Shown here: one piece after another, positions 1-42,750 of the stretch
Position numbering within the stretch: position 1 is the first letter of the stretch
Layout of the letters: the number at the start of each line of letters is the position of its first letter
Virus record (IMG/VR): IMGVR_UViG_2703718822_000008
Span: 1 to 42,750 of that record
Direction: 5' to 3' (one strand)
Source: a virus
Lineage: Duplodnaviria; Heunggongvirae; Uroviricota; Caudoviricetes
DNA: 42,750 bases
Notes under the pieces: generated by a model
The model's input: the letters and a program-made list of their open reading frames with translations, nothing else
What the model was told of the DNA's origin: nothing
The model's database searches: none
Position numbers and translations under genes: made by a program

Positions 1-933
1 ATGGACAACGACAAAATTGATCAACACAGCGACGAAATTGAAGTTGAGAGCGAAGAAAAAGAGCGCGGCAAAAAAATAGAAATAGATGAAGATCGACTCC
101 CCTCCCGGGCGATGGCAATTCATGAGCATATCCGACAGGATGGTGAAAAAGAGCTGGAACGCGACGCAATGGCGCTACTGTGGTCAGCCATTGCGGCGGG
201 TCTGTCGATGGGCGCTTCGCTACTGGCAAAAGGGATATTTCATGTCGAACTGGAAGGAGTGCCAGGCAGCTTCTTACTGGAGAATCTCGGTTATACCTTT
301 GGTTTTATTATCGTCATTATGGCCCGCCAGCAATTATTTACCGAAAACACCGTGACTGCGGTACTACCCGTCATGCAAAAACCGACAATGAGCAACGTCG
401 GCTTACTTATGCGATTATGGGGCGTCGTGCTGCTGGGTAATATTCTCGGGACAGGTATTGCTGCATGGGCATTTGAATATATGCCTATCTTCAATGAAGA
501 AACTCGCGATGCATTTGTCAAAATCGGCATGGATGTGATGAAGAACACCCCCAGCGAGATGTTTGCCAACGCGATCATTTCCGGCTGGCTGATCGCCACT
601 ATGGTTTGGATGTTTCCTGCTGCGGGTGCGGCAAAGATTGTGGTGATTATATTGATGACCTGGCTTATTGCACTGGGTGACACCACCCACATCGTTGTCG
701 GTTCTGTTGAAATCCTCTATCTGGTGTTTAACGGCACGCTGCACTGGAGCGATTTCATCTGGCCCTTCGCACTACCTACTTTAGCGGGGAACATCTGCGG
801 CGGCACCTTTATCTTCGCGTTAATGAGTCATGCACAGATTCGTAACGACATGAGCAACAAGCGTAAAGCAGAAGCACGCCAAAAAGCAGAACGTGCGGAA
901 AACATTAAGAAAAATGATAAAAACCCAGCATAA
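1..933 (+). CDS. yfdC: Formate/nitrite transporter family inner-membrane protein YfdC (host gene)
   Basis: 310-aa ORF with multiple hydrophobic segments; matches my recollection of E. coli YfdC; sits immediately upstream of argW as in E. coli K-12. Confidence 0.8.
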   Translation: MDNDKIDQHSDEIEVESEEKERGKKIEIDEDRLPSRAMAIHEHIRQDGEKELERDAMALLWSAIAAGLSMGASLLAKGIFHVELEGVPGSFLLENLGYTFGFIIVIMARQQLFTENTVTAVLPVMQKPTMSNVGLLMRLWGVVLLGNILGTGIAAWAFEYMPIFNEETRDAFVKIGMDVMKNTPSEMFANAIISGWLIATMVWMFPAAGAAKIVVIILMTWLIALGDTTHIVVGSVEILYLVFNGTLHWSDFIWPFALPTLAGNICGGTFIFALMSHAQIRNDMSNKRKAEARQKAERAENIKKNDKNPA

Positions 934-1008
934 ATGGCGAGGGTTTAAGCAATCGAGCGGCAGCGTACTTACCCCGCAGTCCATTAGCGGGTATACTCAT
1001 GCCGCATT

Positions 1009-1083
1009 GTCCTCTTAGTTAAATGGATATAACGAGCCCCTCCTAAGGGCTAATTGCAGGTTCGATTCCTGCAGGGGACACCA
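1009..1083 (+). tRNA. argW: tRNA-Arg (anticodon CCU), prophage attachment target
   Basis: 75-nt sequence gtcctcttagttaaatggatataacgagcccctcctaagggctaattgcaggttcgattcctgcaggggacacca; acceptor, D-, anticodon (ctCCTaa loop) and T-arms (ggttcgattcc) recognisable; 3' CCA encoded. Confidence 0.9.
1069..1083 (+). repeat. attL core (3' end of argW), ctgcaggggacacca
   Basis: Exact 15-bp direct repeat with 41047-41061; the flanks on both sides differ. Confidence 0.7.
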
Positions 1084-1244
1084 TTTATCAGTTCGCTCCC
1101 ATCCGTACCAGTCCGCAAAATCCCCTGAATATCAAGTCTTCCGTAGATTCACAGTTCGTCATGGTTCGCTTCAGATCGTTGACAGCCGCACTCCATGACG
1201 GGTAAAAAGTGGATAAAATAATTTTACCTACCGGATTTTTACCC

Positions 1245-2402
1245 ATGCTCACCGTTAAGCAGATTGAAGCAGCAAAGCCGAAAGAAAAACCATATCGCCT
1301 TCTCGATGGTAATGGCCTGTACCTTTATGTCCCTGTATCAGGGAAAAAGGTATGGCAGCTTCGCTACAAGATTGACGGTAAGGAGAAAATCCTGACCGTC
1401 GGAAAATATCCGCTTATGACTTTGCAGGAAGCAAGGGATAAGGCATGGACTGCGAGGAAAGACATCTCGGCTGGCATCGATCCGGTAAAGGCGAAAAAGG
1501 CTTCGTCTAACAACAATTCCTTTAGTGCGATTTACAAGGAATGGTACGAGCACAAGAAGCAAGTCTGGTCTGTAGGGTATGCGACTGAACTTGCAAAAAT
1601 GTTTGATGACGACATTTTACCTATCATCGGCGGCCTTGAAATTCAGGATATTGAGCCTATGCAACTGCTGGGAGTAATCCGCAGGTTTGAAGATCGCGGC
1701 GCAATGGAGCGAGCCAACAAAGCACGCAGAAGATGCGGCGAGGTTTTCCGTTACGCTATTGTTACTGGTAGGGCTAAATATAACCCGGCACCTGACCTTG
1801 CTGACGCCATGAAGGGATACCGCAAGAAGAACTTCCCGTTTCTTCCTGCAGACCAGATCCCGGCATTCAACAAAGCACTGGCAACATTTTCAGGAAGTAT
1901 CGTATCGCTCATTGCGACCAAAGTTTTACGCTACACAGCCCTAAGAACGAAAGAGCTTCGTTCCATGCAATGGAAGAACGTCGATTTTGAAAACAGGATT
2001 ATCACCATCGACGCCAGTGTGATGAAGGGACGCAAAATTCATGTGGTCCCGATGTCAGACCAGGTGGTTGAACTTCTCACTACGCTAAGCTCAATCACCA
2101 AACCAGTATCAGAGTTTGTTTTTGCCGGGCGCAACGATAAGAAGAAGCCAATCTGCGAGAACGCGGTACTGCTTGTGATCAAACAAATCGGCTATGAGGG
2201 TCTGGAAAGCGGTCACGGATTCAGGCATGAATTCAGCACGATTATGAACGAGCACGAATGGCCTGCTGACGCTATTGAAGTGCAGCTGGCACATGCCAAC
2301 GGTGGATCTGTGCGCGGTATTTACAACCATGCTCAGTATCTCGATAAGCGCAGAGAAATGATGCAGTGGTGGGCGGATTGGCTTGATGAAAAGGAGGGGT
2401 AA
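1245..2402 (+). CDS. intS: Tyrosine integrase, IntS-like (lambda integrase family)
   Basis: ORF 1209-2402 (GTG at 1209); the ATG at 1245 gives MLTVKQIEAAKPKEKPYRLL, which matches the recalled IntS N-terminus (385 aa); C-terminal catalytic region with R..HGFRH..Y; adjacent to argW. Confidence 0.8.
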   Translation: MLTVKQIEAAKPKEKPYRLLDGNGLYLYVPVSGKKVWQLRYKIDGKEKILTVGKYPLMTLQEARDKAWTARKDISAGIDPVKAKKASSNNNSFSAIYKEWYEHKKQVWSVGYATELAKMFDDDILPIIGGLEIQDIEPMQLLGVIRRFEDRGAMERANKARRRCGEVFRYAIVTGRAKYNPAPDLADAMKGYRKKNFPFLPADQIPAFNKALATFSGSIVSLIATKVLRYTALRTKELRSMQWKNVDFENRIITIDASVMKGRKIHVVPMSDQVVELLTTLSSITKPVSEFVFAGRNDKKKPICENAVLLVIKQIGYEGLESGHGFRHEFSTIMNEHEWPADAIEVQLAHANGGSVRGIYNHAQYLDKRREMMQWWADWLDEKEG

Positions 2403-2428
2403 ACATCCATACAATATCTCTGATAGAA

Positions 2429-2458
2429 CAAAGCCTCGCGCTGGATCGCAAGGCTTTG
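2429..2458. terminator. Hairpin between the convergent integrase and tailspike genes (possible bidirectional terminator)
   Basis: caaagcct-N14-aggctttg inverted repeat in the 190-bp gap between two convergent genes; no strong U-run, so weak. Confidence 0.3.
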
Positions 2459-2592
2459 TGTGTCTCAGTTTAACATTATCATTAAACTAAACAAATAAGG
2501 AACTAACAAATAAATGCATAGTGCACTTTATTTCGTATATCATTTCGAAAATAAAGACAAAATAGTTGCAGTAAATGTTGATGTACCATTGT

Positions 2593-4920
2593 TCATAATA
2601 CAAGTTTTACCACCTGAGTATCCAGATATGGTTTGCGAAACTGGACTTCCTGTTGTTGGGAAAATGGTGATTTCACCCCCCCCTTCAATACTCTAACTTT
2701 GCCCGTAACATCAACCGATGAACTTGAAACAGACGTGAGAGATCCGTTGGTCATTGTATAAAAGTTTATAGTTCCTGTTGCTGTTCTGCTTACACCACAT
2801 CCTGATTTTTGCTTCTGTTTATAGTTAAACAATACCAGCAGGCCAACAGGCATTGACTCAAGCTCAACTGCTGTAGACTGGTAGGTCTTACTGCCGTTGC
2901 TCATGTCAGGAGCCTCATCGTCTGGATCAGAAAAATTATACCCAAGAGTTAAATCATTAACCGTGGCATTATTCCCTGTTATTCCTTTGACTTGATTAAC
3001 ACTTAACGGTATGTAATTAAACCCTGCAAAAAGCGGTGTTAACTTTTCTCTAAATAAAAGGCCTGGTGGGTATACTACCGAAGGTGTACCATCATATGTC
3101 ACTGAGATAATATTAAGTCCCTTTTTAAGGGTTCCAATGCGCGTTGTTTGTTTGCCTGTAAATGATGTTAGCCCATTGCTGGCAACTTTACCTGATAGAT
3201 AAGAAGAGTTCCTGATGTCATTGAGAATGACATTGAACTGGTTAACACGATTTGATGAAGTATAAGTTGGGTTATATGGCTCAAATAATGTTACAGAGAT
3301 ATCGCTTGTATCACTCCATACAAAATACCGACAAATAACATTTTCATTTGAAGGCGTAATCCTTCCCCATCCACCAAGCGCATCAAGATAATCACCTCCA
3401 CTTAATATCGAAATTGATGGGTAGTATCTTGTATTTGAAGGGTATCCAATACCAATAAATGAAAGTTGAGTAGTAGGGATTAGGTTCTTATTTTTTACAG
3501 CTGTATAAACGCGCTCTTTTAATACCTCTTTTGCAGCATAAGCACCGATGTATGCATGACCTATCGTTGATGGATGGCTCTGGTCAAAGACAGTGCCGCC
3601 ATCACGTTTGGCAACATCAGATATGGAGTACGCGCCAATATCTGCATAAGCGTCAGTTGTGGCAACTGACAGATCCAGAAACTCAACTTTTTGAAAAAGA
3701 CGCTCGATACGCTTCTTAATGGCTGCCTCCAGAAAAGCCTTTGGCGCATCGTTATTATTTACAGTAACAAAGCATATCGGACAACCATATCCCCATGATT
3801 TTCTAATCAACTTTTCAAACTCATGAAAATACGCTTCAAATCCTATTGTTGGAAGTATTCCATTGTCATTAAAACCAAGGCTTATAAAAAGAACATCAGG
3901 AGCTTTTTTTCCATACGCAGCATTCTGGAAAAATCCATAGTCGAAGTTTTCATAACCCCAACCTGTGGCTAAAGCCTTTCCTGAAGAGGCACAGTTGTAT
4001 CCTTTAAAAATATTTGTTGTACTGTCAGATAGCATGTTCAGGCAATCAGTGAAGATCCTGAACCAGGAATACTTTCCGCCATTGAGGTTGTGGTTGTGGT
4101 TGGTTGAATTAAGATTACCATCGCTATCAGTTGGGTTTGGTTCCCATCCAGAACTATAGGCTCCATCCGTTATAGAATCACCAATGATACCTACATGGCA
4201 ATCTTCTACAGTTGATGGGTAACCCTGCTTATTTGCAAATTTAGCAATTGTTCCAAGAGCAGTAAAATCAGGGCCATTGTTAGATAGACCAACATCAAAA
4301 ACATGCTCATTACCCCATGGATCTCTTGTAAGTATTTTCCCTTCACCTTTTAACTTTGTCACATCATCTTCAGGAAGAAGATTGCATCTTACCGTTATAT
4401 TCCTTGGTATATATACATTTCCTTCTTGTCCAAAAATAATATCTCTGTTATCAGTGTTCAAATCTGAAACAAAACTGGTAACTATTTTTCCATTATTAAT
4501 CTCATCAAGCGAGTCACCAACAGTTGACGTTGCATAACCAACAATGTATGCACCATTTGCAGATGAAAGTTGATAACTAAATTGATCTGGATCGTACTTC
4601 AGCACATTCGGGAAATAGAACTGCTGCACACCATACGCATCATATACAGCCATAGAATGGCCTTGCACAGTTACGAACTTGGCAATCTGCCCGTTATATA
4701 CCGGGTAACCAGCAGCGTTAATGATGATTGGTTGCGAAACAGGAACGTGAGAACCGTCTTCGTTTTCCACATAAACCTGAATTTGGTTTTCAGGATTTAC
4801 CGGGTCCGTGTCAATTTTACCAATATAAATTTTTCCATTAGCTACGGCTTTAAAAGAACGAGCCATAGTGAAGAGTTGCGAAGGCATTCCTATAACCACA
4901 TTTGGTGTTATATTAGTCAT
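2593..4920 (-). CDS. Tailspike protein: P22 gp9-type head-binding N-terminal domain with an SGNH/GDSL esterase-like central domain
   Basis: From the ATG at 4920 the N-terminus MTNITPNVV...[38 protein letters not shown] closely matches the recalled P22 tailspike head-binding domain; SGNH blocks GDSITDG (nt 4174-4182), GFNDNG and DQSHP follow; last gene of the virion module; the track ORF extends upstream to 5022 but the homology start is 4920. Confidence 0.8.
2676..2683 (-). repeat. G8 homopolymer (C8 on the plus strand) inside the 3' end of the tailspike coding sequence
   Basis: Direct reading: tttcaccccccccttc; lies 27 codons before the annotated stop. Confidence 0.9.
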
Positions 4921-5111
4921 GTGTGCAATCCTATTAGACATGCTTGATAAAGAAGATAATGGAGTTAATGCTACAAATGACGCTATTGATTTGAAAAATG
5001 ATCTTCTATTCATATTAAACACACATTAATGCAGAAAATTTGCATTAATGTAAGCAAAAAGCTCAATCAACTCCATAGCAATTTAATTTTTAACTGTAAT
5101 TTACATCTACA

Positions 5112-7505
5112 TTACCATGACAACGCATCAGACTTGGCACCCTGAGTCAGGGCGTTAATGACCTTTTGCGCCTGCTGCATGGCTTTCTCAAACGCTGTTG
5201 ATCCGCGTGGGGTATTTGCCATTCGGAGCATTGCATTTCTGAATGGTTCGCTCTCATAGGCGCGAGTAAGAAGTCCGTAGCTTACCGCTGCGCCAGTTGT
5301 CGCCGGGTTCATTGCCGTCCCGTACCCGATAATGAACGGGATGGTTTGCTGCCCTGTTGGTGTTGTTACTGCCGCTTTTGCAGCCTGTTGCGTGGATTGC
5401 AGGTAGTTTTTCAATCCTTTCAGATAAGCAGCATCCTGACCTTTAAATGTGATGCCAGTCTGGTTTTGCAGGATGTTAAGCTGTCGAAGGAACTGGTCAG
5501 GGGAACCACCTGATTTCTCCATCGCCTTTCCAATGATGCCATTGCGCATTTGCGCCCTGCCAACACGACCAACTGAGTTATACAGTGTCTTAATTTCAGA
5601 TTTGTTCTTGCTGAATAGCATGTTATTGACAACTTCCGGCGTCAGATCGCCTTTCATGAGAACATTCTTCAGCCTGGTATTCTTGAGTTTCGCCGCTTCG
5701 TCAGCGTAGACGGCATTGGCCTGCTGATATTTACGGAGAGTATCGTTGCCAAGATTCTGACCAATGGCACCATTGATATCGTCGGTCATTGCCTTGTAAA
5801 CGCGCTGAATGGCAGCATCGGAACGGTTTGGTAACACTGGTCGCTCCCCCTTCACGTCCATTCTGAACTGGCTGCGCAGATCTCTTAATTGCTTCAAATC
5901 CAGATTTACCGGACCATCAGGACCAGCATTGCGAACAAGCTCATCACGATAGGACTGAAGTTTTGAAATAGTCTCGTTATCAGCAACCTTACCAAGCTTC
6001 TGCAGGTTAGATATTTCTGTATCAATCTGCTGAATTGCTCGCGCAGGCTGAATGTTTACTCCAGCCATAGCATTCTGAACCTGCTCCAGTCGATTACCGG
6101 CGGCACGACGAATTCCTGATGTTTTCGCTTTAAGGCTGTCAATAACAACCGCTGGATCATACTCACCGAATTTATCGGCAAATCTCTGCACCAACTGGCT
6201 TCTCGCTTCCTGTTGCGTTGCTCTCATTCCGCTTGTGCCAGCCAGGGGGATATTTTCTGCTGTAGTCTGCGCCATTTTCCCGACGCGGGAAGTAGGCTGT
6301 AACAGGTCTGTGGTGTGCAGAGGAACTCCTTCACGCTCTGCAAACCTGATAGCCTGTTGAGCTTCTGGTGCTATCGAACCACGAACACCACGATAAGCAG
6401 CACCTAATCCACGCCCGGCAGCGTTAATAGCACCGCCAGCCAGCACACCAACGCCTAAATCGGTGGCGAGTGCTTCCGCATCATCTTTCGCACTGTTTGC
6501 AGCAAGTGATCCAACTGCGTTTTCTGCTAGAAGGCGAGTTGCCCCCTGAGCAATTCGACCAGCAAGTGTTGGTGCCTGTGTTGCCGCTCTCTCAACGCCA
6601 GCAGGAGTGAGGTAAGGCAATGCTTCAGCAAATACCCTTCCCTCTGTCGTTTGTGGAGTCAGCGCGCCTTGCTGAAGGCCAAAGTCCTGCTCTAATCCCT
6701 GCGTTGTTACTCGTGGTGCTGGTTGATATGTACCATCGCCAATGCCGAGTTTACCGCCAGCCCAAGCCGCCGCGCTTGTTACAGCATCAGTGAGTTCAGC
6801 AGGTATGTTCGCTACGTTGATTCCTGCCTGTAGTAAGCCGCGCCCGGTTTCAGCAAGTCCATTACCAAGGTCAGACATTATTCCGCCTTGCTGCTGAACA
6901 GGTTTCGGTGCGACAGAACTTACGGGTTGAGGTGGCTGCTGACTGGCTGCCTGCTGCTCAATCTGAGCAAATGGATTATTTGGGTCTGACTGCACGCCTG
7001 ATGCCGATACTTGTTCGGATGACTGTGCTTCCAGTTGTGCAAACGGGTTGTTAGGGTCTTGCTGAGGATGTACCTTTGCAGAGGTGGCGCGCTGTTCGAC
7101 TGTTGAGTCTGTCACCGGGTCACCCGCCCATTGAGCAAAGCGATCATCAACGTAACCGCGGCCTTCAGGTCCTGGCGTATATTCACCACGCTTTGCCTTC
7201 ATAACGTTGCCGGGACCGTCGTGATAAGCCTGAAGAGCGTCACGCCAGTTACCAAACTGCTGGTACATCTTTGCCAGATAGCGCGCGCCAGCGTCAGCCT
7301 GATATTCGGGGTTTTGCATTTGCTCATCGGTATAACCCATATCACGCCATGTCCCAGGCATGACCTGAGTCAATCCTACAGCCCCGGCGGAGCTTACTGC
7401 GGCAGGGTTGTAAGAAGACTCCTTGGCACCCAGTGCAGTCATCAACCCTTCTGGCACACCGTAACGTGCGCCAGCCTGCTCTAACAAATCACGGTAATTA
7501 GCCAT
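5112..7505 (-). CDS. Ejection/internal virion protein (P22 gp16 position) with N-terminal lytic transglycosylase (SLT) domain
   Basis: 797-aa ORF; N-terminus ...ALGAKESSYNPAAVSSAGAVGLTQVMPGTW... resembles the SLT catalytic region; located between the gp20-like gene and the tailspike. Confidence 0.6.
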   Translation of the reverse strand: MANYRDLLEQAGARYGVPEGLMTALGAKESSYNPAAVSSAGAVGLTQVMPGTWRDMGYTDEQMQNPEYQADAGARYLAKMYQQFGNWRDALQAYHDGPGNVMKAKRGEYTPGPEGRGYVDDRFAQWAGDPVTDSTVEQRATSAKVHPQQDPNNPFAQLEAQSSEQVSASGVQSDPNNPFAQIEQQAASQQPPQPVSSVAPKPVQQQGGIMSDLGNGLAETGRGLLQAGINVANIPAELTDAVTSAAAWAGGKLGIGDGTYQPAPRVTTQGLEQDFGLQQGALTPQTTEGRVFAEALPYLTPAGVERAATQAPTLAGRIAQGATRLLAENAVGSLAANSAKDDAEALATDLGVGVLAGGAINAAGRGLGAAYRGVRGSIAPEAQQAIRFAEREGVPLHTTDLLQPTSRVGKMAQTTAENIPLAGTSGMRATQQEARSQLVQRFADKFGEYDPAVVIDSLKAKTSGIRRAAGNRLEQVQNAMAGVNIQPARAIQQIDTEISNLQKLGKVADNETISKLQSYRDELVRNAGPDGPVNLDLKQLRDLRSQFRMDVKGERPVLPNRSDAAIQRVYKAMTDDINGAIGQNLGNDTLRKYQQANAVYADEAAKLKNTRLKNVLMKGDLTPEVVNNMLFSKNKSEIKTLYNSVGRVGRAQMRNGIIGKAMEKSGGSPDQFLRQLNILQNQTGITFKGQDAAYLKGLKNYLQSTQQAAKAAVTTPTGQQTIPFIIGYGTAMNPATTGAAVSYGLLTRAYESEPFRNAMLRMANTPRGSTAFEKAMQQAQKVINALTQGAKSDALSW

Positions 7506-8837
7506 TTACTGCCCCAAAGATGGAAGATATCCGTAGCGATTAATGAAGTCGATTGACAGCTCGGGGTGCTGCTTCAGGTAATCTATAGAAGCCTGAGGCG
7601 CTTCCACTCGCTTGATACCGTTTTGCTGAACGTACTTACCAACCGCCTCATTACGCTTCTGGTTGAGCGTGTTCAGGATGACGCCAGCGTTGCGACGAAA
7701 GGACTCCTCGCTCTGCGAGTTCTGCAGCGAACCAACAGCCTGGTCGAGCTTTTTGCCCTCGGCATCAGAAAGTGCGCCCATGCCTCGCATGGCCTGAACC
7801 GCTGTCAGGTATGCTTGTGATTTAAAGGTATCAAGTCGTGCCTGAGTGTCTGCAGCCTGTGAGCCTGGAACGTTGGGGATTACTCCACGTAAGCCTGTAA
7901 TGCTCTTAAGTGAAGGAGAACTAACGATATCGTTCAGAGTGAACATGCTGGTTGTGAGGGTGTTGATGCCGTCTTTGTAGCCATCATTTAGCGCTTGCTG
8001 CTTCTGCTGCAACTGCTGGTTGTTGGCTGCTATGCGGCTCTGTATTTCCTGGCGCTTCAGGTCGTTAGTTTCTGCTGATAGCATCCGGTCAAGGCGCTTA
8101 TTTTCGTTGTTAATGCGGTTTGTTTCTGCGTCCAGATTAATGCGCTGCTGACCTAAATTCGCCTGGATATCTTGCCCGCGCATTGTGATTGCCTGATTCC
8201 GAGCGGCGGTTTGCGAATCCAGATCCTGACCGCGCATGGTAACCTGGCGACCCTGCATTTTATCCTGTAGGTCAAAGTATTTTTCGGGTCCGAGACTGTT
8301 CATCCCCAGGTGATCGACAAATTCGCCGAACTGCCGCGGGTTCTGTTGGTACATCTGAGCGACGTCCTGAGGATTAACGCCAACACGAGCTAACTCACCG
8401 GCGTTGTTTTGCAGCCATGATTGCATTGCTTCTGGAGACGATGACGCAAGGCGTGCGCCAGCCGCTAAGGTGCCGATAGAATTACGCTGATCTTCATCAA
8501 TGAATCCCATGCCTTTACGAACGGATTCAATCTGTTCTGGATATTGAGTAGCCAACTGACGCAAAGCACCGCGATCACCAGACGCATAAGCATTAGCGTA
8601 TGCCTGCTGAAATTCTTTCTGCCGCTGAGCCTGCTTTTCCTGCTGAAACACCCCCGCAATACCTGAAAGGCCTTGCAAAGCAGTCAGCCCAACATTGTTA
8701 GCGCCTGAACGCTCAATATCATTGTTCTGCCTGATAAACTGAAGCGTATTGCCGATGTCATTTACGCTCGGAGCGTTTGAGTTGACGCCGCCGATACCAG
8801 CTAACAATCCGCCGTTTGTTCCTTGCCAAGTAGCCAT
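7506..8837 (-). CDS. Ejection protein, P22 gp20-like
   Basis: 443-aa ORF in the syntenic position between gp7-like and gp16-like genes; Q/N/A-rich. Confidence 0.55.
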   Translation of the reverse strand: MATWQGTNGGLLAGIGGVNSNAPSVNDIGNTLQFIRQNNDIERSGANNVGLTALQGLSGIAGVFQQEKQAQRQKEFQQAYANAYASGDRGALRQLATQYPEQIESVRKGMGFIDEDQRNSIGTLAAGARLASSSPEAMQSWLQNNAGELARVGVNPQDVAQMYQQNPRQFGEFVDHLGMNSLGPEKYFDLQDKMQGRQVTMRGQDLDSQTAARNQAITMRGQDIQANLGQQRINLDAETNRINNENKRLDRMLSAETNDLKRQEIQSRIAANNQQLQQKQQALNDGYKDGINTLTTSMFTLNDIVSSPSLKSITGLRGVIPNVPGSQAADTQARLDTFKSQAYLTAVQAMRGMGALSDAEGKKLDQAVGSLQNSQSEESFRRNAGVILNTLNQKRNEAVGKYVQQNGIKRVEAPQASIDYLKQHPELSIDFINRYGYLPSLGQ

Positions 8838-8846
8838 GATTACCCC

Positions 8847-9539
8847 TTAAAACAACGAGCCAAGCAATCCGATACCAGCACCAATGCCAGCGCCCCAAGG
8901 CGTTGATGTTCCCAAAAGACTGGCAAGACCTGCACCGGCAATCGCACCAGACGTTCCGCCACTAATTGCAGTCTGAAGACTTGATGGTTTATTGGCATTA
9001 GCAGCGGCAAGAGCTGCGCTTTGCTGTGCAATGCTGCTCATGTTGTTGGCGTACGTCTGCCCGGCGTTTGCCTGACCTTGCAGCGCACCAAGCCCAACGT
9101 TTGCCAGATTGTTGTAATTGCTCATCTGGTTTGATAACCAAGACTGACCGAGTGTCGGCGCGATCGTAGCCAGTTGATTGCTTGTGGCTGTCGAACCAAG
9201 TCCGCCAGTCGCTTCCGCAGCAGCAAGACTCTGGTAACGAGCCTGACCTGCAAGGTCTTTATACTGCTGAGAATTGTAATACTGATTAAGTGCCTGCCCC
9301 TGACCTTCTAAACTGGAAAGATTCTGAAGCTGGTTAACATACTGCTCCGCAAGCGGCGTGAACGGAGCAAGGTTTTTCATGATCGTCTGCCACTGCTGAT
9401 TTTGCAGGTCTGCGGCATACTTCTGAGCTTCTGCGGCATACTTTGCGCTTTTATCAGAACTGCCACCTTTCCCGCCTTTTTCAGGGCAATAAGGTTCCTC
9501 GCCGCGCAGTTTTCTGCCCAGCTTAAATGCATATAACAT
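8847..9539 (-). CDS. Ejection protein, P22 gp7-like
   Basis: 230-aa ORF (P22 gp7 is about 229 aa); synteny; Gly/Ala-rich C-terminus. Confidence 0.55.
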   Translation of the reverse strand: MLYAFKLGRKLRGEEPYCPEKGGKGGSSDKSAKYAAEAQKYAADLQNQQWQTIMKNLAPFTPLAEQYVNQLQNLSSLEGQGQALNQYYNSQQYKDLAGQARYQSLAAAEATGGLGSTATSNQLATIAPTLGQSWLSNQMSNYNNLANVGLGALQGQANAGQTYANNMSSIAQQSAALAAANANKPSSLQTAISGGTSGAIAGAGLASLLGTSTPWGAGIGAGIGLLGSLF

Positions 9540-9541
9540 GG

Positions 9542-9997
9542 CTATCTCCCGTGATTCAGGAAGTCGATTAGTTCTTCGCGTGTGGCGCTGTAAAACGTCA
9601 CGTCATCCACGCCTTTGAAGTATTTTTTGATGGTTCCTACACGATTAAGGCCAATCATTGCGCAGTACATCTGACCGTGGCGGAATTTGCGTGCAGCGAA
9701 CGATGTGACGCACTGAACGGTGGTGTTAGTCAGAATGTATCGCCAGAAAGCCAGCCCGATTTCCTTGCTGAATCCGCGAATCTCTGGCAGGTACATGGCG
9801 TGGCAATCAAAGGTCAGCGGCTGAATCTCCTGATAGTAAACAATTCCGCCGAACTGCCCGTGCACGTTAACCTCAAAGTAACGGCATTCATGTTTGTAGT
9901 CATATCCATCACCGTTGTTGCTCCCGGCGATAATGTCAGGGTGATTTCCTACTGCTTCGATCAGGTCGATGTTTCGCGTTGGTTTGAATGTAATCAT
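9542..9997 (-). CDS. Head-completion/ejection-associated protein in the P22 gp14 position
   Basis: 151-aa ORF between the tail needle and gp7-like genes; assigned by synteny only. Confidence 0.45.
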   Translation of the reverse strand: MITFKPTRNIDLIEAVGNHPDIIAGSNNGDGYDYKHECRYFEVNVHGQFGGIVYYQEIQPLTFDCHAMYLPEIRGFSKEIGLAFWRYILTNTTVQCVTSFAARKFRHGQMYCAMIGLNRVGTIKKYFKGVDDVTFYSATREELIDFLNHGR

Positions 9998-10698
9998 CAG
10001 TCAATCAGCCCATGTAATCTAAGTGCTGTTTCAAGCGCCAGAATACGCTGCCGCGCCTGCTGCAAACCTGTAGCGATAGCTGCGACTTCGGATTGTGTGT
10101 ACGTAGTGCCGACCGTGTATGACTGGTTAGCGTTGAATGAGCCAAGAAGTGGTGTGCCTGTGGCCGCTGTCCATCCGGTCTGCCTTGCTCCAACGACCTG
10201 AATTCCATCAACTGAATATGATGTTTTTACATCCAGCGGTGACGCAAGAGACTGCGATTCTGTTACGGTTTTCGATACGTAATCACTCTTAATGCCAGAG
10301 ACATCGTTTTCTACGTCATCCAGTCTTTGGTCAACAGTGACCAGATGCGCCTGAATATCGATAACCTCATCCAGCAAGTAATCAACATCGCTACGCAGTA
10401 CGACTATCTTCCCTTCGGCGGTTGTTAACCTGACCTCAAGGAGATTTATCGCTTTTGTGTTTGCGGTGATTCTTGCGTCGTGATCAGCCAGTTCGACATC
10501 CTGTTCATCGTTTTTCACCTGTGCATCGTAAGCGCCCTGACCAGCCTGATTTGCCTTCCCGGCAATTGCGCCGACATCAGCCCCCTGATTAATGACATAC
10601 AACAGGTAAGACTGGCTGAAGATATTGCGTGGAAGGATTGATGTATCGAGCCGCGTCGCCTGCACAATAACAGGAGTGTTGAGATTCGAATCCGCCAT
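9997..10698 (-). CDS. Tail needle protein, P22 gp26-like
   Basis: 233 aa; N-terminus [36 protein letters not shown]... and C-terminus ...[25 protein letters not shown] match recalled P22 gp26. Confidence 0.85.
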
Positions 10699-12116
10699 TA
10701 CTCAATCCTTATCTGAGCGCCAGAAAGAGTTACAGGTGACTTCGTGATAACGCGCAATTTGAAGCCAACATTTTTCCTGATTCGCCCGACACGCTTCCAC
10801 AAAACGCGTTTGTCGTAAACGAACGGTTCATTCTGCTCAATCATCTGCTCACGACCATAATTTATGCCGTCAGTGGTTGCAGAGAGGAACAGGCGGTCGG
10901 CGTACTGCGCAACTCCAGTTGACGATTCAACTTCAAGGTCGAAAACTCTGGCGTTATCCGCTTTGAACAACGGAGTAAACAGCAGGTGTTCCTGTTGCTT
11001 GTCGTACTGGCTGCTGATATCGAACTGCAATTTTCCTGTCATCGATTCAAGCTTATCGCCGCACGTTATCTGATTGCCTTCGTAAATGAAGTCGATAGCG
11101 CGGTACACATCGTCATACAGGCCTGTTTTCAGCACACACCATTGCGGACCATTGGCACTTGAAGATGCGTCGTACACCAGAACATGGCGCGGAAGGTGGA
11201 TAATCAGCAACTCATGCGCATCAAATCGCAGCGATTCCATCACGCCATCAGCCAGTTCATCAGCAGTGTAGGAGCGGAGGATTTTCTCAATGCTCGCGCT
11301 GGCAATTGGTGACACCTGACCGGAGCCGATGATATACACAGACGGCGCACCCGTTGCCGGATTGCTGATGAACGCATACGAATCAGCAAACGGCGTTTTG
11401 CAGTAAGTCCCGGCGATGCCTTTTTGCACCATCAGTGATGGCTGTGCGACATACAAAGCAGCACCAACGGTGGTTGCGCCAGTCAGGGAGAAATATTCAA
11501 TAGTCGATGAACCAAAGCAGACGATGAAGTCTCGCCATGTCCCGATACCGATGATGCCGTCCGGCTGAGACTCGGCACGATATTGTGCGCTGTAACGGTC
11601 AGGATGCGATTCGTCTTCAAGGTCAGTGATAAACCATGAATCAGTGCCGTCTTTTGACCACGCATAACGCCCACGTAATCGCGTAATGTCGCGGACTGAG
11701 CCTAACTCATACTGCGTGAATCCGCTGTCTGTAGGCCAGTTTGAGACGGTTTTAACCGTGCCATCATAGCGATACTCGACCAGTTTCCCGTTAACGCCTA
11801 CCGCCTGTGATGTCCGACCATGCGCCATTGATACACGACTACTTCCGGCGACGTCACCGACTTCACTTTCCCCTTTGTAGAGCTTGCCACCACACACGCG
11901 ATAAACAGCACTCTGCGCCATGTTGTACTCGACGCCTCGAGATATACCGTTCACATCAGAACGTTTGGCAATGCCCGGGAATGAGCGAAGATATCCGCTG
12001 CTGTTCAGGATTTCTTTAGGTGTAGCCAGCATATTCACTGGCAGATAGTCGATATAGTCAGCGTTTCGAAAGTCTTTGCCGACACCTTTCATAAGCGGAA
12101 GTTGCTGAATCGGCAT
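10698..12116 (-). CDS. Head-completion (tail hub) protein, P22 gp10-like
   Basis: 472 aa; [49 protein letters not shown]... nearly identical to recalled P22 gp10. Confidence 0.85.
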
Positions 12117-12594
12117 TTATTCGCTCCCGTTATCACAAGGTTCCTTTCGGTGGAAGTAATTCCAACCGTTCCACTTCGCCAACTGATTACCGCTACCAAC
12201 AGGCATACGGTTTGGATAACCGGACTTACATTTAGCGGCTTTTGCTCTGTCCATTGCAGACAGTTTGACGAGTCGCTCTTTCCCGTATCTGGCAGTGGTT
12301 ATAAGTTTTGCTGACGCTTCCAGCGCATAATCCGGAGCAATGCGGCAGGCAAGGTTGAAAATGACGGCATTGATAGCGTTATTTGATAAACCGTGCTCAT
12401 CGCCCGGATCCGGAGCGACATCTGCATCAGCAAAAATGTAGCCAACGTTGATACCAGGTGACGCATCACCGCCAAGCCATTCAGCCATCATCATTTCAAG
12501 GTCGTTGACGCCGTCTTCCATGGACTGAGGTTCGACATCGGTTAACGTGGCATTTGATGCCACACCGAGCTTACGTAATGCCGCAAGAACTAAA

Positions 12595-12617
<23 letters not shown>
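12117..12617 (-). CDS. Head-completion protein, P22 gp4-like
   Basis: From the ATG at 12617: [33 protein letters not shown]... matches the recalled P22 gp4 start MQIKTKGDLV; the track ORF extends to 12710 through the hexanucleotide repeat, probably spuriously. Confidence 0.75.
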
Positions 12618-12849
<232 letters not shown>

Positions 12850-12862
12850 GCTTGTCTCCAGA

Positions 12863-12884
12863 TAAAAAGGGAGCCGAAGCTCCC
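12863..12884 (-). terminator. Rho-independent terminator downstream of the coat gene
   Basis: Minus-strand gggagcttcggctccc hairpin followed by ttttt, immediately after the coat stop. Confidence 0.65.
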
Positions 12885-12892
12885 TCTGGTTA

Positions 12893-14188
12893 TCACGCAG
12901 TCTGGTTAGGCAGACCAACACCAATTGCCTCTGGTCGTACAGCACATGCTGAATACCACACAGCAATACGGCACTTACCAGACAGAGTGTTGATATCACC
13001 CTGCGTTGCGAAGATGCCGTTAACACCAATGCCAGGAATGCTGAAGGAAGACGTTTTCATACCAGCAAACAGTTCATGGGTTACCGGGATCGGCTGAGAC
13101 AGCAGGCGGATTGAGTCATCAGCCCAGAACACGTTAGCGGTGGTTGTTGCCACGTTCAGAACGTTTACCGGAGTGGTATCAGCAAGAGAGGTGTTTACGT
13201 TAGCGTAAGCCTTCTCTTCTTTTGTCAGTGACGCGTCATCCAGCGCAATCGGCTTCGGCGTGATTTCGATGTGAGTACCATCGATCACACGGGTGATTGA
13301 GAAAGTCGCATCATCAGTCAGCACGTTCTTCGCCATCTGAGACAGGAATTTCACACCAGTGAAGCTGATTTTGTCGCCGCGCTTAAATCCGGTGGTGGAG
13401 GATACGGTCACCGTTGCAACACGGTTATCGACGTTCTCTTTGTTACCATCGGTATCAAGGGTGTATGCCTGCGGCTTAAACTTCTGCGCACCAGAAACAG
13501 TTACACCAGTAGCGGTTGACTTGGTAACTGCCGGAAGTTTCGGTGAGCGAAGAATTTCATCAAAGCCAGCAATCTGACGCTGAATAGTACCGTTGCGATA
13601 CGTGTCTTCAGGAACGCGCCCGAAGATGTCACCATCTACCAGGTTGCGGCCTGCTTTGCGGTAATCGTCAGGGTTCAGGAAGTAACTGATTCCCATGTCG
13701 CGGTTGAGTTCTCGGGAGAACATCAGGCGCTCTGCATCAGACACAAAATCCCAGCCAGACAGGCCAGTAGATGGACCAATTGCGCGGGTATCGTGAACAA
13801 CAAGCGAGCCCATTTCAGTTGCCTGTTTGGCAATCGCTGACTCAATGTTATTCGCCAGTTTTTTGGCGGATGCCTGAATGCGGCGACGGTAAGAACGCTC
13901 ATCACGCAGGTCATCTGCACGAAGCTCGAAGAAATCGTTATCCGGATCGCCCATGTTGCATTTCACGGAGAGTTCCAGAATCCCGGTTGCGTTGCCAGTT
14001 AAATCCCAGCCAGTCTGGGTTGGCGCTTCCTGCTCAACAGGCATCCACACGGTGTTGCTTGAACGTTGCATGGATTCTGCCGGAGGGGTGTATTTTGTCA
14101 CTTTGGACGCCATTGGCGTCAGGTTCTGGACGGTTTCGATGATTTCATCCAGAGCATACGTGACCAGTTGACCTTCATTTAATGCCAT
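12893..14188 (-). CDS. Major coat protein, P22 gp5-like
   Basis: 431 aa (P22 coat is about 430 aa); syntenic after the scaffold gene. Confidence 0.8.
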
Positions 14189-15099
14189 TATCGAATTCCT
14201 TTATTCAGTTGCGCCTTGAGCTTGCGGTACGTCTCTACATCCCCTTTGTTTGCTGCCGCTTCCATCTGCTTTTCAATCGCAGAGATATTTGCAGCAACAG
14301 CGTGTCCCTGAATGGGTTCATCAGGTAACGGGGCTTCTGAAACAGGCTTGGCTCGAGGCTTGAGAGTTAAACGTTCTGACAGTCGAGTGAGTTCAATCAG
14401 CGCGGATTGCCCGTCCATCGCCAGCAACTGGCGCGTCTTCTCAGGATTAGCACCAAGGTGATACATGAGAGCAGCGGATTTCTCCGGGAAGAGGCGCATG
14501 ATGTCGGCACCGACTGCTGGCGGCACCAGTTGCATGAATGCATCCTCTTTCTCCTGATAGTCAGGGATATTGAGCTTTTCCGCTGCGTCGTAGTGCTTAC
14601 GGGCTGCCTCGACGTATTGCGCTGATTGCTGGGTGAACTCCTGAGTTTTGCGACCCTGCTCGGCGACAGCCTGGCTTCGTGCGTCCATAGCCTTGATCTG
14701 CCATTCACTGTTTGCCTGCTGGAAGGCAGCCAGTGCGCGGCTCTGGTCATAGTCGTACTTAGCCAACGCATCTTCGGAAAGATAATCGTTAGGGTCTGGT
14801 TGTTTTGGTAACTCAGGGTTCACCCGCAGGTGCTCCGGCAACTCCCCACGCTTAACCGCTTCCATCTGCTGCTCAAGCTCACGCTGGCGTTTGCGTTCGA
14901 TGCGGCGACGGGCAAATTCAGCATTAGTTGCCGGGTCTTGTTTTGGTTTCTCATCGTCTTTCAGGACAATCTCGAAGCCTTCTTCCTGACCTGCGTTGTC
15001 GTTGGCATTATCGACAACTAAGCCATCAGCAGATGCCGCTGCATGATTGCCGGGCAGGGTTAATTCTTCAGAAGCCTGAATGTCGGTGGTTTGGTCCAT
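14188..15099 (-). CDS. Scaffolding protein, P22 gp8-like
   Basis: 303 aa, charged/helical; similar to the recalled P22 scaffold (303 aa); synteny. Confidence 0.8.
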
Positions 15100-15112
15100 G
15101 GTTAACTCTCTC

Positions 15113-17278
15113 TTATTGAGGTGTCTCGGCTACTCCGCCGGAGGGGATTTGAACTTGACGCATAAGATTCGCGAAATCCATGCGTTGTGAATGAGTCTGG
15201 TCTGCATCTTTAAGAAGCAGCTCAGCGTTAGCACGAGCATCTTTGCTGCGCTGTTGCTGGAATTGACCTACGAGCTTGAGGTACTCACGCAGTTCTGCCT
15301 GCTTGTCGAGGTCCATATTGTTGAAGATTTCCGCAATCTTCGCGGCGTTGAGTTGGTTTTGGGCTTCAACCTTGGCGGCTTCAACCTGAATCTGCGCCTG
15401 TTGGTTCTCTGCCTTGAGCAATTCAGCCTGACCTTGCAGAAGGATACCCTGCGCCTGAATTTGCTCTGCTGATGGCTGCTGCGGCTGCTGTTGAGCCTGC
15501 TGTACCATCTCCATCTCTTCAGGTGTTTCTGGTTTCTTCAGCCCCATCATCACCAGTTGCTTGTTCGCGTACTCTCGCATCATCTCGACGCCTTTACCGT
15601 CAAGCAGCGTGAAGTATTGCAGCATCAGCATCTGGAACTCTGGAGTACCTTGTGGAACCTTGGTGAGTAACTCCTGAATCTCTGCGCGGTTCTGTTCCTT
15701 CATACTCTGGAAGGATGGTCCAACGTCTGTATAGCACTCATAGCGACCGCGAATGTCGTTGAGTGTGACCACATTGCCGGACTGGTAATCTACAACTTGC
15801 GCGTAGAGTTGAACGTCTTTCTCGCTTCCATCTTCAAGTGTCAGCGTTACATGACGAGGAACGTCATAAATATCATTGACCATTGATGCATAAATCTCGC
15901 CATCGCGTCGCATTGCGGTAGCCAGGTTATCCTGAAACACGTATGTCTCAAGGTCTGCCCGCATGTTCAGTTGATTGACGGTATCGAAAGCGACCTGACC
16001 GTTTGCTGCCTGCGCATCCACGCCAAGACTAGCCACCTCTTTCACTGCGTTGGTGGCAGCCTCAAGCATGTAAGCGTTGGCTTGCGGCACTTCAGGGTTT
16101 TCCATGTAGGAGATTGGACCAATCGGCAGGTCGTTACCGTTTTCATCGGTCCTGTTCTGCAGATAGTACGGATAGTCATCATTTCCACCGTACATGTATT
16201 CGTAGCCTTCGATTTGCTCAGGGAAGAAGGTCGGTTTCTTCTTCGGTGAACGAGCAACAATATCGGCGTTGAATGACATGATCATGTTACGAAGGCGCTG
16301 ACCGTCTTTCGTCAGCCTTACCACTCCTTCGTAGCACTCCTTGTCACCAGCGAATGACCATTCGCCATACACTGGAACGATTGGAATATGCTCTCCGGCT
16401 ATCTTCTCGCGGTCTTTCAGTATCTGCGTGCAGGTGATGATCGACTTATACACACGCCGACGCTTGACCTTACGCTCTGCTACCTTAATGAATCCACGAT
16501 TAGCCAGGTCATCGATGACGTCTTTGATATCCTGCTGGTAATAGCTGACCGGCTCACCTGTCAGCGGGTCGCGGTAGATGAAGACCTTCTCTTTCTTCTC
16601 TTCGACCTCGTAATACTCAGCGACGTAGACGACATCATTCGATACCCACGGAAACAGCCATGTATCGTTTGGATTCTGGAAAGATGGCAAGGTGTCCGGA
16701 TCAATACCGTAATCCTCTGCGAACTCTTTCCAGCCATTGCGTGACAAAGCGTTAATCACCGTGCAGTGCTTAGCGTCGCTCTTATCCATCTGCTTGCTGT
16801 TGGCGTCCCATATGACGTGTGAGCAGGCTTCATGGATTGGAAGGCGTCGGATTACCTGATTGTTGCTTGTTGGGTCGTTGTCTTCGTACTGGGTGACCAG
16901 ACGCCATGCACCAACGCCGGACTCTATCTGCTCACGAACTCCAACGTTAACGGCAATCTTTGCCGTGTTATGGCGCATATCGGTACGATACATTCCCATC
17001 AGCACATCGGCAGCATCAGGATTAGCACCGTCTTTTGGTCGGAAGAGAACGTCAATAGGGTTCCGGCGCATCTCTGCGACCAACTTCCTGACAACCGGGC
17101 GAACAACATCGAATTGTCCGCGATATTGCAGGGTAGTGTAGTTTGATAGCCAGTCATCCCATTGCGACACTCGGCTAAAATACAGGTCATTTGTCGCCTC
17201 GGTTCTGGCTTCATCGCTCGCCATCCAGTCCGCGTCAAACTTACACAGAATGGAATTGAGTCTGTTTTCGTCGGCCAT
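15113..17278 (-). CDS. Portal protein, P22 gp1-like
   Basis: 721 aa; [18 protein letters not shown]...[30 protein letters not shown] closely matches the recalled P22 portal. Confidence 0.9.
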
Positions 17279-18778
17279 TTAAGTTCTCCGTGCGATGGGC
17301 CTGATTGGGGCTGGTATCTTTTTCTCTTTTGGTTTTTTGATGTCGCGCATCATTTTTGCGAAGCGGCGCATCATGTATGCATAGCGAACGGCTGAGAGAA
17401 CGTCGTCGTTAAGCTTGACGATTTTCCCGTTTTCATCACGGTGATAGAGGCGGAACTCCTCAAAGAATGGCTCACAGGTGTTGAATACTTTGAAGCGACC
17501 GTCGAGCATCATGTCTCGCAATTCAGTGATGCCAGGCTCAACAGCATTACCGCCATCAGGCCATGTCGCATGCTCCTGCAACATCATAAAACCAGCATCT
17601 GCATACTGCCCTTTGAGCTGCTCACCGCCGCCCTTCTCGTGCTGGTTTCCGTCATGAGGCCATGCAGTTGGCACTTTATGCGCCCATGATTTAACGGCTC
17701 CCCACGCCTGAACAGCTGTCTTTTCTTTCGCCTTCCACACGCGTGAAACGTAGATTGTGTCTGCGTCCTTATCCCACCAAAGCTGAACCTGTGCCTGTGG
17801 GTGATCCCATCCGAAATCCATCCCACCAATTACGTAGAAGTGATCAGGACACTCGAACGGCTGACACTTAATCGTCTCTTCCGGTATCTGGAAGATTCGC
17901 CCGCTACCCATCGTAGGAATACCGCGAGCACGCGCCTCTCTCTCATGCTCTGGATAGGATGCGATGATTTGCTCTTTCTGTTCGTCTGTGTAGTGCTCAG
18001 CGTCATAGATGGTCATGTTGACCACTTTCTGCGACTTGCTGGGATTCTTCAGGAACTTGGTAACAACGTCAGACATCCCCATCAGCGGGGTAAACGTCAG
18101 AATTGAGAATTGCCCGTATTTGTTGGTACGGGTAAGCCCTTCGCCATAAATGCTGTATGGTGGCTCTTCGTCAAACCACACGCCGTGGATTGTGTCACCC
18201 TGCCAGCGAGCGCGGCCTTGCGAGTATGGTTTGAAGTAGCAGATTGAAATGCCATCTTCAACGCCATCAGCCGTGTGATGCTTAACCAGAAGGTGATCAA
18301 CAAGGTTCGGAAAGAAAGGAGACTTCTTCCAGCTAATGATGTCTTCTTTCGGTATGGAACCGTAGCCAGGTTCACCATTCTCTTCGATACGACCGCACAG
18401 GATGCGTTGAGTCGTTTTGGTTACAGTCTCGTTTGTCTCGCCACCAATCCAGAAGACAACAGGCTCATAGAAACGCTTACCTTTCCACTCACCGCCATAT
18501 TTACCATCAGCAGGATAGCCTTTTGTGCCCGGATAACGCCCGGTAAGGTGAAACGCGACTTCAGCAGCACCAGTAAATGACTTACCAAGCTGGTTACCAG
18601 CCATAAAACAGCGCTCTGGATAGTCATGCCCGGCGTCGATGAACTCACGCTGTTTGCTGTATGGCGTAAATTCATATAGCAGGTGTGTGTTCCGGTAGTT
18701 CTCTTCTTCTTCGAGTAGCTCGAGCAACTCGATTTGCTCTTCGTCGCTCAGGTTATCAAGAATCGCGTCCAGTTCCAC
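17279..18778 (-). CDS. Terminase large subunit, P22 gp2-like
   Basis: 499 aa (same length as P22 gp2); overlaps the small terminase 3' end as in P22. Confidence 0.85.
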
Positions 18779-19250
18779 GGTTGAATAGCTCCTTGATACG
18801 AGAGCGCCGCTTATCGCGATCTCCCTTATCAGGTGTCACGTCTTCAACTTGCGACTGCTCTTTGAGGCCCAAATCACGGGCGATGATGTTAGCGTTGAGA
18901 AGGTCAGCGGCTGCGCCAGAGAATTTCTGGTCGTAGATGACCTGCTCTGCTCGCGTAACGACTTCAGATAAATCTTCTCGCAGGCGATATGTGCGCCATG
19001 TTTCAAGCGTCACATCAATGAACAGAGTGAGGCCGGTAATGGTCATCGCTCGCATCTTGGCGATAGGCTCTTGTATCACTTCACCCTGATACGAGAACGC
19101 CTTCATCTCCCATAGCGGGTTAGCTTCCACCCACTCGAAGTATTCACAACAAGCAGCCCACAGCGCCTCAGGCGATTCGAATTTAGGATTTCGCCCATGA
19201 CTACTGCGGGCCTCCCAAAATCGGTTGCCCTTTGGTGCTGCCATATTCAT
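18756..19250 (-). CDS. Terminase small subunit, P22 gp3-like
   Basis: [49 protein letters not shown]... essentially identical to recalled P22 gp3; the start may be the ATG at 19244 (MAAPKG) rather than 19250. Confidence 0.85.
18952..18977 (-). other. pac-like packaging site within the small terminase gene
   Basis: Minus strand reads gaagatttatctgaagtcgttacgcg, matching my recollection of the P22 pac sequence inside gene 3. Confidence 0.45.
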
Positions 19251-19267
19251 CTCACTTAGTTGTTATT

Positions 19268-19447
19268 TCAGGCTGAGGACTCTTTCGCGCCTTCAATCAG
19301 TGACTGCTTCAGCAATTCGAGTGTGCCAATCGCCTCGCATAAACTGATTTCACCATCGTAATCATGGATGACGCTTTCCAGCCTCTCGTATAGCTCTTGA
19401 GTAATTGGGAATTTCTTCTCCTTACCCAAATTGATTACGCGGCTCAC
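19268..19447 (-). CDS. Small hypothetical protein (59 aa), below the ORF-track threshold
   Basis: GTG start at 19447 preceded by GGAG at 8 nt; VSRVINLGKEKKFPITQELYERLESVIHDYDGEISLCEAIGTLELLKQSLIEGAKESSA; fills the gap between orf80 and the small terminase. Confidence 0.4.
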   Translation of the reverse strand: MSRVINLGKEKKFPITQELYERLESVIHDYDGEISLCEAIGTLELLKQSLIEGAKESSA

Positions 19448-19448
19448 A

Positions 19449-19691
19449 TCATGCTCCGGTAGTGAACAGGTCTAACGCTTCCTTCGATTTACGCACCGCT
19501 TCAAATGTGCGGATCGTGATATCTGAATTAGCGCCGCCTGACTGGAAGTGAATTTTGAATAGCTCAAGCTTCAGCTCGTCAGTACCAATGAACTGAAATG
19601 CTTCTTCTGCGGCTGCGTTCTGGTTCATGACCAGTCTGTAAATCTCTAACTGGAATTTCTGTTCTTCAGTCATGGGAATAATCTCTGCCAT
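19449..19691 (-). CDS. Hypothetical protein (P22 orf80 position)
   Basis: 80-aa ORF immediately upstream of the terminase genes, as recalled for P22 orf80. Confidence 0.5.
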   Translation of the reverse strand: MAEIIPMTEEQKFQLEIYRLVMNQNAAAEEAFQFIGTDELKLELFKIHFQSGGANSDITIRTFEAVRKSKEALDLFTTGA

Positions 19692-19794
19692 TGTTGGCTC
19701 CGTTTATCCGTTAAAAGGGATATCAGTTAAGTTATCCCGTGTAGGGTATAAGCCATTGTCAAAGCCACTCTGTAGGGAATGGCTTTTGTAATAA

Positions 19795-20166
19795 CTACTG
19801 TTCGCTTAGCTTCTGCTTCAGCAAGTAACCTTCGAGCATCCAGATTTTGTTTACAGCATTCTGCCGGGCAATCTTCCGACCAATTTCTGCATCAAAATTT
19901 TCCGGACTTGCACAGGAACTCTCTCCGGTGACGGTGAAGCCGTTGCGCAGCACCAGGACGCAGAACGTCAGCAGAGAAAGTGATTCGTGCGGCTGGTAGT
20001 TTACCTCTCCGCCAGTATGTTTCGCTTTTATGGCTTTGCCAAAGGCACCATCTTCTGCTGTGAAATATGCCTCCTGAGCAATAATGCCTTCGATATGGTC
20101 TGGCGTAACGCGCGGTGCCGTTTTGCCTTTCTCAACGATTTCTTTTTCGATTTGCTGGTCGTTCAT
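19795..20166 (-). CDS. Hypothetical phage protein
   Basis: 123-aa ORF in an operon-like arrangement between Rha and orf80. Confidence 0.45.
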   Translation of the reverse strand: MNDQQIEKEIVEKGKTAPRVTPDHIEGIIAQEAYFTAEDGAFGKAIKAKHTGGEVNYQPHESLSLLTFCVLVLRNGFTVTGESSCASPENFDAEIGRKIARQNAVNKIWMLEGYLLKQKLSEQ

Positions 20167-20324
20167 AATTATGACCCTGTGGAGTGGTTGCTTGATTAGG
20201 ATGTCTTTCCATCAGTCCGCCACCACAAAGAATCTTTTTTGCCATAAGGCTGGAGGTTCATCTTTCAGTGGCTGCCAGTGTTATTTCCCCACTTTCTGGC
20301 TTGGGTTGTTTCGCTGTACTGCCG

Positions 20325-20867
20325 TTAATTGGTGAGTCCGGGGATTACGGTTTGCCCGTGCTGTTCAAGGCGTTCAATTCTCGCCAGTAGCTGAGGCTTC
20401 TTAATTTTTCCCCAGCGATTAAGCAGGCGGCCTGACATGCTGGCAACATCCTTCTCTTTCATGTACTCCAGCATTACGGCATTTCTCTCTTCTTCAAATT
20501 GACGATGACCAACCTGAAGCATGGCGTACATCCAGTTGAATGCGTTGATGTAAGCAATTTTGATACGCATTGCTTCTTTTTTGGTGTAGGACATAACCAA
20601 AAGCATCAACCCATCCTTGCGGAGACGGTAGAATTTTTGCGGCTTACCATTCTGTAACTCATTGTTTTTATAGCAAAGCTCAAAGTTGAGCTTTGTATCA
20701 AACTCAGGAGGGCAAGCTTCTATGGTTCGTTCAATGTCACGAACCACGTTCTTCGGCAGCTTTCCAAATGCTTTTGCCACCATAAAAGAATCTGTAACCG
20801 GATCGTTGTTTGCTACAAAAATTAGGTCTCTGAAATCTATATCGTTAACAACGGTTGGGTAGTTCAT
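20325..20867 (-). CDS. Phage regulatory protein Rha family
   Basis: 180 aa; position (between lysis genes and terminase) and sequence resemble P22 orf201/Rha. Confidence 0.6.
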   Translation of the reverse strand: MNYPTVVNDIDFRDLIFVANNDPVTDSFMVAKAFGKLPKNVVRDIERTIEACPPEFDTKLNFELCYKNNELQNGKPQKFYRLRKDGLMLLVMSYTKKEAMRIKIAYINAFNWMYAMLQVGHRQFEEERNAVMLEYMKEKDVASMSGRLLNRWGKIKKPQLLARIERLEQHGQTVIPGLTN

Positions 20868-21213
20868 TGCGTCTTTACCTTTTAGAAAGATGAGCCTGTT
20901 CGCACAGAAAAGCCGTCCCCGAGATGGTCGCCACCATATACGGCAGTTCTCAGGCTCAGCTTTCTGAAAGACTCGGGATTGTTACGCGCTGCGATGCGCG
21001 GTTTACTGCAGATGTAAAAAAGCCCCGCAAATGCGAGGCTAAATCCTGGTATTTATAATGACTGGCTCTTATCTCAACGCAGCCCCTTACCGCGCGCCAG
21101 ATGCTCAATATCAAGCATCAGCAATGAGATATTTAATCCGGATTCACTCCAGAAGTGTTCACCACCCTGCCTACAGAGCCAGATGTGAAGGATGATGAGT
21201 AAAATTATCGCTA

Positions 21214-21681
21214 TCATCGAAGGCATTGCGTCCTGATGTATTCCTGAAGCGTTCTTAGTGCTGTTTGGTCGCGGATAATTCCGTCCCGGATACCGAGAAC
21301 GTTTCGTCCAGCAACTGAAGCGAGTTCGACGGTGGCATCATTGCCCATGCCGGAGGCGCTGGAGGTTTCGGCTGAGGATGGCACAGGGCATTTTCCTTTG
21401 ACGAGCACCCTGCCACCATTATCAAGCTTGTGCCGAAGAGCATCATTTTCAGCTTTCGCATCAGCTAACTCCTTCGTGTATTTTGCATCGAGCGCAGCAA
21501 CATCACGCTGACGCATCTGCATGTCAGTAATTGCCGCGTTCGCCAGCTTCAGTTCTCTGACATTTTTGTCGCGCTGGGCTTTGTAGGTAATGGCGTTATC
21601 ACGGTAATGATTAACAGCCCATGACAGGCAGACGATGATGCAGATAACCAGAGCGGAGATAATCGCGGTTACTCTGCTCAT
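21214..21681 (-). CDS. Rz: Spanin inner-membrane subunit Rz (i-spanin); N-terminal half lambda-identical, C-terminal half divergent
   Basis: [40 protein letters not shown]... matches recalled lambda Rz for about 83 aa, then diverges. Confidence 0.85.
21255..21461 (-). CDS. Rz1: Spanin outer-membrane lipoprotein Rz1 (o-spanin), embedded in the +1 frame of Rz
   Basis: [21 protein letters not shown] has a lipobox (VAGC) followed by a proline-rich segment; fully nested in Rz. Confidence 0.75.
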
Positions 21682-22154
21682 ACCTCAATCTCTCTGACCG
21701 TTCCGCCAGCCTCTTTGAATTTTGCAATCAGGCTGTCAGCCTTATGCTCGAACTGACCATAACCAGCCCCCGGCAGTGAAGCCCAGATATTGCTGCAACG
21801 GTCGATAGCCTGACGGATATCACCGCGATCAATCATCGGCAAAGCGCCACGCTCCTTAATCTGCTGCAGCGCAACAGCGTCCTGGCTTTTGGGAGAGAAA
21901 TCTTTCAGGCCAAGTTGCTTACGATAGGCATCCCACCAACGGGAAAGAAGCTGATAGCGCCCGGCTGCTGTTGATTTGAGTTTTGGGTTTAGCGTGACAA
22001 GTTTGCGAGGGTGATCGGAGTAATCAGTGAATAGCTCTCCGCCTACAATGACGTCATAACCATGATTTCTGGTTTTCTGACGTCCGTTATCAGTTCCCTC
22101 TGACCACGCCAGCATATCGAGGAACGCCTTACGTTGATTATTGATTTCCACCAT
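21678..22154 (-). CDS. R: Endolysin R (lambda-type lytic transglycosylase)
   Basis: 158 aa; [49 protein letters not shown]... matches recalled lambda R. Confidence 0.9.
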
Positions 22155-22461
22155 CTTCTACTCCGGCTTTTTTAGCAGCGAAGCGTTTGATAAGCGAACC
22201 AATCGAGTCAGTACCGATGTAGCCGATGAACACGCTTGTTATATAAGCTAGATTGCTACTTAGTCCGGCGAAGTCGAGAAGGTCACGAATGAACCAGGCG
22301 ATAATGGCGCACATCGTTGCGTCGATTACTGTTTTTGTAAACGCACCGCCATTATACCTGCCGCGAAGGTACGCCATTGCAAACGCAAGGATTGCCCCGA
22401 TGCCTTGTTCCTTTGCCGCGAGAATGGCGGCTAACAGGTCATGTTTTTCTGGCATCTTCAT
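22138..22461 (-). CDS. S: Holin/antiholin S (lambda S107/S105 dual-start)
   Basis: 107 aa [43 protein letters not shown]... matches recalled lambda S, including the Met1-Lys2-Met3 dual start. Confidence 0.9.
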
Positions 22462-23264
22462 GTCTTACCCCCAGAAGGGGATCTGTTCAAATTAGGAATT
22501 ATGGATATGGTCGCTTGAACAAATCCGGGTTACGGTTGATTTGTAACGGGTTTGTTCGTGACCGCATTCATGAGCAAATCAGGCGTGGATTGCGCCAACA
22601 ATACATGCCGCTCATATCACGAAGCCCAGCCATTGATGCTGGGTTTTCTTTTTTAAAGCGCACTAGACCACCGTATCCACAGAGCGTCAGCAATGAGTTG
22701 GTTAGGTCTGGTTCTTGGTGGAAGTACGCTTTAAAAAATGGGCTGAGGGTTGTAGCCCAAAATACTGAGGGAATGGTAAGGATGAACAACGGTTTTGCTC
22801 TGGGTGGATTTGGCTGTGGTGGCCGGTGCTGATCTCCGGCTTGTATACAGGCACCTTGTTCTTCCGAAGCTCTCCTGCGCGCATCAGCCTGCGCATTCAC
22901 CACACCGGAAAGAGCACTCAGTTGTACCGGCCAGTTGTGCCACTAAGAAATGCTTTCGCAGACCGTTAAGCTCTTTGCCAGTTCTTTAATGCTCTTACCT
23001 GTTGTGTGCCCATTATTAATCACACCGGGCCAGTGCGCCGAATTTGTTTACAAGGAGTCGGAAGACCTTGCTGACTTACAGGCTATTACGCCGCCATCAG
23101 AACAACATCATCGTTTGCATTTATCTTTGTGGTCAGTTTCTAAAAAACCGCAAAGTCGCCAACTCTGACGAAAACTATCGTTGTGCTGCCACAACGATAA
23201 GAGCACTCGGTGCATTTAAGCCAAGCCCCATAAGGGAGAATGCTCTTACCTGTTACACAGATAT

Positions 23265-23322
23265 AAAAAATCCCGAAACCGTTATGCAGGCTCTAACTAT
23301 TACCTGCGAACTGTTTCGGGAT
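23265..23322 (-). terminator. tR'-like terminator ending the short pR' leader (6S-like) transcript
   Basis: Minus strand cccgaaac...gtttcggg hairpin followed by attttttat; matches the recalled lambda tR' region. Confidence 0.7.
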
Positions 23323-23463
23323 TGCATTTTACAGACCTCTCAGCCTGCGATGGTTGGAGTTCCAGACGATACGTCGAAGTGACCAACTAGGCGGAATCGG
23401 TAGTAAGCGCCGCCTCTTTTTATCTCACTACCACAACGAGCGAATTAACCCATCGTTGGGTCA

Positions 23464-23493
23464 AATTTACCCAACTTTATTCAAAAAGTCAAT
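23464..23493 (-). promoter_or_regulatory. Late promoter pR' (-35 ttgact, -10 taaatt) with the Q-utilisation region just downstream
   Basis: Minus strand ttgactttttgaataaagttgggtaaatttgac closely matches recalled lambda pR'; immediately downstream of Q. Confidence 0.7.
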
Positions 23494-23534
23494 ATTATGC
23501 CGTCAATATGTTGCCATCCGTGGCAATCATGCTG

Positions 23535-24158
23535 CTAACGTGTGACCGCGTTCAAAATGTTGTCTGCGATTGACTCTTCCTTGTGGCATTGCACCACCAG
23601 AGCGTCATACAGCGGCTTAACAGTGCGTGACCAGGTGGGTTGGGTAAGGTTTGGGATTAGCATCGTCACAGCGCGATATGCTGCGCTTGCTGGCATCCTT
23701 GAATAGCCGACGCCTTTGCATCTTCTGCACTCTTTCTCGACAACTCTCCCCCACTGCTCTGTTTTTGCTATATCAACCGCGCGGCCTGTACCGTGGCAAT
23801 CTCTGCATCTTGCGCCCGGCGTCGCGGCACTACGGCAATAATCCGCATAAGCGAATGTTGCGAGCACTTGCAGTACCTTTGCCTTAGTATTTCCTTCAAG
23901 CTTTGCCACACCACGGTATTTCCCCGATACCTTGTGTGCAAATTGCATCAGATAGTTGATAGCCTTTTGTTTGTCGTTCTGGCTGAGTTCGTGCTTACCA
24001 CAGAATGCAGCCATTCCGAATCCGGCTTGTGATTGCGCCATCCCCATAGCAGCCATCACATCAGTACCGGAAAGAGAGTCAGAAGCCGTAGCCCGTGGTG
24101 AGTCGCTCATCATCGGGCTTTTTGGCGAATGAAATTTAGCTACGCTTTCGAGTCTCAT
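23535..24158 (-). CDS. Q: Late antiterminator Q (lambda-type)
   Basis: 207 aa MRLESVAKFHSPKSPMMSDSPRATASDSLSGTDVMAAMGMAQSQ... matches recalled lambda Q. Confidence 0.9.
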   Translation of the reverse strand: MRLESVAKFHSPKSPMMSDSPRATASDSLSGTDVMAAMGMAQSQAGFGMAAFCGKHELSQNDKQKAINYLMQFAHKVSGKYRGVAKLEGNTKAKVLQVLATFAYADYCRSAATPGARCRDCHGTGRAVDIAKTEQWGRVVEKECRRCKGVGYSRMPASAAYRAVTMLIPNLTQPTWSRTVKPLYDALVVQCHKEESIADNILNAVTR

Positions 24159-24343
24159 GGTCTACCCCTCTTGCCCTGTTTGACCATCAGGACGCCGTTA
24201 ACTATTACGTGACGCTCACCTTTGCTGTCTCGGTTGTACTTGAGCACTGTTCCTCTTGCGCAGGAAAGCATCCTCGCCACTTCGGTCTGATTGCCTCGTG
24301 TCTGGATAAGAAGCTCTGGTATCGTTTGAATTGTGGCGTTCAT
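24155..24343 (-). CDS. ninH: NinH-like protein
   Basis: 62 aa ...GNQTEVARMLSCARGTVLKYNRDSKGERHVIVNGVLMV... resembles recalled lambda NinH; overlaps the Q start. Confidence 0.6.
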   Translation of the reverse strand: MNATIQTIPELLIQTRGNQTEVARMLSCARGTVLKYNRDSKGERHVIVNGVLMVKQGKRGRP

Positions 24344-24702
24344 ACGTTCTCCAGTTCGGTGATTTTTATTCCAAGCCGTCCGCCTGGTACTTTCACGCCA
24401 CGAATTACGCGAATGTCATCGAATTGCTCGTCGTCTTCCGCAAATCCGGCGTGGATAAGGGAGTCGAGTAAACCCTTCAGGATGTTATCGAGGTCGCGGC
24501 GGCGGGAGTCTGGAACGTCTGCGATGACTTTGATGCGGAGTCGTGATTTGGTGAAAATATCTAACTTGAGTTGGCGGATGATTTGCTGAACGTCTTTTCG
24601 GTATTTCTGGCCTTTATCGCTGATGTAGTATTGGCTTCCCCGTCTTCGCCAGTAGGTGTTCACCGACGGCGGGTAAGGAAGCACGAACTGATATTCATTC
24701 AT
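24340..24702 (-). CDS. rusA: Holliday junction resolvase RusA
   Basis: 120 aa; PPSVNTYW...DSRRRDLDNILKGLLDSL...GGRLGIKITE matches RusA family motifs (DxRRRDxDN). Confidence 0.85.
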   Translation of the reverse strand: MNEYQFVLPYPPSVNTYWRRRGSQYYISDKGQKYRKDVQQIIRQLKLDIFTKSRLRIKVIADVPDSRRRDLDNILKGLLDSLIHAGFAEDDEQFDDIRVIRGVKVPGGRLGIKITELENV

Positions 24703-24989
24703 GACTTAATCTTCCCCTCCTTCAGTAGTATCGCCTGCGTCCTGATCACGCCTTCGAGGTGGTAAAGTCTGGCGTCTTTGTTGTCGAGATTATGGGTGCG
24801 TCGGTCGATTTCATCGTGACACGCGCTACAAGCCCATGCGCCGATTAGGTCGTCAGGCTTCATTCCCGTTCCGCAAATTCCAGCCATCCGATAATGTGCC
24901 AGAACTGTAGTTTCAGGATTGCCATTGCATACGCCGTAAATACGTACCTGGCATTCTCTGCCGCGTGCTTCTTTGCGTAGGTTAGCCAT
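24699..24989 (-). CDS. YbcO-like (DUF1364) Cys-rich putative nuclease
   Basis: 96 aa MANLRKEARGRECQVRIYGVCNGNPETTVLAH...CSACHDEIDRRTH... resembles DLP12 YbcO, which also sits next to rusA. Confidence 0.7.
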   Translation of the reverse strand: MANLRKEARGRECQVRIYGVCNGNPETTVLAHYRMAGICGTGMKPDDLIGAWACSACHDEIDRRTHNLDNKDARLYHLEGVIRTQAILLKEGKIKS

Positions 24990-25714
24990 TAAGCAGCCTC
25001 CCCTGTTACTTTCAGCATTCCGTTATCGAGCAGCTTTCTGGTCAGCCACTGTTGACCACGCCCGGTGATTTTTGTGGTGAACGATATCTGTATTCCGTGA
25101 TTTGTGTTGACCGCTGTTTCTTTCACTGTGAAATAGCCGCGATCCATATATTCCTGCATTGGTACATTGCGCCGGGAACCTGAAGCAATAAGGATTTTGT
25201 GATCGCGCATCCACGCAAACAGTTTGTTTGGACCAATACCAACAACCTTTGCAAAGTTTCCAATCAAAATTCCGCTGGCCTCGCCAACGCGATCGGCAAA
25301 CTCAACTTTAGGTGCGGCAATTGCGAGCTGGTTTTCCAGTTGCATTTTCTGCTCAGCAAGATCAGCAGCAAGGCGCAACGCTTCTGGTAGCGTTTTGGGG
25401 ATATTAACCGCAGTTTCTTCAAGCTCTCGCCAACGGTCAACAAGACGAGCGGTGAATTCCGGCGACAATTGGGCGACGACAATAATGCTGTCTCGCTTTC
25501 CTTGTTCGCCCTCGAAGACGTAGAAATCACGCTTCCCGGTAATAACACCTAAATCATTGATTATGTTAGTGTGCTGCAATGCAGGAGGCTTGATAACGCC
25601 ACGTTTCACCAATCTATCTATGGATACTTTTACATTGCTATGGCGGCTTTCTACCAACTCAGCGATTTCAATGCTTGTCATTTTGATGGCATTGCCATTT
25701 ATTAACTCATTCAT
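24989..25714 (-). CDS. Roi/antirepressor-like DNA-binding protein (Rha-type N-terminus plus KilA-C/Ant-type C-terminus)
   Basis: 241-aa ORF in the nin region; domain assignment from sequence resemblance only. Confidence 0.5.
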   Translation of the reverse strand: MNELINGNAIKMTSIEIAELVESRHSNVKVSIDRLVKRGVIKPPALQHTNIINDLGVITGKRDFYVFEGEQGKRDSIIVVAQLSPEFTARLVDRWRELEETAVNIPKTLPEALRLAADLAEQKMQLENQLAIAAPKVEFADRVGEASGILIGNFAKVVGIGPNKLFAWMRDHKILIASGSRRNVPMQEYMDRGYFTVKETAVNTNHGIQISFTTKITGRGQQWLTRKLLDNGMLKVTGEAA

Positions 25715-25883
25715 CGTCTTCTTCCTCGTACATTGAGCTATTCGGATCGCTCATCAGTTCTGCGCAGCAATCGGAGCACACGTGAACTTCCAGCACATGC
25801 AGCTTCTGACCGCAGTTAGCGCACGTTAAAGCTCGCTCGACGCTTTCTTTCTGGTATTGAAGAGATTGGGATGGACTAAGCAT
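25707..25883 (-). CDS. ninF: NinF-like protein
   Basis: From the internal ATG: MLSPSQSLQYQKESVERALTCANCGQKLHVLEVHVCSDCCAELMSDPNSSMYEEEDDE matches recalled lambda NinF (58 aa). Confidence 0.75.
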   Translation of the reverse strand: MLSPSQSLQYQKESVERALTCANCGQKLHVLEVHVCSDCCAELMSDPNSSMYEEEDDE

Positions 25884-26274
25884 GGCTTTCACCATTAAAA
25901 AGTCGCTTGTAAGCATCAATGTCTCGTTTTGCTTCACCGAGCTTTCGTCTTAATTCCATGTTTTCTGATTCAAGCTTTTCCATGTCTTGTTGGTATCGAT
26001 CGCGGTGTTCTTTCCATGCTTTTTGATACGCCTTCATGTATGTCATGTTGGCCTTTCTCTTTGCCTGACGAACTGCGTGGTGGTTTTTCACAAACCAGTC
26101 AGGGTCGTTAAATGCTGCTCTGGCGCATGTATACCAATAATTTGTTGCCTCCCTGTTTAGCCAATAAATACTGATAAATGGCAACCGGATAGACACCATT
26201 TTTCGTTGTGACTCTTTCTCGCCAAACATGTGCCCTTTTTTGATGCTAAGGCCAAATCCAGGTTGAATTAAAAG
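25876..26274 (-). CDS. Hypothetical protein between ninE and ninF
   Basis: ATG at 26274 with GAGGA about 9 nt upstream, directly after the ninE stop; 132 aa; no recognised family. Confidence 0.5.
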   Translation of the reverse strand, partial: LLIQPGFGLSIKKGHMFGEKESQRKMVSIRLPFISIYWLNREATNYWYTCARAAFNDPDWFVKNHHAVRQAKRKANMTYMKAYQKAWKEHRDRYQQDMEKLESENMELRRKLGEAKRDIDAYKRLFNGESHA

Positions 26275-26279
26275 CATTG

Positions 26280-26456
26280 TCATTTCCTCGCGCGATGTCT
26301 TAGCCACCGGATATCCCACAGGTGAGCCGTGTAGTTGAAGGTTTTTACGTCAGATTCTTTTGGGATTGGCTTGGGTTTATTTCTGGAGCGTTTCGTTGGA
26401 AGGTATTTGCAGTTTTCGCAGATGATGTCGGTGATACTTCGTCGCTGTCGTCTCAT
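26280..26456 (-). CDS. ninE: NinE-like protein (58 aa), below the ORF-track threshold
   Basis: Translated by hand: [58 protein letters not shown]; resembles lambda/DLP12 NinE. Confidence 0.7.
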
Positions 26457-27298
26457 GCCGCATCCTCAAAATTAAATCCAAGCTGACATGAAAATGCTTC
26501 ACATGATTCAGAACACGAACCTGAATCATACTGTCGCATTGATGTCATTCTTGAGGCTAACTCATCTCTTGATATATCACTAAACAAGGCAATCAGTGAT
26601 TTAAGTGTATTATTCCCTCGATACATAACCGGTTCCTTTCCTGTTTTTATTTCTGTATCAAGGATGTTGATAAATGCATCTGCAAGTTCTGGCTCATCCA
26701 TGGCTGCCAGCGCAACCTTTTGCATACTTTTTTTTATACAGAAAACACAATTACCAAGATGCTCCTGTATGCCAAGATCAAACTTCTGCCCACTCCACCA
26801 ATCAAGCACATCCTGTTTTTCAAAATCGCTTATATCAGCCAGGTACCGAAAACCATTAGCCCTTTTAAGCCTGTTTGGTTCATCTGTGCGAATGCCAAGC
26901 CATGTGATGTAATTTCCTTTCCCAAACTTTTCCTGACAATATTTGGTGAATGGAACAGACTTCATTCTGTCGGTACAGAACGCACCGCCGATATATGGAT
27001 GTCCGTATTTATTTAACATCCTTTTCCACGGTATAAGATCTGGACCAATATCATTGACACCTATCTCTTCATAACTACTGGCCTTCCCCATTTCTGGATT
27101 AGGTATTACACGAAGGCAATGTAAGTCTATTTTCCAGTTACTGACGATATTTCGGATGAACTCATATGTTTTAGGGTGCTCTGCCCCTGTATCCATGAAA
27201 ACGTAATGCACGTCTTCACCTGCCTGTCGCTTTTGCTCCATTAGCCAGAGCAAATATGCTGACGTCCTGCCACCTGAGAAACTAACGACATTTATCAT
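26453..27298 (-). CDS. PAPS reductase-family (PP-loop ATP pyrophosphatase fold) protein in the NinC position
   Basis: From the ATG at 27298: [17 protein letters not shown]... (SGGxxS PP-loop); ATGA overlap with the upstream Dam gene and with the ninE start. Confidence 0.65.
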
Positions 27299-27822
27299 GC
27301 AGCCCTCCTGACACCCTGCCCGATCGCCATCAATGCCGCTTTGGATACGGTGGTAAACATCCGTCGAGGACTGATGAACGGTCGCCAAATCAGCAGCATG
27401 GAGCCTTTGCTGTTTCCCTTCTTCTCCAGCCCTGTCGATGGTTCGATAAAATTAATCCGTCCATCAGTGATAATGCGAACTTCGTCGACACTCTCCAGAG
27501 CCTTGCTGAACCATCCGACTGACATATCCTCTGGCACAAGCATCACTACCGTCTGTCGCTGTTGTATGCACTGCTCAGCGGCTTTTTCCACCCACGGCCT
27601 GATATTGCTGTACGGTGGGTTATTCCAGATTGCACCGTGGCTTATCCACTCAGAATTGAGCGCGTCGTCGGCCTCAGTTAGCCAGTGAGCACACAGAGCA
27701 TTTTTGTCGCTCGCTGCCGAATCCAGCCAGAATCCAAACTCAATATCCAGTGCATCAAAAAGCCAAAGCGGCGTTTGCCAGCAGTCCTTGTCGTGTGCTG
27801 GCGTATTTGATTTGATAGTCAT
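27295..27822 (-). CDS. Phage-type DNA N6-adenine methyltransferase (Dam family)
   Basis: From the ATG at 27822: MTIKSNTPAHDKDCWQTPLWLFDALDIEFGFWLDSAASDKNA...WNNPPYSN... (NPPY motif IV); 175 aa; ATGA overlap with the ninB stop. Confidence 0.7.
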   Translation of the reverse strand: MTIKSNTPAHDKDCWQTPLWLFDALDIEFGFWLDSAASDKNALCAHWLTEADDALNSEWISHGAIWNNPPYSNIRPWVEKAAEQCIQQRQTVVMLVPEDMSVGWFSKALESVDEVRIITDGRINFIEPSTGLEKKGNSKGSMLLIWRPFISPRRMFTTVSKAALMAIGQGVRRAA

Positions 27823-28259
27823 GCAGCCCGATCTCCCCATCTCGCTTTCCACTCCAGAGCCAGTCTCGCTTCGTCTGACCACTTAACGCCACGCTCTGTA
27901 CCGAATGCCTGTATAAGCTCTAATAGCTCCGCAAATTCGCCTACACGCATCCTGCTGGTTGACTGGCCTATTACCACAAAGCCATTCCCGGAAAGGTTAG
28001 GAACAACATCCTGCTGCTTTAATGCTGCTGTAAAAACGCACTTCCAGCTTTCTGCATCCAGCCAGCGACCATGCCATTCAACCTGACGAGAGACGTCACC
28101 AAGGCAAGCCCAAAGCTTTCGATTCTGGTCTAAGCTGCGGTTGCGTTCCTGAATGGTTACTACGATTGGTTTGGTTGGGTCTGGAAGAATTTGCTGTACC
28201 GCGTGAATAGCGTTTTGCTGATGTGCTGGGGATCGAATTTCAAAGGTTAGTTTTTTCAT
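27819..28259 (-). CDS. ninB: Recombination protein NinB (Orf family)
   Basis: 146 aa MKKLTFEIRSPAHQQNAIHAVQQILPDPTKPIVVTIQERNRSLDQNRKLWACLGDVSRQVEW... essentially identical to recalled lambda NinB. Confidence 0.9.
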   Translation of the reverse strand: MKKLTFEIRSPAHQQNAIHAVQQILPDPTKPIVVTIQERNRSLDQNRKLWACLGDVSRQVEWHGRWLDAESWKCVFTAALKQQDVVPNLSGNGFVVIGQSTSRMRVGEFAELLELIQAFGTERGVKWSDEARLALEWKARWGDRAA

Positions 28260-28452
28260 GACTTCCCTCTCTAACAGATTTCAGGTTATTCCACTCCGTT
28301 ACCGCACTGCGATAATTCGCGGCCGCCACAGCGGCGTGGTTAGCGCAGTAGATTTGGCACCCGTTCTCCATGTCGAATATTGTCGGTGATTTTCCGCATT
28401 TACATTTTTTGGCACGCGGTGCGTCTGAACACATTCCGTTAACGGTGTCCAT
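28240..28452 (-). CDS. Small Cys-rich hypothetical protein
   Basis: 70-aa ORF with six Cys (C..C.C....C....C..YC); SD-like gaggggga upstream; between helicase and ninB. Confidence 0.4.
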   Translation of the reverse strand: MDTVNGMCSDAPRAKKCKCGKSPTIFDMENGCQIYCANHAAVAAANYRSAVTEWNNLKSVREGSHEKTNL

Positions 28453-28536
28453 CAGGATCCCCCTCGTTCTTAATCCAATAAAAAAGGGCTACTGTGTAAA
28501 TAGCCCCTGTTATTAGCTCAGTGATGTAGATGGTCA

Positions 28537-29973
28537 TCAGAATCCTCCTTTCTTCTTGGACTGCGGCTCCTCGCGTTCACGGCGGCGCATTTCAGCAGAC
28601 TGTTGGTCTGTGTCATAAATAGCGCCATTTGCCTGAATGCAATACACCGTGCCGGTATTGCCATGACGATTGAGACGAAGGATTAGTTCGGTTTCACCAG
28701 GTGGAACACTGTCATCAAAAGCACCTTCACGATGGATCCCCACCCAATAATCGCAATCCTGTTCAATCTGCCCTGTATCTCGTGAGTCACTTGGTAATGG
28801 GCGTTTATTGGTTCTGCTTTCCAGTGCGCGGTTAAGCTGCGTCAGAAGCACAACAACGCAATCAAGCTCTTTGGCAAGGTTCTTCAGTCCTTTGGTGATC
28901 ATGCCGTAAGCAAGGTCGTTGCGATCGGCCTTCTCAGCGGTCATTAGTGTCAGGTAATCGACCAGAATCATGCCAACACATCCCTTTTCTCGCTTGATTC
29001 GACGGCTTTCGCTAACGATTTGAGCCAGAGATAATCCCGGCGTGTCGTCGATGTAAAGCAGGTCGATTTCACTCAAACGATTAGCTGTTTCGATCGCCCT
29101 GTTGAAGTCACCATCGTAATCACCCTGATAGCCGTCATCAGCGTCATTTGTCGCCGGAAGGTAAAAAATATTCGGGTTAACACCAGACTTCTGCCCTACC
29201 AGTTTTTCCAGTATCTGATCACCTGGCATTTCAAGGCTGAACATCAGAGCGGGCTTTTTCTCATGCACTGCGCAGTTGATTGCCATCTGGCTGTATAGCG
29301 TCGTTTTCCCCATCTTAGGGCGAGCGCCAATGACAAACAGAGAGCCTTTCACCAGACCTTTCGGTGACAGCATCCTGTCCAGCGATGGGATCCCTGTGCT
29401 CATTCCTCGTTGTTCTCCTGATGGGTCAAATCTCTTCTCAAGGTCGCTAACCCAGTCTTCCATGACCTCACCAAATGAACGAAGGCCGCGACGCGATCCG
29501 GTTTTTGCATGGTCTGTCAGTTGCGTGAAAATCGACTGAATAGCTTCGTACTTCTGCGTCGCAGTCATTCCGTTGCGGGAATAGAGCAATTCCGTCGCTT
29601 CAGTCATGCGGTTGATGGCGTAGCGTTCCATTGCGGTTTCACGAACCTGCATTGCATAGGCAACGATGTTTGCTGCGCTTGGCGTGTTCTTTGCGATCTC
29701 AGCGATATAAGCAAAACCGCCAACAGACGCCGTTAACGATTTACGCTCCAGTTCATCGAAAAGCGTCAGGCCATCTACTGGCTTTTGCTCCCGGTGCATT
29801 CTGGTTATTTCTTCGAAAAGGATTTTGTGTGGTCGGCTGTAAAATGAGTCAGGCTTCAGCATCGCCAGAACCTTCTGGACGCGCTCACTGCTGTCATCAT
29901 CCAGAAGCAATCCACCAATCACCGCCTGCTCTGCCTCGATGCTATGGGGCGGCGCATAAAAATTATCGGTCAT
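28537..29973 (-). CDS. Replicative DNA helicase, DnaB family (P22 gene 12-like)
   Basis: Walker A GARPKMGKTT; DnaB-like N-terminus ...PHSIEAEQAVIGGLLLD; ATG at 29973 with GAGGGTG upstream (the track start at 29988 is a GTG). Confidence 0.85.
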   Translation of the reverse strand: MTDNFYAPPHSIEAEQAVIGGLLLDDDSSERVQKVLAMLKPDSFYSRPHKILFEEITRMHREQKPVDGLTLFDELERKSLTASVGGFAYIAEIAKNTPSAANIVAYAMQVRETAMERYAINRMTEATELLYSRNGMTATQKYEAIQSIFTQLTDHAKTGSRRGLRSFGEVMEDWVSDLEKRFDPSGEQRGMSTGIPSLDRMLSPKGLVKGSLFVIGARPKMGKTTLYSQMAINCAVHEKKPALMFSLEMPGDQILEKLVGQKSGVNPNIFYLPATNDADDGYQGDYDGDFNRAIETANRLSEIDLLYIDDTPGLSLAQIVSESRRIKREKGCVGMILVDYLTLMTAEKADRNDLAYGMITKGLKNLAKELDCVVVLLTQLNRALESRTNKRPLPSDSRDTGQIEQDCDYWVGIHREGAFDDSVPPGETELILRLNRHGNTGTVYCIQANGAIYDTDQQSAEMRRREREEPQSKKKGGF

Positions 29974-30853
29974 CGTGTTCACCCTCACGAACTTTCAGGT
30001 AGGTATTATCGTTAAGCAGGAAATCAAATCCCTTTTTGTGCCAGACGGTTCCGCGCTGATGGTTTGGGCGCTCTTCGAACATCCATCGGCAATTTTCGCC
30101 TACGTAGCTCAAATAATTTCTCCAGTCCTGCATCGTGAAACCATGCCCGTCAAGCTGTCTGGTTATCACTCCGGCTTTGCGCCAGAACGTTCGGATCTGG
30201 TTTTTACGCTTGTCATTCAGTGCGCGGATTCTTGGCGCTTCAGGAAGGATTTCGTGGTAAGCATCGACAACATCCTGACAGCTAACGGAAGGTTTTTTCT
30301 TGTCAGACTTTTTGTCTGCTGTGGCACTCTCTAATACGTCAGTATTAGAGATATTATTTATATTATTGTTTATGGACAACCGTTGGACAACCGTTGGACA
30401 ATCTCCGCTGAGAGCCGCGCCATTACTGGTGTTTGCGTTGGACAACCGTTGGACAACCGTTGGACAATTTTTTGACTGAAAATCGTCATATTTAACGATT
30501 GTAAACAGGCTAAATTTCTTCCCCATCGAGCAAATATTAAGCATACCTTTCGACTCAAAAGTCCGTAATAAGCTCCGAACTTTGTTGTCGGGGATGAATG
30601 TTTCTCTGACCAGCGACGGGCGTCCAGTTATCATCTGACCGCGATCAACAGTTATCGGACCGATATCCGTATTGACGACAGTAGATTCGTGATTAGCCTT
30701 GAGGATTAAGTGAAGCCAAAGATGTACTGCCTGAGAGTCCTTATAGAGCCTGCTGTCCATAAACTGGCGGTGTATAGAGACATACCCCATACTGGATGCC
30801 TCCTGATGTTGTACAGGGTTATGCCTGTAATCAGCTAACTTAACGACGCCCAT
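29963..30853 (-). CDS. Replication initiation protein (lambda O / P22 gene 18-like) containing the origin iterons
   Basis: 296-aa ORF upstream of the helicase; internal iterons encode the repeated peptide PTVVQRLS; exact start uncertain. Confidence 0.7.
   Translation of the reverse strand: MGVVKLADYRHNPVQHQEASSMGYVSIHRQFMDSRLYKDSQAVHLWLHLILKANHESTVVNTDIGPITVDRGQMITGRPSLVRETFIPDNKVRSLLRTFESKGMLNICSMGKKFSLFTIVKYDDFQSKNCPTVVQRLSNANTSNGAALSGDCPTVVQRLSINNNINNISNTDVLESATADKKSDKKKPSVSCQDVVDAYHEILPEAPRIRALNDKRKNQIRTFWRKAGVITRQLDGHGFTMQDWRNYLSYVGENCRWMFEERPNHQRGTVWHKKGFDFLLNDNTYLKVREGEHDDR
30340..30520. other. Putative origin of replication: two clusters of three 11-bp iterons (TTGGACAACCG) flanked by AT-rich DNA, inside the replication gene
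   Basis: tggacaaccgttggacaaccgttggacaat at 30373-30402 and 30437-30468; AT-rich stretches at 30340-30372 and 30468-30520. Confidence 0.65.
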
Positions 30854-31001
30854 GCTTCACTCCTGCTTTGGCTAGTCTGTAAACACCAACAAGGCGCTCT
30901 GCGAACGCCCTGTTATTTGCTGCGGCTACCACTAATCCCTCAGGTGAATCAGGGTGTCGAATCTCTTCTTTTTCCTGGTATTTCTTACGACGTTTTGTCA
31001 T
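30840..31001 (-). CDS. Small basic hypothetical protein (53 aa) between cII and the replication gene
   Basis: ATG at 31001 with GGAG 6 nt upstream; MTKRRKKYQEKEEIRHPDSPEGLVVAAANNRAFAERLVGVYRLAKAGVKHGRR; below the track threshold. Confidence 0.45.
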   Translation of the reverse strand: MTKRRKKYQEKEEIRHPDSPEGLVVAAANNRAFAERLVGVYRLAKAGVKHGRR

Positions 31002-31035
31002 AATGACTCCTGTGGATTGATCCAGTCTTTCTACA

Positions 31036-31314
31036 TCAGGCCTCGAAGAATTCGCCGTTCTTCGGGGCTTTTTCTTTTGTCAGCATTCTGGCTACTTTCT
31101 TAGCCAGTTCCGCCAACTCCTCGTCTTCAACACCCCATTCAAGAACAGCCAGAAGCATTCCCATTTTTGGGATGAAGCTGTCTTTCCATCTCGAAATTTG
31201 CGATTCATTAATCCCTAACGCGTCGGCAACCTTTCGCTGACCACGTACAGCAATTCGATTCAGGATGTTGCTTGTAATTGCATTCGCTTTCTTGCGAGTA
31301 CTTGTAAGTTGCAT
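31036..31314 (-). CDS. cII: Lysogeny establishment regulator CII
   Basis: 92 aa; ...LNRIAVRGQRKVADALGINESQISRWKDSFIPKMGMLLAVLEWGV... resembles recalled lambda CII. Confidence 0.85.
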   Translation of the reverse strand: MQLTSTRKKANAITSNILNRIAVRGQRKVADALGINESQISRWKDSFIPKMGMLLAVLEWGVEDEELAELAKKVARMLTKEKAPKNGEFFEA

Positions 31315-31372
31315 ATGTAAGTATTTCCTTAACTAATAAGAAGTTATGCGCATCAACTTATGCGCGTTGTAT

Positions 31373-31416
31373 TCCCGCATTTCGGCGGGAATGAGGACCA
31401 TGACTGTTAAAGAGCG
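31373..31416 (-). promoter_or_regulatory. nutR: boxA (cgctctttaa) plus boxB hairpin (tcccgccgaaatgcggga) immediately downstream of cro
   Basis: Minus-strand reading; the boxB hairpin is identical to the one at the putative nutL (33069-33086). Confidence 0.65.
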
Positions 31417-31422
31417 GTGTTA

Positions 31423-31617
31423 CTATTTGTTTTTCTTGTTGCTTGGGAAAGGACGAACTTCCTCTCCAATCACACTGCCATCAGGCTTTACCGTAACCAT
31501 AATGTTACGGCCTGCCAGAATGGCCTTGCTGATAGCGCACTGGATTACACCAAAGTCACTGGCTGCTTTAGCCTGTCCATGGATTTTGGCGTAATCGGCA
31601 AGTGTCATTCGAATCAT
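31423..31617 (-). CDS. cro: Cro repressor
   Basis: [62 protein letters not shown] resembles recalled lambda Cro; GGAGAG SD 5 nt upstream of the ATG at 31617. Confidence 0.85.
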
Positions 31618-31648
31618 ATGCACTCTCCGTTATTAACCATGAACAAAG

Positions 31649-31712
31649 AATACTACAGGTATTCAAAGCAATCAATACTCAGGGTATTTTTAGTTTAAGT
31701 ACCTTAGCTATT
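31649..31712. promoter_or_regulatory. OR operator cluster: three AATAC-N5-GTATT-type sites (31649-31663, 31674-31688, weaker 31698-31712) overlapping pR and pRM
   Basis: aatactacaggtatt, aatactcagggtatt, agtaccttagctatt; centre-to-centre spacing 25 and 24 bp; located between divergent cro and cI. Confidence 0.65.
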
Positions 31713-31723
31713 AGAATTAAGCT
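31689..31723 (+). promoter_or_regulatory. pRM-like promoter for cI (-10 tagaat at 31712-31717); the cI mRNA is probably leaderless
   Basis: The -10 hexamer ends 6 nt before the cI ATG at 31724; no SD; operator centred about 43 bp upstream of the start, as for lambda OR2/pRM. Confidence 0.45.
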
Positions 31724-32440
31724 ATGGAAAATAAAAAATCACTGACGACAGAACAGCTCGAAGACGCTAAGCGGCTTAAGGCTTTGTATGAGTCAAAAAA
31801 GAAAGAATTGGGAATAACCCAATACTCAATCGCTGATGAACTGGGTATCACCCAAGGAGCGGTAGGGCATTATCTTAATGGCAGAAACGCGCTAAACGTT
31901 GAGGTCGCATCTGGTTTTGCACGTTTGTTGCAAGTCTCAATTGCTGATTTTAGCCAGTCAATTGCTGCCAAGGTTGCAGAACAGGCAGAAAGCCTTAAGA
32001 GCGATGCCAACGTAAGGTATGCAGGGGAATACAGAGCAGGAAAGAGGTATCCGGTGTTAAGCAGTATCCAGGCTGGCTCGTGGTGTGAAGCATGCGAACC
32101 ATACACCATTAAAGACATAGATGTTTGGCTTGAGTCTGACGCGCATATTCAAGGTAATGCGTTCTGGCTTAAAGTGGAAGGTGATTCAATGACGGCACCG
32201 GTTGGGTTAAGCATTCCAGAGGGAACATTCGTTCTTTTCGATACCGGAAGGGAGGCGATCAACGGCAGCTTGGTCATAGCAAAACTTTCTGACTCTAACG
32301 AAGCAACATTCAAGAAGCTGATAATCGACGGCGGAAATAAATACCTCAAGGGACTTAATCCTGCATGGCCTCTCGTGCCAATCAATGGAAACTGCAAGAT
32401 TATAGGCGTTGCAATTGAGACAAAACTAAGGCTGGTTTGA
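31724..32440 (+). CDS. cI: CI prophage repressor (HTH plus S24 LexA-like peptidase domain)
   Basis: 238 aa; N-terminus LTTEQLEDAKRLKALYESKKKELGITQYSIADELGIT resembles lambda CI; C-terminal domain with AFWLKVEGDSMTAP...FKKLI... (Ser/Lys dyad region). Confidence 0.85.
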   Translation: MENKKSLTTEQLEDAKRLKALYESKKKELGITQYSIADELGITQGAVGHYLNGRNALNVEVASGFARLLQVSIADFSQSIAAKVAEQAESLKSDANVRYAGEYRAGKRYPVLSSIQAGSWCEACEPYTIKDIDVWLESDAHIQGNAFWLKVEGDSMTAPVGLSIPEGTFVLFDTGREAINGSLVIAKLSDSNEATFKKLIIDGGNKYLKGLNPAWPLVPINGNCKIIGVAIETKLRLV

Positions 32441-32457
32441 TCACGCAAGGGGCGATT

Positions 32458-32826
32458 ATGGTTGGAACCGCTATAGCAAGCTTTTTTGGGATGTTGGCAA
32501 TCTCGACAATTTACGGCTTAGCGCATGCTTTTATTGCGAAATCTCTATCAGAAAAAATAAGCCAGGCTTGGGCGCATAGATCAGCTCGTTTCATGATTCT
32601 GGTGATCATAGCAATACAAGGGATATCTGCATTTATCCTCTATGGATCAAGCTTATACCTATTGTATCAAGGCGCGACATTTACGCCTTACACCAGTGAT
32701 TACGGAACTCTATACGATGGTAGTGAAGACATCACTGTGGCTTGGATCGTCTTTGGTTTATCTATGGCCGTGTCTGTTGTAGCAGACATCATTAAGGTAA
32801 TTCTCGTCTTAACCTTCGCTGACTAA
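32458..32826 (+). CDS. Small 3-TM membrane protein co-transcribed with cI (rex/sieB slot); candidate superinfection-exclusion or abortive-infection protein
   Basis: ATG at 32458 with aagggg SD, 17 nt after the cI stop; three hydrophobic segments; no recognised family. Confidence 0.55.
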   Translation: MVGTAIASFFGMLAISTIYGLAHAFIAKSLSEKISQAWAHRSARFMILVIIAIQGISAFILYGSSLYLLYQGATFTPYTSDYGTLYDGSEDITVAWIVFGLSMAVSVVADIIKVILVLTFAD

Positions 32827-32957
32827 CCTATAATCCCGGCAGCAATAGCTATCGGGATCCACTTCACATATCCCGCATAAAAAGCACTGAACAAGCAGAC
32901 ACCGAAAAAATAAATATCCTTTGTATTCATTTGCTTATCATTATTTCATCAAAAATA

Positions 32958-32999
32958 AATACCTTGGGTATTTACACAATAAAATACCTACAGTATTCT
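32958..32999 (+). promoter_or_regulatory. OL operators (aataccttgggtatt 32958-32972; aatacctacagtatt 32983-32997) overlapping the pL promoter (-35 tttaca 32971-32976, -10 tattct 32994-32999)
   Basis: Same AATAC-N5-GTATT motif and 25-bp spacing as OR; the hexamers have 17-bp spacing and face the N operon. Confidence 0.6.
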
Positions 33000-33044
33000 T
33001 TAGCCATCAGCAGGACGCTGGTAGCCAAACGGAACAGATTGGCA

Positions 33045-33086
33045 GGCTCTTTAACATTGATGGGATTGTCCCGCCGAAATGCGGGA
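33045..33086 (+). promoter_or_regulatory. nutL: boxA-like (ggctctttaa) plus boxB hairpin (tcccgccgaaatgcggga)
   Basis: About 45 nt downstream of pL; boxB is identical to the nutR copy. Confidence 0.6.
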
Positions 33087-33397
33087 ACCAAAGAGTAGTT
33101 GGCTTTGGGGTGACGTGAAGTGCAGCTGCACGACGGCAACCGGAAGATAAGCACCCGGCGCGTCACCGCCAAAGTCAATTCCATAGGCGAAATGCAGCCG
33201 CCAAACACAGCCAATGCTGCACATGCAACAGGAGGATTTATGTGAATGCATAACTTCAAAACCGAGGTTAATTAAATCTCTCGATCCGAGCATTGACCTA
33301 TTAGGTGGCGAGATGCTCTTTCTGCCCCTCAGTTCGAGGGGCCAGAAACCACTTTGCAATCACTATCAATTCCAAAGTTGTTTCATCGGAGGTCAAC

Positions 33398-33670
33398 ATG
33401 ACAGTAGTCATTACATATCTGGCTGACGATAACGCCAGAAATCGCCGCAGAGCACGCAGACAGGCTCAACGTGAACAGGCAATGCAAGAGCAGCGACTGA
33501 CGCGAAAAATTGCGCTAAAGCTCTCTGGTTGCGTCAGAGCAGATAAAGCAGCATCACTCGGAAGCCTTCGCTGTAAGGAAGAAGATGAACGCAGTGGAAG
33601 TATTTGCCTGCCAAACGTAGCTCTTTACGCGGCAGGATACCGGAAATCAAAACAACTGACAGCGAGGTAA
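33398..33670 (+). CDS. N: Antitermination protein N (P22 gene 24-like)
   Basis: From the ATG at 33398 (GGAGG SD): MTVVITYLADDNARNRRRARRQAQ... (arginine-rich motif) and C-terminus LPNVALYAAGYRKSKQLTAR resembling recalled P22 gp24. Confidence 0.8.
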   Translation: MTVVITYLADDNARNRRRARRQAQREQAMQEQRLTRKIALKLSGCVRADKAASLGSLRCKEEDERSGSICLPNVALYAAGYRKSKQLTAR

Positions 33671-33673
33671 GTG

Positions 33674-33898
33674 ATGAATCAGACATACATTCCATCATGC
33701 TTGAGAAATCTGCCAAAGCAGAAAGCAAAGCCCCGCAAGCAAGCCATAAAGGACGCTAAGTCAGAGGTTATTGATAAAGCAATACAATTGCTCAGGGAGG
33801 AGTTAAGAAGTGGCAAGCTCGAAGGAATGATGATGCCCTATCAGCGCGGATATCTATCGGCGATTAGTAAGTTGGAAGTATTGAAGAGTGAATTATGA
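33674..33898 (+). CDS. Hypothetical early-left protein
   Basis: 74-aa ORF, SD gagg 8 nt upstream, immediately after the N stop. Confidence 0.45.
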   Translation: MNQTYIPSCLRNLPKQKAKPRKQAIKDAKSEVIDKAIQLLREELRSGKLEGMMMPYQRGYLSAISKLEVLKSEL

Positions 33899-34025
33899 AC
33901 TATCTGGAATTTCCGGATGGTTCATTGTTTTGGCAGCAAGCCACAGAGGTGATATATGGAAGAAGAATTTGAAGAGTTCGAAGAGCATCCGCAGGATGTG
34001 ATGGAACAATACCAGGACTATCCTT

Positions 34026-34226
34026 ATGACTACGACTATTGATAAAAATCAATGGTGTGGACAATTCAAGCGATGCAATGGATGCAAGCTGCAATCGGAA
34101 TGCATGGTTAAGCCTGAAGAAATGTTTCCTGTAATGGAGGATGGGAAATATGTCGATAAATGGGCAATACGAACTACGGCAATGATTGCCAGAGAACTTG
34201 GTAAACAGAATAACAAGGCTGCCTGA
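34026..34226 (+). CDS. Small Cys-containing hypothetical early-left protein
   Basis: 66-aa ORF (C..C..C....C cluster); overlapped at its 5' end by a 28-aa acidic mini-ORF (33956-34042). Confidence 0.4.
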   Translation: MTTTIDKNQWCGQFKRCNGCKLQSECMVKPEEMFPVMEDGKYVDKWAIRTTAMIARELGKQNNKAA

Positions 34227-34265
34227 TGGTGGCCTTTATTTTTGGCATAAACAACAGAGGCGAAG

Positions 34266-34601
34266 ATGAAAGAGTTTAATGGCACTCCTGGTAAATGGAG
34301 TTTTTCTCACAGCAGCGCAAGTGACGCAAGCGTAGCTTGCATAGAAATTAATTCATCTGAGTCACTGCATGAAATTGCATATCTCCAGAGCACTCCTTCA
34401 AAAATTGGAGGATACAATCAGACTTCTTTCGATAAAACAATCGCTAATGCCCATCTAATAGCGGCAGCACCAGACCTTCTCGAAGCACTTCAGTTATTAC
34501 TTAAGCAAACCAAAAATAGAGCAACGACAACATATCCAGAATGGTATGGAGCTGTTAATAAAGGTCTCGCAGCAATCAGCAAGGCTCTGGGAGGTGAATG
34601 A
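34266..34601 (+). CDS. Hypothetical early-left protein
   Basis: 111-aa ORF; ATGA overlap with the next ORF. Confidence 0.45.
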   Translation: MKEFNGTPGKWSFSHSSASDASVACIEINSSESLHEIAYLQSTPSKIGGYNQTSFDKTIANAHLIAAAPDLLEALQLLLKQTKNRATTTYPEWYGAVNKGLAAISKALGGE

Positions 34602-34810
34602 TGTGCGAGTTTTATGAAGCAGATATCAAACGCCCAGAAATGGCAAGTGATGCGACATTACGTGATTACTTCGCTGCTAAGGCTATGGCAGCAATAGTGC
34701 GCAGATGGGACGGACATTCCTTTGGCGGTGGACAGAATTCACCACAGTACAAAGAATTAGCAGATGATGCCTACTTTATTGCTGATGCCATGCTCAAAGC
34801 TCGCGAATAA
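34598..34810 (+). CDS. Hypothetical early-left protein
   Basis: 70-aa ORF, translationally coupled to the previous ORF. Confidence 0.45.
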   Translation: MMCEFYEADIKRPEMASDATLRDYFAAKAMAAIVRRWDGHSFGGGQNSPQYKELADDAYFIADAMLKARE

Positions 34811-34903
34811 GCACTGTGTATTCATTCCAACGAGTGAATACACGGAGCAATGTCGCTCGTAACTAAACAGGAGCCGACTTGTTCTGATTATTGGAAATCT
34901 TCT

Positions 34904-34934
34904 TTGCCCTCCAGTGTGAGGGCAATTTTTTTTT
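34904..34934 (+). terminator. Rho-independent terminator within the early-left operon (tL1-like, N-antiterminated)
   Basis: ttgccctc-cagtgt-gagggcaa hairpin followed by T9. Confidence 0.7.
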
Positions 34935-34946
34935 GATGGAGGATAT

Positions 34947-35915
34947 ATGAGTGAAGTAACAGATTTAGTTGTTATTGAAAAAGCAAATGCAATGACTGTA
35001 TTTCAGTCTGCCGACCAGATTGAAGAAATCCTTCAAAAGGTTGAACGTGAAGTTATGTCCTTTGTGCCTGATATCACAACGGCAAAGGGCAGAAAGGAGA
35101 TCGCTTCTCTGGCGTATAAAGTTGCGCAGACGAAAACATATCTCGATGGTCTTGGCAAAGACCTTGTTGCTGAACTGAAGGAAATTCCAAAGCTAATTGA
35201 TGCCAACCGCAAGACAGTGCGTGATCGACTTGATGAGCTGAAAGCCAAGGCGCGCCAGCCTCTTACTGATTATGAGGAAGAACAGGCGCGGATTAAAGCC
35301 GAAGAAGAAGCTAAGGCAGCAGCTGAAGCTCTCGCAAAGCAAATTGAGTCTGACCATGAAATAGCGATTTTGATGGATCGCGAATTTGACCGCCAAAGAG
35401 AAGAGGAAAGACTCAAAGCGGAGCGGGAAAAGCGAGAGCATGAAGAACGCTTAAAAAGAGAAGCTGAAGAGAAAGCCAGAGCAGAAGCCGAAGCAAAGGC
35501 AAAAGCCGAAATTGAAGCAGCAGCAAGGCGAGAAGCAGAAGCTAAGGCCGCAGCGGAACGTGCAGAGCGTGAACGCATTGAAGCCGAGCAACGAGCACAG
35601 CGCGAAGCAAAAGAGGCAGCAGAACGAGCTGAAAGAGAAAAGCATGCGGCAATTGAAGCAGAACGCCGTAAAGCACAGGAGGAGGCAGAACGAATCCGGC
35701 GCGAGGCTGAAGCAAAAGAGCAAGCCAGAATAGCAGAAGAAAAAAGAATCAAGGACGAAGAAGAGCGTAGAGCAAAGGATAAAGCTCACCGGAAAGAAGT
35801 AAATAACAAAATACTTGCTGACCTTATCAAGGTTGGCGCATCAGAAGATGTTGCTAAAAATATCATAACAGCCATCGTAAAAGGCGAGGTATTCGCAACA
35901 AAAATAACCTACTAA
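34947..35915 (+). CDS. Hypothetical protein with a long E/A/K/R-rich charged coiled-coil repeat region
   Basis: 322-aa ORF, GGAGG SD; residues about 110-285 are low-complexity KAEAEAKA/ERAERE repeats. Confidence 0.55.
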   Translation: MSEVTDLVVIEKANAMTVFQSADQIEEILQKVEREVMSFVPDITTAKGRKEIASLAYKVAQTKTYLDGLGKDLVAELKEIPKLIDANRKTVRDRLDELKAKARQPLTDYEEEQARIKAEEEAKAAAEALAKQIESDHEIAILMDREFDRQREEERLKAEREKREHEERLKREAEEKARAEAEAKAKAEIEAAARREAEAKAAAERAERERIEAEQRAQREAKEAAERAEREKHAAIEAERRKAQEEAERIRREAEAKEQARIAEEKRIKDEEERRAKDKAHRKEVNNKILADLIKVGASEDVAKNIITAIVKGEVFATKITY

Positions 35916-36464
35916 TAAAACCAACATAAGGAACCACCCATGATTTACGCAATCGCGGGAGGCGCTCGCATGGGTGCCTTCCAATTAAATGAATCTTTAC
36001 TTGAACGAATCACCCGTAAATTACGTGACGGATGGAAAAGAGTTGAGGTCTTATTATGCGCAATGAAATAGCCATTAATCACCAGATGCTTCGTGCGGCA
36101 CAAAACAAAGCAGTAATAGCCCGATTTATTGGTGATTCAAAAATGTGGCTTGAAGCAAATAAAGCGATGAAATCAGCTATCAACCTTCCGTGGTATCGCA
36201 GGAAATGAGTTTTACAGATAACTGGTCAGACGAAGAATTCATTCGTCAGATGAAAGATTTAATCGGTAACGAAGGAGATATTCATGTCACTTGCAACCAC
36301 AGTGAAGGAGAGCAAGTTACAGAGACGCATGTACACGCAGAAAGCTCTCTGGTATCGCCATAATGGTGACCGCGAAGGAATGCGGGTATGCCTTAATTTG
36401 TCCCGAGTCGAAGTATTAAATCAGCGTTATTTCCTTGGGCCATGTCCATTCTGAGAACAAACAT

Positions 36465-37070
36465 ATGAGCAAAGAATTTTACGCAAGACTGGCAGCTATT
36501 CAGGAGAATCTGAACGCGCCAAAGAATCAATACAACTCATTCGGCAAATATAAATACAGAAGCTGCGAAGACATTCTTGAGGGTGTTAAGCCGCTGCTGA
36601 ATGGCCTGTTTTTATCAATCAGCGATGAAGTTGTGTTGATTGGTGATCGGTATTACGTGAAAGCCACGGCAACTATTACCGATGGCGAAAACAGTCATAC
36701 GGCAACCGCTCTTGCACGAGAGGAAGAAAGCAAGAAAGGAATGGATTCTGCACAAGTTACGGGAGCTACAAGCTCTTATGCACGCAAGTATTGCCTCAAT
36801 GGTTTGTTCGGCATAGATGATGCGAAAGATGCAGATACAGACGAGCATAAACATCAGCAGAACGCAGCAGCAAAGCAATCAAAACCATCACCTACACCTG
36901 AACAGGTTCTAAAAGCATTCACTGACGCAGCATTGCAGAAAAACACCGTAGAAGAGCTTAAACAGGCGTTCGCCAAAGCGTGGAAGATGCTCGAAGGCAC
37001 ACCGGAGCAGCACAAAGCGCAGGACGTTTACAACATCAGACGAGACGAATTAGAAGGAGCGGCTGCTTAA
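36465..37070 (+). CDS. erf: Single-strand annealing recombinase, ERF family (P22 Erf-like)
   Basis: MSKEFYARLAAIQENLNAPKNQYNSFGKYKYRSCEDILEGVKPLLNGLFLSISDEVVLIGDRYYVKATATITDGENSH... matches recalled P22 Erf. Confidence 0.85.
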   Translation: MSKEFYARLAAIQENLNAPKNQYNSFGKYKYRSCEDILEGVKPLLNGLFLSISDEVVLIGDRYYVKATATITDGENSHTATALAREEESKKGMDSAQVTGATSSYARKYCLNGLFGIDDAKDADTDEHKHQQNAAAKQSKPSPTPEQVLKAFTDAALQKNTVEELKQAFAKAWKMLEGTPEQHKAQDVYNIRRDELEGAAA

Positions 37071-37450
37071 TGGCACATTCGATTACTGTAAGACTAAACA
37101 AGCCCGCAAGAGAGTTTCAGGCCGGGGAAAATATCGGATTCAACATCCGTGCTGGAGTTCAGTATTACGATCGCCAGACAAAAAAGAAAGAATGGACAAA
37201 CTACAGCGCCGTTGTATTTGCCAAGCCGGGAGCGCAAGCGGATTACTACCGTAGTGTTCTTGTTGAAGGTGGCATTGTGGAAATTACCGGAGAAAACATC
37301 AGGGTTGATGTTTATCAGGGGCAAAATGGTCAATCAATCACCCTTGAATTACTGAATGCAAAGATTGGATTTGCAGCTTCAGGAAATGGCCAGCAGCAAA
37401 GTAGTAACCAGCAGAACACTCCTGAATACGACGATTCCATCCCCTTCTGA
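37070..37450 (+). CDS. Phage single-stranded DNA-binding protein
   Basis: 126 aa from the ATG at 37070 (TAATG overlap with the erf stop); Gly/Gln-rich linker and C-terminal acidic tip ...DDSIPF like SSB. Confidence 0.7.
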   Translation: MAHSITVRLNKPAREFQAGENIGFNIRAGVQYYDRQTKKKEWTNYSAVVFAKPGAQADYYRSVLVEGGIVEITGENIRVDVYQGQNGQSITLELLNAKIGFAASGNGQQQSSNQQNTPEYDDSIPF

Positions 37451-37473
37451 TTTAGAAAAATAAGGATTTAATT

Positions 37474-37770
37474 ATGCCAGCGCCTCTGTATGGTGCGGAT
37501 GACCCGCGCCGCTGTTCCGGCAAATCCGTATCGGAGGTGCTGGATAAATTCAGAAAAAACTACGACCTGATAATGTCGCTACCGCAGGAAACGAAAGAGG
37601 AAAAGGAATTTCGCCACTGTATATGGCTTGCAGAGAAAGAAGAACGCGAGCGAATTTACCAGACATCAATCCGACCATTCCGCAAAGCCACATATACCCA
37701 CTTACCTGAATATATCGACCCGCGCCTGCGTAATTACCGCTCACGCTATGGCGCTATCAGTAATGACTGA
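37474..37770 (+). CDS. Hypothetical early-left protein
   Basis: 98-aa ORF. Confidence 0.45.
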
Positions 37771-37780
37771 GGAATTTACC

Positions 37781-37948
37781 ATGAGAGGACTTGCATACAA
37801 TCCCGGCATTCTTCCGGCAGAAATGATTATTCGCCAACGCGTAAAGCCAATGCCATCGAGAGAGGAATTGCTTAAGAGAAAGAGTTTCGGTTCTGTTAAC
37901 GACAACAGATATCTGAATGCGATGTGGCGCAAAGGAGGCAAACAGTGA
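37781..37948 (+). CDS. Small hypothetical protein (55 aa)
   Basis: ATG at 37781 with gagg SD; stop overlaps the next gene's GTG start (GTGA). Confidence 0.35.
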
Positions 37949-38487
37949 GCAAAATTAATTACCAGGCACTGCGTGAGGCGGCAGTACGTGCAATTCCGGC
38001 AATGGAACGCCTGTTAATGTTGCCAGTTGATGATGATTTGTTAAGTGAACAGGAACTTAAAGATTACGGTGTGGATATTGATGCGCTCAACGCCTTCAAG
38101 CTTCTGGCAGGGCCAGAAACCGTGCTGGAACTGCTGAATGAAATTAAGCGCCAGGAAGACACAAATATCGATTCTATATGCCGAATTGCAGAGCTGGAGG
38201 CGCGGGAAATAAAACCAGCCAAAGGCGAAGTTCTTGTCGTTGTATCTGGTTTTACTGGTTGCGGAAAAAGCGCCATTGCCGGGGAAATAGAAATCGCGAT
38301 GAAGGCTATTGGTGTACCGGTTAAGTGGACTAATGGCGATGCAGAAAAGCGCATGACTGGCGCTGACTGGCTGACAGCGATTGAGATGTACAAACCAACT
38401 GTGCGCATCGTGGAAGTTAATGTGCCACGCGTCGCTGGCATTTGCATCAAAGGAGACGCAGGAGAGCAAAACGATGAAAAACCGTAA
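37945..38487 (+). CDS. Hypothetical protein with a Walker A-like P-loop (GFTGCGKS)
   Basis: GTG at 37945 with GGAGG SD 6 nt upstream; 180 aa; [17 protein letters not shown]. Confidence 0.45.
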
Positions 38488-38650
38488 AGCAAAACGACTT
38501 TTTTTACAGCGACCTGTGCGTGTGGTGGAGCTGGTTATCAGCAACCATAAGATAGCGGTACTCCATCCATTTGGTCAGGTGGCTTTTGCCGCAAAGCGTA
38601 AGCCTAGCGCGTCACAGAACAGGCGGAAGAAAGGGTACGCAGTAAGATGA
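38474..38650 (+). CDS. Small basic hypothetical protein (58 aa), first of two tandem paralogues
   Basis: ATG at 38474 with ggagag SD; [58 protein letters not shown]. Confidence 0.4.
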   Translation: MKNRKAKRLFLQRPVRVVELVISNHKIAVLHPFGQVAFAAKRKPSASQNRRKKGYAVR

Positions 38651-38838
38651 AAAACCGTAAAGCTAAGATGCTTATCTCCCGTGTATACAGACTTTGCTAT
38701 CCCAGCCAGTGGTTGAGAGTTAGCAATCGTCGTGTGGTGTTGTTTTCATTTTCTGGAATTGCCAGAGAGGGAGTCCGAGATAAGGGCAGCGCGGCGCAAA
38801 ACCGCTGGAAAAACCACCTGCGCACTAAAGGAGACTGA
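38647..38838 (+). CDS. Small basic hypothetical protein (63 aa), second tandem paralogue
   Basis: MKNRKAKMLIS...; same first 16 nt as the preceding ORF; ATGA overlap. Confidence 0.4.
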   Translation: MKNRKAKMLISRVYRLCYPSQWLRVSNRRVVLFSFSGIAREGVRDKGSAAQNRWKNHLRTKGD

Positions 38839-38839
38839 T

Positions 38840-39049
38840 ATGGCTATTGCCGCAAGTTACACCATGCATCTCTACTGTGATTGTCGCCAGTGTACAAATG
38901 GTAAATATCAAACGCCAGACTTCGGTGAGTATATCGGTACGTCATGGGCTGGCTGTGCAAAAGAGGCACGTAAGGATGGCTGGCGAATAAGCAAAGACAA
39001 AACACGTGCTTTTGCGCCAGGGCATAAAGTTTTAAGGATTAACAAATGA
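38840..39049 (+). CDS. Small Cys-rich hypothetical protein
   Basis: ATG at 38840 with aggag SD; MAIAASYTMHLYCDCRQCTNGKYQTPDFGEYIGTSWAGCAKEARKDGW... Confidence 0.4.
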   Translation: MAIAASYTMHLYCDCRQCTNGKYQTPDFGEYIGTSWAGCAKEARKDGWRISKDKTRAFAPGHKVLRINK

Positions 39050-39732
39050 CCACTATTACCAGAGAAAACGCGGAAATTAAATCATTCATCACTGGTTTCC
39101 TGAGCGACCCGGCGCACGATAACCAATCTACAGACAGCCTGCTTGCCAATGTGTTTCGTATCGCACAGGCATCGCTGGAAGCAGAACCAGTTGCTTATAT
39201 TTTCAAACATCCGGCCGGAAAATTATTCTGGGCTTTGACGGATGAAAGCAATAAAGATCAATCGGACGTTATTCCTGTTTATGCTGCCGCGCCTGCGTCG
39301 GTTGTGCCGGATAATGCATCAGAACCTCTTGCTTATGCTTACAAAGAGCTTACGCCTGAGATTATGCGCAACCAGGCTGCCGAATCCAATCGCGGTAATG
39401 AGTGGACCGGCAATCCTGATATTGATAACGCCATCATCATGCTCGACCGCATAGATACGCTGGAAAATTGCGATGATGACCGTATTGAGGCTGTTAAGGC
39501 TGTTTTGCGTAGACTGGCTGGCAACTATCCGGTAACTCCGGATGGTTGGATAAGCTGTAGTGAGCGAATGCCCGCTCAAGATGATTGGATTTTAATTTAT
39601 TCAAAGCACGGCGAGTATATGGCAGGACAGGTACAAGGGGAATACGTGGAGTTGAGCGACGGCACTTTATCGTGGTTAGGGAACGCCTTGTACTGGATGC
39701 CGCTACCAGAACCGCCGCAGGAGATGAAGTAA
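39046..39732 (+). CDS. Hypothetical protein with a C-terminal DUF551-like domain
   Basis: 228 aa; C-terminal ...YWMPLPEPPQE is typical of the DUF551 phage family as I recall it. Confidence 0.5.
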   Translation: MTTITRENAEIKSFITGFLSDPAHDNQSTDSLLANVFRIAQASLEAEPVAYIFKHPAGKLFWALTDESNKDQSDVIPVYAAAPASVVPDNASEPLAYAYKELTPEIMRNQAAESNRGNEWTGNPDIDNAIIMLDRIDTLENCDDDRIEAVKAVLRRLAGNYPVTPDGWISCSERMPAQDDWILIYSKHGEYMAGQVQGEYVELSDGTLSWLGNALYWMPLPEPPQEMK

Positions 39733-40016
39733 TGGACTCCTTCGCGAAATATACGATTATTGACTGGATTGCCTTCCTTCAGGTTTTGCTCATCTGGTTT
39801 TATATGGCTTACAGGAGTGGACAGTGGATTGTCAGTGTAGCCTGTAGCAAGGGATGGCGTTGGTGGAACAGAAAGAATAAAAAAGCACTGGCATTGGATT
39901 CGTTTTACGAAGCATTCAATCTTAACAGCCTTCAGCCTGGTTCTGTCATTGTAGTCACCACTCAAAGCGGCATGACGATACAAATTCACAAGCCAAAGGA
40001 GGAAGGTCGTGGCTAA
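39732..40016 (+). CDS. Hypothetical protein with an N-terminal hydrophobic segment
   Basis: From the ATG at 39732 (TAATG overlap): MDSFAKYTIIDWIAFLQVLLIWFYMAY...; 94 aa. Confidence 0.4.
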   Translation: MDSFAKYTIIDWIAFLQVLLIWFYMAYRSGQWIVSVACSKGWRWWNRKNKKALALDSFYEAFNLNSLQPGSVIVVTTQSGMTIQIHKPKEEGRG

Positions 40017-40293
40017 CCTGCAACTTGCCGTCAAAGGTGAATACTTCGATGCCATGATTCGCGGGGAGAAAACGGAAGAGTATCGCCTGTGTAATGACTA
40101 CTGGAATAAGCGAATTATGTTCCGGGAATATGACCGCCTGATTATCACAAAGGGATATCCGAAGCGCGACGATTCCAGTCGCAGAATTGATGTTCCGTAT
40201 GGTGGATATGAAATCAAGACAATCACACATCCGCACTTCGGTGATAAACCGGTAAGGGTGTTCGCGATAAAGGTGAATATCAGCAATGAATAA
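40009..40293 (+). CDS. Hypothetical protein, possibly ASCH/PUA-like fold
   Basis: GTG start with aggagg SD; 94 aa; MIRGEKTEEYR motif reminiscent of ASCH domains (weak). Confidence 0.4.
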   Translation: MANLQLAVKGEYFDAMIRGEKTEEYRLCNDYWNKRIMFREYDRLIITKGYPKRDDSSRRIDVPYGGYEIKTITHPHFGDKPVRVFAIKVNISNE

Positions 40294-40352
40294 CAATCCT
40301 CGCACTCGCGGGGATTTCTTTTATCTGAACTCGCTACGGCGAGTTTTGTTTT

Positions 40353-40664
40353 ATGGAGATGATTATGGCCTGTTCAACATTCAACCATCTAACGTTACAG
40401 AAATACCAGACAGACCCTGAAGATTTATGCTCACTGTGTGGCGGAAATCATGGTAAAGCCGCCATGATCGAATGTAAGGACAAAATCCACATTTGCCTTA
40501 ATTGCGTTGATGTCCTCGTTGATATCAAAAATGAGAGAGAAGATAAAAAGCGTAGCGAGGCTGTTCGCGCCTTAGATTCATGGATGCGGGATGGATATAG
40601 TGCCGCGCAAATTTATGACTTAGCAATATCAAAAGGCGAAATACCAGGAGTGCGCATCGAATAA
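40353..40664 (+). CDS. Cys-rich hypothetical protein (YfdT-like position)
   Basis: 103-aa ORF with CSLCGG....C....C.NC; last gene before the excisionase, as yfdT in K-12 KplE1 (from memory). Confidence 0.45.
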   Translation: MEMIMACSTFNHLTLQKYQTDPEDLCSLCGGNHGKAAMIECKDKIHICLNCVDVLVDIKNEREDKKRSEAVRALDSWMRDGYSAAQIYDLAISKGEIPGVRIE

Positions 40665-40705
40665 GACGTAACCAATATTCGAATTGAAGAACTGAAAGAA
40701 CACCA

Positions 40706-40729
40706 ATCCGCCTGATGGCGGTTTTTTAT
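40706..40729 (+). terminator. Rho-independent terminator
   Basis: ccgcc-tgat-ggcgg hairpin followed by ttttttatt. Confidence 0.7.
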
Positions 40730-40772
40730 TGCCTGATTTGCAGGTTCGATTCCCTATTCGGAGATAGCACTC

Positions 40773-40973
40773 ATGCAACACGAATTACAGCCTGATTCAC
40801 TGGTTGATTTGAAATTCATCATGGCTGATACTGGCTTCGGTAAAACCTTCATCTACGACCGGATTAAGTCCGGCGACCTGCCAAAAGCCAAAGTTATCCA
40901 CGGGCGAGCAAGATGGTTATATCGTGACCATTGTGAATTCAAAAATAAGCTCTTAAGCCGCGCCAATGGGTAA
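40773..40973 (+). CDS. torI: Excisionase / recombination directionality factor TorI-like (AlpA-type winged helix)
   Basis: 66 aa MQHELQPDSLVDLKFIMADTGFGKTFIYDRIKSGDLPKAKVIHGRARWLYRDHCEFKNKLL...; at the prophage end opposite intS, as in KplE1. Confidence 0.7.
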   Translation: MQHELQPDSLVDLKFIMADTGFGKTFIYDRIKSGDLPKAKVIHGRARWLYRDHCEFKNKLLSRANG

Positions 40974-41046
40974 AATAGCGGGTAAAATATTTTTTACATC
41001 TAAAAAACACCATTCCAATCAATCCCCTGTCGCTTCAAGTAGATGT

Positions 41047-41061
41047 CTGCAGGGGACACCA
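41047..41061 (+). repeat. attR core, ctgcaggggacacca
   Basis: Exact copy of the argW 3' end at 1069-1083. Confidence 0.7.
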
Positions 41062-41502
41062 GATACCCTTCAAACGAAATCTACCTTCACCCCGTAAAAG
41101 ATGGGTTTGGCAGCACACTTGCCTTATATCTACTCATTTTTACTGCAACAGGTTGAAATCTCAGCACTGTCAGAAAGCGCTGATGACTAAACAGCCCTGG
41201 GCCGGGCGATGTAACCATCACACAGAATCCTGATAGCGAAATATGGCGTGACTCGATACTTCACTCCGCAATGCATTCCTTGATGAATTCGCAGGACCGT
41301 GATACACGGGACAGGTCACTGAATGACGACAATGTCCTGGAAATCAGCGAACCGCGCATCTGAAGTACATTTGAGCGACTGTACCAGAACATGAATGAGG
41401 CGTTTGGATTAGGCGATTATTAGCAGGGCTAAGCATTTTACTATTATTATTTTCCGGTTGAGGGATATAGAGCTATCGACAACAACCGGAAAAAGTTTAC
41501 GT

Positions 41503-42750
41503 CTATATTGCTGAAGGTACAGGCGTTTCCATAACTATTTGCTCGCGTTTTTTACTCAAGAAGAAAATGCCAAATAGCAACATCAGGCAGACAATACCCG
41601 AAATTGCGAAGAAAACTGTCTGGTAGCCTGCGTGGTCAAAGAGTATCCCAGTCGGCGTTGAAAGCAGCACAATCCCAAGCGAACTGGCAATTTGAAAACC
41701 AATCAGAAAGATCGTCGACGACAGGCGCTTATCAAAGTTTGCCACGCTGTATTTGAAGACGGATATGACACAAAGTGGAACCTCAATGGCATGTAACAAC
41801 TTCACTAATGAAATAATCCAGGGGTTAACGAACAGCGCGCAGGAAAGGATACGCAACGCCATAATCACAACTCCGATAAGTAATGCATTTTTTGGCCCTA
41901 CCCGATTCACAAAGAAAGGAATAATCGCCATGCACAGCGCTTCGAGTACCACCTGGAATGAGTTGAGATAACCATACAGGCGCGTTCCTACATCGTGTGA
42001 TTCGAATAAACCTGCATAAAAGACAGGAAAAAGTTGTTGATCAAAAATGTTATAGAAAGACCACGTCCCCACAATAAATATGACGAAAACCCAGAAGTTT
42101 CGATCCTTGAAAACTGCGATAAAATCCTCTTTTTTTACCCCTCCCGCATCTGCCGCTACGCACTGGTGATCCTTATCTTTAAAACGCATGTTGATCATCA
42201 TAAATACAGCGCCAAATAGCGAGACCAACCAGAAGTTGATATGGGGACTGATACTAAAAAATATGCCGGCAAAGAACGCGCCAATAGCATAGCCAAAAGA
42301 TCCCCAGGCGCGCGCTGTTCCATATTCGAAATGAAAATTTCGCGCCATTTTTTCGGTGAAGCTATCAAGCAAACCGCATCCCGCCAGATACCCCAAGCCA
42401 AAAAATAGCGCCCCCAGAATTAGACCTACAGAAAAATTGCTTTGCAGTAACGGTTCATAAACGTAAATCATAAACGGTCCGGTCAAGACCAGGATGAAAC
42501 TCATACACCAGATGAGCGGTTTCTTCAGACCGAGTTTATCCTGAACGATGCCGTAGAACATCATAAATAGAATGCTGGTAAACTGGTTGACCGAATAAAG
42601 TGTACCTAATTCCGTCCCTGTCAACCCTAGATGTCCTTTCAGCCAAATAGCGTATAACGACCACCACAGCGACCAGGAAATAAAAAAGAGAAATGAGTAA
42701 CTGGATGCAAAACGATAGTACGCATTTCTGAATGGAATATTCAGTGCCAT
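41503..42750 (-). CDS. cscB: Sucrose:H+ symporter CscB (LacY-family MFS permease), host gene
   Basis: 415 aa MALNIPFRNAYYRFASSYSFLFFISWSLWW... matches my recollection of CscB; the start codon lies at the window edge. Confidence 0.75.
   Translation of the reverse strand: MALNIPFRNAYYRFASSYSFLFFISWSLWWSLYAIWLKGHLGLTGTELGTLYSVNQFTSILFMMFYGIVQDKLGLKKPLIWCMSFILVLTGPFMIYVYEPLLQSNFSVGLILGALFFGLGYLAGCGLLDSFTEKMARNFHFEYGTARAWGSFGYAIGAFFAGIFFSISPHINFWLVSLFGAVFMMINMRFKDKDHQCVAADAGGVKKEDFIAVFKDRNFWVFVIFIVGTWSFYNIFDQQLFPVFYAGLFESHDVGTRLYGYLNSFQVVLEALCMAIIPFFVNRVGPKNALLIGVVIMALRILSCALFVNPWIISLVKLLHAIEVPLCVISVFKYSVANFDKRLSSTIFLIGFQIASSLGIVLLSTPTGILFDHAGYQTVFFAISGIVCLMLLFGIFFLSKKREQIVMETPVPSAI

Follow-up and report, generated by a model that had tools for sequence, protein, structure and literature searches.

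An apparently intact P22-like prophage at argW of Escherichia coli, with the IntS/TorI recombination module at its opposite ends

The recombination module made up of the integrase IntS and the recombination directionality factor (RDF) TorI was described by Panis (2010, 2012) in KplE1, HK620, Sf6 and CUS-3, and it is regarded as an exchangeable unit found in many otherwise different phages (PMC2951348, PMC3509656). In KplE1, recombination has been mapped by experiment to the CTGCAGGGGACACCAT core, and overlap of PintS with attL has been reported (PMC2951348). An inducible P22-like phage at argW is already described as well, namely Kapi1, which responds to mitomycin C in a recA-dependent manner (PMC8787464). 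Among tail proteins, gp63.1 of phage G7C deacetylates O-antigen, and this activity is required for infection (PMC10743462). We compared these systems with the window, the whole 42,750-nucleotide stretch analysed here, and found in it an element that is very probably a temperate P22-like podovirus of Lederbergvirus type, integrated in the chromosome of E. coli.

The element is 39,978 bp long (1084-41061) and is framed by exact copies of the 15-bp core CTGCAGGGGACACCA at 1069-1083 (attL) and 41047-41061 (attR), both on the forward strand. The same sequence is annotated as the attP core of HK620, and it is the core defined by experiment for KplE1 (PMC2951348). It occurs exactly twice in the window against none expected in shuffles. 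Some 15-bp repeat within 42 kb is unremarkable by itself. The repeat of CTGCAGGGGACACCA is significant because of where it lies and what it is: argW ends in the first copy, the second comes after torI, and both have the KplE1 core sequence (PMC2951348). The argW gene, a tRNA-Arg(CCT) at 1009-1083 on the forward strand (ARAGORN; Rfam tRNA, 63 bits), is identical to K-12 argW, and its last 15 nt form the attL core. The prophage is flanked by yfdC-argW on one side and cscB on the other. The span 1009-41061 given by the initial annotation thus opens with the first nucleotide of argW and closes with the last of the attR core.

The attL phage arm (P' side; 1084-1244, forward) overlaps the intS promoter and is 99% identical to K-12 attL, with a 50/50 nt match to the HK620 'prophage excision' promoter at 1179-1228. 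The attR phage arm (40974-41046, forward) is 97% identical to K-12 attR, identity over attL-intS and torI-attR being 96-100% overall. Both arms align without gaps to attP of Sf6, HK620 and IME10, with a few private base changes. When the chromosomal flanks were joined (600-1083 plus 41062-41560), the reconstructed attB gave a one-piece, 100% identical match in several E. coli genomes; an empty yfdC-argW-cscB site was found in 1412 of 5426 genomes at a threshold of at least 80% coverage, and argW-intS in 1865 of the 5426 complete genomes. Joining the prophage ends gave an attP that is 97% identical to Sf6 and HK620 with no gaps over 579 nt. This attP also matches that of L088, a public 38-kb contig that has the genome in phage form and a tailspike 93% identical.

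The integrase gene intS (1245-2402, forward; 385 aa) adjoins attL and matches the Pfam families Arm-DNA-bind_3, Phage_int_M and Phage_integrase. Its product is identical to K-12 IntS at 380 of 383 positions (99%) and is 98-99% identical to Int of Sf6, HK620, IME10 and CUS-3. Two substitutions, V76A and E143G, are private, being absent from five active or studied homologues, and the alignment columns of the catalytic region are invariant. The RDF gene torI (40773-40973, forward; 66 aa) adjoins attR and matches PDB 1Z4H, 'Tor inhibition protein' (E=7e-43); the protein is identical to K-12 TorI at all 66 positions and 100% identical to that of Sf6, HK620 and IME10. A KplE1-type module at opposite ends with a 15-bp core, as initially annotated, was therefore recovered in the searches, with matches of 99% and 100% to the K-12 proteins. 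At 40728-40766 (forward) lies a predicted pI promoter that includes a cII site and agrees at 39/39 positions with the HK620 'phage integration' promoter. Because attP also lies between the RDF gene and int in Sf6, HK620 and Kapi1, the split arrangement is, judging from the genomes compared, not special to this prophage. The control of intS by IntS and TorI that is known experimentally for KplE1 should apply here too (PMC2951348).

The thirteen virion genes from terS to gp16 are colinear with those of P22; none is shortened relative to IME10 or P22, and almost all of their Pfam matches span the whole profile. All lie on the complementary strand, as follows: TerS gp3 (18756-19250; Pfam GP3_package), TerL gp2 (17279-18778; Terminase_6N/6C), portal gp1 (15113-17278; P22_portal), scaffold gp8 (14188-15099; Phage-scaffold) and coat gp5 (12893-14188; P22_CoatProtein), almost all of these matches covering the profile end to end. 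These five proteins are 73-100% identical to those of P22. TerL through coat are 99-100% identical to IME10 (98-100% for TerL to gp16), while TerS is 82% identical to IME10 and 100% identical to P22 (99% in DNA). Inside gene 3, a 22-mer at 18956-18977 (complementary strand; none expected) exactly matches one at 23479 in P22 gene 3, reported as the pac site by Wu et al. 2002. An 84-aa ORF (12595-12849, complementary), for which the public gene call gives the same length, occupies the position of P22 ORF69 and HK620 hkbT; it encodes an (EP)n run arising from (TCTGGC)6.7, with a TRF array at 12665-12704. Next come gp4 (12117-12617; 99% to IME10), whose start, set from the sequence, is the same in the public gene call, gp10 (10698-12116), the tail needle gp26 (9997-10698) and gp14 (9542-9997), the last three being full length and 97-99% identical to IME10/HK620; this block matches Pfam DUF2824, Phage_stabilise and P22_Tail-4. 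The ejection proteins gp7 (8847-9539) and gp20 (7506-8837) are full length and 99-100% identical to IME10 (Inj_translocase, P22_gp7). A gp16-type ejection protein of 797 aa (5112-7505) carries an N-terminal SLT lytic transglycosylase domain (Pfam SLT), also matches Phage_P22_gp16, and is 99% identical to IME10 across residues 1-796.

The tailspike (2593-4920, complementary; 775 aa) has a P22 head-binding domain followed by a G7C gp63.1-like SGNH esterase and, last, a galactose-binding-like domain. Pfam places Head_binding at ORF residues 35-147 and also finds Gp63_3rd_G7C and G7C_GBD; residues 1-120 match the N-termini of Sf6 and P22 tailspikes. Because the Lipase_GDSL scores are slightly under the curated cut-offs, the main grounds for calling it an esterase are the match of residues 149-624 to PDB 4QNL (E=4e-75) and the GDS (247-249) and DxxH (446-449) motifs. 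Domain 3, the esterase, the galactose-binding-like domain and both motifs are shared with G7C gp63.1. However, identity to gp63.1 is about 33%, and gp63.1 comes from a lytic N4-like phage with another N-terminal anchor, whereas the anchor here is the P22 head-binding domain. The GC content of the gene is 38-39%.

The lysis cassette (21214-22461, complementary) holds holin S (22138-22461; Phage_holin_3_1) and endolysin R (21678-22154), both 98-100% identical to Sf6/HK620, Rz (21214-21681; Phage_lysis) and, embedded, the Rz1 lipoprotein (21255-21461), its lipobox reading VAGC and its tail rich in proline. Further genes and sites on that strand include the Q antiterminator (23535-24158; Antiterm; 100% to IME10 and 96% to P22 gp23), with pR' (23457-23492) and the late terminator tQ (22733-22759) exactly as annotated in HK620. 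The HK620 qut annotation had no match here within 7 substitutions, and the stretch is 97% identical to IME10. The nin region (24155-28452, complementary) was resolved by tblastn against reference phages and PHROGs into ninH, rusA, an hkbD-like gene, roi, ninF, a gene for an unknown 147-aa protein, ninE, ninB and a 70-aa ORF; it also has a PAPS-reductase-like gene after ninE (26453-27298; PAPS_reduct) and a Dam methyltransferase gene before ninB (27295-27882; Dam), both complementary. Replication genes P (DnaB-like helicase) and O (28537-30853, complementary; DnaB, DnaB_C) are 99% identical to Sf6/IME10, and 11-bp ori iterons lie on the same strand within O at 30373-30401 and 30436-30467; Sf6 and HK620 also annotate rep_origin within O.

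The immunity region (31036-33670, both strands; Peptidase_S24+HTH_3, Cro, Phage_CII, N_peptide) is of the HK620 type. It contains cII (31036-31314) and cro (31423-31623; 98% to HK620) on the complementary strand and cI (31724-32440; 100% to HK620), an hkaS-like gene (32437-32826) and N (33398-33670) on the forward strand. The sites nutR (31371-31416), OR1-3 (31648-31713), OL1-3 (32935-32998) and nutL (33045-33086), together with pR, pL and pRE, match the HK620 annotations exactly. The early-left operon (33671-40664, forward), assigned by tblastn against Sf6, CUS-3 and IME10 plus Pfam and PHROGs, includes ral (34026-34226), a gene for an orf53-like coiled-coil protein (34947-35915), erf (36435-37070) and abc2 (37474-37770), all forward, besides small unknown ORFs, cIII, kil, an ssb-like gene and ea-region genes (Ead/Ea22, DUF551, DUF4752). 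Of the accessory ORFs submitted to PADLOC, those of the early-left operon included, none gave a defence match.

The site of integration of P22 is thrW. The virion genes of P22 all belong to the same families as here and follow the same order. P22 also shares with this prophage the 22-mer, TerS and, at 96%, Q, but has a lambda-like xis-int pair side by side, immI (mnt/arc/ant), sieA and gtrABC, none of which are present here, and an endorhamnosidase tailspike. HK620 (NC_002730) is alike in IntS (98%), TorI (100%) and the attP between them, in cI and cro, the operators, pL, pR, nutL/R, pRE, pR', tQ and pI, and in late-gene order, with gp14, gp26 and gp10 at 94-99%. However, the terminase, portal, scaffold and coat of HK620 are of Sf6 type, with either no counterpart here or one at 27-33% identity, the head genes here being of P22 type; HK620 also has a tailspike of the endo-N-acetylglucosaminidase type rather than an esterase, and it carries the O-antigen gene hkcF, whereas the prophage has no O-antigen gene. 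The best overall match to an isolated phage is IME10 (NC_019501), with 26.5 of 40 kb at 92-98% nucleotide identity, taking in TerL-gp16, O/P, Q, IntS and TorI; it differs in immunity (cI 42%), TerS, the ea region and the tailspike receptor domain, the tailspike match being limited to the first ~166 aa. Kapi1 of E. coli MP1, compared by description, is likewise P22-like, temperate and in argW with int and xis at opposite prophage ends, yet it modifies the host O-antigen, and the window has no recognisable O-antigen-modification gene (PMC8787464).

Three other readings were weighed. The 15-nt argW T-arm sequence TGCAGGTTCGATTCC is found only at 1055-1069 and, as a copy inside the predicted pI promoter, at 40739-40753 (none expected by chance), and the CUS-3 GenBank record labels this nested repeat as the attL/attR core. 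Were it the true recombination site, torI would lie outside the element. Yet torI-core-int is unbroken in contig L088 and in the genomes that Sf6 and HK620 package, the reconstructed attP and the 1412 empty sites fit the CTGCAGGGGACACCA junction, the junction predicted from TGCAGGTTCGATTCC occurs in 0 of 5426 genomes, and KplE1 recombination was placed at CTGCAGGGGACACCAT (PMC2951348). The nested repeat is refuted as the site, and we give this reading practically no credence. It is also improbable, to a high degree, that the prophage is an undecayed relative of KplE1/CPS-53 displaying the genome from which the remnant descends. Site, core and module do agree at 96-100% identity, and intS-yfdG-yfdH, at the left end of CPS-53, has 92% identity with a P22-like argW prophage of strain G3. 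However, blastn and tblastx against CPS-53 matched only 1-2471 (yfdC, argW, attL, intS) and 40723-41061 (torI, attR). The CPS-53 interior (yfdI-yfdT, including tfaS and yfdK for tail-fibre assembly) gave nothing in five P22-like reference phages beyond two weak matches of ~100 nt. KplE1 is 10.2 kb long and lacks repressor and virion genes; its own contents, among them yfdGHI and genes for tail-fibre assembly, have no homology to the prophage interior, and the module is known from otherwise different phages (PMC2951348, PMC3509656). The proposal that this prophage shows the mosaic behind the K-12 remnant is accordingly not supported, only the ~2-kb recombination module being common to both.

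Somewhat less improbable, though still unlikely, is that the prophage, for all its intact appearance, is already defective, a young cryptic element in which missense or regulatory changes block excision or particle formation. Candidate lesions would be IntS V76A/E143G, the att-arm substitutions or some virion gene. The private changes in IntS and the att arms are in keeping with this, as is the presence of the exact tailspike protein on a single public contig, which gives no sign of this exact phage spreading. Against it, every gene is full length and 95-100% identical to isolated phages, all annotated regulatory sites checked are exact except HK620 qut, the Int catalytic-region columns are invariant, and a close relative is known in phage form (L088). 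The virion, lysis, replication and immunity genes are all full length against functional phages, no truncation, transposase or insertion sequence was found in the prophage, unlike its relatives G3 (IS100) and Sf6 (IS911), and its length is within the 38.3-41.7 kb of functional relatives. The initial description of a P22-like prophage at argW without obvious disruption is thus borne out by the boundaries, the attB/attP reconstruction, the P22-order virion module and the intact genes, and we infer from the sequence that the prophage can be induced, for which Kapi1, with its matching attP layout, provides an experimental precedent.

The phage very probably entered by tyrosine recombination, IntS joining the core of its attP to the same 15 nt that end argW; because those are the tRNA's own last 15 nt, argW stays intact. 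In the phage genome attP separates torI from intS, so integration splits the module: intS comes to lie at attL, where its own promoter overlaps the attL arm, and torI closes the leftward early operon at attR. In the lysogen, the HK620-type cI (HTH and S24 self-cleaving domain) would keep pL and pR closed; SOS-triggered cleavage of cI would open pL, N antitermination would extend transcription to torI, and TorI with IntS would excise the genome. O and P may then replicate it from the iterons within O, and Q would turn on the late operon. The P22-type terminase would cut at pac in gene 3 and fill a P22-type T=7 head by the headful mechanism, S, R, Rz and Rz1 would lyse the cell, and the next host would be bound through the tailspike with its esterase as receptor domain.

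The prophage is a typical representative of a phage group already known. Its less common features are the absence of an O-antigen-modification cassette and the SGNH-esterase tailspike, which, from its domains and motifs, probably deacetylates an O-antigen instead of cutting it.

The prophage lies in argW, a tRNA-Arg(CCT) gene at 1009-1083 (ARAGORN and Rfam) and the only structured RNA detected in the window with Rfam at gathering thresholds. It is bordered by yfdC on the left (1-933) and cscB on the right (41503-42750, minus strand), both names being taken from annotated close relatives. Exact copies of the 15-mer CTGCAGGGGACACCA number just two in the window: one ends argW (1069-1083) and the other lies 39,978 bp away, at 41047-41061. 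A shuffled sequence would be expected to hold no copies. The initial annotation had described a 15-bp core repeat framing the element, and these two copies bear it out. A repeat of 15 bp within 42 kb is unremarkable alone; what lends it weight is where it lies, together with its match to the core of KplE1 (CPS-53, the cryptic argW prophage of K-12), which was defined experimentally as CTGCAGGGGACACCAT (PMC2951348). The duplicated core, CTGCAGGGGACACCA(T), forms the 3' end of argW in its left copy, and identity across the core amounts to 15 nt rather than 16 because the next base in the csc-type attB flank is G.

Fusing the flanks across one core copy (600-1083 joined to 41062-41560, 983 nt) gave a sequence that several E. 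coli genomes contain unbroken and 100% identical; the empty site was found at a coverage of at least 80% in 1412 of 5426 complete E. coli genomes. The prophage ends were likewise fused into a 579-nt attP (40700-41061 joined to 1084-1300), which aligned without gaps to Sf6 (97.2%) and HK620 (96.9%), phages in whose records the annotated attP core has the TorI homologue on one side and int on the other. The same sequence is also colinear, again without gaps, with L088, a public contig (Logan ERR3180650_28974). From the two reconstructions, the element is therefore exactly 1084-41061 or, equivalently, 1069-41046.

The recombination genes stand at opposite ends of the element, and here too the initial proposal of a KplE1-type layout was correct. 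The integrase gene intS (1245-2402) adjoins attL, is transcribed away from argW and encodes a product identical to K-12 IntS at 380 of 383 residues, with the arm-binding, central and catalytic integrase domains all recognized by Pfam. Its two private substitutions are V76A and E143G, and the catalytic-region columns are invariant in 6 homologues. At the other end torI (40773-40973), encoding the recombination directionality factor, is the last gene before attR, the core beginning 73 nt past its end; the product is identical to K-12 TorI (66/66) and matches the solved structure PDB 1Z4H (E=7e-43). The attL arm is 99% identical to K-12, and the attL and attR arms together are 97-99% identical. 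The excision promoter annotated in HK620 matches at 50 of 50 nt in the attL region (1179-1228), and the HK620 pI promoter is matched exactly at 40728-40766. With IntS at attL, TorI at attR, a duplicated core and an attP lying between the directionality factor gene and int, the sequence is that of a KplE1-type argW module. Such a module is common to KplE1, HK620, Sf6, CUS-3 "and numerous (pro)phages"; HkaC of HK620 and gp18 of Sf6 show 100% identity to TorI (PMC2951348, PMC3509656). Both the type of element and the split IntS/TorI layout have already been described.

A second exact direct repeat, TGCAGGTTCGATTCC, is nested with the core, at 1055-1069 in the T-arm of argW and at 40739-40753. The right copy lies about 20 bp upstream of torI, inside the cII-dependent pI promoter annotated in HK620, and the repeat is also present in K-12. 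The GenBank record of CUS-3 differs in taking TGCAGGTTCGATTCC as the att core, and hence ends before torI. We rejected this T-arm repeat (copy 40739-40753) as a real att site or a deletion hotspot, since the junction predicted from it was found in none of the 5426 complete genomes and phage genomes continue unbroken through torI, the core and int. The repeat may be a relic of an older attP, or may overlap the pI/cII site by chance.

The initial annotation further saw in the element the mosaic from which KplE1 descends, a view our comparisons do not support. Matches to K-12 CPS-53 by blastn and tblastx cover only 1-2471 and 40723-41061 of the window, and homology between the interiors was rejected, neither program finding any. 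The CPS-53 interior from yfdI to yfdT, including the tail-fibre-assembly genes tfaS and yfdK, gave only two weak matches of about 100 nt to the five P22-like reference phages (IME10, Sf6, HK620, CUS-3 and P22). The intS-yfdG-yfdH stretch is 92% identical between CPS-53 and another P22-like argW prophage, that of E. coli strain G3. Because the match is confined to the ends, the shared part is best described as an exchangeable module.

Gene content was compared by tblastn against the five reference phages, together with Pfam or PHROGs, and the starts of the tailspike, gp4, N and PAPS reductase genes were set from the sequence and homologues. The genes lying between intS and the immunity region are all on the minus strand, and those from cI to torI on the plus strand. 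Virion genes follow the P22 order: 3 (TerS), 2 (TerL), 1 (portal), 8 (scaffold), 5 (coat), a small ORF, 4, 10, 26, 14, 7, 20, a gp16-type gene and the tailspike (9). All their products are full length relative to IME10 or P22 by tblastn; from TerL to gp16 they share 97-100% identity with IME10, an isolated phage, and TerS matches P22 at 100% and IME10 at 82%. The Pfam families GP3_package, Terminase_6, P22_portal, Phage-scaffold, P22_CoatProtein, P22_Tail-4, Phage_stabilise, DUF2824, Inj_translocase and Head_binding were matched, nearly all across the entire profile. The colinear series 3-2-1-8-5-4-10-26-14-7-20-16-9 with homologous products is that of Lederbergvirus-type phages. Public NCBI gene calls for the source contig, GCA_001607365.1 (LOJB01000006.1), agree with ours over the left 13 kb spanned by the retrieved locus, from the scaffold gene to intS; one source attributes the tailspike protein of this contig to E. 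coli. An exact copy of the P22 pac 22-mer, which we take to be the pac site, lies within gene 3 at 18956-18977, and headful packaging would begin at this predicted site inside the small terminase gene.

Several local features of this region were observed. A sharp mosaic joint lies at about 17,800 inside terL (17279-18778): on its right, where the 5' part of terL is followed by terS and by upstream ORFs as far as about 19,700, identity to the DNA of Salmonella phage P22 is 92-99%, and on its left it is only about 73-77%. The gp16-type ejection protein (5112-7505) is extended at its N terminus by about 200 aa, which include an SLT lytic-transglycosylase domain (aa 7-110). The extension is also found in IME10 and G3, and the L088 homologue is even longer (911 aa), whereas the Sf6 gp16 homologue lacks it, its alignment beginning at residue 208. 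Between the coat gene and gene 4, a perfect hexanucleotide array, (TCTGGC)6.7 at 12665-12704, encodes an (EP)n run in ORF 12595-12849, to which the G3 homologue is only 88% identical. A coat terminator hairpin at 12866-12887 is equivalent to the one annotated in HK620.

The lysis set comprises holin S, endolysin R, Rz and an embedded Rz1 lipoprotein, and the late control set consists of Q, pR' and the late terminator tQ. For replication the element has O, which contains two clusters of 11-bp iterons, and a DnaB-like P. In the immunity region identity to HK620 is 100% for cI and 98% for cro, and OR1-3, OL1-3, pR, pL, pRE, nutL and nutR are exact copies of the sites annotated in that phage; the repressor carries both the HTH and the S24 self-cleavage domain by Pfam. 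The N gene occupies 33398-33670, and cIII and kil are 98-100% identical to Sf6, IME10 and CUS-3. Early regulation is accordingly of the lambdoid type, with cI/cro and triple operators, cII/cIII, N with nut sites, Q with pR', and O/P with an origin in O. The qut, ori and coat-terminator annotations of HK620 were not mapped in the window by ungapped search, the stretches at those positions being of the IME10/Sf6/P22 type. The interval of about 200 bp between nutL and the start of N (33180-33382) is missing from HK620 at that place and is similar in CUS-3 (88%); it has no assigned ORF. With full-length virion, lysis, replication and immunity genes, the initial reading of a complete P22-like prophage at argW stands as far as can be judged from sequence.

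Within the nin region a PAPS-reductase-like gene (26453-27298) overlaps a gene for a Dam-family N6-adenine methyltransferase (27295-27882) by ATGA. PADLOC identified no defence system among the ten accessory ORFs tested; its sole matches were generic ones at domain level, in which the PAPS-reductase-like protein weakly resembled SspD, BrxP and DndC, and Dam resembled orphan methyltransferases. Neither a transposase nor an insertion sequence was seen in the element, unlike the relatives G3 and Sf6, which carry IS100 and IS911 respectively.

The model of induction rests on established knowledge of lambda and P22. It also follows work on KplE1, in which the intS promoter was shown to be repressed by IntS and TorI (PMC2951348, PMC3509656). 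Because attP lies between torI and intS, the module is divided on integration. Transcription of intS in the lysogen would start from its own promoter within attL; torI, as the last gene of the pL operon, would therefore be expressed only after inactivation of cI and N antitermination, and TorI and IntS would then excise the genome. These steps are proposed for the element on the strength of its near-identity to the systems studied. Among P22-like phages at argW, Kapi1 shares this layout, and its induction by mitomycin C depends on recA (PMC8787464). In L088 (38,175 nt) the tailspike is 93% identical, DNA identity over the tail genes from gp4 to gp20 (window 6888-12122) is 96.8%, and int, attP and torI form one unbroken stretch in phage form, so that phages of exactly the same type exist off the chromosome. 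The intact cI with its S24 domain and this phage-form relative hint indirectly that the element may be an inducible prophage.

Megablast against the five characterised phages covers 85% of the prophage (33,963 bp), with 26.5 kb matched by IME10, 16.2 kb by Sf6, 15.9 kb by HK620, 15.1 kb by CUS-3 and 13.1 kb by P22. No match in any of the five was found for the receptor domain of the tailspike, for the PAPS-reductase-like gene or for a few small early genes that fall in PHROGs of unknown function. The size of the element falls inside the 38.3-41.7 kb range of functional relatives. Among the 5426 complete E. coli genomes, argW-intS was present at a coverage of at least 80% in 1865 and the P22-type head module of the element in 198. 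The whole mosaic was found in none of them; coverage peaked at 86% for the left 25 kb and at 69% for the right 17.7 kb.

In the tailspike (2593-4920, 775 aa), a P22 head-binding domain is followed by a module like gp63.1 of phage G7C. Pfam matches were to Gp63_3rd_G7C (91 bits) and G7C_GBD (36 bits), with Lipase_GDSL marginal (23.5 bits against a cut-off of 23.6), and the match to gp63.1 itself (PDB 4QNL) has E=4e-75. SGNH blocks are seen as GDS at 247 and DxxH at 446. The domains are those of a gp63.1-type SGNH-esterase, from which deacetylase activity is predicted; gp63.1 is an O-antigen deacetylase required for infection (PMC10743462). The fusion of esterase and head-binding domains is not unique: among the best 120 matches, about 15 other protein clusters share the architecture, pairing Head_binding with G7C domains. 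The receptor region has a low GC content of 38-39%, was found at 85% or greater DNA identity in none of the 5426 complete E. coli genomes, and has at most 51% amino acid identity to the closest isolated-phage match. The receptor-binding DNA (2585-4369) is about 95% identical to tailspikes on two IMG/VR contigs, L009 and L016. The rest of the DNA of these contigs does not match the window, and the neighbours of the L016 tailspike are not P22-like.

Genes for O-antigen modification (gtrABC/yfdGHI, oac, the wzy-like hkcF and neuO) are carried by K-12, G3, P22, Sf6, HK620 and CUS-3, whereas the element has no such cassette in the 190-bp gap between intS and the tailspike (2403-2592). Neither immI (mnt/arc/ant) nor sieA is present between gp16 and the tailspike (5023-5111). 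L088 differs in carrying, between tailspike and int (12491-12880 of that contig), a 129-aa gene with an S24 peptidase domain alone, to which the window has no counterpart at that place. We consider the chances evenly balanced that the element is a functional temperate phage of P22-like type which enters its host by deacetylating rather than cleaving the O-antigen, lacks a seroconversion gene, and recently swapped its receptor cassette (95% nucleotide identity to the IMG/VR contigs) with a podovirus not of the P22 type.

For phage biology the element is routine, one more complete mosaic among the well-described P22-like argW prophages with IntS/TorI. It confirms that IntS/TorI is a mobile, exchangeable module of about 2 kb, without marking descent from KplE1. 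In practical terms, an intact repressor combined with a KplE1-type module offers a natural substrate for studying intS autoregulation with pL-driven torI during real induction, an interplay that KplE1, having no repressor, cannot show. The element could also serve as a temperate and genetically tractable P22-type chassis with a predicted esterase tailspike for work on deacetylation-dependent infection. If the proposed lifestyle is true, deacetylating entry without seroconversion would give Lederbergvirus a mode of adsorption and exclusion not yet characterised.

Follow-up and report, generated by a model that had tools for sequence, protein, structure and literature searches.

Introduction

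In the tailspike gene of a P22-like Escherichia coli prophage, a run of eight guanines stands shortly ahead of the stop codon at which the gene as read ends, and a second long frame lies open beyond it in another register. The question that this locus raises is whether the run is a genetic switch, a site of recoding, the scene of a mutation or the site of an assembly error. A first, sequence-only reading had left two answers side by side, namely a phase-variable C-terminus and a homopolymer length error in the assembly. Here, I conclude that the lesion is an ordinary frameshift, being either a recent mutation or an assembly error, and not a genetic switch.

The prophage and its tailspike gene

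The window, i.e. the whole stretch of 42,750 bases that was analysed, is part of contig LOJB01000006.1 of the draft assembly GCA_001607365.1. It carries a P22-like E. coli prophage integrated at the tRNA-Arg gene argW, beside yfdC and intS, in which the tailspike gene closes a P22-type late operon (terminase, portal, scaffold, coat, gp4, gp10, needle and ejection proteins). The layout of its open reading frames is collinear, at about 97% identity, with that of a P22-like prophage annotated in E. coli strain G3, which occupies the same argW/intS site.

The tailspike is encoded on the minus strand, within a long open reading frame (5022..2593) that spans the G8 run and would give 809 amino acids if read from its GTG start. 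Translation very probably begins with the ATG at 4920 (MTNITPNVV...), from which the coding sequence as read (2593..4920) runs from ATG 4920..4918 to a premature TGA at 2595..2593 and yields the 775 residues of WP_244498550.1. The in-frame extension upstream of the MTNITP start (window 4921-5022, minus strand) is probably an untranslated leader; it includes the string RRSFFK, which I take to resemble a twin-arginine export signal motif, and a start upstream of MTNITP was chosen by the gene caller in another assembly (P0030, 824 aa).

That the gene is a tailspike, as had been read from the sequence at the outset, is borne out by a complete P22-type head-binding, i.e. particle-attachment, domain at its N-terminus (4582..4920, residues 1-113; PF09008 Head_binding, positions 1-113 of 113, E 9.3e-65). 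It is followed by a G7C gp63.1-type domain 3 (4291..4482, residues 147-210; PF21562, E 4.8e-26), by an SGNH/GDSL esterase domain (3544..4191, residues about 244-459), by a G7C-type galactose-binding-like domain (3052..3450, residues 491-623; PF21988, E 6.9e-9) and by a terminal beta-domain (2543..2871, residues about 684-793 of the intact protein), all on the minus strand, the last being cut at residue 749 by the frameshift. The esterase assignment draws on PF00657, which scores 23.7 bits against a cutoff of 23.6 (PF13472 staying under its own), on putative catalytic motifs read in the translation, GDSITDG for the GDS block and DQSHP for the D-x-x-H block, and on a match to a solved structure: residues 5-356 of an intact relative (P0001) match residues 302-664 of the 4QNL chain in sequence (E 9e-45). 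The deposition title of 4QNL is 'Tail fiber protein', and I take the entry to be the structure of phage G7C gp63.1, a protein that is referred to elsewhere as an esterase tailspike (Prokhorov et al. 2017, as cited in PMC10408124).

The window tailspike is thus predicted to combine two parts, a head-binding adaptor of the P22 type and an SGNH esterase receptor-binding module like that of G7C gp63.1. Domain 3, the esterase and the galactose-binding-like domain are common to it and to G7C gp63.1, whereas its N-terminal adaptor is of the P22 head-binding type, unlike that of gp63.1, and the last ~170 residues of the window-type tailspike have no sequence match to 4QNL. The phages differ as well, the window phage being a temperate P22-like prophage and G7C being of the lytic type.

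Two palindromic elements flank the gene. The short gap between the end of the ejection-protein gene (5112) and the tailspike contains a perfect inverted repeat (11-nt arms, 7-nt spacer; ACATTAATGCA ... TGCATTAATGT, window 5023-5051), which could be an operator or a transcript hairpin. On the other side, intS converges on the tailspike gene, and the interval from its stop (2402) to the natural tailspike stop (2540) holds a GC-rich hairpin (AAAGCCTTGCG / CGCGAGGCTTT, loop ATCCAG, window 2430-2457). The hairpin has the look of a terminator used by both genes, and it is placed at the end of the restored gene and not at the end of the gene as read. A consensus terminator scan did not call this hairpin, because no run of T follows it.

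Module exchange among relatives

An esterase receptor-binding module that is nearly identical to that of the window tailspike from about residue 200 onwards is also carried by a quite different N-terminal adaptor (MTVSTEVDHNEYTGNGV..., 914 aa, P0011-P0021; L006 5750-8545), and many E. coli genomes encode tailspikes of this 914-aa type. Two variants, of nine sequences each, exist for the last ~20 residues, one of them ending in ...MMNTGVSTFTLPLLSVFSKG. This amounts to module exchange between phage types.

Other differences concern the neighbourhood of the gene. The O-antigen glucosylation genes gtrABC are absent between intS and the tailspike (window 2403-2540), while at this place the G3 prophage (L010 8585-11542) holds yfdG, yfdH and a glucosyltransferase gene, together with a different receptor-binding part of the tailspike; tailspike and serotype-conversion cassette seem to be exchanged together. 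In the E. coli genome GCA_025875205.1 (L001 1579-2400) genes with peptidase S11, GyrI-like and FUSC domains, presumably dacD, sbmC and yeeA, come directly after an identical tailspike 3' end and the final ~60 bases of intS, where a complete intS and argW would otherwise stand; the integrase may be truncated there, or the chromosomal context may be another one.

Many database copies of the tailspike are 'partial' and sit at contig ends (clusters 2 and 3). A pair of fragments sharing the locus-tag prefix ACUY32 (P0022 and P0026), the one N-terminal and of the 914-aa type, the other C-terminal and of the P22 type, come from one assembly. This suggests that short-read assemblies are broken in some genomes by the presence of two prophages whose receptor-binding modules are nearly the same.

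Two reading frames at the G8 run

The homopolymer (GGGGGGGG, 2676..2683 on the minus strand, C8 on the plus strand) contributes to the K-G-G codons in AAG GGG GGG G.. and is neither longer nor shorter than in intact relatives; it is the sole run of G or C of at least six bases in the 42,750-base window. The minus strand from 2691 to 2668 reads GTA TTG AAG GGG GGG GTG AAA TCA. An out-of-frame tail of 27 codons (2596..2676) follows in the frame as read, up to the TGA at 2595..2593, while the displaced true C-terminal coding segment (2540..2674) encodes 44 residues and ends on the natural stop TGA at 2542..2540.

Everything that the sequence-only reading had described here holds. Re-reading of the minus strand places the G8 at 2676-2683 and 27 codons ahead of the stop; the surroundings are AT-rich, the tailspike gene having a GC content of 39% against 47.6% for the window; and an extra guanine opens the long frame, since simulated G9, as well as G6, joins the two frames and gives 45 residues followed by the stop at 2542..2540, whereas one guanine fewer brings an immediate TGA (simulated G7, and likewise G10). 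The argument that such a coincidence is unlikely by chance does not survive, for G8 runs are expected 0.46 times per window and at least one occurs in 25 of 100 dinucleotide-preserving shuffles, and off-frame open stretches of 40-65 codons are found several times in both non-coding frames of the tailspike gene. It is homology, and not statistics, that makes the second frame meaningful.

The homologue search used as its query the frame-restored C-terminal 315 residues, and cluster look-ups enlarged the set. It returned one E. coli protein that is 99% identical across the full query, as well as Enterobacter and other E. coli homologues at 42-76% identity. Among the sequences fetched that reach the site, 18 distinct close E. 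coli relatives run KGGDEITIF in the alternative frame to their own stop, and 5 distant homologues (40-56% identical) retain that frame too, e.g. VIKGGDNITVYPTSGS... in Enterobacter; none of these 23 continues the as-read tail frame, and among the sequences compared the tail beginning VKSPF... occurs in the window's own product only. The homologues are single uninterrupted open reading frames that end at the position matching window 2540. A comparison of homologues had been put forward as a way to learn which C-terminus is conserved, and it favours the peptide of the alternative frame, which is kept throughout, over the annotated tail, which bears no likeness to any of them; the alternative frame is the genuine conserved C-terminus.

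A protein of 809 residues (P0031), equal in length to the window frame read from GTG, was considered as a second frameshifted copy and dismissed, its N-terminal extension being different and its C-terminus intact. At the DNA level, the 850 bases of the tailspike 3' end found no match by Megablast in 5,426 complete E. coli genomes and none by blastn in 50,697 phage records; the receptor-binding module is rare in those collections.

Position of the lesion

The natural sequence in the homologues is K-G-G-D-E, while an extra guanine in the window would yield K-G-G-G-E, and for this reason the DNA itself was compared. Against the contig of GCA_025875205.1 (L001), 1762 of 1776 positions are identical and there is a single gap, L001 reading GAAGGGGGGGGATGAAATC where the window reads GAAGGGGGGGG-TGAAATC. 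A gapped-pattern scan that admitted any variant of the tract brought three further independent sources, namely two viral-collection contigs and one metagenome contig, and gave no match in a collection of one genome per species. The other relatives compared with the window (L006, L007, L008 and L009) are 94.8-98.3% identical to it, and the same missing A is the sole gap.

All four independent DNA relatives (L001, L006, L007 and L008/L009) thus have G8 followed by A (AAG GGG GGG GAT GAA), whereas the window has G8 followed by T. As the run is the same in the window and in its relatives, the lesion is the loss of the flanking A: on the minus strand the G at 2676, the last of the run, is followed at once by the T at 2675, one A being absent, where relatives read GGGGGGGG-A-TGAAATC, and the Asp codon GAT is thereby destroyed. 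A two-step route, in which an A-to-G change makes G9 and a G9-to-G8 contraction follows, would leave the same final sequence, yet a single deletion is the more parsimonious route, given that an A occupies this position in every relative. Of the alternatives first entertained, then, the frameshift stands and an assembly frameshift is still a live explanation; the slipped-strand switch and the change of tract length fall, the G8 being shared by the window and four of four relatives.

When the Asp is restored, the resulting 793-residue protein equals EPB3663678.1 (P0010), from another E. coli, residue for residue in the protein-level comparison, and therefore nothing else in the tailspike has decayed. 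The frameshifted 775-aa product, WP_244498550.1, is a singleton known from one contig, the window's own source.

Predicted consequences for the tailspike

An AlphaFold model of the intact relative P0001, built on an alignment of eight sequences, has a mean pLDDT of 52; it is too poor overall for fold searches and its confident terminal domain alone was used. This domain (residues 416-520, pLDDT 75-90) is modelled as all-beta with about ten strands, four of them (482-487, 493-496, 504-509 and 515-519) beyond the frameshift point, which is Asp481 of P0001 and residue 749 of the full protein. In the window these four are replaced by 27 unrelated residues. The model suggests that the terminal domain, and hence tailspike folding or assembly, is probably disrupted; a real deletion would most likely leave the tailspike misfolded or without function, and so the particles non-infectious.

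Origin of the frameshift

Two accounts of an ordinary frameshift have to be weighed, and the evidence bears on both. According to the one, which I hold to have about an even chance, prophage DNA has undergone a real and very recent one-base deletion. According to the other, somewhat less probable but a serious contender, the DNA of the strain reads G8 followed by A (or G9) and encodes an intact 793-aa tailspike, the draft consensus having lost one base at the edge of the homopolymer. An artefact would be in keeping with the lesion abutting the window's only long G/C run, where residual assembly errors cluster, with an allele that is recorded in one draft assembly only, and with displaced 45 codons that are otherwise undamaged; the protein, the frameshift aside, matches a recorded intact allele at 100% identity, as an artefact would also give. 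Yet the length of the run is correct and the base lost is a non-repeated A, which does not look like a classical homopolymer-length miscall, and a 151.7-kb contig in a WGS draft of 2016 suggests short reads, with which consensus indels would be uncommon. Nor is the assembly rich in such defects: over ~15 kb aligned with the ~97% identical G3 prophage (4289-19247, covering the tailspike N-terminus and the structural genes) there are only two indels, both of a single base, at 12116 and 12864. One falls in the overlap of the gp4 stop and the gp10 start (TTATT vs TTTATT), the other is an A5/A6 difference between genes, and both appear harmless. On balance, whether the lesion is present in the DNA, and not in the assembly alone, I would put at even odds.

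On the account of a real deletion, prophage DNA would have lost the A of the GAT (Asp) codon directly after the G8, with misincorporation and realignment at the homopolymer edge as the likely mechanism. A base lost beside a run is compatible with this model of frameshift mutagenesis. Translation would then leave the conserved frame past K-G-G, gain 27 unrelated residues and stop early, with the last 45 residues lost, and the G8 would make its neighbourhood mutation-prone without acting as a length switch.

Hidden frameshifts were also considered for overlapping pairs of open reading frames in the early region (26453/27295, 36435/36980, 37628/37924 and 39046/39585). The members of each pair match different families and are therefore separate genes, not split ones; no further broken-looking gene was found in the window.

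Switching and recoding

Runs of eight guanines are generally mutable, and a slipped-strand contingency switch, in which the G tract would vary in length at high frequency and toggle a functional tailspike C-terminus, could draw on this: G9 or G6 restores the long frame and G7 or G10 stops immediately, and a slip from G8 to G9 would give a near-native protein in which Asp749 is replaced by Gly. I nevertheless regard such a switch as very improbable. Four independent relatives, at 94.8-99.2% identity, share the G8 of the window, so that the length of the tract does not vary; the lone OFF allele arose from the loss of the flanking A and not from a change in repeat number, all 18 of the fetched close relatives that reach the site being in the ON state; the run itself is absent in Enterobacter homologues, where K-G-G-D is written AAA GGA GGA GAT; and G8 runs are, as stated above, expected by chance 0.46 times per window. 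None of the three defining features examined for a slipped-strand contingency locus is present at this site.

A rescue at the level of expression, in which a -1 ribosomal slip on G_GG.G_GG.G or slippage of RNA polymerase on the G8 yields some full-length tailspike, has if anything a still smaller probability. Formally the zero-frame AAG GGG GGG is an X_XXZ_ZZN heptamer at which a -1 shift enters the conserved frame, and there is a precedent in the herpesvirus thymidine kinase, where low-level compensatory frameshifting takes place on an indel-bearing G run (PMC5009743). Against this, the homologues are single open reading frames and their -1 frame stops immediately (GGA TGA, as seen in L001), and a two-frame design is therefore not conserved. 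No unusual RNA structure was found downstream, the 116-nt fold having -25.8 kcal/mol and z = -0.73, with 42 of 200 shuffles folding as well or better. The motifs found to be efficient for frameshifting in E. coli do not include G_GG.G_GG.G, and its sibling G_GG.G_GG.U reaches 0.018% without a stimulator, which is the lowest value of that systematic study (PMC4066793); where bacterial transcriptional slippage is described, it concerns stretches of nine A or T and not G8 (PMC5009743). Given distant homologues free of the run, no downstream RNA structure and an immediate -1 stop in relatives, neither phase variation nor programmed recoding is supported.

A variant of the real-deletion account would make the frameshifted allele partly functional or readily revertible through the G8, by a rare slip from G8 to G9 in DNA or mRNA or by a -1 ribosomal slip, again with Asp749 turned into Gly. 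I consider it about as improbable as the switch. Were it true, the prophage would be mostly OFF for infectious particles but able to flip back, a bacterial-virus counterpart of the 'savior indel' of the herpesvirus thymidine kinase.

Implications

Along the line of the ordinary frameshift, to which I now return, the 775-aa RefSeq record WP_244498550.1 represents the translation of a frameshifted gene: the 27 residues at its end are out of frame and without homologues, and the true C-terminus is encoded at 2540-2674. The entry ought to be handled as a pseudogene or a suspect consensus, and it is unsuitable as a reference for the classification of tailspikes, receptor-binding proteins or host range; the practical value of the finding is mainly that of an annotation correction. 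If the deletion is real, the prophage has been caught at the first step of inactivation, with a single-base lesion in its tailspike, and since the rest of the prophage looks intact this stage would be a very early one. Frameshift inactivation of a prophage gene is a common and well-understood event, and no new mechanism is involved.

Comparison with known systems

Phase-variable contingency loci are exemplified by the poly-G tracts in surface genes of Neisseria and Haemophilus. The tailspike locus resembles them in having a poly-G tract within a coding region, such that a change in length by +1 or -1 shifts the frame, but differs from them in that there is no length polymorphism among relatives, the tract is not kept in homologues and the OFF state came about without any change in length.

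The G7 'savior indel' of the herpesvirus thymidine kinase is alike in being an indel at a G run of a viral gene, where a rare net frameshift could give some full-length product (PMC5009743). That system has direct experimental support and a selective rationale (PMC5009743), whereas for the window tailspike the frequency of slipping is predicted to be negligible from bacterial motif data (PMC4066793).

To sum up, the closest likeness is to an ordinary frameshift pseudogene, or an artefact of the same form, in a prophage structural gene, with a single-base indel beside a homopolymer, a premature stop, a tail devoid of homologues and an intact allele in relatives. Nothing substantial sets the tailspike apart from such pseudogenes, of which it would be a very young case, with zero other amino-acid differences from the intact allele.

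Follow-up and report, generated by a model that had tools for sequence, protein, structure and literature searches.

A P22-type head-binding domain joined to a predicted G7C-type SGNH esterase in the tailspike of an Escherichia coli prophage

For the passage of podoviruses through the O-antigen layer the reference systems are P22, Sf6 and HK620, all of which cut the polysaccharide. The spike gene of a related E. coli prophage, carried on the 42,750-nucleotide stretch of viral DNA analyzed here (IMG/VR record IMGVR_UViG_2703718822_000008; 'the window'), raises the question of how such a particle might deal with the same layer using a different kind of enzyme. An earlier interpretation made from the letters of the window (the 'sequence-only reading') had proposed that the gene joins a P22 gp9 head-binding domain, in its first ~110 residues, to an SGNH/GDSL esterase body in place of a glycosidase beta-helix, and that its product is a receptor-modifying, deacetylating tailspike.

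The tailspike ORF occupies positions 2593–4920 on the minus strand (ATG at 4920, stop codon at 2593–2595) and encodes a 775-residue protein that is identical (100%) to P0001, named 'phage tailspike protein' at NCBI and encoded on contig LOJB01000006.1 of E. coli assembly GCA_001607365.1. The prophage is integrated at argW in E. coli: the window begins with yfdC (1–933), followed by the tRNA-Arg(CCU) gene argW (1009–1083) and an adjoining intS-type integrase gene (1209–2402, plus strand), with the attL core at 1064–1083 and its attR copy at 41042–41061. Phage IME10 matches 79% of nucleotides 5000–29000, at 96.7%. The 5′ neighbor of the spike gene (5112–7505, minus strand) encodes a gp16-like ejection protein with a lytic transglycosylase domain (PF01464 SLT, PF26808 Phage_P22_gp16), a homolog of which is also present in XYEH3934. 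This setting, at the end of the late operon and next to int at argW within a prophage backbone, is shared with the spike genes of the Lederbergvirus members P22 (gp9), Sf6 (gp14) and HK620.

The N-terminal end of the protein agrees with the proposed anchor. Residues 1–113 (positions 4582–4920, minus strand) match the full length of the P22/Sf6-type head-binding domain model PF09008 (E 8.8e-65; 216.5 bits versus a cutoff of 24), and a phmmer search of the PDB recovered Sf6 gp14 (7sg7, E 7e-66, residues 1–120) and P22 gp9 (2xc1, E 2.4e-48). Identity to the Sf6 domain is ~95% over 120 residues. The role of this domain is to anchor the trimer to the tail hub. It is followed by a neck or linker (residues 114–146; 4483–4581, minus strand) that is modeled with low confidence (pLDDT <50 for residues 118–140 in the model of homolog P0002 described below).

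The remainder of the spike follows a different template. In the same kind of search its body matched the experimentally characterized tailspike esterase G7C gp63.1 (4qnl_A, E 4.3e-75, query residues 149–624) in a single colinear alignment of 476 residues, with the motifs GDSITDG, GxND and DxxHP aligned and the domains in the order PF21562, SGNH, PF21988. The first of these, corresponding to 'domain 3' of gp63.1, spans residues 147–210 (4291–4482, minus strand; PF21562 (Gp63_3rd_G7C), E 4.7e-26; aligned to 4qnl_A residues 181–245). The SGNH/GDSL esterase domain extends over about residues 240–470 (3511–4203, minus strand), rather than over residues 250–520 as first suggested. A galactose-binding-domain-like module follows at residues 491–623 (3052–3450, minus strand; PF21988 (G7C_GBD), E 6.9e-9), in a region aligned to 4qnl_A up to residue 664, and the protein ends in a beta-sandwich that runs from residue 625 to ancestral residue 793 (2543–3048, minus strand), is broken by a frameshift, and is homologous to the C-terminal part of gp63.1 (alignment A1 and a Foldseek alignment of 712 columns). 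Judged by their scores, these domain matches lie far above chance level. No beta-helix glycosidase family matched the spike in either the Pfam or the PDB searches, as had been anticipated for the body.

The alignments also define a predicted active site. The three motifs noted earlier were found where they had been placed, and the spike carries blocks I, II, III and V of the SGNH superfamily: block I is the GDS of G247-D248-S249 (4174–4182, within GDSITDG at 4162–4182), with S249 encoded at 4174–4176; block II contributes G314, aligned with G7C gp63.1; block III is GFND, within GFNDNG (residues 349–354; 3859–3876), with N351 at 3868–3870; and block V is DQSHP (residues 446–450; 3571–3585), with D446 at 3583–3585 and H449 at 3574–3576 (all on the minus strand). 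The predicted catalytic set is thus the triad Ser249-Asp446-His449, aligned to S276, D470 and H473 of gp63.1, together with the oxyanion residues Gly314 and Asn351. General GDSL models score weakly (23.7 bits versus a cutoff of 23.6 for PF00657, Lipase_GDSL; 27.2 bits, under the cutoff of 32.9, for PF13472, Lipase_GDSL_2), which would fit a spike in which the SGNH domain is a binding module and the protein a non-enzymatic adhesin; nothing specific favors such a protein. S249, H449 and N351 are kept in all 68 esterase-type homologs and D446 in 64 of the 68, and G314 is likewise conserved among these ~68 proteins, at 27–93% identity. Such conservation of catalytic and oxyanion residues is a signature of selection for catalysis, and we regard a purely adhesive role as highly improbable.

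Evidence for the fold comes from the AlphaFold model of P0002, an intact 794-residue homolog that is 93% identical to the spike, because a single-sequence AlphaFold prediction of the window protein itself reached a pLDDT of 30 and was unusable. The P0002 model has a mean pLDDT of 84.6 and values over 90 through most of the body, and its best Foldseek match is 4QNL (E 6.8e-57, TM 0.72/0.68, 712 columns), followed by the esterase spikes of Shigella phages B2 and Moo19 (9d84 and 9d81) and, lower in rank, by the SGNH arylesterase 3dci. The alpha/beta/alpha SGNH fold is therefore present in the model of this homolog, and both profile and structure searches recover it.

Homology to gp63.1 lends good support to a deacetylating tailspike as the predicted activity. 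According to accounts of the work of Prokhorov et al. (2017), the acetyl groups of the E. coli 4s O-antigen are removed by gp63.1, a reaction on which infection depends (PMC10743462, PMC13123978); G7C is the only phage for which O-antigen deacetylation is known to be required for infection (PMC10743462). The window spike shares with gp63.1 (4QNL) its domain 3, an SGNH domain with Ser, Asp and His, a galactose-binding-like domain and a C-terminal beta-sandwich, and presumably also O-deacetylation of a surface polysaccharide without depolymerization. The differences are equally clear. In the lytic, N4-like phage G7C, gp63.1 is attached to a second fiber, gp66, through N-terminal domains of its own, whereas the module described here follows a P22 head-binding domain in one polypeptide and would serve a temperate podovirus as its only spike; in addition, the window copy is frameshifted near its C-terminus. 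Identity between the two proteins is ~33%, and substrate specificity therefore cannot be transferred from one to the other.

We put at roughly 80% the probability that the gene encodes the sole spike of a ~40-kb P22/Sf6/IME10-like prophage, in which a P22-type anchor carries a G7C-type esterase module that deacetylates a surface polysaccharide. The esterase activity, the substrate and the mode of adsorption are what we infer from the comparisons. The spike would bind an O-acetylated polysaccharide of the host surface, most likely O-antigen, and hydrolyze its acetyl ester, leaving the backbone uncut; repeated binding and deacetylation by the six spikes would then, on the model proposed for G7C, draw the tail needle down to the outer membrane. 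The spikes of P22, Sf6 and HK620 are by contrast right-handed beta-helix endoglycosidases that cut O-antigen.

The substrate might instead be a group 1 or group 4 capsule, colanic acid, ECA or an O-acetylated K antigen, and the phage specific for capsulated cells. SGNH receptor-binding proteins of Klebsiella prophages follow capsule types (PMC13123978), and K1 endosialidases occur among P22-like spikes with the same head-binding domain. The characterized relatives of the module (G7C and, structurally, Moo19 and B2) nevertheless target O-antigen, and nothing anywhere in the window points to a capsule, so that we consider such a substrate unlikely. The Moo19 and B2 spikes hydrolyze p-nitrophenyl acetate, and O-acetylated O-antigen is needed (PMC11654681). 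Esterase spikes have already been described in G7C, Moo19, B2, PP99, Possum and Klebsiella prophages. Moo19 gp82, B2 gp48/49 and the proteins of the Pectobacterium phages PP99 and Possum and of the Klebsiella prophages are virion SGNH esterases that serve in host recognition (PMC11654681, PMC9569702, PMC13123978), as the window spike is predicted to be, but differ from it in having other virion anchors and distant structural similarity (TM 0.34); within this set the Klebsiella phages alone are temperate, and their proteins are fibers of other phage types.

The alignments make the spike a modular chimera, with a predicted gp63.1-type module from about residue 147. Homologs that lack the head-binding domain (P0004 and the proteins of Sciku and G7C) can be aligned from about residue 145, which places the junction at about residues 145–150, and tblastn matches in lytic phages begin at residues 117–157. 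P0004, from another type of E. coli prophage, carries a 94%-identical body on a different N-terminal anchor (PF18668), and the lytic siphoviruses Sciku, Shashou, Snoke and Schulenburg carry a body that is 50% identical. Exchange of the module among phage types is shown by these comparisons, as are the domain homology, the fold and the conservation of catalytic residues. The combination of head-binding and esterase domains is already in databases, and we found no published study of it. Neither the esterase body nor the upstream leader discussed below was present in any of 32 species-representative genomes.

The sequence-only reading had also remarked on the absence of gtr and immI genes, and had suggested that surface-polysaccharide specificity may be encoded in the spike itself. 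The absence holds for both gaps that flank the gene: the spike and intS are separated by 190 bp (137 bp when counted to the ancestral stop) with no gtr or oac genes, and the 191 bp from the gp16-like gene to the spike are free of immI genes. The equivalence drawn between the loci does not hold, and merges two different positions, since immI lies upstream of the spike in P22-like phages and not between spike and int. In Sf6 the O-antigen acetylase gene oac sits between spike and int, in the slot that is empty here. Related prophages with a 59–63%-identical esterase spike carry gtr genes in the spike–intS slot, which shows that a lack of conversion genes does not characterize esterase spikes. 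The suggestion about specificity adds little; any tailspike, to our knowledge, determines receptor specificity. The slot itself contains a strong hairpin (2430–2457; −21.5 kcal/mol when folded with its flanks, 2425–2462) between the convergent tailspike and intS genes, which is likely a bidirectional terminator. A scan of positions 2380–5200 for sigma-70 promoters gave fewer sites than shuffled controls and is uninformative.

The 3′ end of the gene requires separate consideration. The ORF was correctly delimited at the outset, but its end at 2593 was created by a 1-nt deletion, and the ancestral frame runs to 2540. At positions 2675–2683 (minus strand) a run of eight G residues (2676–2683) precedes a T, whereas the intact allele reads AT there; one A is absent after the run. 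A blastn comparison of the window with the intact allele L005 gave 340 identities in 343 positions and one gap. From residue 749 onward, 27 out-of-frame residues stand in for 45 ancestral ones, and repair of the frame restores a 793-aa ORF that ends at the ancestral TGA (2540–2542, minus strand). The sequence GGGGGGGGATG at this site would correspond to an intact 793-aa gene and an assembly error, and GGGGGGGGTG to a real mutation.

The break may reflect either a defect in this copy or an error in the assembly. A genuine deletion would probably leave the spike misfolded or weakened, and the prophage may then fail to yield infectious particles. Taken further, the gene would be decaying within a defective prophage, with its C-terminal domain unfolded, no functional spike and a locus without present function. 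Several observations favor decay: the deletion is defined against a 99%-identical allele (L005/P0013) in which the beta-sandwich is complete; the ancestral C-terminus is kept in 17 of 17 aligned homologs (including P0013, P0002 and P0004), with a near-invariant GG at 770–771; the sandwich is confidently modeled in P0002 (~10 strands between residues 682 and 793, pLDDT ~90–96), and the frameshift removes its four terminal strands, leaving it incomplete in the window copy; and the frameshifted product is known from a single contig only. Against this, the remaining late-operon ORFs are unbroken and as long as is usual in P22-like phages, the prophage is full-length with both att sites, the catalytic and binding domains are unaffected, and the missing A adjoins a homopolymer in a draft assembly, so that an assembly error is possible. 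We give decay somewhat less than an even chance.

A further feature lies immediately upstream of the spike. An in-frame extension of 31 codons (4921–5013, minus strand; ATG at 5011–5013), which PGAP left unannotated, begins MNRRSFFK and combines NRRSFFK, which conforms to the Tat motif Z-R-R-x-hydrophobic-hydrophobic-K, with a 19-residue uncharged stretch in the place of the uncharged, mildly hydrophobic h-region of such signals. Three further leader variants keep the RR-x-hydrophobic-hydrophobic pattern, with uncharged stretches of 11–18 residues; a K directly follows the motif in B1–B3, and the P0017 type has S and then K. All four leader families, although diverged, read in frame over 31–32 codons from an ATG or GTG start. 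Two B2 copies differ only by synonymous changes (8 of 8), and within families 16 synonymous variants stand against 12 non-synonymous ones (binomial P = 1.7e-4). These patterns point to translation of the leader and to its conservation by purifying selection in a subset of P22-like spikes, among them spikes of isolated phages (leaders occur in Bas106, Huey, Dewey, Louie and JEP4).

Two wider or narrower distributions were considered and rejected. The leader is not specific to esterase spikes, as it also precedes SASA-esterase, endosialidase/S74 and unclassified bodies, and it is not general to spikes with this head-binding domain, since a stop codon directly precedes the ATG in most IMG/VR relatives, and likewise, with no leader, in the spikes of CUS-3, 720R6 and Sf6. 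None of the best 150 cluster representatives gave an alignment to the leader. No Shine-Dalgarno sequence precedes the leader start, and the canonical spike ATG keeps its own AGGA ribosome-binding site. Immediately 5′ of the leader ATG is an AT-rich 12-bp hairpin with a T-rich tail (5022–5052, minus strand; −14.1 kcal/mol); as a conserved operator this palindrome was rejected, being missing in B1 variant L012.

From its sequence the leader looks like an export signal of the twin-arginine type. Neither the Pfam model PF10518 (TAT_signal) nor the NCBIfam Tat models matched any of the four leaders at E values up to 10; in a control with five E. coli Tat signals, the models matched four (E 5e-6 to 4e-3), TorA being the exception, and only CueO scored above the cutoff. 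The closest parallel is Pantoea stewartii WceF (6TGF), which matched spike residues 8–132 (phmmer against the PDB, E 8e-10) and which, like the window gene, has a leader of ~28–31 residues directly before a P22-type head domain. In WceF a 28-residue Tat signal precedes a head domain at residues 34–146 (PMC7949094). Unlike the spike, WceF is not part of a virion; it is a beta-helix enzyme encoded in a chromosomal exopolysaccharide cluster.

These features suggest, tentatively and with more doubt than confidence on our part, that a subset of P22-like spike genes, the present one included, may produce two isoforms. The virion isoform would start at the canonical ATG, and a longer one, starting 31–32 codons upstream, would be directed to the periplasm by the twin-arginine-like signal, as assumed for Pantoea WceF, and its target there would be the O-antigen or capsule of the producing cell itself. 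Such a periplasmic isoform would amount to a built-in receptor-destroying or lysogenic-conversion activity, and could replace the gtr/oac genes that this prophage lacks.

Temperate Klebsiella phages often use SGNH esterases (PMC13123978), and the predicted chimera would extend their use by temperate phages from Klebsiella to E. coli. In the strain that carries the window, the frameshift limits the gene's practical value, and study would better turn to the intact allele in GCA_025875205.1 or to the 794-aa P0002. Purified spikes can be added to P22-type particles in vitro, and such particles eject their DNA on purified LPS, which makes a test of deacetylation practical. A member of the same genus with an esterase as its only spike would offer a clean test of whether deacetylation alone brings the needle to the outer membrane, the question of 'cut or pull' raised for G7C (PMC10743462). 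The leader, which occurs in isolated phages and is hence directly testable, would, if it is a real export signal, change both the annotation and the understanding of a class of tailspike genes, and, if two isoforms are indeed made, such genes would be the likely phage source of bacterial enzymes of the WceF type.

The spike gene lies at 2593..4920 on the minus strand and encodes 775 aa from an ATG at 4920 (an ORF listing gives 2593..5022, from a GTG). Its product belongs to an ordinary class, that of modular tailspikes whose body is an SGNH esterase. The sequence-only reading had proposed a P22-type head-binding domain on a deacetylating SGNH body and had located the SGNH motifs correctly. The first domain was recovered by Pfam as Head_binding (aa 1-113, E 8.8e-65), and the N-terminus also matched the solved structures of Sf6 gp14 (E 7e-66) and P22 gp9. 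Beyond it lie Gp63_3rd_G7C (aa 147-210, E 4.7e-26) and G7C_GBD (aa 491-623, E 6.9e-9), and two general GDSL models cover aa 244-459 with borderline scores.

The top solved-structure match by sequence was the acetyl-esterase tailspike gp63.1 of phage G7C (4qnl_A, E 4.3e-75), in a single, colinear alignment of query residues 149-624 with chain residues 181-664. The GDSITDG, GxND and D..HP motifs are aligned in this match, and S249/D446/H449 correspond to S276/D470/H473. Among 70 aligned proteins, 68 of them esterase-type, S249, N351 and H449 are each kept in all 68 of the latter and D446 in 64. An alignment-based structure prediction for P0002, an intact homologue 93% identical to the window protein, has a mean pLDDT of 84.6 and exceeds 90 over most of the body. 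A Foldseek search of the PDB with this model returned 4QNL first (E 6.8e-57, TM 0.72/0.68, 712 aligned columns), then esterase spikes from the Shigella phages B2 and Moo19, with ordinary SGNH esterases lower in the list. The SGNH fold was thus found by both the sequence match and the structural search, which confirms what the sequence-only reading had noticed.

Attachment of the spike trimer to the tail hub by the head-binding domain is established for P22 and Sf6, and the same domain would hold the trimer there in this phage. The body would bind O-acetylated polysaccharide and deacetylate it, which would let the particle come near the membrane. In two papers citing Prokhorov et al. 2017 (PMC10743462, PMC13123978), gp63.1 is described as removing O-acetyl groups from the E. 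coli 4s O-antigen and leaving the chain uncut; its activity is essential for infection, and hosts deficient in acetylation are resistant. The spikes of Moo19 and B2 cleave p-nitrophenyl acetate; both depend on O-antigen acetylation (PMC11654681). From homology we infer the same chemistry for the window spike; on those grounds the earlier proposal of a deacetylating spike is well supported.

The surroundings are those of a P22-like prophage. The left end of the window carries yfdC, the tRNA-Arg(CCU) gene argW (1009-1083) and an intS-type integrase gene (1209-2402), in a stretch that shares 97.5% identity with E. coli chromosomes. A second copy of the argW 3' end, at 41042-41061, delimits a prophage of ~40 kb; 79% of nt 5000-29000 aligns to the P22-like phage IME10, with 96.7% identity. 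Together these features make the spike the final late gene in a prophage of the Lederbergvirus type, running convergently to int. NCBI lists an identical protein under the name 'phage tailspike protein [Escherichia coli]', and this exact sequence is confined there to one contig (LOJB01000006.1, assembly GCA_001607365.1).

Repeats also occur elsewhere in the window. An internal segment of argW has a second 16-nt copy (TTGCAGGTTCGATTCC) at 40738-40753, ~300 bp inside the attR copy, and could be what is left of a previous integration. At 30373-30479, within ORF 29963..30853, an 11-bp direct repeat (TGGACAACCGT, five copies in register) forms two clusters that resemble iterons of a lambdoid replication origin. 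A TCTGGC hexanucleotide repeated in tandem (~7 copies, 12665-12706), early in the minus-strand ORF 12117..12710, would specify a short dipeptide repeat.

The sequence-only reading had also held that serotype-conversion and immunity genes are missing beside the spike. The 190-bp interval between spike and intS indeed contains no gene, only a 13-bp GC-rich hairpin between the convergent genes (2430-2457; -21.5 kcal/mol folded with flanks 2425-2462). The placing of immI in that slot did not hold, as in P22-like phages (CUS-3, 720R6, JEP4) the immI genes lie upstream of the spike, where the window has an interval of 191 bp. The spike-int slot holds the O-antigen acetylase gene oac in Sf6 and gtr genes in HF4s and KplE1-like prophages, unlike the window. 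An empty slot is not a property of esterase spikes: E. coli XYEH3934 encodes a 59-63%-identical esterase spike of the same architecture, yet has gtr genes there.

Upstream of the spike is a minus-strand gene for a gp16-like ejection protein with a lytic transglycosylase (SLT) domain (5112-7505), whose product differs greatly in length among close relatives (797 aa in the window, against 665 aa in both XYEH3934 and HF4s and 911 aa in locus L006). Between this gene and the leader ATG described below, the minus strand carries a perfect AT-rich 12-bp hairpin with a T-rich tail (5022-5052, -14.1 kcal/mol). It might act as a weak terminator or influence initiation at the leader through its structure, and is not conserved in the variant locus L012.

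The C-terminus of the window protein is aberrant. In an alignment of 18 homologues it alone departs after ...VRVLKGG and stops 18-19 residues early. P0013, a partial protein from contig DAJQHX010000072 (GCA_025875205.1), is identical to it up to that point and continues with 45 other residues. The DNA of the two alleles is identical at 340 of 343 positions with one gap, reading GGGGGGGG-TGAA in the window versus GGGGGGGGATGAA in the intact allele; relative to this 99%-identical allele (L005), the window lacks one A after a run of eight G (2675-2683, minus strand; G run 2676-2683). The last 45 residues are thereby replaced by 27 out-of-frame ones, and restoring the A yields a 793-aa ORF ending at the ancestral stop, TGA 2540-2542. 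In the P0002 model residues 625-794 form a confident beta-sandwich, whose last four strands (750-754, 761-764, 771-777 and 783-793) fall in the replaced segment. The missing A is either a real mutation or an assembly error; if real, the window spike is probably defective. All other late genes are of normal length.

The intact allele in E. coli GCA_025875205.1 (L005 1-7578) adjoins genes with the Pfam domains Peptidase_S11/PBP5_C, GyrI-like, FUSC and DUF496, which suggest dacD, sbmC, yeeA and yeeX, and no integrase lies beside the spike in this segment. With such neighbours, the same spike appears to travel on a prophage at another chromosomal site.

The spike frame is also open upstream of its canonical ATG, with 31 in-frame codons at 4921-5013 (minus strand) from an ATG at 5011-5013. 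Of 80 IMG/VR loci whose head-binding domains are nearly identical, the majority have TAA immediately upstream of the ATG, together with GGAG as ribosome-binding site; 14 have an in-frame leader of 31-32 codons with an ATG or GTG start. Four leader types, strongly diverged in DNA, were distinguished: B1 (MNRRSFFK...), B2 (MKRRTLLK...), B3 (M(D/N)RRLFFK...) and a fourth (MNRRQLISK...) in database proteins P0017 and P0070. All keep RR-x-two hydrophobic residues, a run of 11-19 uncharged residues, and the canonical-start Met with an AGGA-like site ~8 nt upstream. The 8 differences between two B2 copies are all synonymous; B1 and B3 compare at pN/pS ~0.45; and variants within families number 16 synonymous and 12 non-synonymous, versus 24% synonymous expected (P = 1.7e-4). 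These substitution patterns indicate that the leader is translated and under purifying selection.

Leaders occur in the window and in loci L001, L006, L009, L010, L012, L013, L016, L019, L024, L025, L034, L045, L048, L053, L054, L071, L122 (Bas106) and L123 (JEP4), and are not tied to esterase bodies. Isolated phages bearing one are Bas106 CurroJimenez, Huey, Dewey, Louie, APC_JM3.2 and JEP4. The GenBank CDS begins at the leader in Bas106 and JEP4; in the other four BASEL records the annotated spike also covers the leader region, and nothing is annotated there in APC_JM3.2. Papers on these phages contain no mention of it. Leader DNA was found among 5426 complete E. coli genomes (B1 18, B2 4, B3 28) and lacks an annotation in all of them; PGAP does not annotate the leader.

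The leader is a candidate twin-arginine-like signal. The closest precedent is Pantoea WceF (PMC7949094), whose 28-residue Tat signal immediately precedes a head domain of the P22 type and a trimeric beta-helix; WceF also matched the head domain of the window spike. Counted against a Tat assignment are the lack of a Shine-Dalgarno sequence before the leader start and the failure of Pfam and NCBIfam Tat models to match any of the four leaders, where the same models matched 4 of 5 E. coli Tat signals used as controls.

The esterase module is mobile. From ~aa 145 on, a body 94% identical is carried by another anchor, Tail_spike_N (PF18668), in a different E. coli prophage type (P0004; L124/L125 7001-9745, in E. 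coli GCA_044448465.1 and a Logan assembly, near ppx), with two holins, a GH19 endolysin and a spanin-like gene downstream. The lytic Kagunavirus phages Sciku, Shashou, Snoke and Schulenburg have the body at 50% identity and G7C at 33%; the junction of the body with the head-binding module falls at ~residue 145-150. The combination of head-binding domain, PF21562 and PF21988 is shared by several protein clusters (40-93% identity), one from Shimwellia blattae. At megablast level, at least 80% of the spike gene was found in none of 5426 complete E. coli RefSeq genomes, and its first 632 nt at ~91% identity in four; the esterase body was found in none of 32 species-representative genomes having a head-binding-domain spike.

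An unrelated second kind of esterase, the sialate-O-acetylesterase-like carbohydrate esterase SASA (PF03629, E 2e-12), forms the body on the same head-binding domain in the IMG/VR prophage L012 (3201-5102). By sequence inspection, the body in a second IMG/VR prophage, L025, is visibly near-identical, and both have the leader. Esterase spikes on P22-like phages would thus have arisen at least twice.

Our literature search turned up no publication on a P22-like phage with an SGNH esterase spike; esterase spikes, and the exchange of receptor-binding modules between anchors, are already well described. With this kind of body on a P22-like chassis, a pairing new to the literature searched, the spike is a convenient test case rather than a surprise.

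Follow-up and report, generated by a model that had tools for sequence, protein, structure and literature searches.

The late leader of this prophage raises the question of what fills the space between the terminator tR' and gene S. The window, by which we mean the whole stretch of 42,750 nucleotides of viral DNA that was analysed, represents a lambdoid prophage whose late genes lie on the minus strand. Q and S are 1073 nt apart here and 676 nt apart in lambda, and the distance from the U-run of tR' (at about 23265) to S is approximately 803 nt, compared with approximately 400 nt in lambda. This agrees with the first-pass annotation, which was made from the sequence alone and gave an interval of about 800 nt, roughly twice that of lambda; comparison with lambda also supports its view that the late leader has been expanded at the slot where lambdoid phages carry morons or tRNA genes. 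Lambda and the window agree at about 96% of positions over the first 296 nt of the Q-S gap, which hold pR', the 6S-type transcript, tR' and the beginning of the first repeat, and they diverge beyond. The landmarks of the region are as follows.

24158-23535, minus strand: gene Q
23464-23492, minus strand: pR' late promoter, TTGACT-17-TAAATT (the same region is identical in lambda)
23263-23291, minus strand: tR' terminator, hairpin plus U-run, closing the 6S-type transcript (sequence reading and lambda alignment)
22733-22758, minus strand: terminator-like hairpin GGGCU..AGCCC followed by U6 (HK620 carries this sequence under the annotation 'tQ')
22461-22138, minus strand: gene S
22154-21678, minus strand: gene R

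The interval contains a 16-nt exact direct repeat, AACAGGTAAGAGCATT, at 23254-23239 and 23003-22988, and a 23-nt repeat of 83% identity, containing GAGTGCTCTT, at 23211-23189 and 22922-22900. An inverted repeat had been described here, and it is indeed present twice, with the 5' arm complementary to the 3' arm in both copies. The further description of two repeated units of about 90 nt holds for the stems, which are duplicated, but not for the units as a whole, as the inserts that they enclose (29 nt and about 66 nt) are unrelated. Likewise, two copies do lie in the places proposed for them, but their actual extents, under the name P-x, are those given here.

23196-23253, minus strand: P-x copy 1, helix ACAGGTAAGAGCATTC / GAGTGCTCTTATC with a 29-nt insert (repeat analysis and family covariation)
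22905-23001, minus strand: P-x copy 2, helix CAGGTAAGAGCATT / GAGTGCTCTTTCCGG with an insert of about 66 nt (repeat analysis and family covariation)

P-x is a conserved 12-bp RNA helix enclosing hypervariable inserts. Across 96 instances at related loci the inserts range from 33 to 282 nt, and the 12-bp helix occurs in many compensatory variants, among them the pairs AAGAGCAU/GUGCUCUU, AAGGGCGC/GCGUCCUU, AAGCUGCU/GGCAGCUU, AAUUGCAU/GUGCAAUU and AAUAGUAU/GUACUAUU. The suggestion that the repeat is a structured element is confirmed by this covariation check, which identifies a structurally conserved RNA helix in the 96 instances. Because pairing persists through compensatory variants across these instances, we conclude from sequence comparison that P-x is a selected RNA helix, and that its likeness to boxA is not the property that has been conserved. 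The 3' arm does contain UGCUCUU(U), which we take to be the boxA core, and in this respect it resembles boxA/nut sites; unlike these, P-x has no boxB-type partner, and P-x helices are also found in phages that lack N/Q systems. The likeness of the arms to boxA that had been noted was not upheld as a family feature, as the family keeps the pairing and not UGCUCUU, which is replaced in variants by GCGUCCUU, GGCAGCUU or GUGCAAUU. A boxA/nut reading of the arms was rejected on the same grounds: since changes in the arm are compensated in its partner, the arm is a strand of the helix.

In lambda a single P-x is followed by a cloverleaf-like domain, which we term P-y. The window has two versions of this domain.

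23177-23198, minus strand: mini P-y hairpin, ATCGTTGTG-GCAG-CACAACGAT (comparison with lambda GTTGTGCTG...CAGCACAAC)
22811-22906, minus strand: P-y cloverleaf-like domain (fold and comparison with relatives)

The first is the closing stem of a lambda-type P-y from which the interior has been deleted, and together with P-x copy 1 it corresponds to the lambda-type pair; it scores as terminator-like because the element that follows supplies a U-run. In the complete P-y the closing stem, UGUGGUG/CACCACA (GUUGUGGUG/CACCACAAC), comes directly after P-x and covaries, being GUUGUGCUG/CAGCACAAC in lambda and GUUGUGAC/GUCACAAC in other phages. The domain in the window is predicted to fold as a four-way cloverleaf with a D-like arm (GCGC-AGGCUGAU-GCGC), a variable middle arm and a T-like arm (GCCGG-AGAUCAGCA-CCGGC). 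It is followed by GCCA, but a 3' NCCA is not conserved among its relatives, some of which have canonical D and T arms and an insert of about 75 nt that replaces the anticodon arm. Neither ARAGORN nor RF00005 calls a tRNA in P-x or P-y of the window. The statement that the interval holds no tRNA is thus correct as far as the gene finder goes (ARAGORN at default settings), but it passes over a 3' domain, at 22906-22811, that folds as a cloverleaf; P-y is tRNA-like, and is not a tRNA. P-y was also considered as an alanine acceptor and discarded: the pair at position 3:70 is U-A, members of the family do not share an NCCA end, and in most of them the T loop departs from the canonical form. Its sense similarity to ssrA nt 3-9 and 37-44 is at chance level (E 1.7-6.8).

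The interval had been taken to hold repeated motifs and nothing else. Between the two copies of P-x there is a distinct and conserved module of about 176 nt (23176-23001, minus strand) with a tmRNA-like frame, which was overlooked and which we call M. It can be seen that the main cargo of the expansion is this tmRNA-derived module, lying between two P-x helices, and that the duplication is not its main content. The order of elements along the minus strand, 5' to 3', is P-x, gutted P-y, M, P-x and P-y, and the expansion is best explained as an array of modular non-coding RNA elements of the phage, which would be transcribed from pR' under Q antitermination. M itself comprises the following parts.

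23141-23176, minus strand: 5' antisense arm, 36 nt, AGUUUUCGUCAGAGUUGGCGACUUUGCGGUUUUUUA (complementary to E. coli tmRNA nt 67-106)
23119-23140, minus strand: linker, 22 nt, GAAACUGACCACAAAGAUAAAU (U(-5)A(-4) before the resume codon)
23083-23118, minus strand: tmRNA-type frame with TAA TAG (Rfam, family comparison and ARAGORN)
23033-23071, minus strand: pseudoknot A, hairpin H5 GCAAGG...CCTTGT, with loop CCGA pairing with a downstream UCGG (covariation, helices 1 and 2)
23001-23037, minus strand: pseudoknot B, S1 CGCAC/GUGUG and S2 GCCC/GGGC (covariation, helices 3 and 4)

The frame, GCA AAC GAT GAT GTT GTT CTG ATG GCG GCG TAA TAG, encodes ANDDVVLMAA. It has no start codon: an in-frame UAG lies 24 nt upstream, and between this and GCA there is no AUG, GUG or UUG and no Shine-Dalgarno sequence. 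M therefore has what characterises the mRNA-like domain of tmRNA: the frame lacks a start codon, opens with Ala, encodes a hydrophobic C-terminus rich in Ala and closes with a stop codon. The resume codon is preceded by AUAAAU (GCA) in the window, by AAUAAUC (GCU) in CBA120 and by AAUAGUC (GCA) in E. coli. U(-5)A(-4) sets the reading frame on E. coli tmRNA, and both nucleotides are present in M. An Rfam scan of the interval returned only weak matches to tmRNA models, at 23140-23086 (E 0.0098 and 0.013); in eight independent phages these models align only to the M frame, with a best E of about 0.01. ARAGORN at 80% thresholds picked the same resume consensus and tag in M.

The frame is open and exactly 10 codons long in 132/132 tallied loci, which contain 32 nucleotide variants encoding 19 peptides, and the stop codon alternates between TAA, TAG and TGA without ever being lost. 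All of the peptides have the form AN(D/E/S)...(A/V)A, save for single, rare departures with K at position 2 or P at the end, and a Vibrio-phage relative has an open 13-codon frame ending in VA and a stop. Versions of the frame that lie one substitution apart show 11 synonymous and 8 nonsynonymous changes, where 23% synonymous would be expected, and the extra alleles at the three codon positions number 11, 8 and 20, third positions being the richest. The earlier finding of no convincing ORF holds for the five mechanical ORFs of the interval, none of which has a PHROG family match, but it does not extend to this start-less, 10-codon frame of tmRNA type. A tmRNA-like frame on the opposite strand of the M arm was rejected, as it has no nearby stop and, judged by eye, is broken by arm indels among relatives.

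The structure 3' of the frame was assessed with an alignment of 49 diverse M modules. Its four helices form two consecutive H-type pseudoknots in which 96.2% of cells pair and compensatory double changes occur at 14 of the 19 pairs, in 101 cells. None of 500 shuffles reached the observed values, and slid controls paired at only 33-51%. Pseudoknot B has a conserved loop, AUUAAUAA, and a CACAAC tail. Upstream of the frame there is an antisense arm or cis hairpin, with no recognisable equivalent of PK1.

The remaining part of a tmRNA, the tRNA-like domain with its G3:U70 acceptor stem, T arm and 3' (N)CCA, is not present in M. With default settings ARAGORN found no tRNA or tmRNA in the interval and no such domain in the window or across 104 related loci; its one exception was an artefact built on a borrowed tRNA-Met. 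The Rfam tmRNA models aligned only the tag region, with no tRNA-like domain found. Since there is no alanine-type tRNA-like domain, M is not a tmRNA. A complete or permuted tmRNA was rejected: default ARAGORN gave none, relaxed runs produced artefactual tRNA domains, and Rfam covers only the tag. The permuted call made by ARAGORN at -ps80 relies on implausible tRNA domains inside the pR'/6S region. Nor was the permuted gene of a two-piece tmRNA found, RF04321 matching only model positions 152-213, which are the tag region. Downstream of M in wV8 there is a tRNA-like element with G2-C71, G3-U70, G4-C69, A73 and CCA; such an alanine-identity element after M is seen only in the Felix O1-like lineage.

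The 5' arm of M is antisense to host tmRNA. Its target, nt 67-106, takes in the 3' strand of PK1 together with the resume codon and codons 1-6, and the blocks of the arm are collinear on E. coli ssrA, with UAGUUUUCGUC facing nt 96-106, GCGAC facing the resume junction and UUUGCGGUUUUUUA facing nt 68-81; the complements to 96-106 and 68-81 are exact or near-exact. The computed duplex between the window arm and ssrA has an energy of -38.5 kcal/mol with 32/36 nt paired, an energy reached by 0/500 dinucleotide shuffles, and the same ssrA site was mapped by 58/58 representative arms. When 0.92 Mb of sequence around ssrA from 120 species was searched with HMMs, 85/85 matches to the arm model were antisense to ssrA and 107/108 matches to the linker-plus-frame (sense-arm) model were in sense. 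The arm HMM has an E of about 0.07 per 0.92 Mb, which is not significant alone genome-wide and carries weight here because ssrA was an a priori candidate partner. The reverse complement of the arm agrees with host tmRNA at 28.9/32.8 positions compared with 21.5 for the sense arm of M itself, the host match being the better one in 48/48 representatives, and mean duplex energies are -33.4 kcal/mol with the host and -16.1 kcal/mol with its own partner. The complementarity is therefore extended, conserved and beyond that expected from chance or from self-complementarity.

The target sequence is nearly invariant across Enterobacterales, and tmRNA of the Enterobacterales type is also the best pairing partner for the arms of Chaseviridae and of the Vibrio phage. 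Host-specific covariation of the arm was not found, the target being the same in nearly all hosts, and the arm of a Yersinia phage is not adapted to the divergent Yersinia type of tmRNA. The arm can in addition fold back on the linker and frame of M, with a predicted energy of -22.3 kcal/mol in the window; this cis fold is predicted in every lineage, and 83% of its cells pair across the family compared with 31-43% in slid controls. Because of this fold, conservation of the arm could serve structure in cis, and since the arm columns are almost invariant, covariation cannot choose between cis and trans pairing. The two roles could coexist, and part of the complementarity could be a legacy of the inverted duplication that created M.

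A sensitive search located the M core in at least 758 phage records from at least eight families. Carriers include P1, HK620, the Felix O1-like phage wV8, CBA120 and other Ackermannviridae, N4-like Schitoviridae, Grimontviridae and Chaseviridae, and a related unit is present in a Vibrio phage. M is also found in 159/5426 complete E. coli genomes, where it is never annotated, and in STEC prophages (e.g. O26:H11). It is 70-80% identical between phage families that share little else, and the stretch 23159-22815 of the window is about 80% identical to unrelated lytic siphoviruses. HK620 matches the interval from M onward, with 94.7% identity over the aligned 74%, and has no annotation between qut and the terminator called tQ. 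The genomic setting varies. In lytic phages M is embedded in tRNA clusters, and in P1 it lies in the leader of the C1-controlled ban operon, between a terminator and tRNA-Asn/Thr. In swi2 and ZCKP8 there is a near-consensus sigma-70 promoter (10/12 match), as there is in wV8 (11/12), and in all three phages this predicted promoter would make the arm the extreme 5' part of the transcript; in prophages the arm comes directly after the 3' strand of P-x or a hairpin. We found no annotation or description of M in the literature on the tag peptides, phage tmRNA-like RNAs, phage-encoded tmRNA, tmRNA antisense, the P1 dicF-like region or P1 transcriptomes. We conclude that M is a widespread, undescribed, tmRNA-derived family of phage RNAs that current tmRNA and tRNA finders miss. 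The family, its structure, its coding signature and its complementarity to tmRNA are established here.

How M relates to known systems is clearest by comparison with one-piece tmRNA (RF00023 and its clan). The two share the GCA resume codon, U(-5)A(-4) and downstream H-type pseudoknots, as well as a 10-codon tag, AND....(A/V)A plus stop, of the same length as E. coli ANDENYALAA, and the sense arm of M aligns to ssrA nt 70-125. They differ in that M is without the G3:U70 acceptor stem, the T arm, CCA at the RNA ends and a recognisable PK1, and has an additional 5' arm, reverse-complementary to the very tmRNA region that M imitates. The geometry of the two arms is informative in this respect. 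In the window there are 22 nt from the last paired nucleotide of the arm to the M resume codon, and the host resume codon likewise lies exactly 22 nt from ssrA nt 67; the linker is identical to tmRNA nt 68-89 at 12/22 positions, counted by eye. Because of the 22-nt spacing on both sides and the similarity of the linkers, M looks like an inverted (snap-back) duplication of host ssrA nt ~67-125 that was later shaped by selection. One arm would then lie antisense to the beginning of the mRNA-like domain of tmRNA, and the other would be a diverged sense copy with a translatable tag frame.

Trans-translation is the main ribosome-rescue pathway of bacteria and affects the growth of lambdoid hybrids and Mu. 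Ways in which phages handle it are known mainly from the tmRNAs of mycobacteriophages. Together, M and its complementarity to tmRNA suggest that phages may tamper with ribosome rescue. Our main reading, to which we give a probability of roughly 0.4, has M dock on host tmRNA, where it would block the tag template or substitute its own. The 5' arm would anneal to host tmRNA nt 67-106 and occlude the resume codon, the first six codons and the 3' strand of PK1, so that the resume codon of M would sit 22 nt away from the junction, just as that of tmRNA does. A ribosome rescued by Ala-tmRNA/SmpB would then either find the host tag unreadable or resume on the phage frame, in which case (A)ANDDVVLMAA would be added in place of (A)ANDENYALAA. 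The flanking tRNA-like helices of P-x/P-y would probably act as processing or stability punctuation that frees M from the long late transcript. We infer annealing in vivo, trans-translation of the frame and processing from these features. The more specific version, in which a phage RNA without a tRNA-like domain displaces the host tag template so that host Ala-tmRNA/SmpB writes a phage tag, is doubtful, although were it to operate the cis hairpin between arm and frame could be a lock that is opened by tmRNA binding. We know of no precedent for a template attached by base pairing alone except in two-piece tmRNAs, where different helices are used, and this was counted against docking. So was the lack of an obvious gain from exchanging one degron-like tag for another.

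Several other explanations have to be weighed against docking. M might be a plain antisense RNA that blocks tagging and trans-translation late in infection, its frame being an undecoded relic or a decoy for proteins that bind the mRNA-like domain, for instance S1 or SmpB. The same complementarity between arm and tmRNA speaks for this as for docking, it would fit the position of the arm at the transcript 5' end in lytic phages, and it needs the fewest new assumptions. The frame, however, behaves as if translated, keeping 10 codons in 132/132 loci, an excess of synonymous changes, its stop and the upstream UA, and the Vibrio-phage relative retains an open frame of 13 codons; a relic would be expected to have collected indels, as the flanks of M have. 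We therefore consider a purely antisense role unlikely. Just as unlikely, in our estimation, is a self-sufficient trans-translation RNA of the phage for which M supplies the coding piece, with the arm as a PK1 substitute or lock in cis and P-y or a nearby tRNA-like domain as acceptor. This would explain the cis hairpin, which all lineages are predicted to form (83% of cells paired). In addition, tRNA-like domains regularly follow M, there are P-y relatives with canonical D and T arms, M of wV8 precedes an element with G3-U70 and CCA, and mycobacteriophages do carry tmRNAs (PMC4131195). Yet no alanine-identity domain is common to the M family, neither ARAGORN nor the Rfam tmRNA models detect a tRNA-like domain, cleavage by RNase P would split M from a tRNA-like domain downstream, and in 48/48 representatives the arm fits host tmRNA far better than its own partner.

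The snap-back geometry, with its axis at ssrA nt 67 and 22 nt on either side, and the mosaic surroundings, with P-x/P-y stems at module boundaries, would be left by a functionless fragment, captured once from ssrA in inverted orientation and spread by modular recombination with P-x/P-y as linkers. This we regard as improbable given the 70-80% identity across unrelated families: compensation in four helices, the kept frame and near-consensus promoters of its own across families argue for purifying selection on M and not drift. Two further readings dispense with M as an RNA of this kind. One treats the interval as duplicated structured leader motifs with boxA-like arms and nothing more, serving antitermination or processing of the late transcript. 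UGCUCUU(U) in the 3' arm and the location of the elements within a Q-antiterminated leader would agree with it, but pairing is kept where the boxA sequence is not, the same helices occur inside tRNA clusters of lytic phages that have no Q/N system, and M is ignored; it is very improbable. The other, that the 10-codon frame or a longer mechanical ORF is a conventional small protein gene, can draw on the conservation of the frame and on ORFs of 64-151 aa on both strands. We give it the least credence of all, as no ATG, GTG or TTG and no Shine-Dalgarno sequence is available between the in-frame UAG and GCA, and the longer ORFs are without PHROG match and broken by indels in relatives.

The docking of M on host tmRNA, if it occurs, would have its nearest parallel in the coding piece of two-piece tmRNA (RF04321), the best Rfam match of M, in which the tag template must likewise join an acceptor RNA by base pairing. 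Unlike that system, the M gene is not permuted, no acceptor piece is encoded with M, and the predicted partner is the complete host tmRNA, paired over the mRNA-like domain and not through the acceptor/P2 helices. Among phages, an exhaustive survey in 2014 recorded ssrA only in mycobacteriophages, Bacillus phage G and DS6A, with no ssrA in RefSeq phage genomes outside eight mycobacteriophages, and its authors suggested that the truncated form in DS6A inhibits tmRNA (PMC4131195). M resembles the phage tmRNAs (mycobacteriophage Bxz1 group, Bacillus phage G) and the TLD-only RNA of DS6A in being a phage gene that may intervene in trans-translation, but whereas those carry a tRNA-like domain, M represents the opposite half and is found in enterobacterial and Vibrio phages. 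AgvB and AsxR are anti-sRNAs of lambdoid prophages in pathogenic E. coli and target Hfq-dependent sRNAs. Like M, they are lambdoid-prophage non-coding RNAs that pair with a host non-coding RNA; unlike M, they contain no coding mimic of the target. Should the proposal for M be correct, it would represent a new class of phage counter-measure against, or hijacker of, host quality control, and tag swapping would amount to a chimeric, host-virus two-piece tmRNA and a new viral route for reprogramming protein quality control. As M occurs in existing model phages, this is directly testable.

P-x and P-y supply names and boundaries for unannotated structured RNAs of the lambda-family late leader and of phage tRNA clusters. 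Their best analogy may be the T4 species 1 and 2 RNAs, which are stable RNAs of unknown function in a phage tRNA cluster, structured, tRNA-like and co-transcribed with phage tRNAs; P-x/P-y differ in having hypervariable inserts. The region around M is mosaic, and the stems of P-x and P-y are located at the module boundaries.

Both structured elements of the late leader (the pR'-to-S interval) occur in lambda itself, which carries one P-x, the conserved 12-bp helix that closes a hypervariable insert (GGTAAGAGCAT...CAGTGCTCTTTCC), and one P-y, the cloverleaf-like domain that directly follows it (GTTGTGCTG...CAGCACAAC). Family-wide covariation is seen for both lambda elements, and the sole annotation over this stretch in the J02459 record is orf-64. 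In the common type of P-y the T-loop, AUCAGC, is complementary to the D-loop, GGCUGAU. Three IMG/VR loci (L094, L098 and L117) have P-y domains with canonical D arms (GCUC-AAUGGC-GAGC) and canonical T arms (GCCGG-UUCGAUU-CCGGC), between which an insert of approximately 75 nt replaces the anticodon arm.

Features of the window and of the compared loci
Lambda, J02459 ~44790-45000 (L254 ~1190-1400): late-leader P-x and P-y
Window 22733-22758, minus strand: terminator-like hairpin within the late leader, GGGCU..AGCCC then U6
Window 1009-1083, plus strand: tRNA-Arg (CCU)
Phage wV8 (L007), ~1665-1743: unannotated D-arm-less tRNA-like element directly 3' of the M module
P1 (L004), 2405-2506: annotated 'dicF-like region', then terminator hairpin
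P1 (L004), 3694-3813: sub-threshold STnc100 (RF02076) sRNA-family match near the M module
Phage cp21 (L005), 3194-3326: sub-threshold STnc100 (RF02076) sRNA-family match near the M module
Vibrio phage vB_VhaS_MAG7 (L257), ~475-590: M-like unit

The sequence of the late-leader hairpin in the window is identical to one labelled 'tQ' in the HK620 record, and any transcript begun downstream of the tR' terminator without Q modification would stop there. Across the whole window the only Rfam or ARAGORN match is the tRNA-Arg near its start, which is probably the prophage attachment site.

M, the RNA module with a 5' arm complementary to host tmRNA, has varied surroundings. The P1 module (tag ANDDLMMVAA) lies immediately 3' of the 'dicF-like region' and its terminator hairpin, in the C1-controlled ban operon leader. 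The STnc100 matches in P1 and cp21 score 33-41 bits, below the gathering score of 47. The wV8 tRNA-like element has alanine identity (G2-C71, G3-U70, G4-C69, A73 and an encoded CCA) together with a UCU anticodon-like loop; its score as a tRNA in Rfam is 31.7 bits, and ARAGORN made no call for it. In phage swi2 (L002, 2649-3023) ARAGORN called a 'tmRNA' with the tag AKAVRLRKCSFRCGECAG; this call takes its 3' end from the adjacent tRNA-Met and is an artefact, one by which automatic annotation may be misled.

The M arm of four Chaseviridae loci (L130, L255, L256 and L258) is adjoined by a stem other than P-x, likewise of 12 bp and enclosing an insert (CUUCAAUGAACA / UGUUCAUUGAAG), which is the positional counterpart of P-x elsewhere, and that of E. 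coli phage MLP1 contains an insertion of approximately 30 nt. The arm of the vB_VhaS_MAG7 unit starts with GUAGUUUUC and its frame has 13 codons (ANDESNGEMRLVA), taking the M family past the phages of Enterobacterales.

What the first reader, a model, noticed from the sequence alone, without database searches (positions are those of the whole stretch)
26453..27822. Translationally coupled Dam-like methyltransferase and PAPS-reductase-family gene inside the nin region
ninB, a Dam-family N6-adenine methyltransferase (NPPY), a PP-loop PAPS-reductase-family protein (SGGRTS) and ninE are joined by overlapping stop/start codons (ATGA at 27819-27822, 27295-27298 and 26453-26456). The methylase looks like an insertion into the ninB-ninC-ninE backbone. 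A PP-loop enzyme tightly coupled to a DNA methylase suggests a DNA-modification or anti-restriction function rather than sulfur assimilation.
Basis: partly seen in the sequence, partly recalled or inferred. Interest (0 to 1): 0.45.

Follow-up and report, generated by a model that had tools for sequence, protein, structure and literature searches.

The report
Phage Dam methylase next to NinC
A prophage carries a GATC DNA methylase gene directly beside a lambda NinC-type ATP-using enzyme; this arrangement is already present in public genomes, but related phages fuse these two proteins into one, which points to DNA modification or evasion of host restriction rather than sulfur metabolism.

Summary
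On the minus strand, ninB, a 175-aa Dam (NPPY), a 281-aa PP-loop protein (SGGRTS) and ninE are joined by ATGA stop/start overlaps.

These overlaps are not special to this pair. Every nin junction in lambda, SE16 and Oslo reads GCnGCATGA.

The Dam is 174/175 identical to VT2-Sakai orf32. The PP-loop protein is a NinC allele, 57% identical to lambda NinC.

dam and ninC are each exact one-gene cassettes that also occur separately: 1540 of 5426 E. coli genomes carry this dam, 28 carry this ninC allele, and 18 of those 28 have dam directly upstream.

The functional reading still gains independent support:
- The NinC protein is 62% identical over 278 aa to the N-terminal half of a Vibrio phage PAPS-Dam fusion implicated in overcoming Dnd restriction.
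- Of the 80 closest viral loci, 17 fuse NinC to a DNA methylase and 13 have one adjacent.
- Fusions involve at least four methylase families.
- NinC keeps an intact PP-loop, lacks CysH hallmarks, and best matches SspD.

Verdict: an ordinary, already sequenced arrangement whose anti-restriction reading is plausible but untested. The mechanism is inferred.

The parts
27819..28259 (-). ninB (Orf recombination mediator), 146 aa. Its stop overlaps the dam start.
   Evidence: PF05772 at 183 bits and phrog_72. 98% nt identity to E. coli 042 ninB.
27295..27822 (-). dam: small phage N6-adenine DNA methyltransferase, 175 aa. It is a one-gene cassette.
   Evidence: PF05869 at 218 bits, TIGR01712 at 264 bits, PADLOC orphan MTase. 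174/175 identical to VT2-Sakai orf32 NP_050531.1. Absent, with exact boundaries, from the E. coli 042 prophage.
27610..27621 (-). Catalytic motif IV, NPPY (Dam residues 68-71).
   Evidence: Read directly from the sequence.
26453..27298 (-). ninC allele: PP-loop ATP-pyrophosphatase-like protein of the PAPS_reduct superfamily, 281 aa. It is a one-gene cassette.
   Evidence: - PF01507 at 35 bits over residues 3-142.
- phrog_33262 at 4e-112.
- 57% identical to lambda NinC.
- 98.9% identical to Salmonella phage SE16 NinC.
- 62% identical to the N-terminal half of the Vibrio phage 44E38.1 p0018 fusion.
- SspD at 2.6e-14.
- Absent, with exact boundaries, from VT2-Sakai.
27260..27283 (-). Intact PP-loop, SFSGGRTS (NinC residues 6-13).
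   Evidence: S6, S8, G9, G10, T12 and S13 are invariant in alignments A1 and A2. The CysH and APS reductase chains aligned there carry SSSFG and SFSGAE instead.
26738..26749 (-). Conserved CxxC (C184, C187) inside the [10 protein letters not shown] motif. C108 (nt 26975..26973) is also invariant.
   Evidence: Invariant columns in A1 and A2. Cysteine positions are listed.
26501..26515 (-). C-terminal CSESC motif (C262, C266) in a low-confidence, probably mobile tail.
   Evidence: C266 is invariant and C262 nearly invariant. Residues 259-261 and 268-281 have pLDDT below 50, and the 261-270 block averages 53.
26280..26456 (-). ninE, 58 aa. Its start overlaps the ninC stop.
   Evidence: PF05322 at 148.6 bits.
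27819..27829 (-). Junction repeat GGGCTGCATGA (ninB end / dam start).
27295..27305 (-). Junction repeat GGGCTGCATGA (dam end / ninC start). With the copy at 27819-27829 it brackets the dam cassette.
26453..26461 (-). Junction GCGGCATGA (ninC end / ninE start). With the GCTGCATGA at 27295-27303 it brackets the ninC cassette.

Best explanation
This is a normal nin region of a P22-like prophage. Two exchangeable one-gene cassettes sit between ninB and ninE: a GATC-type orphan Dam and a lambda NinC-family PP-loop enzyme.

The ATGA junctions (GCnGCATGA) are the generic nin-region joint. They allow coupled translation of the whole operon, and they supply the microhomology by which cassettes are gained and lost.

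**Proposed function (inferred).** The pair acts as an early-expressed DNA-modification and anti-restriction module.
- Dam methylates the phage DNA. This rests on 99% identity to the VT2-Sakai enzyme.
- NinC is not a PAPS reductase. It is an ATP-dependent adenylating enzyme with a conserved cysteine set (C108, C184, C187, C262, C266).
- NinC belongs to the same branch as the sulfur-inserting DNA phosphorothioation enzymes SspD, BrxP and DndC.
- NinC is orthologous to the PAPS domain of the Vibrio phage fusion that let a phage overcome Dnd.

The most likely role for NinC is to modify phage DNA, or to hijack or mimic the host phosphorothioation machinery, so that phosphorothioate-dependent restriction (Dnd, Ssp and related systems) no longer attacks the phage. 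A DNA methylase, the phage's own or the host Dam, may work on the same DNA and possibly provide DNA targeting.

**Shown here:** gene identities, cassette structure, orthology and the fusion and neighbourhood pattern.

**Inferred:** enzymatic activity, the sulfur chemistry, the defence systems targeted, and any physical cooperation with Dam.
For: **Identities**
-.
- Dam is 174/175 identical to VT2-Sakai orf32.
- M.EcoVT2Dam is reported to target GATC (PMC6602927).
- NinC is 57% identical to lambda NinC.

**Link to the Vibrio fusion**
- NinC is 62% identical over 278 aa (E = 6e-121) to the N-terminal half of Vibrio phage 44E38.1 p0018.
- The window Dam is 38% identical to its C-terminal half.
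- Lambda NinC is 59% identical to the same fusion.
- The preprint of Piel et al. reports that moving the two genes specific to these phages, the fusion gene p0018 and the unknown gene p0019, into a sensitive phage gave 1e11 PFU/ml on a Dnd-carrying host.

**Fusions and neighbourhoods**
- Of the 80 best NinC-like IMG/VR loci, 17 are in-frame NinC-methylase fusions: 16 with PF05869 and 1 with D12.
- A further 13 have a methylase gene directly adjacent, in either order.
- Database clusters fuse NinC to PF05869 (39 of the 120 listed), PF02086 (12), PF01555 and PF05063.
- Fusion genes sit in at least three genomic contexts: Erf-SSB-Abc2, after O-like replication genes, and beside Red-like recombinases.

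**Not CysH-like**
- The PP-loop is intact, unlike in the CysH and APS reductase chains.
- CysH and APS reductase models score 17-19 bits against cut-offs of 154-235.
- There is no ECG.. motif.

**SspD-like**
- All 17 family members tested hit SspD and 16 hit BrxP.

**Cassette structure**
-.
Against: - No experiment addresses this locus or any enterobacterial NinC.
- In the Vibrio work the swapped segment also contained a second gene of unknown function, so the effect is not assigned to the PAPS domain alone.
- One later study saw no correlation between a phage PAPS gene and Dnd sensitivity.
- The two genes assort independently. dam is in 1540 E. coli genomes and this ninC allele in 28. Of those 28, 18 have dam upstream and 9 have ninB.
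- 51 of the 80 viral loci have no PF05869 Dam within 4 kb.
- Similarity to SspD, DndC and BrxP covers only the N-terminal ~140 residues, which is the shared PP-loop core.
- No DndA/D/E or SspA/B/C partner is encoded nearby.
Confidence: 0.55

Rival explanations
1. The two cassettes are independent and do not cooperate biochemically. They are neighbours only because the nin region accepts one-gene cassettes at identical junctions. Fusions elsewhere are 'polyvalent' joins of separately acting accessory or anti-defence functions. Dam acts alone, and NinC does something unrelated to methylation.
For: - The generic junction GCnGCATGA is found at all nin joints.
- Each gene is an exact cassette.
- All combinations exist: ninB-dam-ninE is very common, ninB-ninC-ninE occurs in SE16, E. 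coli 042 and lambda, and both genes occur together in 16-18 E. coli genomes and in phage Oslo.
- Dam lies upstream in 18 of 28 genomes with this ninC allele. That is roughly the frequency of dam among all matched nin places, 2192 of 3582. This is a rough comparison.
Against: - Fusion into one polypeptide recurs with at least four unrelated DNA methylase families and in different genomic contexts. This is hard to explain without a shared substrate or process.
- All hosts named for these fusions are Gammaproteobacteria. If these hosts have their own Dam (from general knowledge, not tested here), a ninC without a phage dam is not necessarily without a methylase partner.
Confidence: 0.27
2. NinC is an auxiliary metabolic PAPS reductase that boosts host sulfate assimilation during infection, as database names suggest.
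For: - Pfam PAPS_reduct hit at 35 bits.
- Best Foldseek PDB matches are CysH and APS reductase.
- Public records and several papers annotate it this way.
Against: - Only the first ~70-140 residues align to CysH.
- NCBIfam CysH scores 18.7 bits against a cut-off of 154. APS reductase scores 16.6 against 235.
- The PP-loop is canonical (SGGRTS), whereas the CysH and APS reductase chains carry degenerate loops.
- The C-terminal ECG.. catalytic motif is absent.
- TM-score is only 0.40-0.49.
- It is repeatedly fused to DNA methylases.
- No other sulfur-assimilation gene is in the region.
Confidence: 0.03
3. NinC is a PP-loop enzyme acting on RNA or a small molecule. Candidates are a tRNA thiolase or lysidine-type modifier, or a nucleotide amidotransferase that helps phage translation or nucleotide supply. 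It would not act on DNA.
For: - The conserved cysteines resemble those of [4Fe-4S] tRNA thiolases in kind.
Against: - The fusion partners are DNA methylases of several families, not RNA enzymes.
- The best sequence-profile matches are the DNA phosphorothioation enzymes SspD and BrxP.
- It lies among DNA recombination and replication genes.
Confidence: 0.1

Closest known systems
Lambda NinC (NP_040635.1) and the lambdoid nin region
   Same: - 57% identity over the full length.
- The same PP-loop and cysteine motifs.
- The same place after ninB.
- The same ATGA junctions.
   Different: - This is a different allele, 281 aa against 290 aa. It is 98.9% identical to NinC of the P22-like Salmonella phage SE16.
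- A dam cassette lies between ninB and ninC, and there is no ninD.
- The papers I found give no function for lambda NinC.
Vibrio phage 44E38.1 p0018, 'Dam methyltransferase with PAPS reductase domain' (QZI91755.1; Piel et al. 2022, preprint 10.1101/2021.05.05.442762)
   Same: - It has the same two protein families. The PAPS/NinC part is 62% identical and the PF05869 Dam part 38% identical.
- It is linked experimentally to escape from Dnd.
   Different: - There it is one 479-aa polypeptide in the order NinC-Dam. Here there are two genes in the order dam-ninC.
- The Vibrio Dam motif reads NCPY rather than NPPY.
- The phage backbone and host differ.
VT2-Sakai orf32 (NP_050531.1), taken to be M.EcoVT2Dam, a PF05869/TIGR01712 small phage Dam
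   Same: - 174/175 identical, with the same position after ninB.
- M.EcoVT2Dam is reported as GATC-specific.
   Different: - In VT2-Sakai, dam is followed directly by ninE and there is no ninC.
- That orf32 is the enzyme named M.EcoVT2Dam is my inference. It is the only methylase annotated in the first 24 kb of that record.
Salmonella phage vB_SosS_Oslo gp63-gp67 and 16-18 complete E. coli genomes
   Same: - The same order, ninB-dam-ninC-(ninD)-ninE.
- The E. coli copies are about 98-99% identical across the whole segment.
   Different: Oslo combines dam with the lambda-type ninC allele, which is 57% identical to this one. That shows the arrangement was assembled more than once.
SspD / DndC / BrxP (PP-loop components of DNA phosphorothioation systems)
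   Same: The N-terminal PP-loop domain matches. SspD gives E = 2.6e-14 and is hit by all 17 family members. BrxP is hit by 16 of 17 and DndC by 4-5 of 17.
   Different: - Only ~120 of 277 (SspD) or ~135 of 481 (DndC) profile positions are matched.
- The C-terminal half is specific to NinC.
- No desulfurase, ATPase or DNA-binding partners are encoded alongside.
CysH / APS reductase (assimilatory sulfate reduction)
   Same: The same superfamily fold core.
   Different: NinC has a canonical rather than degenerate PP-loop, has no ECG.. tail motif, and falls far below the family cut-offs.

Membership tests
Lambda NinC family | Full-length sequence homology to lambda NinC | tested here: met
   57% identity over 286 aligned positions, E = 5e-118.
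Lambda NinC family | Location in the nin region downstream of ninB and upstream of ninD/ninE, joined by stop/start overlaps | tested here: met
   The order is ninB-dam-ninC-ninE. The junctions match those of lambda. The dam cassette intervenes.
PF05869 / TIGR01712 phage N6-adenine methyltransferase (M.EcoVT2Dam type) | Profile match above the curated cut-off | tested here: met
   PF05869 scores 218 bits against 28.1. TIGR01712 scores 264.2 bits against 97.05.
PF05869 / TIGR01712 phage N6-adenine methyltransferase (M.EcoVT2Dam type) | Catalytic motif IV, [DNS]PP[YFW] | tested here: met
   NPPY at residues 68-71.
PF05869 / TIGR01712 phage N6-adenine methyltransferase (M.EcoVT2Dam type) | GATC-specific N6-adenine methylation activity | not testable with these tools
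   This rests only on 174/175 identity to VT2-Sakai orf32 and on the literature statement that M.EcoVT2Dam targets GATC.
Assimilatory PAPS/APS reductase (CysH) | Whole-protein match to the CysH or APS reductase equivalog models | tested here: not met
   NF002537 scores 18.7 bits against 154. TIGR02055 scores 16.6 bits against 235.3.
Assimilatory PAPS/APS reductase (CysH) | C-terminal catalytic cysteine in an ECG(L/I)H motif. This feature is from general knowledge of CysH. | tested here: not met
   No ECG.. motif in the 281-aa sequence.
DndC / SspD / BrxP DNA phosphorothioation PP-loop enzymes | PP-loop ATP pyrophosphatase domain similar to the family profile | tested here: met
   SspD at 2.6e-14, BrxP at 6.6e-8, DndC at 4.9e-4. 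All 17 NinC-family members tested hit SspD.
DndC / SspD / BrxP DNA phosphorothioation PP-loop enzymes | Match over the full length of the family profile | tested here: not met
   Only SspD profile positions 3-122 of 277 and DndC positions 30-165 of 481 are covered.
DndC / SspD / BrxP DNA phosphorothioation PP-loop enzymes | Encoded with cysteine desulfurase, ATPase and DNA-binding or nicking partners (DndA/D/E or SspA/B/C) | tested here: not met
   The neighbours are ninB, dam, ninE, ninF, Ant, YbcO, RusA, NinH, Q, DnaB and O-like genes.
DndC / SspD / BrxP DNA phosphorothioation PP-loop enzymes | Iron-sulfur cluster and sulfur insertion into DNA | not testable with these tools
   Five conserved cysteines are present. 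Neither metal binding nor activity can be shown.
Phage PAPS-Dam fusion anti-Dnd protein (Vibrio phage 44E38.1 p0018) | NinC/PAPS domain and PF05869 Dam domain both homologous | tested here: met
   62% identity (E = 6e-121) and 38% identity (E = 1e-31).
Phage PAPS-Dam fusion anti-Dnd protein (Vibrio phage 44E38.1 p0018) | Single polypeptide, with NinC/PAPS at the N-terminus and Dam at the C-terminus | tested here: not met
   Here there are two separate genes in the opposite order, dam then ninC.
Phage PAPS-Dam fusion anti-Dnd protein (Vibrio phage 44E38.1 p0018) | Confers escape from Dnd restriction | not testable with these tools
   Known only for the Vibrio phages, and there it was tested together with a second gene.

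The most novel reading that the evidence does not exclude
The whole lambda NinC family is an ATP- and cysteine-dependent enzyme that acts on DNA together with a DNA methyltransferase, either the phage's own or the host Dam. Lambda NinC itself has no function assigned in the papers found here. The family would either install a so far undescribed sulfur-containing or other modification, or subvert the host phosphorothioation machinery, and so defeat phosphorothioate-based immunity (Dnd, Ssp, Pbe, BREX type 4). The window would then carry the split-gene form of a widespread two-component counter-defence system. The methylase would serve as more than a methylase, for instance as the DNA-targeting module.
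Probability: 0.3. Interest if true: 0.75.

Novelty: new member of a known kind. Interest (0 to 1): 0.42.

Why it matters
PAPS-reductase-like genes are among the commonest 'auxiliary metabolic' annotations in phage and prophage genomes, and they are usually read as sulfur metabolism.

The evidence here says the lambda NinC branch should not be read that way:
- it retains an ATP-pyrophosphatase loop;
- it matches DNA phosphorothioation enzymes best;
- it is repeatedly fused to DNA methylases of several families;
- it is orthologous to the one phage protein tied experimentally to escape from Dnd.

This gives lambda, the best-developed phage genetic system, a directly testable hypothesis for an unexplained gene. 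It also suggests that prophage dam-ninC pairs influence which E. coli and Salmonella strains a temperate phage can enter.

The locus itself is not new. Near-identical copies are already in public genomes.

Tried and rejected
- **Lar-like gene upstream of ninB.** I asked whether the 70-aa Cys-rich ORF at 28240-28452 is a Lar-like restriction-alleviation gene, as annotated at that position in VT2-Sakai. It has no Pfam hit, matches only phrog_6308 (unknown function), and does not align to the VT2-Sakai protein. Rejected.
- **Literature on 'NinC'.** The whole-word search returned nickel catalysts and psychology papers. The three phage papers that mention ninC give no function. The published Piel et al. 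paper is not held, so I used the preprint.
- **Protein search.** The first NinC search timed out. The repeat listed only single-domain proteins in its top 120, which at first suggested that fusions were rare. Searching viral contigs and querying with a fusion protein showed they are common.
- **Chimeric Dam+NinC tblastn against phage records.** Only 8 records have both genes adjacent. Isolated, sequenced phages under-represent the arrangement compared with prophages and IMG/VR.
- **GATC content.** Sites are depleted (97 against an expected 178). This does not discriminate between the explanations.
- **Host PT-system association.** I did not test whether hosts carrying NinC prophages also carry Dnd or Ssp.
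Full report
**What is there.** The window is a P22-like prophage. It lies beside a tRNA-Arg(CCT) gene at 1009-1083 and an integrase-sized ORF. The finding sits in its early-right operon on the minus strand. The surrounding gene order is:
- an O-like replication gene and a DnaB-type helicase;
- a 70-aa ORF of unknown function;
- ninB, dam, a PAPS-reductase-family gene and ninE;
- a NinX-like ORF, ninF and an Ant-type antirepressor;
- YbcO, RusA, NinH and Q.

The four genes of the finding are exactly as described:

| Gene | Coordinates | Length | Notes |
|---|---|---|---|
| ninB | 28259..27819 | 146 aa | |
| dam | 27822..27295 | 175 aa | NPPY at residues 68-71 |
| PP-loop gene | 27298..26453 | 281 aa | SFSGGRTS at residues 6-13 |
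| ninE | 26456..26280 | 58 aa | |

ATGA stop/start overlaps occur at all three joints.

**The overlaps are generic.** I aligned ten nin-region junctions from the window, lambda, Salmonella phage SE16 and Salmonella phage Oslo. All share the invariant GCnGCATGA, in which each gene ends Ala-Ala-stop over the next ATG. Translational coupling therefore joins the whole nin operon. It says nothing specific about dam and the PP-loop gene.

The same junction defines cassette boundaries.
- Against the E. coli 042 prophage (ninB-ninC-ninE, 98-99% identical on both sides), the window has an exact one-gene insertion of dam. It is bracketed by GGGCTGCATGA.
- Against VT2-Sakai (ninB-dam-ninE), the window has an exact one-gene insertion of the PP-loop gene. 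It is bracketed by GCnGCATGA.

Either gene can be called the insertion.

**Gene identities.**
- The Dam is 174/175 identical to VT2-Sakai orf32. That is the only methylase annotated in the first 24 kb of the phage. I take it to be M.EcoVT2Dam, which a methylome paper cites as GATC-specific.
- The PP-loop protein is a NinC allele. It is 57% identical to lambda NinC over the full length and 98.9% identical to NinC of P22-like Salmonella phages, where it directly follows ninB.

**How common the arrangement is.**
- No isolated phage record covers 80% of the ninB-to-ninF segment (window 28300-25700) at high DNA identity.
- Sixteen of 5426 complete E. coli genomes carry ninB-dam-ninC-ninE at about 98% identity, routinely annotated.
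- This dam allele is in 1540 genomes.
- This ninC allele is in 28 genomes. Its upstream neighbour is dam in 18, ninB in 9 and a NUMOD4 gene in 1.
- Phage Oslo has the same order with the lambda-type ninC allele, so the combination arose more than once.

The two genes therefore assort independently. One caveat, from general knowledge: a NinC without a phage dam still meets the host Dam in enterobacteria.

**Is there a functional link?** Independent evidence says probably yes.

*The Vibrio fusion.* The preprint of Piel et al. (Nat Microbiol 2022) describes Vibrio crassostreae podophages with a 479-aa protein that has an N-terminal PAPS-reductase domain and a C-terminal PF05869 Dam domain. Moving this gene, together with one neighbouring gene of unknown function, into a sensitive phage allowed growth on a Dnd-carrying host. 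I retrieved that protein.
- The window NinC is 62% identical to its first 278 residues (E = 6e-121).
- The window Dam is 38% identical to its C-terminal part.
- Lambda NinC is 59% identical to the same N-terminal region.

*Viral contigs.* Among the 80 best NinC-like loci in IMG/VR:

| Arrangement | Loci |
|---|---|
| In-frame NinC-PF05869 fusion (477-575 aa) | 16 |
| NinC-D12 methylase fusion | 1 |
| dam-then-ninC gene pair | 10 |
| ninC-then-dam gene pair | 1 |
| ninC followed by an MT-A70-type methylase, joined by the same ATGA junction | 2 |
| **Total with a methylase fused or adjacent** | **30** |

*Protein database.* In the large protein database, NinC-like domains are fused to several methylase families:
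- PF05869, in 39 of the 120 clusters listed (Serratia, Erwinia, Pectobacterium, Yersinia, Klebsiella, Morganella, Salmonella, Pantoea, Shewanella);
- PF02086, in 12 clusters;
- PF01555 and PF05063, in one cluster each;
- possibly a C5 methylase.

*Genomic context.* Fusion genes lie in at least three different contexts.

Fusion with unrelated methylase families argues that NinC and a DNA methylase act on the same substrate or in the same process.

**What kind of enzyme NinC is.**
- It is not a CysH. CysH and APS reductase models are missed by an order of magnitude.
- Only the first ~70 residues align to solved reductases.
- Those reductases have degenerate loops (SSSFG, SFSGAE), whereas NinC has the canonical SGGRTS.
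- There is no ECG.. tail motif.
- The best named profile is SspD, hit by all 17 family members. BrxP is hit by 16 of 17 and DndC by 4-5 of 17. In each case only the PP-loop core is matched.
- The family has invariant C108, C184, C187 and C266, and nearly invariant C262. The last two lie in a low-confidence C-terminal tail.
- The predicted fold (pLDDT 85.7) matches PP-loop enzymes in general. These include the [4Fe-4S] sulfur transferases LarE, NcsA and TtuA. No closer solved relative appeared.

From this I infer an ATP-dependent adenylating enzyme, probably with a metal or sulfur centre.

**Conclusion.** The locus is an ordinary nin region that combines two known cassettes. Near-identical copies already exist in public genomes, so the finding is not new as sequence.

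The most likely role is evasion of phosphorothioate-dependent restriction, or another DNA modification carried out alongside methylation.

The main rival is that the two cassettes act independently and are merely co-located or co-fused accessory functions. A sulfur-assimilation role is unlikely.

The papers found here assign no function to lambda NinC or to other phage PAPS-reductase homologues; one review of Thermus phages calls them in need of investigation. A 2025 catalogue of 268 anti-defence proteins does not mention PAPS-type proteins. A 2026 paper lists phage PAPS reductases as putative anti-defence genes and cites only Piel et al..

Noticed in passing
window 1-42750: GATC is strongly under-represented: 97 sites against 177.6 +/- 11.2 expected from dinucleotide-preserving shuffles. 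Yet the prophage encodes its own GATC-type Dam.
   Followed up: partly
window 27819-27829, 27295-27305, 26453-26461; L007, L001, L006 junctions: Every nin-region gene junction reads GCnGCATGA (Ala-Ala-stop over ATG). dam and ninC are each exact one-gene cassettes bracketed by this 9-12 bp repeat, which looks like the recombination joint for cassette exchange.
   Followed up: yes
window 27153-27298 (5' end of ninC): Divergent ninC alleles share a near-identical 5' end. 126 E. coli genomes match only part of the gene; the partial matches listed cover only nt 1-113 or 1-146. The first 37 aa are identical to the Oslo allele. This suggests a recombination breakpoint inside ninC.
   Followed up: partly
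P0137, P0172, P0179, P0187, P0177; L034, L025, L027: NinC-like domains are fused or adjacent to D12, N6_N4 and MT-A70 DNA methylases, and possibly a C5 methylase. One 824-aa protein has a ~470-aa N-terminal extension with no Pfam hit in my scan; the database's precomputed annotation lists PF27430 and PF27432 for it.
   Followed up: partly
window 28240-28452 (-): A 70-aa cysteine-rich ORF overlaps the ninB start by 20 nt. It has no Pfam hit, matches only phrog_6308 (unknown function), and is unrelated to the Lar-like protein annotated at the same position in VT2-Sakai.
   Followed up: yes
L005:3007-4446 and L045: The Dam domain of the Vibrio-type PAPS-Dam fusions has NCPY instead of the canonical NPPY in motif IV. 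The enterobacterial fusions checked keep NPPY, apart from one with NPPH.
   Followed up: no
window 1009-1083 and 1209-2402: tRNA-Arg(CCT) lies next to an integrase-sized ORF, probably the prophage attachment site. The structural genes (portal- and terminase-sized ORFs) suggest a P22-like phage.
   Followed up: no
H255 (E. coli B7A chromosome, 2621635-2621747): E. coli B7A carries a prophage with a PAPS-reductase gene next to a phage Dam, with another ninC allele. From memory, B7A is a model strain for Dnd phosphorothioation. I did not check this.
   Followed up: no
L037:3505-3831: In one lineage the NinC-Dam fusion gene lies just downstream of an Abc2 anti-RecBCD gene, after Erf and SSB, so it is in a counter-defence neighbourhood.
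   Followed up: partly

Follow-up and report, generated by a model that had tools for sequence, protein, structure and literature searches.

The 42,750-nucleotide stretch of viral DNA analysed here (the window) includes what is very probably a prophage's lysis/lysogeny control region, with immunity of the HK620 type and the build of a lambda-type bistable switch; taken jointly, these offer the best explanation of the region. The element carrying the switch is a P22-like prophage with argW as its integration site, and its virion genes resemble those of IME10. Established directly are the sequence features of the region, their statistics, their identity to features annotated in HK620 and their conservation across genera. 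An Rfam scan of the whole window matched only a tRNA-Arg, and no known RNA family accounts for the immunity region.

Relationship to HK620

Aligned with HK620 (AF335538; Clark, Inwood, Cloutier and Dhillon 2001, J Mol Biol 311:657), positions 31300-33100 of the window show 13 substitutions without any indel, giving 99.3% identity over 1,801 bp, and phage mEpX2 is 99.8% identical over the same distance. All six operators annotated in HK620, OR1-3 and OL1-3, are base-identical to the window, as are pR, pL, nutL, nutR and pRE; none of the 13 substitutions falls in an operator, while the annotated tIMM differs by one base (32934). The genes cI, cro, cII and hkaS are all held in common. In its DNA-binding domain, CI matches that of HK620 at 98.9% identity and those of mEpX2 and HK140 at 100%. 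The likeness to HK620 stops near 33100; the N gene and about 200 bp after nutL follow HK140/CUS-3 in the window.

Judged by these sequences, the immunity of the window is that of HK620, with the same CI, Cro and operators. The sequence-only reading had proposed a specificity distinct from that of lambda, and this is borne out, since the operator sequence differs from lambda's, but the specificity is the known HK620 one and is not new: its operators and promoters have been on record since the HK620 deposit (GenBank AF335538; Clark et al. 2001). The module is also found in mEpX2, HK630, HK140, HF4s, phi296, phi367 and some Stx2c phages, and in 146 of 5,426 complete E. coli genomes (about 2.7%). 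A literature search on operator sequences and HK620 repressor experiments, with the original HK620 paper outside its range, found neither binding or footprint experiments nor mapped transcript starts for this type of immunity, and no immunity data were seen in the titles and abstracts of the mEpX2 papers.

Operators, their proteins and their relatives

The motif AATACNNNNNGTATT has only four exact matches in the 42.7-kb window, where shuffled sequence gives an expectation of 0.01. The four copies lie just where they had first been read, at 31649-31663, 31674-31688, 32958-32972 and 32983-32997, and the start-to-start distance is indeed 25 bp in the OR pair and the OL pair alike. One pair occupies the cro-cI interval and the other overlaps pL, so that all four are in two intergenic control regions. 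They were taken from the outset as operators, OR and OL, of a cI/cro switch like that of lambda, and HK620 carries operator annotations at the same positions. The weaker third sites that had been suspected are also present, at 31698-31712 (two mismatches) and 32913-32927 (one mismatch). Sites with up to two mismatches number 20 in the window against 16.5 expected, which is not above chance; the third sites are thus supported by position and comparative evidence and not by counts.

At the right, cI and cro are divergent and flank three related operators (31648-31713), in the manner of a lambda-type switch. The 17-bp OR1 (31648-31664, GAATACTACAGGTATTC) and OR2 (31673-31689, CAATACTCAGGGTATTT), both annotated in HK620, have the exact consensus, and overlap respectively the -10 and the -35 of pR. 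This promoter (minus strand, 31640-31675, annotated in HK620) has a -35 TTGATT at 31675-31670, a 17-nt spacer, a -10 TATTCT at 31652-31647 and a predicted start near 31640; with eight of 12 consensus positions it falls slightly below the threshold of our promoter scan. OR3 (31697-31713, AAGTACCTTAGCTATTA), also annotated in HK620, keeps eight of the ten arm bases, and its position is kept in relatives. At the left, a second cluster has OL2 (32957-32973, AAATACCTTGGGTATTT) and OL1 (32982-32998, AAATACCTACAGTATTC), both HK620-annotated and with the exact consensus, placed over pL with nutL and N downstream, again as in a lambda-type switch. The promoter pL (plus strand, 32971-33006, HK620 annotation; 17-nt spacer, predicted start near 33006) was found by the scan with nine of 12 positions; the overlap of operators with its hexamers, which the first reading had claimed, is confirmed, with OL2 on the -35 TTTACA (32971-32976) and OL1 on the -10 TATTCT (32994-32999).

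The 238-aa CI (31724-32440, plus strand) has an N-terminal HTH domain (Pfam HTH_3) and a C-terminal S24 autopeptidase domain (Peptidase_S24), and its proposed kinship with lambda CI stands (E = 2.9e-52 to PDB 3bdn, 43% identity over 233 residues). Its motifs QAG, GDSM and FKK align with A111-G112, S149 and K192 of lambda, the Ala-Gly site and the Ser and Lys of self-cleavage, and cleavage is predicted. In the positive-control patch Asp38 is retained while lambda Glu34 is replaced by Tyr, so that it is not assured that pRM is activated as in lambda. The 64-aa Cro (31423-31617, minus strand) belongs to the lambda-Cro family (Pfam Cro, E = 3.6e-26) and matches lambda Cro in the PDB at E = 4.7e-19, with 38 of 61 aligned residues identical (about 62%). 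The two proteins are inferred from sequence to share operators.

Gene order and orientation (cI-OR-cro, OL-pL-N) are those of lambda, which likewise has a tripartite OR of 17-bp sites with a central base pair. Measured from the cI ATG, the OR centres fall at -68, -43 and -19, against -66, -42 and -19 in lambda, and O1 and O2 are 25 bp apart where lambda has 24 bp. Lambda's half-site TATCAC(C) is replaced here by AATAC(Y); A2, A5 and C6 are common to both, while positions 3 and 4 differ. The recognition helices differ as well, QGAVGHY against QSGVGAL for CI and QCAISK against QSAINK for Cro. In the evolutionary code described for Cro (PMC6649833), Gln-H1 goes with A2, Ala-H3 with A5 and Lys-H6 with C6; applied to the helix QCAISK it predicts the register N-A-A-T-A-C, exactly as observed.

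The same combination is found in phages of other genera, Hafnia phage Pocitis76, Serratia phage vB_SspS_OS31 and Erwinia phage vB_EhrS_49. All three have the window's CI recognition sequence, TQGAVGHYLNGRNALN, though their CI DNA-binding domains are just 67-84% identical, and Pocitis76 has its Cro recognition sequence QCAISKAI as well. All share the AATAC-N5-GTATT consensus, with certain half-sites reading AATAT or AATAG, the 24-25 bp O1-O2 spacing and the geometry of -10 and ATG; the operator arms and -10 are kept, whereas the spacer and the central operator bases vary. OR1 is identical at 17 of 17 positions in Pocitis76, with divergent flanks. Within E. coli, too, the arm bases are invariant in seven carriers, the substitutions lying in spacers or in the OL2 centre. 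A weight matrix trained solely on the Hafnia, Serratia and Erwinia sites, and so independent of the window, placed OL2 first in the entire window (21.3), followed by OL1 (19.6), OR2 (18.8), OR1 (18.5), OR3 (15.1) and the site at 32912-32928. A further match at 30340-30356, inside gene O, scores 11.2, less than the best hits in shuffled sequence, which average 12.9, and is put down to chance. Phage Fostie (CI DNA-binding domain 68% identical, helix QSAVGHY) retains the -10/ATG geometry; its operators, with NNTAC-type half-sites as read by eye, were too degenerate for use in a covariation comparison.

That the palindromes are instead chance matches, sites of another factor or RNA hairpins is very improbable, given the four copies where 0.01 are expected, their confinement to the two control regions, their conservation over four genera along with the recognition helices of CI and Cro, and their fit to the Cro code. 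Cross-genus conservation and the independent recognition-code check together appear to make the operator assignment solid, and, with identical CI and Cro helices and one operator consensus, the immunity specificity appears to be common to phages of Escherichia, Hafnia, Serratia and Erwinia.

The module is completed by the 92-aa cII product (31036-31314, minus strand; Pfam Phage_CII, E = 1.8e-42; annotated as cII in HK620), an activator for the establishment of lysogeny, with pRE (31291-31330, plus strand) and its CII site TTGC-N6-TTGT being an HK620 feature on identical window sequence. The sequences of nutR (boxA/boxB, 31371-31416, minus strand) and nutL (boxA GGCTCTTTAA and a boxB hairpin, 33045-33086, plus strand) are identical to those annotated in HK620. 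The 90-aa N antiterminator (33398-33670, plus strand; Pfam N_peptide, E = 5e-16; PHROG 271) is the first gene of the pL operon. In the place of lambda rexA/rexB, and co-oriented with cI, is hkaS (32458-32826, plus strand, so named in HK620), encoding a hydrophobic, probably membrane, protein of 122 aa; it belongs to PHROG 6534, of unknown function, and searches with PADLOC and NCBIfam gave no match.

For the switch itself we infer binding by CI and Cro, cooperativity, activation and transcript starts from sequence. Dimers of CI, with its HTH and LexA-like self-cleaving domains, and of Cro would recognise a common set of 17-bp operators, N-AATAC(Y)-N3-(R)GTATT-N: OR1-3 in the cro-cI interval, OL1 and OL2 at pL and, probably, a distal OL3 there as well. 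In the lysogen, CI on OR1/OR2 and OL1/OL2 would mask pR and pL at both hexamers, -10 and -35, and keep the lytic operons silent. With OR2 centred some 43 bp before the cI ATG, CI could stimulate a weak pRM, while OR3, lying over the pRM -10, would provide negative autoregulation of cI.

The start of the cI transcript

The cI start codon at 31724 is fixed by an in-frame TAA two codons upstream. As the first reading had it, the ATG lies 6 nt past a -10 hexamer: TAGAAT at 31712-31717 is followed by TAAGCT and then the ATG. The putative pRM (31689-31723, plus strand), not annotated in HK620, would combine this -10 with a 17-nt spacer and a weak -35-like TTTAGT at 31689-31694. The last two bases of OR3 are the first two of the -10, and this overlap, the position of the -10 and the 6 nt to the ATG are the same in lambda, so that the arrangement of OR3, -10 and ATG is lambda's to the base pair. 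A hexamer (TAGAAT, TACAAT or TAAAAT) ending 6-7 nt before the ATG is found in the window and in the Hafnia, Serratia, Erwinia and Fostie phages, with varying bases between.

No Shine-Dalgarno sequence precedes cI: its anti-SD duplex is calculated at -0.6 kcal/mol, where random 20-mers average -2.1, and six neighbours (cro, cII, hkaS, N, O and a small ORF at 30840-31001) give -6.1 to -10.2 kcal/mol, including -7.0 for the GGAG of cro and -10.2 for N. This, together with the geometry, lends good support to the leaderless pRM transcript originally suggested by analogy with lambda, whose cI maintenance transcript is known to be leaderless (PMC10491246). Most likely, transcription from pRM begins with the A of the cI start codon, which would make the cI mRNA leaderless.

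If the operators are real but the cI transcript begins upstream, for example from TATTTT or TAGTTT in or by OR2, it would have a short AU-rich leader lacking a Shine-Dalgarno. There are further TAnnnT hexamers at 31685-31696, and pRM was not called by the promoter scan, as one would expect of a promoter that needs activation, though this is no positive sign of one; but TAGAAT is the best -10 (five of six positions), it is placed relative to OR3 and the ATG exactly as in lambda, the hexamer, 6-7 nt and ATG are kept in four relatives though the bases between differ, and cI has no Shine-Dalgarno. An upstream start is therefore considered unlikely.

The third OL site

The identity of the third OL site is uncertain. 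HK620 places OL3 at 32935-32951 (TTATCATTATTTCATCA), offset from OL2 by 22 bp, much like the OL2-OL3 spacing of lambda. With the weight matrix this site scores -18.9, a random level that ranks 12,884 of 42,734, and moving it by up to 3 bp in either direction brings no gain, so that it is unsupported as an operator; HK140 has one substitution and an adjoining 1-nt deletion there. If the annotation were nonetheless right, the palindrome at 32912-32928, which lies within the annotated tIMM, would be the hairpin of that terminator. As RNA it folds at just -0.6 kcal/mol, and 136 of 200 shuffles of a 46-nt segment match or beat this, so that tIMM was rejected as an intrinsic terminator. Relatives also have a good third site at variable offsets from OL2 (21, 29 or 45 bp). 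That OL3 is where HK620 puts it is accordingly improbable, and both its OL3 and tIMM annotations are probably wrong.

The best candidate for OL3 is, by sequence, this palindrome (32912-32928, AAATATCCTTTGTATTC), with nine of the ten arm bases and a weight-matrix score of 13.5, the sixth in the window. Its centre is 45 bp from that of OL2, compared with 20 bp in lambda, and a weak site with this 45-bp offset is present in Serratia OS31. It is less likely than not, though plausible, that OL has only two functional operators, with both the annotated OL3 and 32912-32928 unbound: the candidate's score by itself is not significant window-wide, as 32% of shuffles of the whole window contain a site scoring as high, and a 45-bp offset is atypical of cooperative lambda-type binding. 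Against it are the nine of ten arm bases no more than 45 bp from OL2, the invariance of the site in seven E. coli carriers, and a third OL site in three of three cross-genus relatives. The chances seem about even that OL of the HK620 type is mis-annotated and unlike lambda's, with OL3 being the former tIMM palindrome (32912-32928, not 32935-32951), and that the specificity is common to the Escherichia, Hafnia, Serratia and Erwinia phages.

A minus-strand ORF of 35 codons (32823-32930) overlapping the OL3 candidate was also considered as a gene for a small hydrophobic peptide, and rejected: a 1-nt indel would shift its frame in two carriers, two of its three substitutions relative to HK620 are by our own reading non-synonymous, including an Ala to Asp within the hydrophobic stretch, and it is unannotated in the records examined.

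The module having been predicted and deposited in 2001 and being present in many sequenced phages, the value of this analysis as discovery is small, and the gain lies in confirmation and minor refinements. The module may serve as a natural variant in which the specificity of lambda-family CI and Cro has changed at half-site positions 3-4 with positions 2, 5 and 6 retained, and potentially as an orthogonal repressor/operator pair. If OL3 is indeed the site at 32912-32928, models of OL-OR looping and of pRM autorepression in this widespread immunity type would have to change.

Identity, operators and genes of the immunity region

Positions 31300-33100 of the window share 99.8% identity with phage mEpX2 and 99.3% with coliphage HK620, and 16 phage records span 80% or more of this stretch. 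The HK620 record (AF335538) annotates pRE, tR1, nutR, cro, pR, OR1, OR2, OR3, cI, hkaS, tIMM, OL3, OL2, pL, OL1 and nutL; an ungapped comparison over the stretch gives 13 substitutions and no indels, and the six annotated operators, along with pL, pR, nutL, nutR and pRE, are base-identical in the window. The feature is an HK620-type immunity region, already annotated, and its module occurs in 146 of 5,426 complete E. coli genomes, with identity never below 95%.

A sequence-only reading had described four strong AATAC-N5-GTATT operators here, identically spaced and overlapping the pL hexamers, and they are present as described. The exact pattern AATACNNNNNGTATT has four matches in the whole 42,750-base window, starting at 31649, 31674, 32958 and 32983 (0.01 expected from dinucleotide-preserving shuffles), with a start-to-start spacing of 25 bp in both pairs; they are the 15-bp cores of the 17-bp OR1, OR2, OL2 and OL1 of HK620. 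Around OL there is a single promoter-like match, TTTACA-17-TATTCT (32971-32999), with OL2 overlapping the pL -35 and OL1 the -10. Reading these sites as the OR and OL of an immunity region is supported. When up to two mismatches to the consensus are allowed, the window holds 20 matches vs 16.5 expected, so that the weaker third sites also proposed, located at 31698-31712 and 32913-32927, gain nothing from counting and have to rest on other evidence.

The cI repressor gene (31724-32440, plus strand) encodes HTH_3 and Peptidase_S24 domains, and its start is fixed at 31724 by an in-frame TAA two codons upstream. The proposed relationship to lambda CI holds, with E = 2.9e-52 to lambda repressor 3bdn and 43% identity over 233 residues. 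Both the Ala-Gly cleavage site and the self-cleavage dyad (Ser and Lys) align with those of lambda. The lambda-family cro (31423-31617, minus strand; Pfam Cro, E = 3.6e-26) matches lambda Cro with E = 4.7e-19 and 38 identical residues among 61 aligned. Together with cII (31036-31314, minus), hkaS (32458-32826, plus) and N (33398-33670, plus), these form a lambda-like layout. HkaS, 122 aa long and hydrophobic, appears to have three hydrophobic segments; it matches PHROG 6534 (unknown function) but has no hit in PADLOC, NCBIfam or Pfam. Its gene, co-oriented with cI, takes the position of lambda rexA/rexB and is a candidate for an exclusion or moron gene expressed from the prophage. Directly after its stop codon lies a stable hairpin, AUCCCGG...CCGGGAU (about 32833-32858, plus), with no following U-run; it may mark the true end of the cI-hkaS transcript or act as a signal for its processing. 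Farther off, the GTG start listed at 29988 for the DnaB-like replication gene P (28537-29988, minus) overlaps the end of gene O and has no Shine-Dalgarno (-0.4 kcal/mol), suggesting either translational coupling or a true start elsewhere.

Conservation and specificity of the operators

Using the CI DNA-binding domain as a tblastn query, intermediate relatives were found in other genera: Serratia phage OS31 (84% identity), Hafnia phage Pocitis76 (79%), Escherichia phage Fostie (68%) and Erwinia phage EhrS_49 (67%), compared with 53% for lambda CI. The CI recognition sequence TQGAVGHYLNGRNALN is the same in the window, OS31, Pocitis76 and EhrS_49, and the Cro helix QCAISKAI is shared with Pocitis76. 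In a cro-cI intergenic alignment of the window with these three relatives, the AATAC/GTATT arms, cro Shine-Dalgarno, pRM -10 and cI ATG are conserved; the spacers and central operator bases vary. Hafnia OR1 equals that of the window at 17/17 positions between divergent flanks. A weight matrix built solely from 17 sites read in the Hafnia, Serratia and Erwinia relatives gives, as the six top positions of the whole window, OL2 (21.3), OL1 (19.6), OR2 (18.8), OR1 (18.5), OR3 (15.1) and 32912-32928 (13.5). In seven E. coli carrying the module no arm base varies; substitutions lie in spacers or the OL2 centre. This cross-genus conservation lends independent support to the predicted operators. In OS31 (sequence L004, 1953-2711) the annotated cI start lies 48 nt upstream of the ATG homologous to that of the window; it would extend the gene across OR3 and into OR2, and is therefore probably mis-called.

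In the Cro "evolutionary code" of the Cordes laboratory, Gln at helix position H1 goes with A2 of the half-site, Ala at H3 with A5 and Lys at H6 with C6 (PMC6649833). Window Cro reads Q-C-A-I-S-K over H1-H6 and, if the 17-bp site is counted inward from its edge by the lambda convention, its half-site reads N1-A2-A3-T4-A5-C6, so all three predictions agree with it. The lambda half-site, T1-A2-T3-C4-A5-C6, differs at positions 3 and 4, in keeping with the suggestion that the operators are not those of lambda. Between lambda and the window, Cro changes from Ser to Cys at H2 and Asn to Ser at H5, and CI from Ser to Gly at residue 45, Gly to Ala at 46 and Ala to His at 49; judging from the lambda co-crystal literature, these residues may cause the change in specificity.

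The cI start and the proposed third operators

As had been proposed, TAGAAT (31712-31717) is followed by 6 bases and then the cI ATG at 31724. OR centres lie at -68, -43 and -19 from this ATG (-66, -42 and -19 in lambda), and the pRM -10, at -12 to -7, shares two bases with OR3, matching lambda pRM geometry to the base pair; the lambda pRM transcript is leaderless (PMC10491246). Anti-Shine-Dalgarno pairing for cI is essentially nil at -0.6 kcal/mol (random 20-mers average -2.1), compared with -7.0 for cro, -6.1 for cII, -6.8 for hkaS, -10.2 for N and -6.9 for O. The -10 hexamer, 6-7 nt and ATG are kept in the Hafnia, Serratia and Erwinia phages and Fostie, though the intervening bases differ. 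We infer that the cI transcript is leaderless, with pRM starting at the ATG, which adds to the database annotation, since the HK620 record has no pRM. The pRM -35, TTTAGT, is weak, as expected of a promoter that needs CI at OR2. Lambda-style activation of pRM by CI is no more than plausible, since Glu34 of the lambda CI positive-control patch is Tyr here.

Of the proposed weaker third sites, the one in OR stands, being HK620 OR3. For OL the case is less simple. The OL3 annotated in HK620 (32935-32951, TTATCATTATTTCATCA) has no likeness to the consensus, scoring -18.9 (rank 12,884 of 42,734) and no better when shifted by up to 3 bp either way, and HK140 has one substitution and an adjacent deletion there; it finds no support as an operator. 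At 32912-32928, AAATATCCTTTGTATTC has 9/10 arm bases and the sixth-best score in the window, and it does not vary among seven carriers. It sits within the annotated terminator tIMM (32908-32938), and its palindrome, folded as RNA, is worth just -0.6 kcal/mol; an equal or better fold is given by 136 of 200 shuffles of the 46-nt segment. In the relatives a good third site stands at varying distances from OL2: Erwinia has it at 21 bp, Hafnia at 29 bp, and Serratia has a weak one at 45 bp. On these grounds 32912-32928 is favoured as OL3, and the HK620 features tIMM and OL3 are probably mis-assigned. The score of 32912-32928 alone is equalled somewhere in the window by 32% of whole-window shuffles, so an OL with two operators only is also possible.

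Between hkaS and OL, and overlapping the favoured OL3, is a 35-codon hydrophobic ORF (32823-32930, minus; MNTKDIYFFGVCLFSAFYAGYVKWIPIAIAAGIIG). It carries no annotation in the records examined and is probably spurious as a gene, a 1-nt indel being such as to frameshift it in E. coli SCU-109 and Stx2c phage EH1904.

Prophage context

Overall, the window is a P22-like prophage. Similarity to phages starts at about 1069, within the 3' end of the adjoining tRNA-Arg(CCT) gene argW (1009-1083, plus), which indicates integration at argW, where HK620, Sf6 and Kapi1 (PMC8787464) and likewise KplE1 integrate. Over 1069-20334 and 21565-41061 it is mosaic, with virion genes nearest IME10 (96.6%) and early and immunity genes nearest mEpX2 and HK620 (96-97%); neither half of the window is covered to 80% by any one phage record. 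HK620 similarity ends near 33100, and the following stretch of about 200 bp between nutL and N (about 33100-33400), in which Rfam finds nothing, is common to HK140 (97%) and CUS-3 (87%) and missing from phi296, ECP1 and mEp213, whose matches come as two segments. Hafnia Pocitis76 (sequence L003, 3423-3502) has an annotated tRNA-Gly in the same slot, which seems to be an insertion hotspot.

The searchable literature yielded no experiment on binding, footprinting, transcript mapping or cross-immunity for the HK620 immunity type. What is new here is confined to the comparative confirmation of this region, the conserved leaderless geometry of cI and the probable errors in the OL3 and tIMM annotations.

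What the first reader, a model, noticed from the sequence alone, without database searches (positions are those of the whole stretch)
32437..32826. Uncharacterised 3-TM membrane protein co-transcribed with cI in the rex/sieB position
A 122-aa protein with three predicted transmembrane helices starts 17 nt after the cI stop with a good SD (aagggg) and would be expressed from pRM in the lysogen. This is the slot that lambda uses for rexAB and other lambdoids for sieB or other exclusion and abortive-infection cargo. I do not recognise the sequence as RexB or SieB, so it is a candidate novel lysogen-expressed defence or exclusion factor.
Basis: inference. Interest (0 to 1): 0.6.

Follow-up and report, generated by a model that had tools for sequence, protein, structure and literature searches.

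The report
HK620 hkaS: membrane gene behind cI
The gene is real: a small three-helix inner-membrane protein placed right after the prophage repressor. It has been catalogued since 2001 as hkaS of coliphage HK620, function unknown, so it is an untested candidate phage-exclusion factor rather than a new discovery.

Summary
ATG 32458 to TAA 32826 encodes 122 aa. It starts 17 nt after the cI stop and has a Shine-Dalgarno sequence, AAGGGG. There are three hydrophobic helices.

The gene is not unrecognised. It is hkaS of phage HK620 (99% identical, annotated 'unknown') and belongs to PHROG 6534.

It is an orphan family. There is no Pfam, NCBIfam or PADLOC hit, only two representatives among 1.84 billion proteins, and no similarity to RexB, SieB, SieA or 434 Hex.

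It is a real, constrained gene. dN/dS is 0.14-0.2. All 80 viral-contig copies are intact, with pN/pS of 0.34 against 0.04 for cI.

It is locked into the HK620-type immunity cassette. 146 of 5,426 complete E. coli genomes carry it, the same number as carry this cI, and all 146 hold the contiguous block. Homologues 52-83% identical from Salmonella, Hafnia and a metagenomic sample also sit 17-20 nt after a cI, whatever the flanking modules.

Each lineage has a different stem-loop after the stop codon. Predicted topology is N-out/C-in, with a conserved basic cytoplasmic loop and a variable acidic periplasmic loop.

Expression from pRM and a defence role remain inference. No experiment or paper addresses its function.

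The parts
31649..31712 (.). OR operator cluster (OR1 31649-31663, OR2 31674-31688, OR3 31698-31712), with divergent pR and pRM
   Evidence: Two perfect matches and one 2-mismatch match to AATAC-N5-GTATT. The positions agree with OR1-OR3 in the HK620 record.
31724..32440 (+). cI repressor, HK620 immunity type (238 aa)
   Evidence: HTH_3 plus Peptidase_S24 domains and PHROG 4. It is 100% identical to the mEpX2 repressor and at least 99% identical in 16 phage records; the HK620 record annotates the matching gene as repressor protein cI.
32447..32452 (+). Shine-Dalgarno sequence AAGGGG of hkaS, 5 nt before the ATG
   Evidence: Read from the sequence. An AAGGA or AAGGGG is kept at the same distance in all lineages.
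32458..32826 (+). hkaS: 122-aa three-TM inner-membrane protein, PHROG 6534
32833..32858 (+). Stem-loop 7 nt after the hkaS stop (about 10 pairs, loop AATA). It lacks a U-tract. Candidate 3' end or stabiliser of the cI-hkaS transcript.
   Evidence: The 78-nt stretch containing it folds at -15.3 kcal/mol. A hairpin occurs at the same place in all four lineages with three unrelated sequences, and the Hafnia version carries a G-U to A-U change. No shuffle control was run, and the function is inferred.
32913..32997 (.). OL operator cluster (32913-32927, 32958-32972, 32983-32997), with pL at 32971-32999
   Evidence: Operator matches, a promoter-like site TTTACA-17-TATTCT and the HK620 annotation of pL, OL1 and OL2.
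33398..33670 (+). N antiterminator, first gene of the pL operon and not part of the cassette
   Evidence: PHROG 271. The N type varies: only 30 of 80 related loci share it, whereas cI, hkaS and the stretch after the stop are always together.

Best explanation
hkaS encodes a small polytopic inner-membrane protein that is a fixed passenger of the HK620-type immunity cassette (OR-cI-hkaS-OL). It is most likely translated from the same transcript as cI, from pRM in the lysogen and from pRE during establishment, using its own Shine-Dalgarno sequence 17 nt after the cI stop. The transcript probably ends at the conserved stem-loop or operator region before pL. The predicted topology is N-terminus in the periplasm; TM1; a basic cytoplasmic loop with a short amphipathic helix (KISQAWAHRxARF, the most conserved part); TM2; a short acidic, variable periplasmic loop; and TM3, which carries an invariant Asp110/Lys113 pair and ends at the cytoplasmic face in the invariant ILVLTFAD. 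The most likely job is a lysogen-expressed exclusion function acting at the cytoplasmic membrane against superinfecting phages. On that reading it blocks genome entry in the manner of P22 SieA, HK97 gp15 or T4 Imm, without being related to them. Shown here: a real, constrained gene; membrane architecture; strict linkage to this cI type; no relationship to any characterised family. Inferred: co-transcription, inner-membrane location, topology and the exclusion function.
For: Coding and constraint: dN/dS is 0.135 (window vs Hafnia) and 0.205 (Salmonella vs Hafnia). All 80 viral-contig copies are intact. There are 21 synonymous and 23 nonsynonymous segregating changes, and the substitutions are largely conservative, such as I/V/L/M and A/S/T. 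Membrane protein: three hydrophobic helices. Loop 1 has net charge +3 to +5 and loop 2 has -1 to -4 in every lineage, which gives N-out/C-in by the positive-inside rule. Transcription unit: the gap after cI is 17-20 nt in the diverged lineages and 17-19 nt across the 79 viral-contig loci that contain cI, with a conserved Shine-Dalgarno sequence. No consensus promoter-like or terminator-like site was found between the cI start and the hkaS stop. A stem-loop follows the stop in all four lineages with different sequences. HK620's authors placed the cI-transcript terminator after hkaS. Linkage: 146 genomes carry hkaS, 146 carry this cI, and 146 hold at least 80% of the contiguous 31624-33400 block. 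cI precedes hkaS in all 79 viral contigs that extend far enough upstream, while N matches in only 30 of 80. Homologues 52-83% identical always follow a cI that is 86-95% identical, next to different replication and N modules. The cassette rides in podoviruses (HK620), siphoviruses (HK140, HK630) and Stx2c phages. Precedent: genes on the pRM transcript include lambda rexAB, 933W stk and 434 hex, all with exclusion phenotypes (PMC3564112). [quoted passage not shown] This prophage has no room for a sieA gene (about 90 nt between the injection-protein and tailspike ORFs) and no minus-strand ORF of 90 aa or more in the sieB position after N. The periplasmic loop is the least conserved region (50% mean pairwise identity), as would be expected if it faces incoming phage parts.
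Against: There is no experimental or literature evidence for any phenotype. There is no PADLOC hit and no sequence or profile similarity to RexB, SieB, SieA or Hex. Fold searches return only generic helical bundles. Linkage to cI is partly forced by lying between OR and OL, so it does not show a shared function. Injection blockers such as SieA are specific to a virion type, yet hkaS follows the immunity type and not the virion type. The best-conserved surface is cytoplasmic, which fits a host or cytoplasmic partner at least as well as a periplasmic phage target. Faster evolution than cI (about 4-fold higher dN) may simply be relaxed constraint on TM helices.
Confidence: 0.42

Rival explanations
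1. Abortive-infection effector. HkaS would be a small channel-forming or membrane-depolarising protein, analogous in function to RexB or holin-like proteins. It would stay silent in the lysogen and open when a superinfecting phage perturbs the cell, killing or arresting the cell before progeny are made.
Against: There is no partner sensor gene; RexB needs RexA, and here hkaS is the only gene between cI and OL. With almost no soluble mass, it is hard to see how it would sense infection alone. There is no RexB similarity. It lacks the charged C-terminal tail of holins, since the protein ends at TFAD directly after TM3. There is no PADLOC match to known single-gene Abi proteins.
Confidence: 0.2
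2. Lysogeny housekeeping rather than defence. HkaS would tune prophage stability or host physiology, as 434 Hex stabilises lysogens by limiting RecA-stimulated repressor cleavage. For example, it might link envelope state or a membrane protease or chaperone (FtsH/HflKC, YidC) to the switch, or give the lysogen a stress-tolerance benefit.
For: 434 cI is 52% identical to this cI, and its co-transcribed gene hex affects spontaneous induction about 30-fold (PMC3564112). hkaS has been retained with this cI type through saturating synonymous divergence, which is unlike cargo that is gained and lost. The most conserved parts face the cytoplasm: loop 1 has 9 of 17 invariant residues, and the C-terminal ILVLTFAD is invariant. 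This suggests a conserved cellular or phage-internal partner rather than variable invaders.
Against: Hex is unrelated; it has an N-terminal signal-like sequence and no profile match. A protein that is almost entirely buried in the membrane has little surface with which to act on cI or RecA. Serratia phage OS31, with a cI 71% identical, has no gene in the slot, so this cI family does not need such a helper in general.
Confidence: 0.2
3. A hitchhiker with little or no current function, kept because any DNA between OR and OL travels with cI.
For: The position between the two operator clusters forces co-inheritance. pN/pS is about 8-fold higher than for cI (0.34 vs 0.04). The family is narrow and orphan, and none of 185,579 species-representative genomes carries it.
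Against: dN/dS is well below 1 over long divergence, with 43 invariant residues across lineages that share only 52-61% identity. No nonsense or frameshift allele occurs in 80 copies. The start codon, Shine-Dalgarno sequence, length (122 aa in every lineage) and charge pattern are all conserved. A neutral ORF would have decayed.
Confidence: 0.08

Closest known systems
hkaS of coliphage HK620 (AAK28867, AF335538; Clark et al. 2001 genome record) = PHROG 6534
   Same: It is the same gene: 99.2% protein identity, the same 17-nt spacing after cI, and the same cassette. It is also found in HK140, HK630, mEpX2, HF4s, phi296/phi367 and two Stx2c phages.
   Different: Nothing of substance. The database entries say only 'unknown' or 'hypothetical', and no function has been reported.
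Lambda RexB (with RexA), the cI-cotranscribed exclusion system
   Same: Same genomic slot between cI and OL/pL. Both are small polytopic inner-membrane proteins of a lysogen; that RexB is one is from general knowledge.
   Different: No sequence or profile similarity (hhalign probability 0.7%). RexB has 144 aa and four TMs (general knowledge), against 122 aa and three TMs here. No RexA-like partner gene is present.
P22 SieA, an inner-membrane superinfection exclusion protein
   Same: Prophage-expressed inner-membrane protein with three predicted TMs and no other domain. It blocks DNA injection (PMC10883804). It is the best architectural analogue.
   Different: No similarity (hhalign probability 0.3%). 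SieA has 162-164 aa, sits in the immI region next to the ejection-protein genes with its own promoter, and tracks the P22-like virion type. hkaS tracks the immunity type and occurs in siphoviruses as well.
Phage 434 Hex (heterologous exclusion and repressor protection)
   Same: It is the gene immediately after a related cI (52% identity) on the pRM transcript, which has been shown by RT-PCR for 434 (PMC3564112).
   Different: Unrelated protein. In the re-annotated record Hex is 134 aa, has an N-terminal signal-like sequence and is otherwise hydrophilic; hhalign probability is 0.08%. hex overlaps the cI stop, whereas hkaS is separated from it by 17 nt.
933W Stk and other pRM-transcript accessory genes
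   Same: Co-transcribed with cI in the lysogen; it excludes HK97 (cited in PMC3564112).
   Different: Stk is a soluble kinase. It shares neither domains nor architecture with hkaS.

Membership tests
HK620 HkaS / PHROG 6534 | Full-length profile match to the family model | tested here: met
   E = 2.4e-79, residues 1-122 aligned to model positions 1-122 of 122. 99.2% identical to HK620 hkaS.
HK620 HkaS / PHROG 6534 | Position directly after an HK620-type cI, before OL/pL | tested here: met
Lambda RexB | Sequence or profile homology to RexB | tested here: not met
   hhalign probability 0.7%. No RexB PHROG or Pfam hit.
Lambda RexB | Adjacent RexA-like sensor gene | tested here: not met
   hkaS is the only credible gene between cI and OL.
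Lambda RexB | Depolarises the membrane on infection; excludes T4 rII | not testable with these tools
   Needs infection assays.
SieB (P22/lambda) | Sequence or profile homology | tested here: not met
   hhalign probability 0.1% against HK140 SieB.
SieA (P22) | Sequence or profile homology to a SieA type | tested here: not met
   hhalign probability 0.3% against P22 SieA. Only the P22 type was tested; the other two SieA sequence types were not compared directly, but no PHROG other than 6534 matched.
SieA (P22) | Inner-membrane protein with three TM segments | tested here: met
   Prediction only. This is a shared architecture, not evidence of membership.
SieA (P22) | Blocks DNA injection of superinfecting phage | not testable with these tools
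   Needs K+ efflux, DNA entry and plating assays.
434 Hex | Sequence or profile homology | tested here: not met
   hhalign probability 0.08%.
Class I holin | Three TMs, N-out/C-in | tested here: met
   Predicted from hydropathy and loop charges.
Class I holin | Charged cytoplasmic C-terminal tail; location in the lysis cassette | tested here: not met
   The protein ends at ...LVLTFAD right after TM3. The gene lies in the immunity region, about 10 kb from the ORF cluster at 21.2-22.5 kb where a lysis cassette would be expected (those ORFs were not searched against any family library). There is no holin PHROG or Pfam hit.
Known anti-phage defence systems (PADLOC-DB 2.0) | Match to any defence protein model | tested here: not met
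   0 families at E <= 1.

The most novel reading that the evidence does not exclude
HkaS founds a new family of stand-alone, 122-residue membrane defence proteins that are hard-wired into a repressor cassette. On this reading every phage that acquires HK620 immunity also acquires a membrane-level block or abortive trigger against competitors. A buried Asp110/Lys113/Gln54 network would act as a gated ion path or a docking site for phage ejection or tape-measure proteins. A still less conventional reading is that it couples membrane state to cI stability and hence to induction.
Probability: 0.3. Interest if true: 0.55.

Novelty: new variant of a known kind. Interest (0 to 1): 0.33.

Why it matters
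Genes carried on the repressor transcript are among the few prophage genes made in every lysogenic cell. The known examples (rexAB, stk, hex) each revealed a distinct exclusion or stability mechanism. hkaS is present in about 2.7% of complete E. coli genomes, including Stx-converting prophages, and spreads with one immunity type across podoviruses and siphoviruses. If it blocks phage entry or triggers abortive infection, it would be a very small, single-gene, easily tested module. It would affect phage-therapy host range and competition between prophages. If instead it modulates induction, it would bear on Stx-phage release. The gene has been annotated since 2001, and the inference that something after cI may be an exclusion gene is a standard one, so the surprise value is modest until a phenotype is shown.

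Tried and rejected
- **Family libraries.** Pfam gave only sub-threshold noise (Cation_ATPase_C at 17.6 bits against a cutoff of 27.3; TssN). NCBIfam and PADLOC gave nothing.
- **PDB sequence search.** No hit at E <= 10.
- **Distant relatives.** The word-indexed search of 5.8 billion proteins found 12 clusters, all close. An exhaustive profile search of 1.84 billion representatives found only two. A scan of 185,579 species-representative genomes found none.
- **Direct profile comparisons.** RexB, SieB, SieA and Hex were all negative.
- **Literature.** 'hkaS' alone is swamped by a herbarium acronym. 'hkaS' plus 'HK620' returned no papers. Searches on mEpX2, mEp213 and HK620 with exclusion found nothing on this gene.
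- **35-aa hydrophobic antisense ORF (32823..32930).** I considered it as a toxin-like partner and rejected it. It is absent from the Salmonella lineage and from metagenomic locus L006, and the window and HK620 copies differ only by three nonsynonymous changes.
- **Internal promoter for hkaS inside cI (pLIT-like).** The consensus scan found none.
- **Oligomer modelling.** Not possible with the tools.

Full report
**What is there.** The window is an E. coli P22-like prophage, IME10/HK620-like in its virion half, with a lambdoid early region. On the + strand, cI runs 31724..32440. It has HTH_3 plus Peptidase_S24 domains and matches PHROG 4. Seventeen nucleotides later, after AAGGGG at 32447-32452, an ATG at 32458 opens a 122-codon frame that ends in TAA at 32824-32826. 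The ATG is the real start because it and the Shine-Dalgarno sequence are conserved in four diverged lineages, and because the Salmonella lineage has an in-frame TAA just upstream.

The pair is bracketed by the window's only four perfect AATAC-N5-GTATT palindromes, two in OR and two in OL, plus one weaker site in each cluster. pL lies at 32971-32999, and N at 33398..33670. cro and cII are divergent on the other side.

**It is a real gene.** Nei-Gojobori dN/dS is 0.135 between the window and a Hafnia-type copy, and 0.205 between the Salmonella and Hafnia types. More distant pairs are saturated at synonymous sites. In 80 related viral contigs the frame is intact in every copy. There are 36 DNA alleles and 24 protein alleles, and the substitutions are largely conservative, such as I/V/L/M and A/S/T. 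Segregating-site pN/pS is 0.34, against 0.04 for cI in the same loci. The protein is therefore constrained, but much less tightly than the repressor. Over the same divergence its dN is about four times that of cI (0.33 vs 0.083).

**What the protein looks like.** Hydropathy gives three segments, about 1-27, 43-73 and 92-121. AlphaFold2 on a 7-sequence alignment gives mean pLDDT 92 and pTM 0.79. The model has helices at 2-29, 41-73 and 89-121, a short helix at 31-38 and a small hairpin in the 74-88 loop. Loop 1 carries net charge +3 to +5 and loop 2 carries -1 to -4 in every lineage. By the positive-inside rule, the N-terminus and the acidic loop face the periplasm, and the basic loop and C-terminus face the cytoplasm.

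- The cytoplasmic loop (KISQAWAHRxARF) is the most conserved region, at 71% mean pairwise identity.
- The periplasmic loop is the least conserved, at 50%.
- The last eight residues, ILVLTFAD, are invariant.
- TM3 holds an invariant Asp110/Lys113 pair, and TM2 holds an invariant Gln54.
- There is no soluble domain.

**What it is related to.** It is hkaS of coliphage HK620 (AF335538, product 'unknown'), at 99.2% identity. It matches PHROG 6534 ('unknown function') end to end at E = 2.4e-79. The same gene is in HK140, HK630, mEpX2, HF4s, HZ41, phi296/phi367, vB_EcoP-611R6 and two Stx2c-converting phages, always annotated hypothetical.

Beyond that it is an orphan:
- no Pfam, NCBIfam or PADLOC family;
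- no PDB sequence relative;
- 12 clusters at 90% identity among 5.8 billion proteins; the clusters that carry a source name are from E. coli, Hafnia and Salmonella;
- two representatives among 1.84 billion in an exhaustive profile search;
- none in 185,579 species-representative genomes.

Fold searches give only generic helical-bundle hits. Profile comparisons with lambda RexB, HK140 SieB, P22 SieA and 434 Hex are all null, with probabilities of 0.7% or less.

**How it travels.**
- Among 5,426 complete E. coli genomes, 146 carry hkaS and 146 carry this cI.
- All 146 hold at least 80% of the contiguous 31624-33400 block, always on the chromosome.
- In 79 of the 79 viral contigs that extend upstream, cI precedes hkaS with a 17-19 nt gap.
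- The window's N type is present in only 30 of 80.
- Diverged homologues also sit 17-20 nt after a 238-240-aa cI, with Cro divergent. These are a Salmonella type (61% identity), a metagenomic type (52%) and a Hafnia type (83%). Their replication, N and recombination modules differ.
- Their cI proteins remain 86-95% identical, and the operator half-sites are kept.

hkaS has therefore been part of this one immunity type for a long time, while everything outside OR..OL has been exchanged. Two qualifications apply. Any DNA between OR and OL is forced to co-transfer with cI, so linkage alone does not show a functional tie. And more distant cI relatives have other contents in the slot: hex in 434 (cI 52% identical), two unrelated ORFs in Enterobacter phage BHUENT3 (65%), nothing in Serratia phage OS31 (71%), and rexAB in lambda. 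The slot is a cargo site across immunity types, but it is fixed within this one.

**Transcription.** Nothing here measures RNA. The consensus scan finds no terminator-like or promoter-like site on the + strand between the cI start and the hkaS stop. Each of the four lineages has a stable stem-loop a few nucleotides after the hkaS stop, built from three unrelated sequences. The window's is at 32833-32858, and the 78-nt stretch containing it folds at -15.3 kcal/mol. None has a U-tract. The HK620 depositors placed 'tIMM; termination of cI transcript' after hkaS. For the related 434 cassette, RT-PCR showed that the pRM transcript runs through the gene after cI (PMC3564112). Co-transcription from pRM, and from pRE during establishment, is therefore the simplest reading, but it remains an inference.

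**Mechanism.** I put most weight (about 0.4) on a lysogen-expressed, membrane-level exclusion function. Four points support it:
- it is an inner-membrane protein made with the repressor;
- it sits in a slot whose characterised occupants (rexAB, stk, hex) all exclude other phages;
- its architecture resembles the three-TM injection blocker SieA;
- this prophage has no room for a sieA gene and no sizeable ORF in the sieB position.

Two points count against it. Injection blockers usually track the virion type, whereas hkaS tracks the immunity type. And its best-conserved face is cytoplasmic.

The rivals are these:
- An abortive-infection channel (about 0.2). The buried Asp/Lys/Gln residues and holin-like topology favour it. 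The lack of any sensor partner and of a holin-type C-terminal tail count against it.
- A lysogeny or host-physiology role analogous to Hex (about 0.2). Long retention with cI and the conserved cytoplasmic loop favour it. The protein being almost wholly buried counts against it, as does a related cI in phage OS31 managing without any such gene.
- A functionless hitchhiker (under 0.1). The selection data contradict this.

**Novelty and verdict.** The gene is already in the databases as a named protein of unknown function. No homology links it to any characterised system. If it proves to be an exclusion factor, it would be a new protein family doing a known kind of job, which is why I rate it 'new variant of a known kind'.

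The new points from this check are:
- its identity as hkaS;
- its orphan status at the scale of billions of sequences;
- purifying selection on the gene;
- strict and long-standing coupling to one cI type across virion types;
- the conserved topology and invariant membrane-embedded charges;
- a stem-loop after the stop in every lineage.

Interest is moderate to low until a phenotype is shown.

Noticed in passing
window 32823..32930 (- strand): A 35-aa hydrophobic ORF (MNTKDIYFFGVCLFSAFYAGYVKWIPIAIAAGIIG) runs convergent with hkaS and overlaps its stop codon. It is absent from the Salmonella lineage and from metagenomic locus L006. The window and HK620 copies differ by three changes, all nonsynonymous, one of them Ala to Asp. 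Its ATG lies inside an operator-like site, so it is probably not a gene.
   Followed up: partly
window 32913-32927 (HK620 record: tIMM at about 32908-32938, OL3 at about 32935-32951): AATATCCTTTGTATT fits the AATAC-N5-GTATT operator consensus with one mismatch. An equivalent site is conserved in all four lineages and is a perfect match in L006. The HK620 record labels this stretch a terminator and places OL3 on a neighbouring sequence that does not fit the consensus, so OL3 may be misplaced there.
   Followed up: partly
window about 33180-33380: About 200 bp between nutL and N are shared with HK140 but absent from HK620. HK140 annotates a 41-aa ORF there, equivalent to window 33120..33245.
   Followed up: no
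L013 2170..2886 (Enterobacter phage BHUENT3): A cI whose C-terminal domain is closely similar to the window's but whose N-terminal HTH region differs is followed by two unrelated ORFs. One is 127 aa with two CxxC pairs (Zn-ribbon-like). The other is 109 aa with a coiled-coil region and a C-terminal TM. This is different cargo in the same slot.
   Followed up: no
L011 2109..2513 (lambda imm434 hex): As re-annotated, 434 Hex (134 aa) begins with a hydrophobic, signal-like sequence (MIRIAALLSILLTTSANSEC...). That would place it outside the cytoplasm, which is hard to reconcile with the published in-vitro model of protecting cI from RecA. The record itself notes that the paper inferred the wrong start codon.
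   Followed up: no
window 2593..7505 and 33671..34947: This prophage has only about 90 nt between the 797-aa ORF (5112..7505, in the position of P22 injection gene 16) and the 809-aa ORF (2593..5022, in the tailspike position). That leaves no room for a sieA or immI region. There is no minus-strand ORF of 90 aa or more after N where sieB sits in HK140 and hkaP in HK620. ral is present at 34026..34226.
   Followed up: partly
window 34947..35915 (+): A 322-aa protein with a long Glu/Ala/Lys/Arg-rich, coiled-coil-like middle lies in the pL operon. It matches PHROGs 1376, 21365 and 17211, all of unknown function.
   Followed up: no
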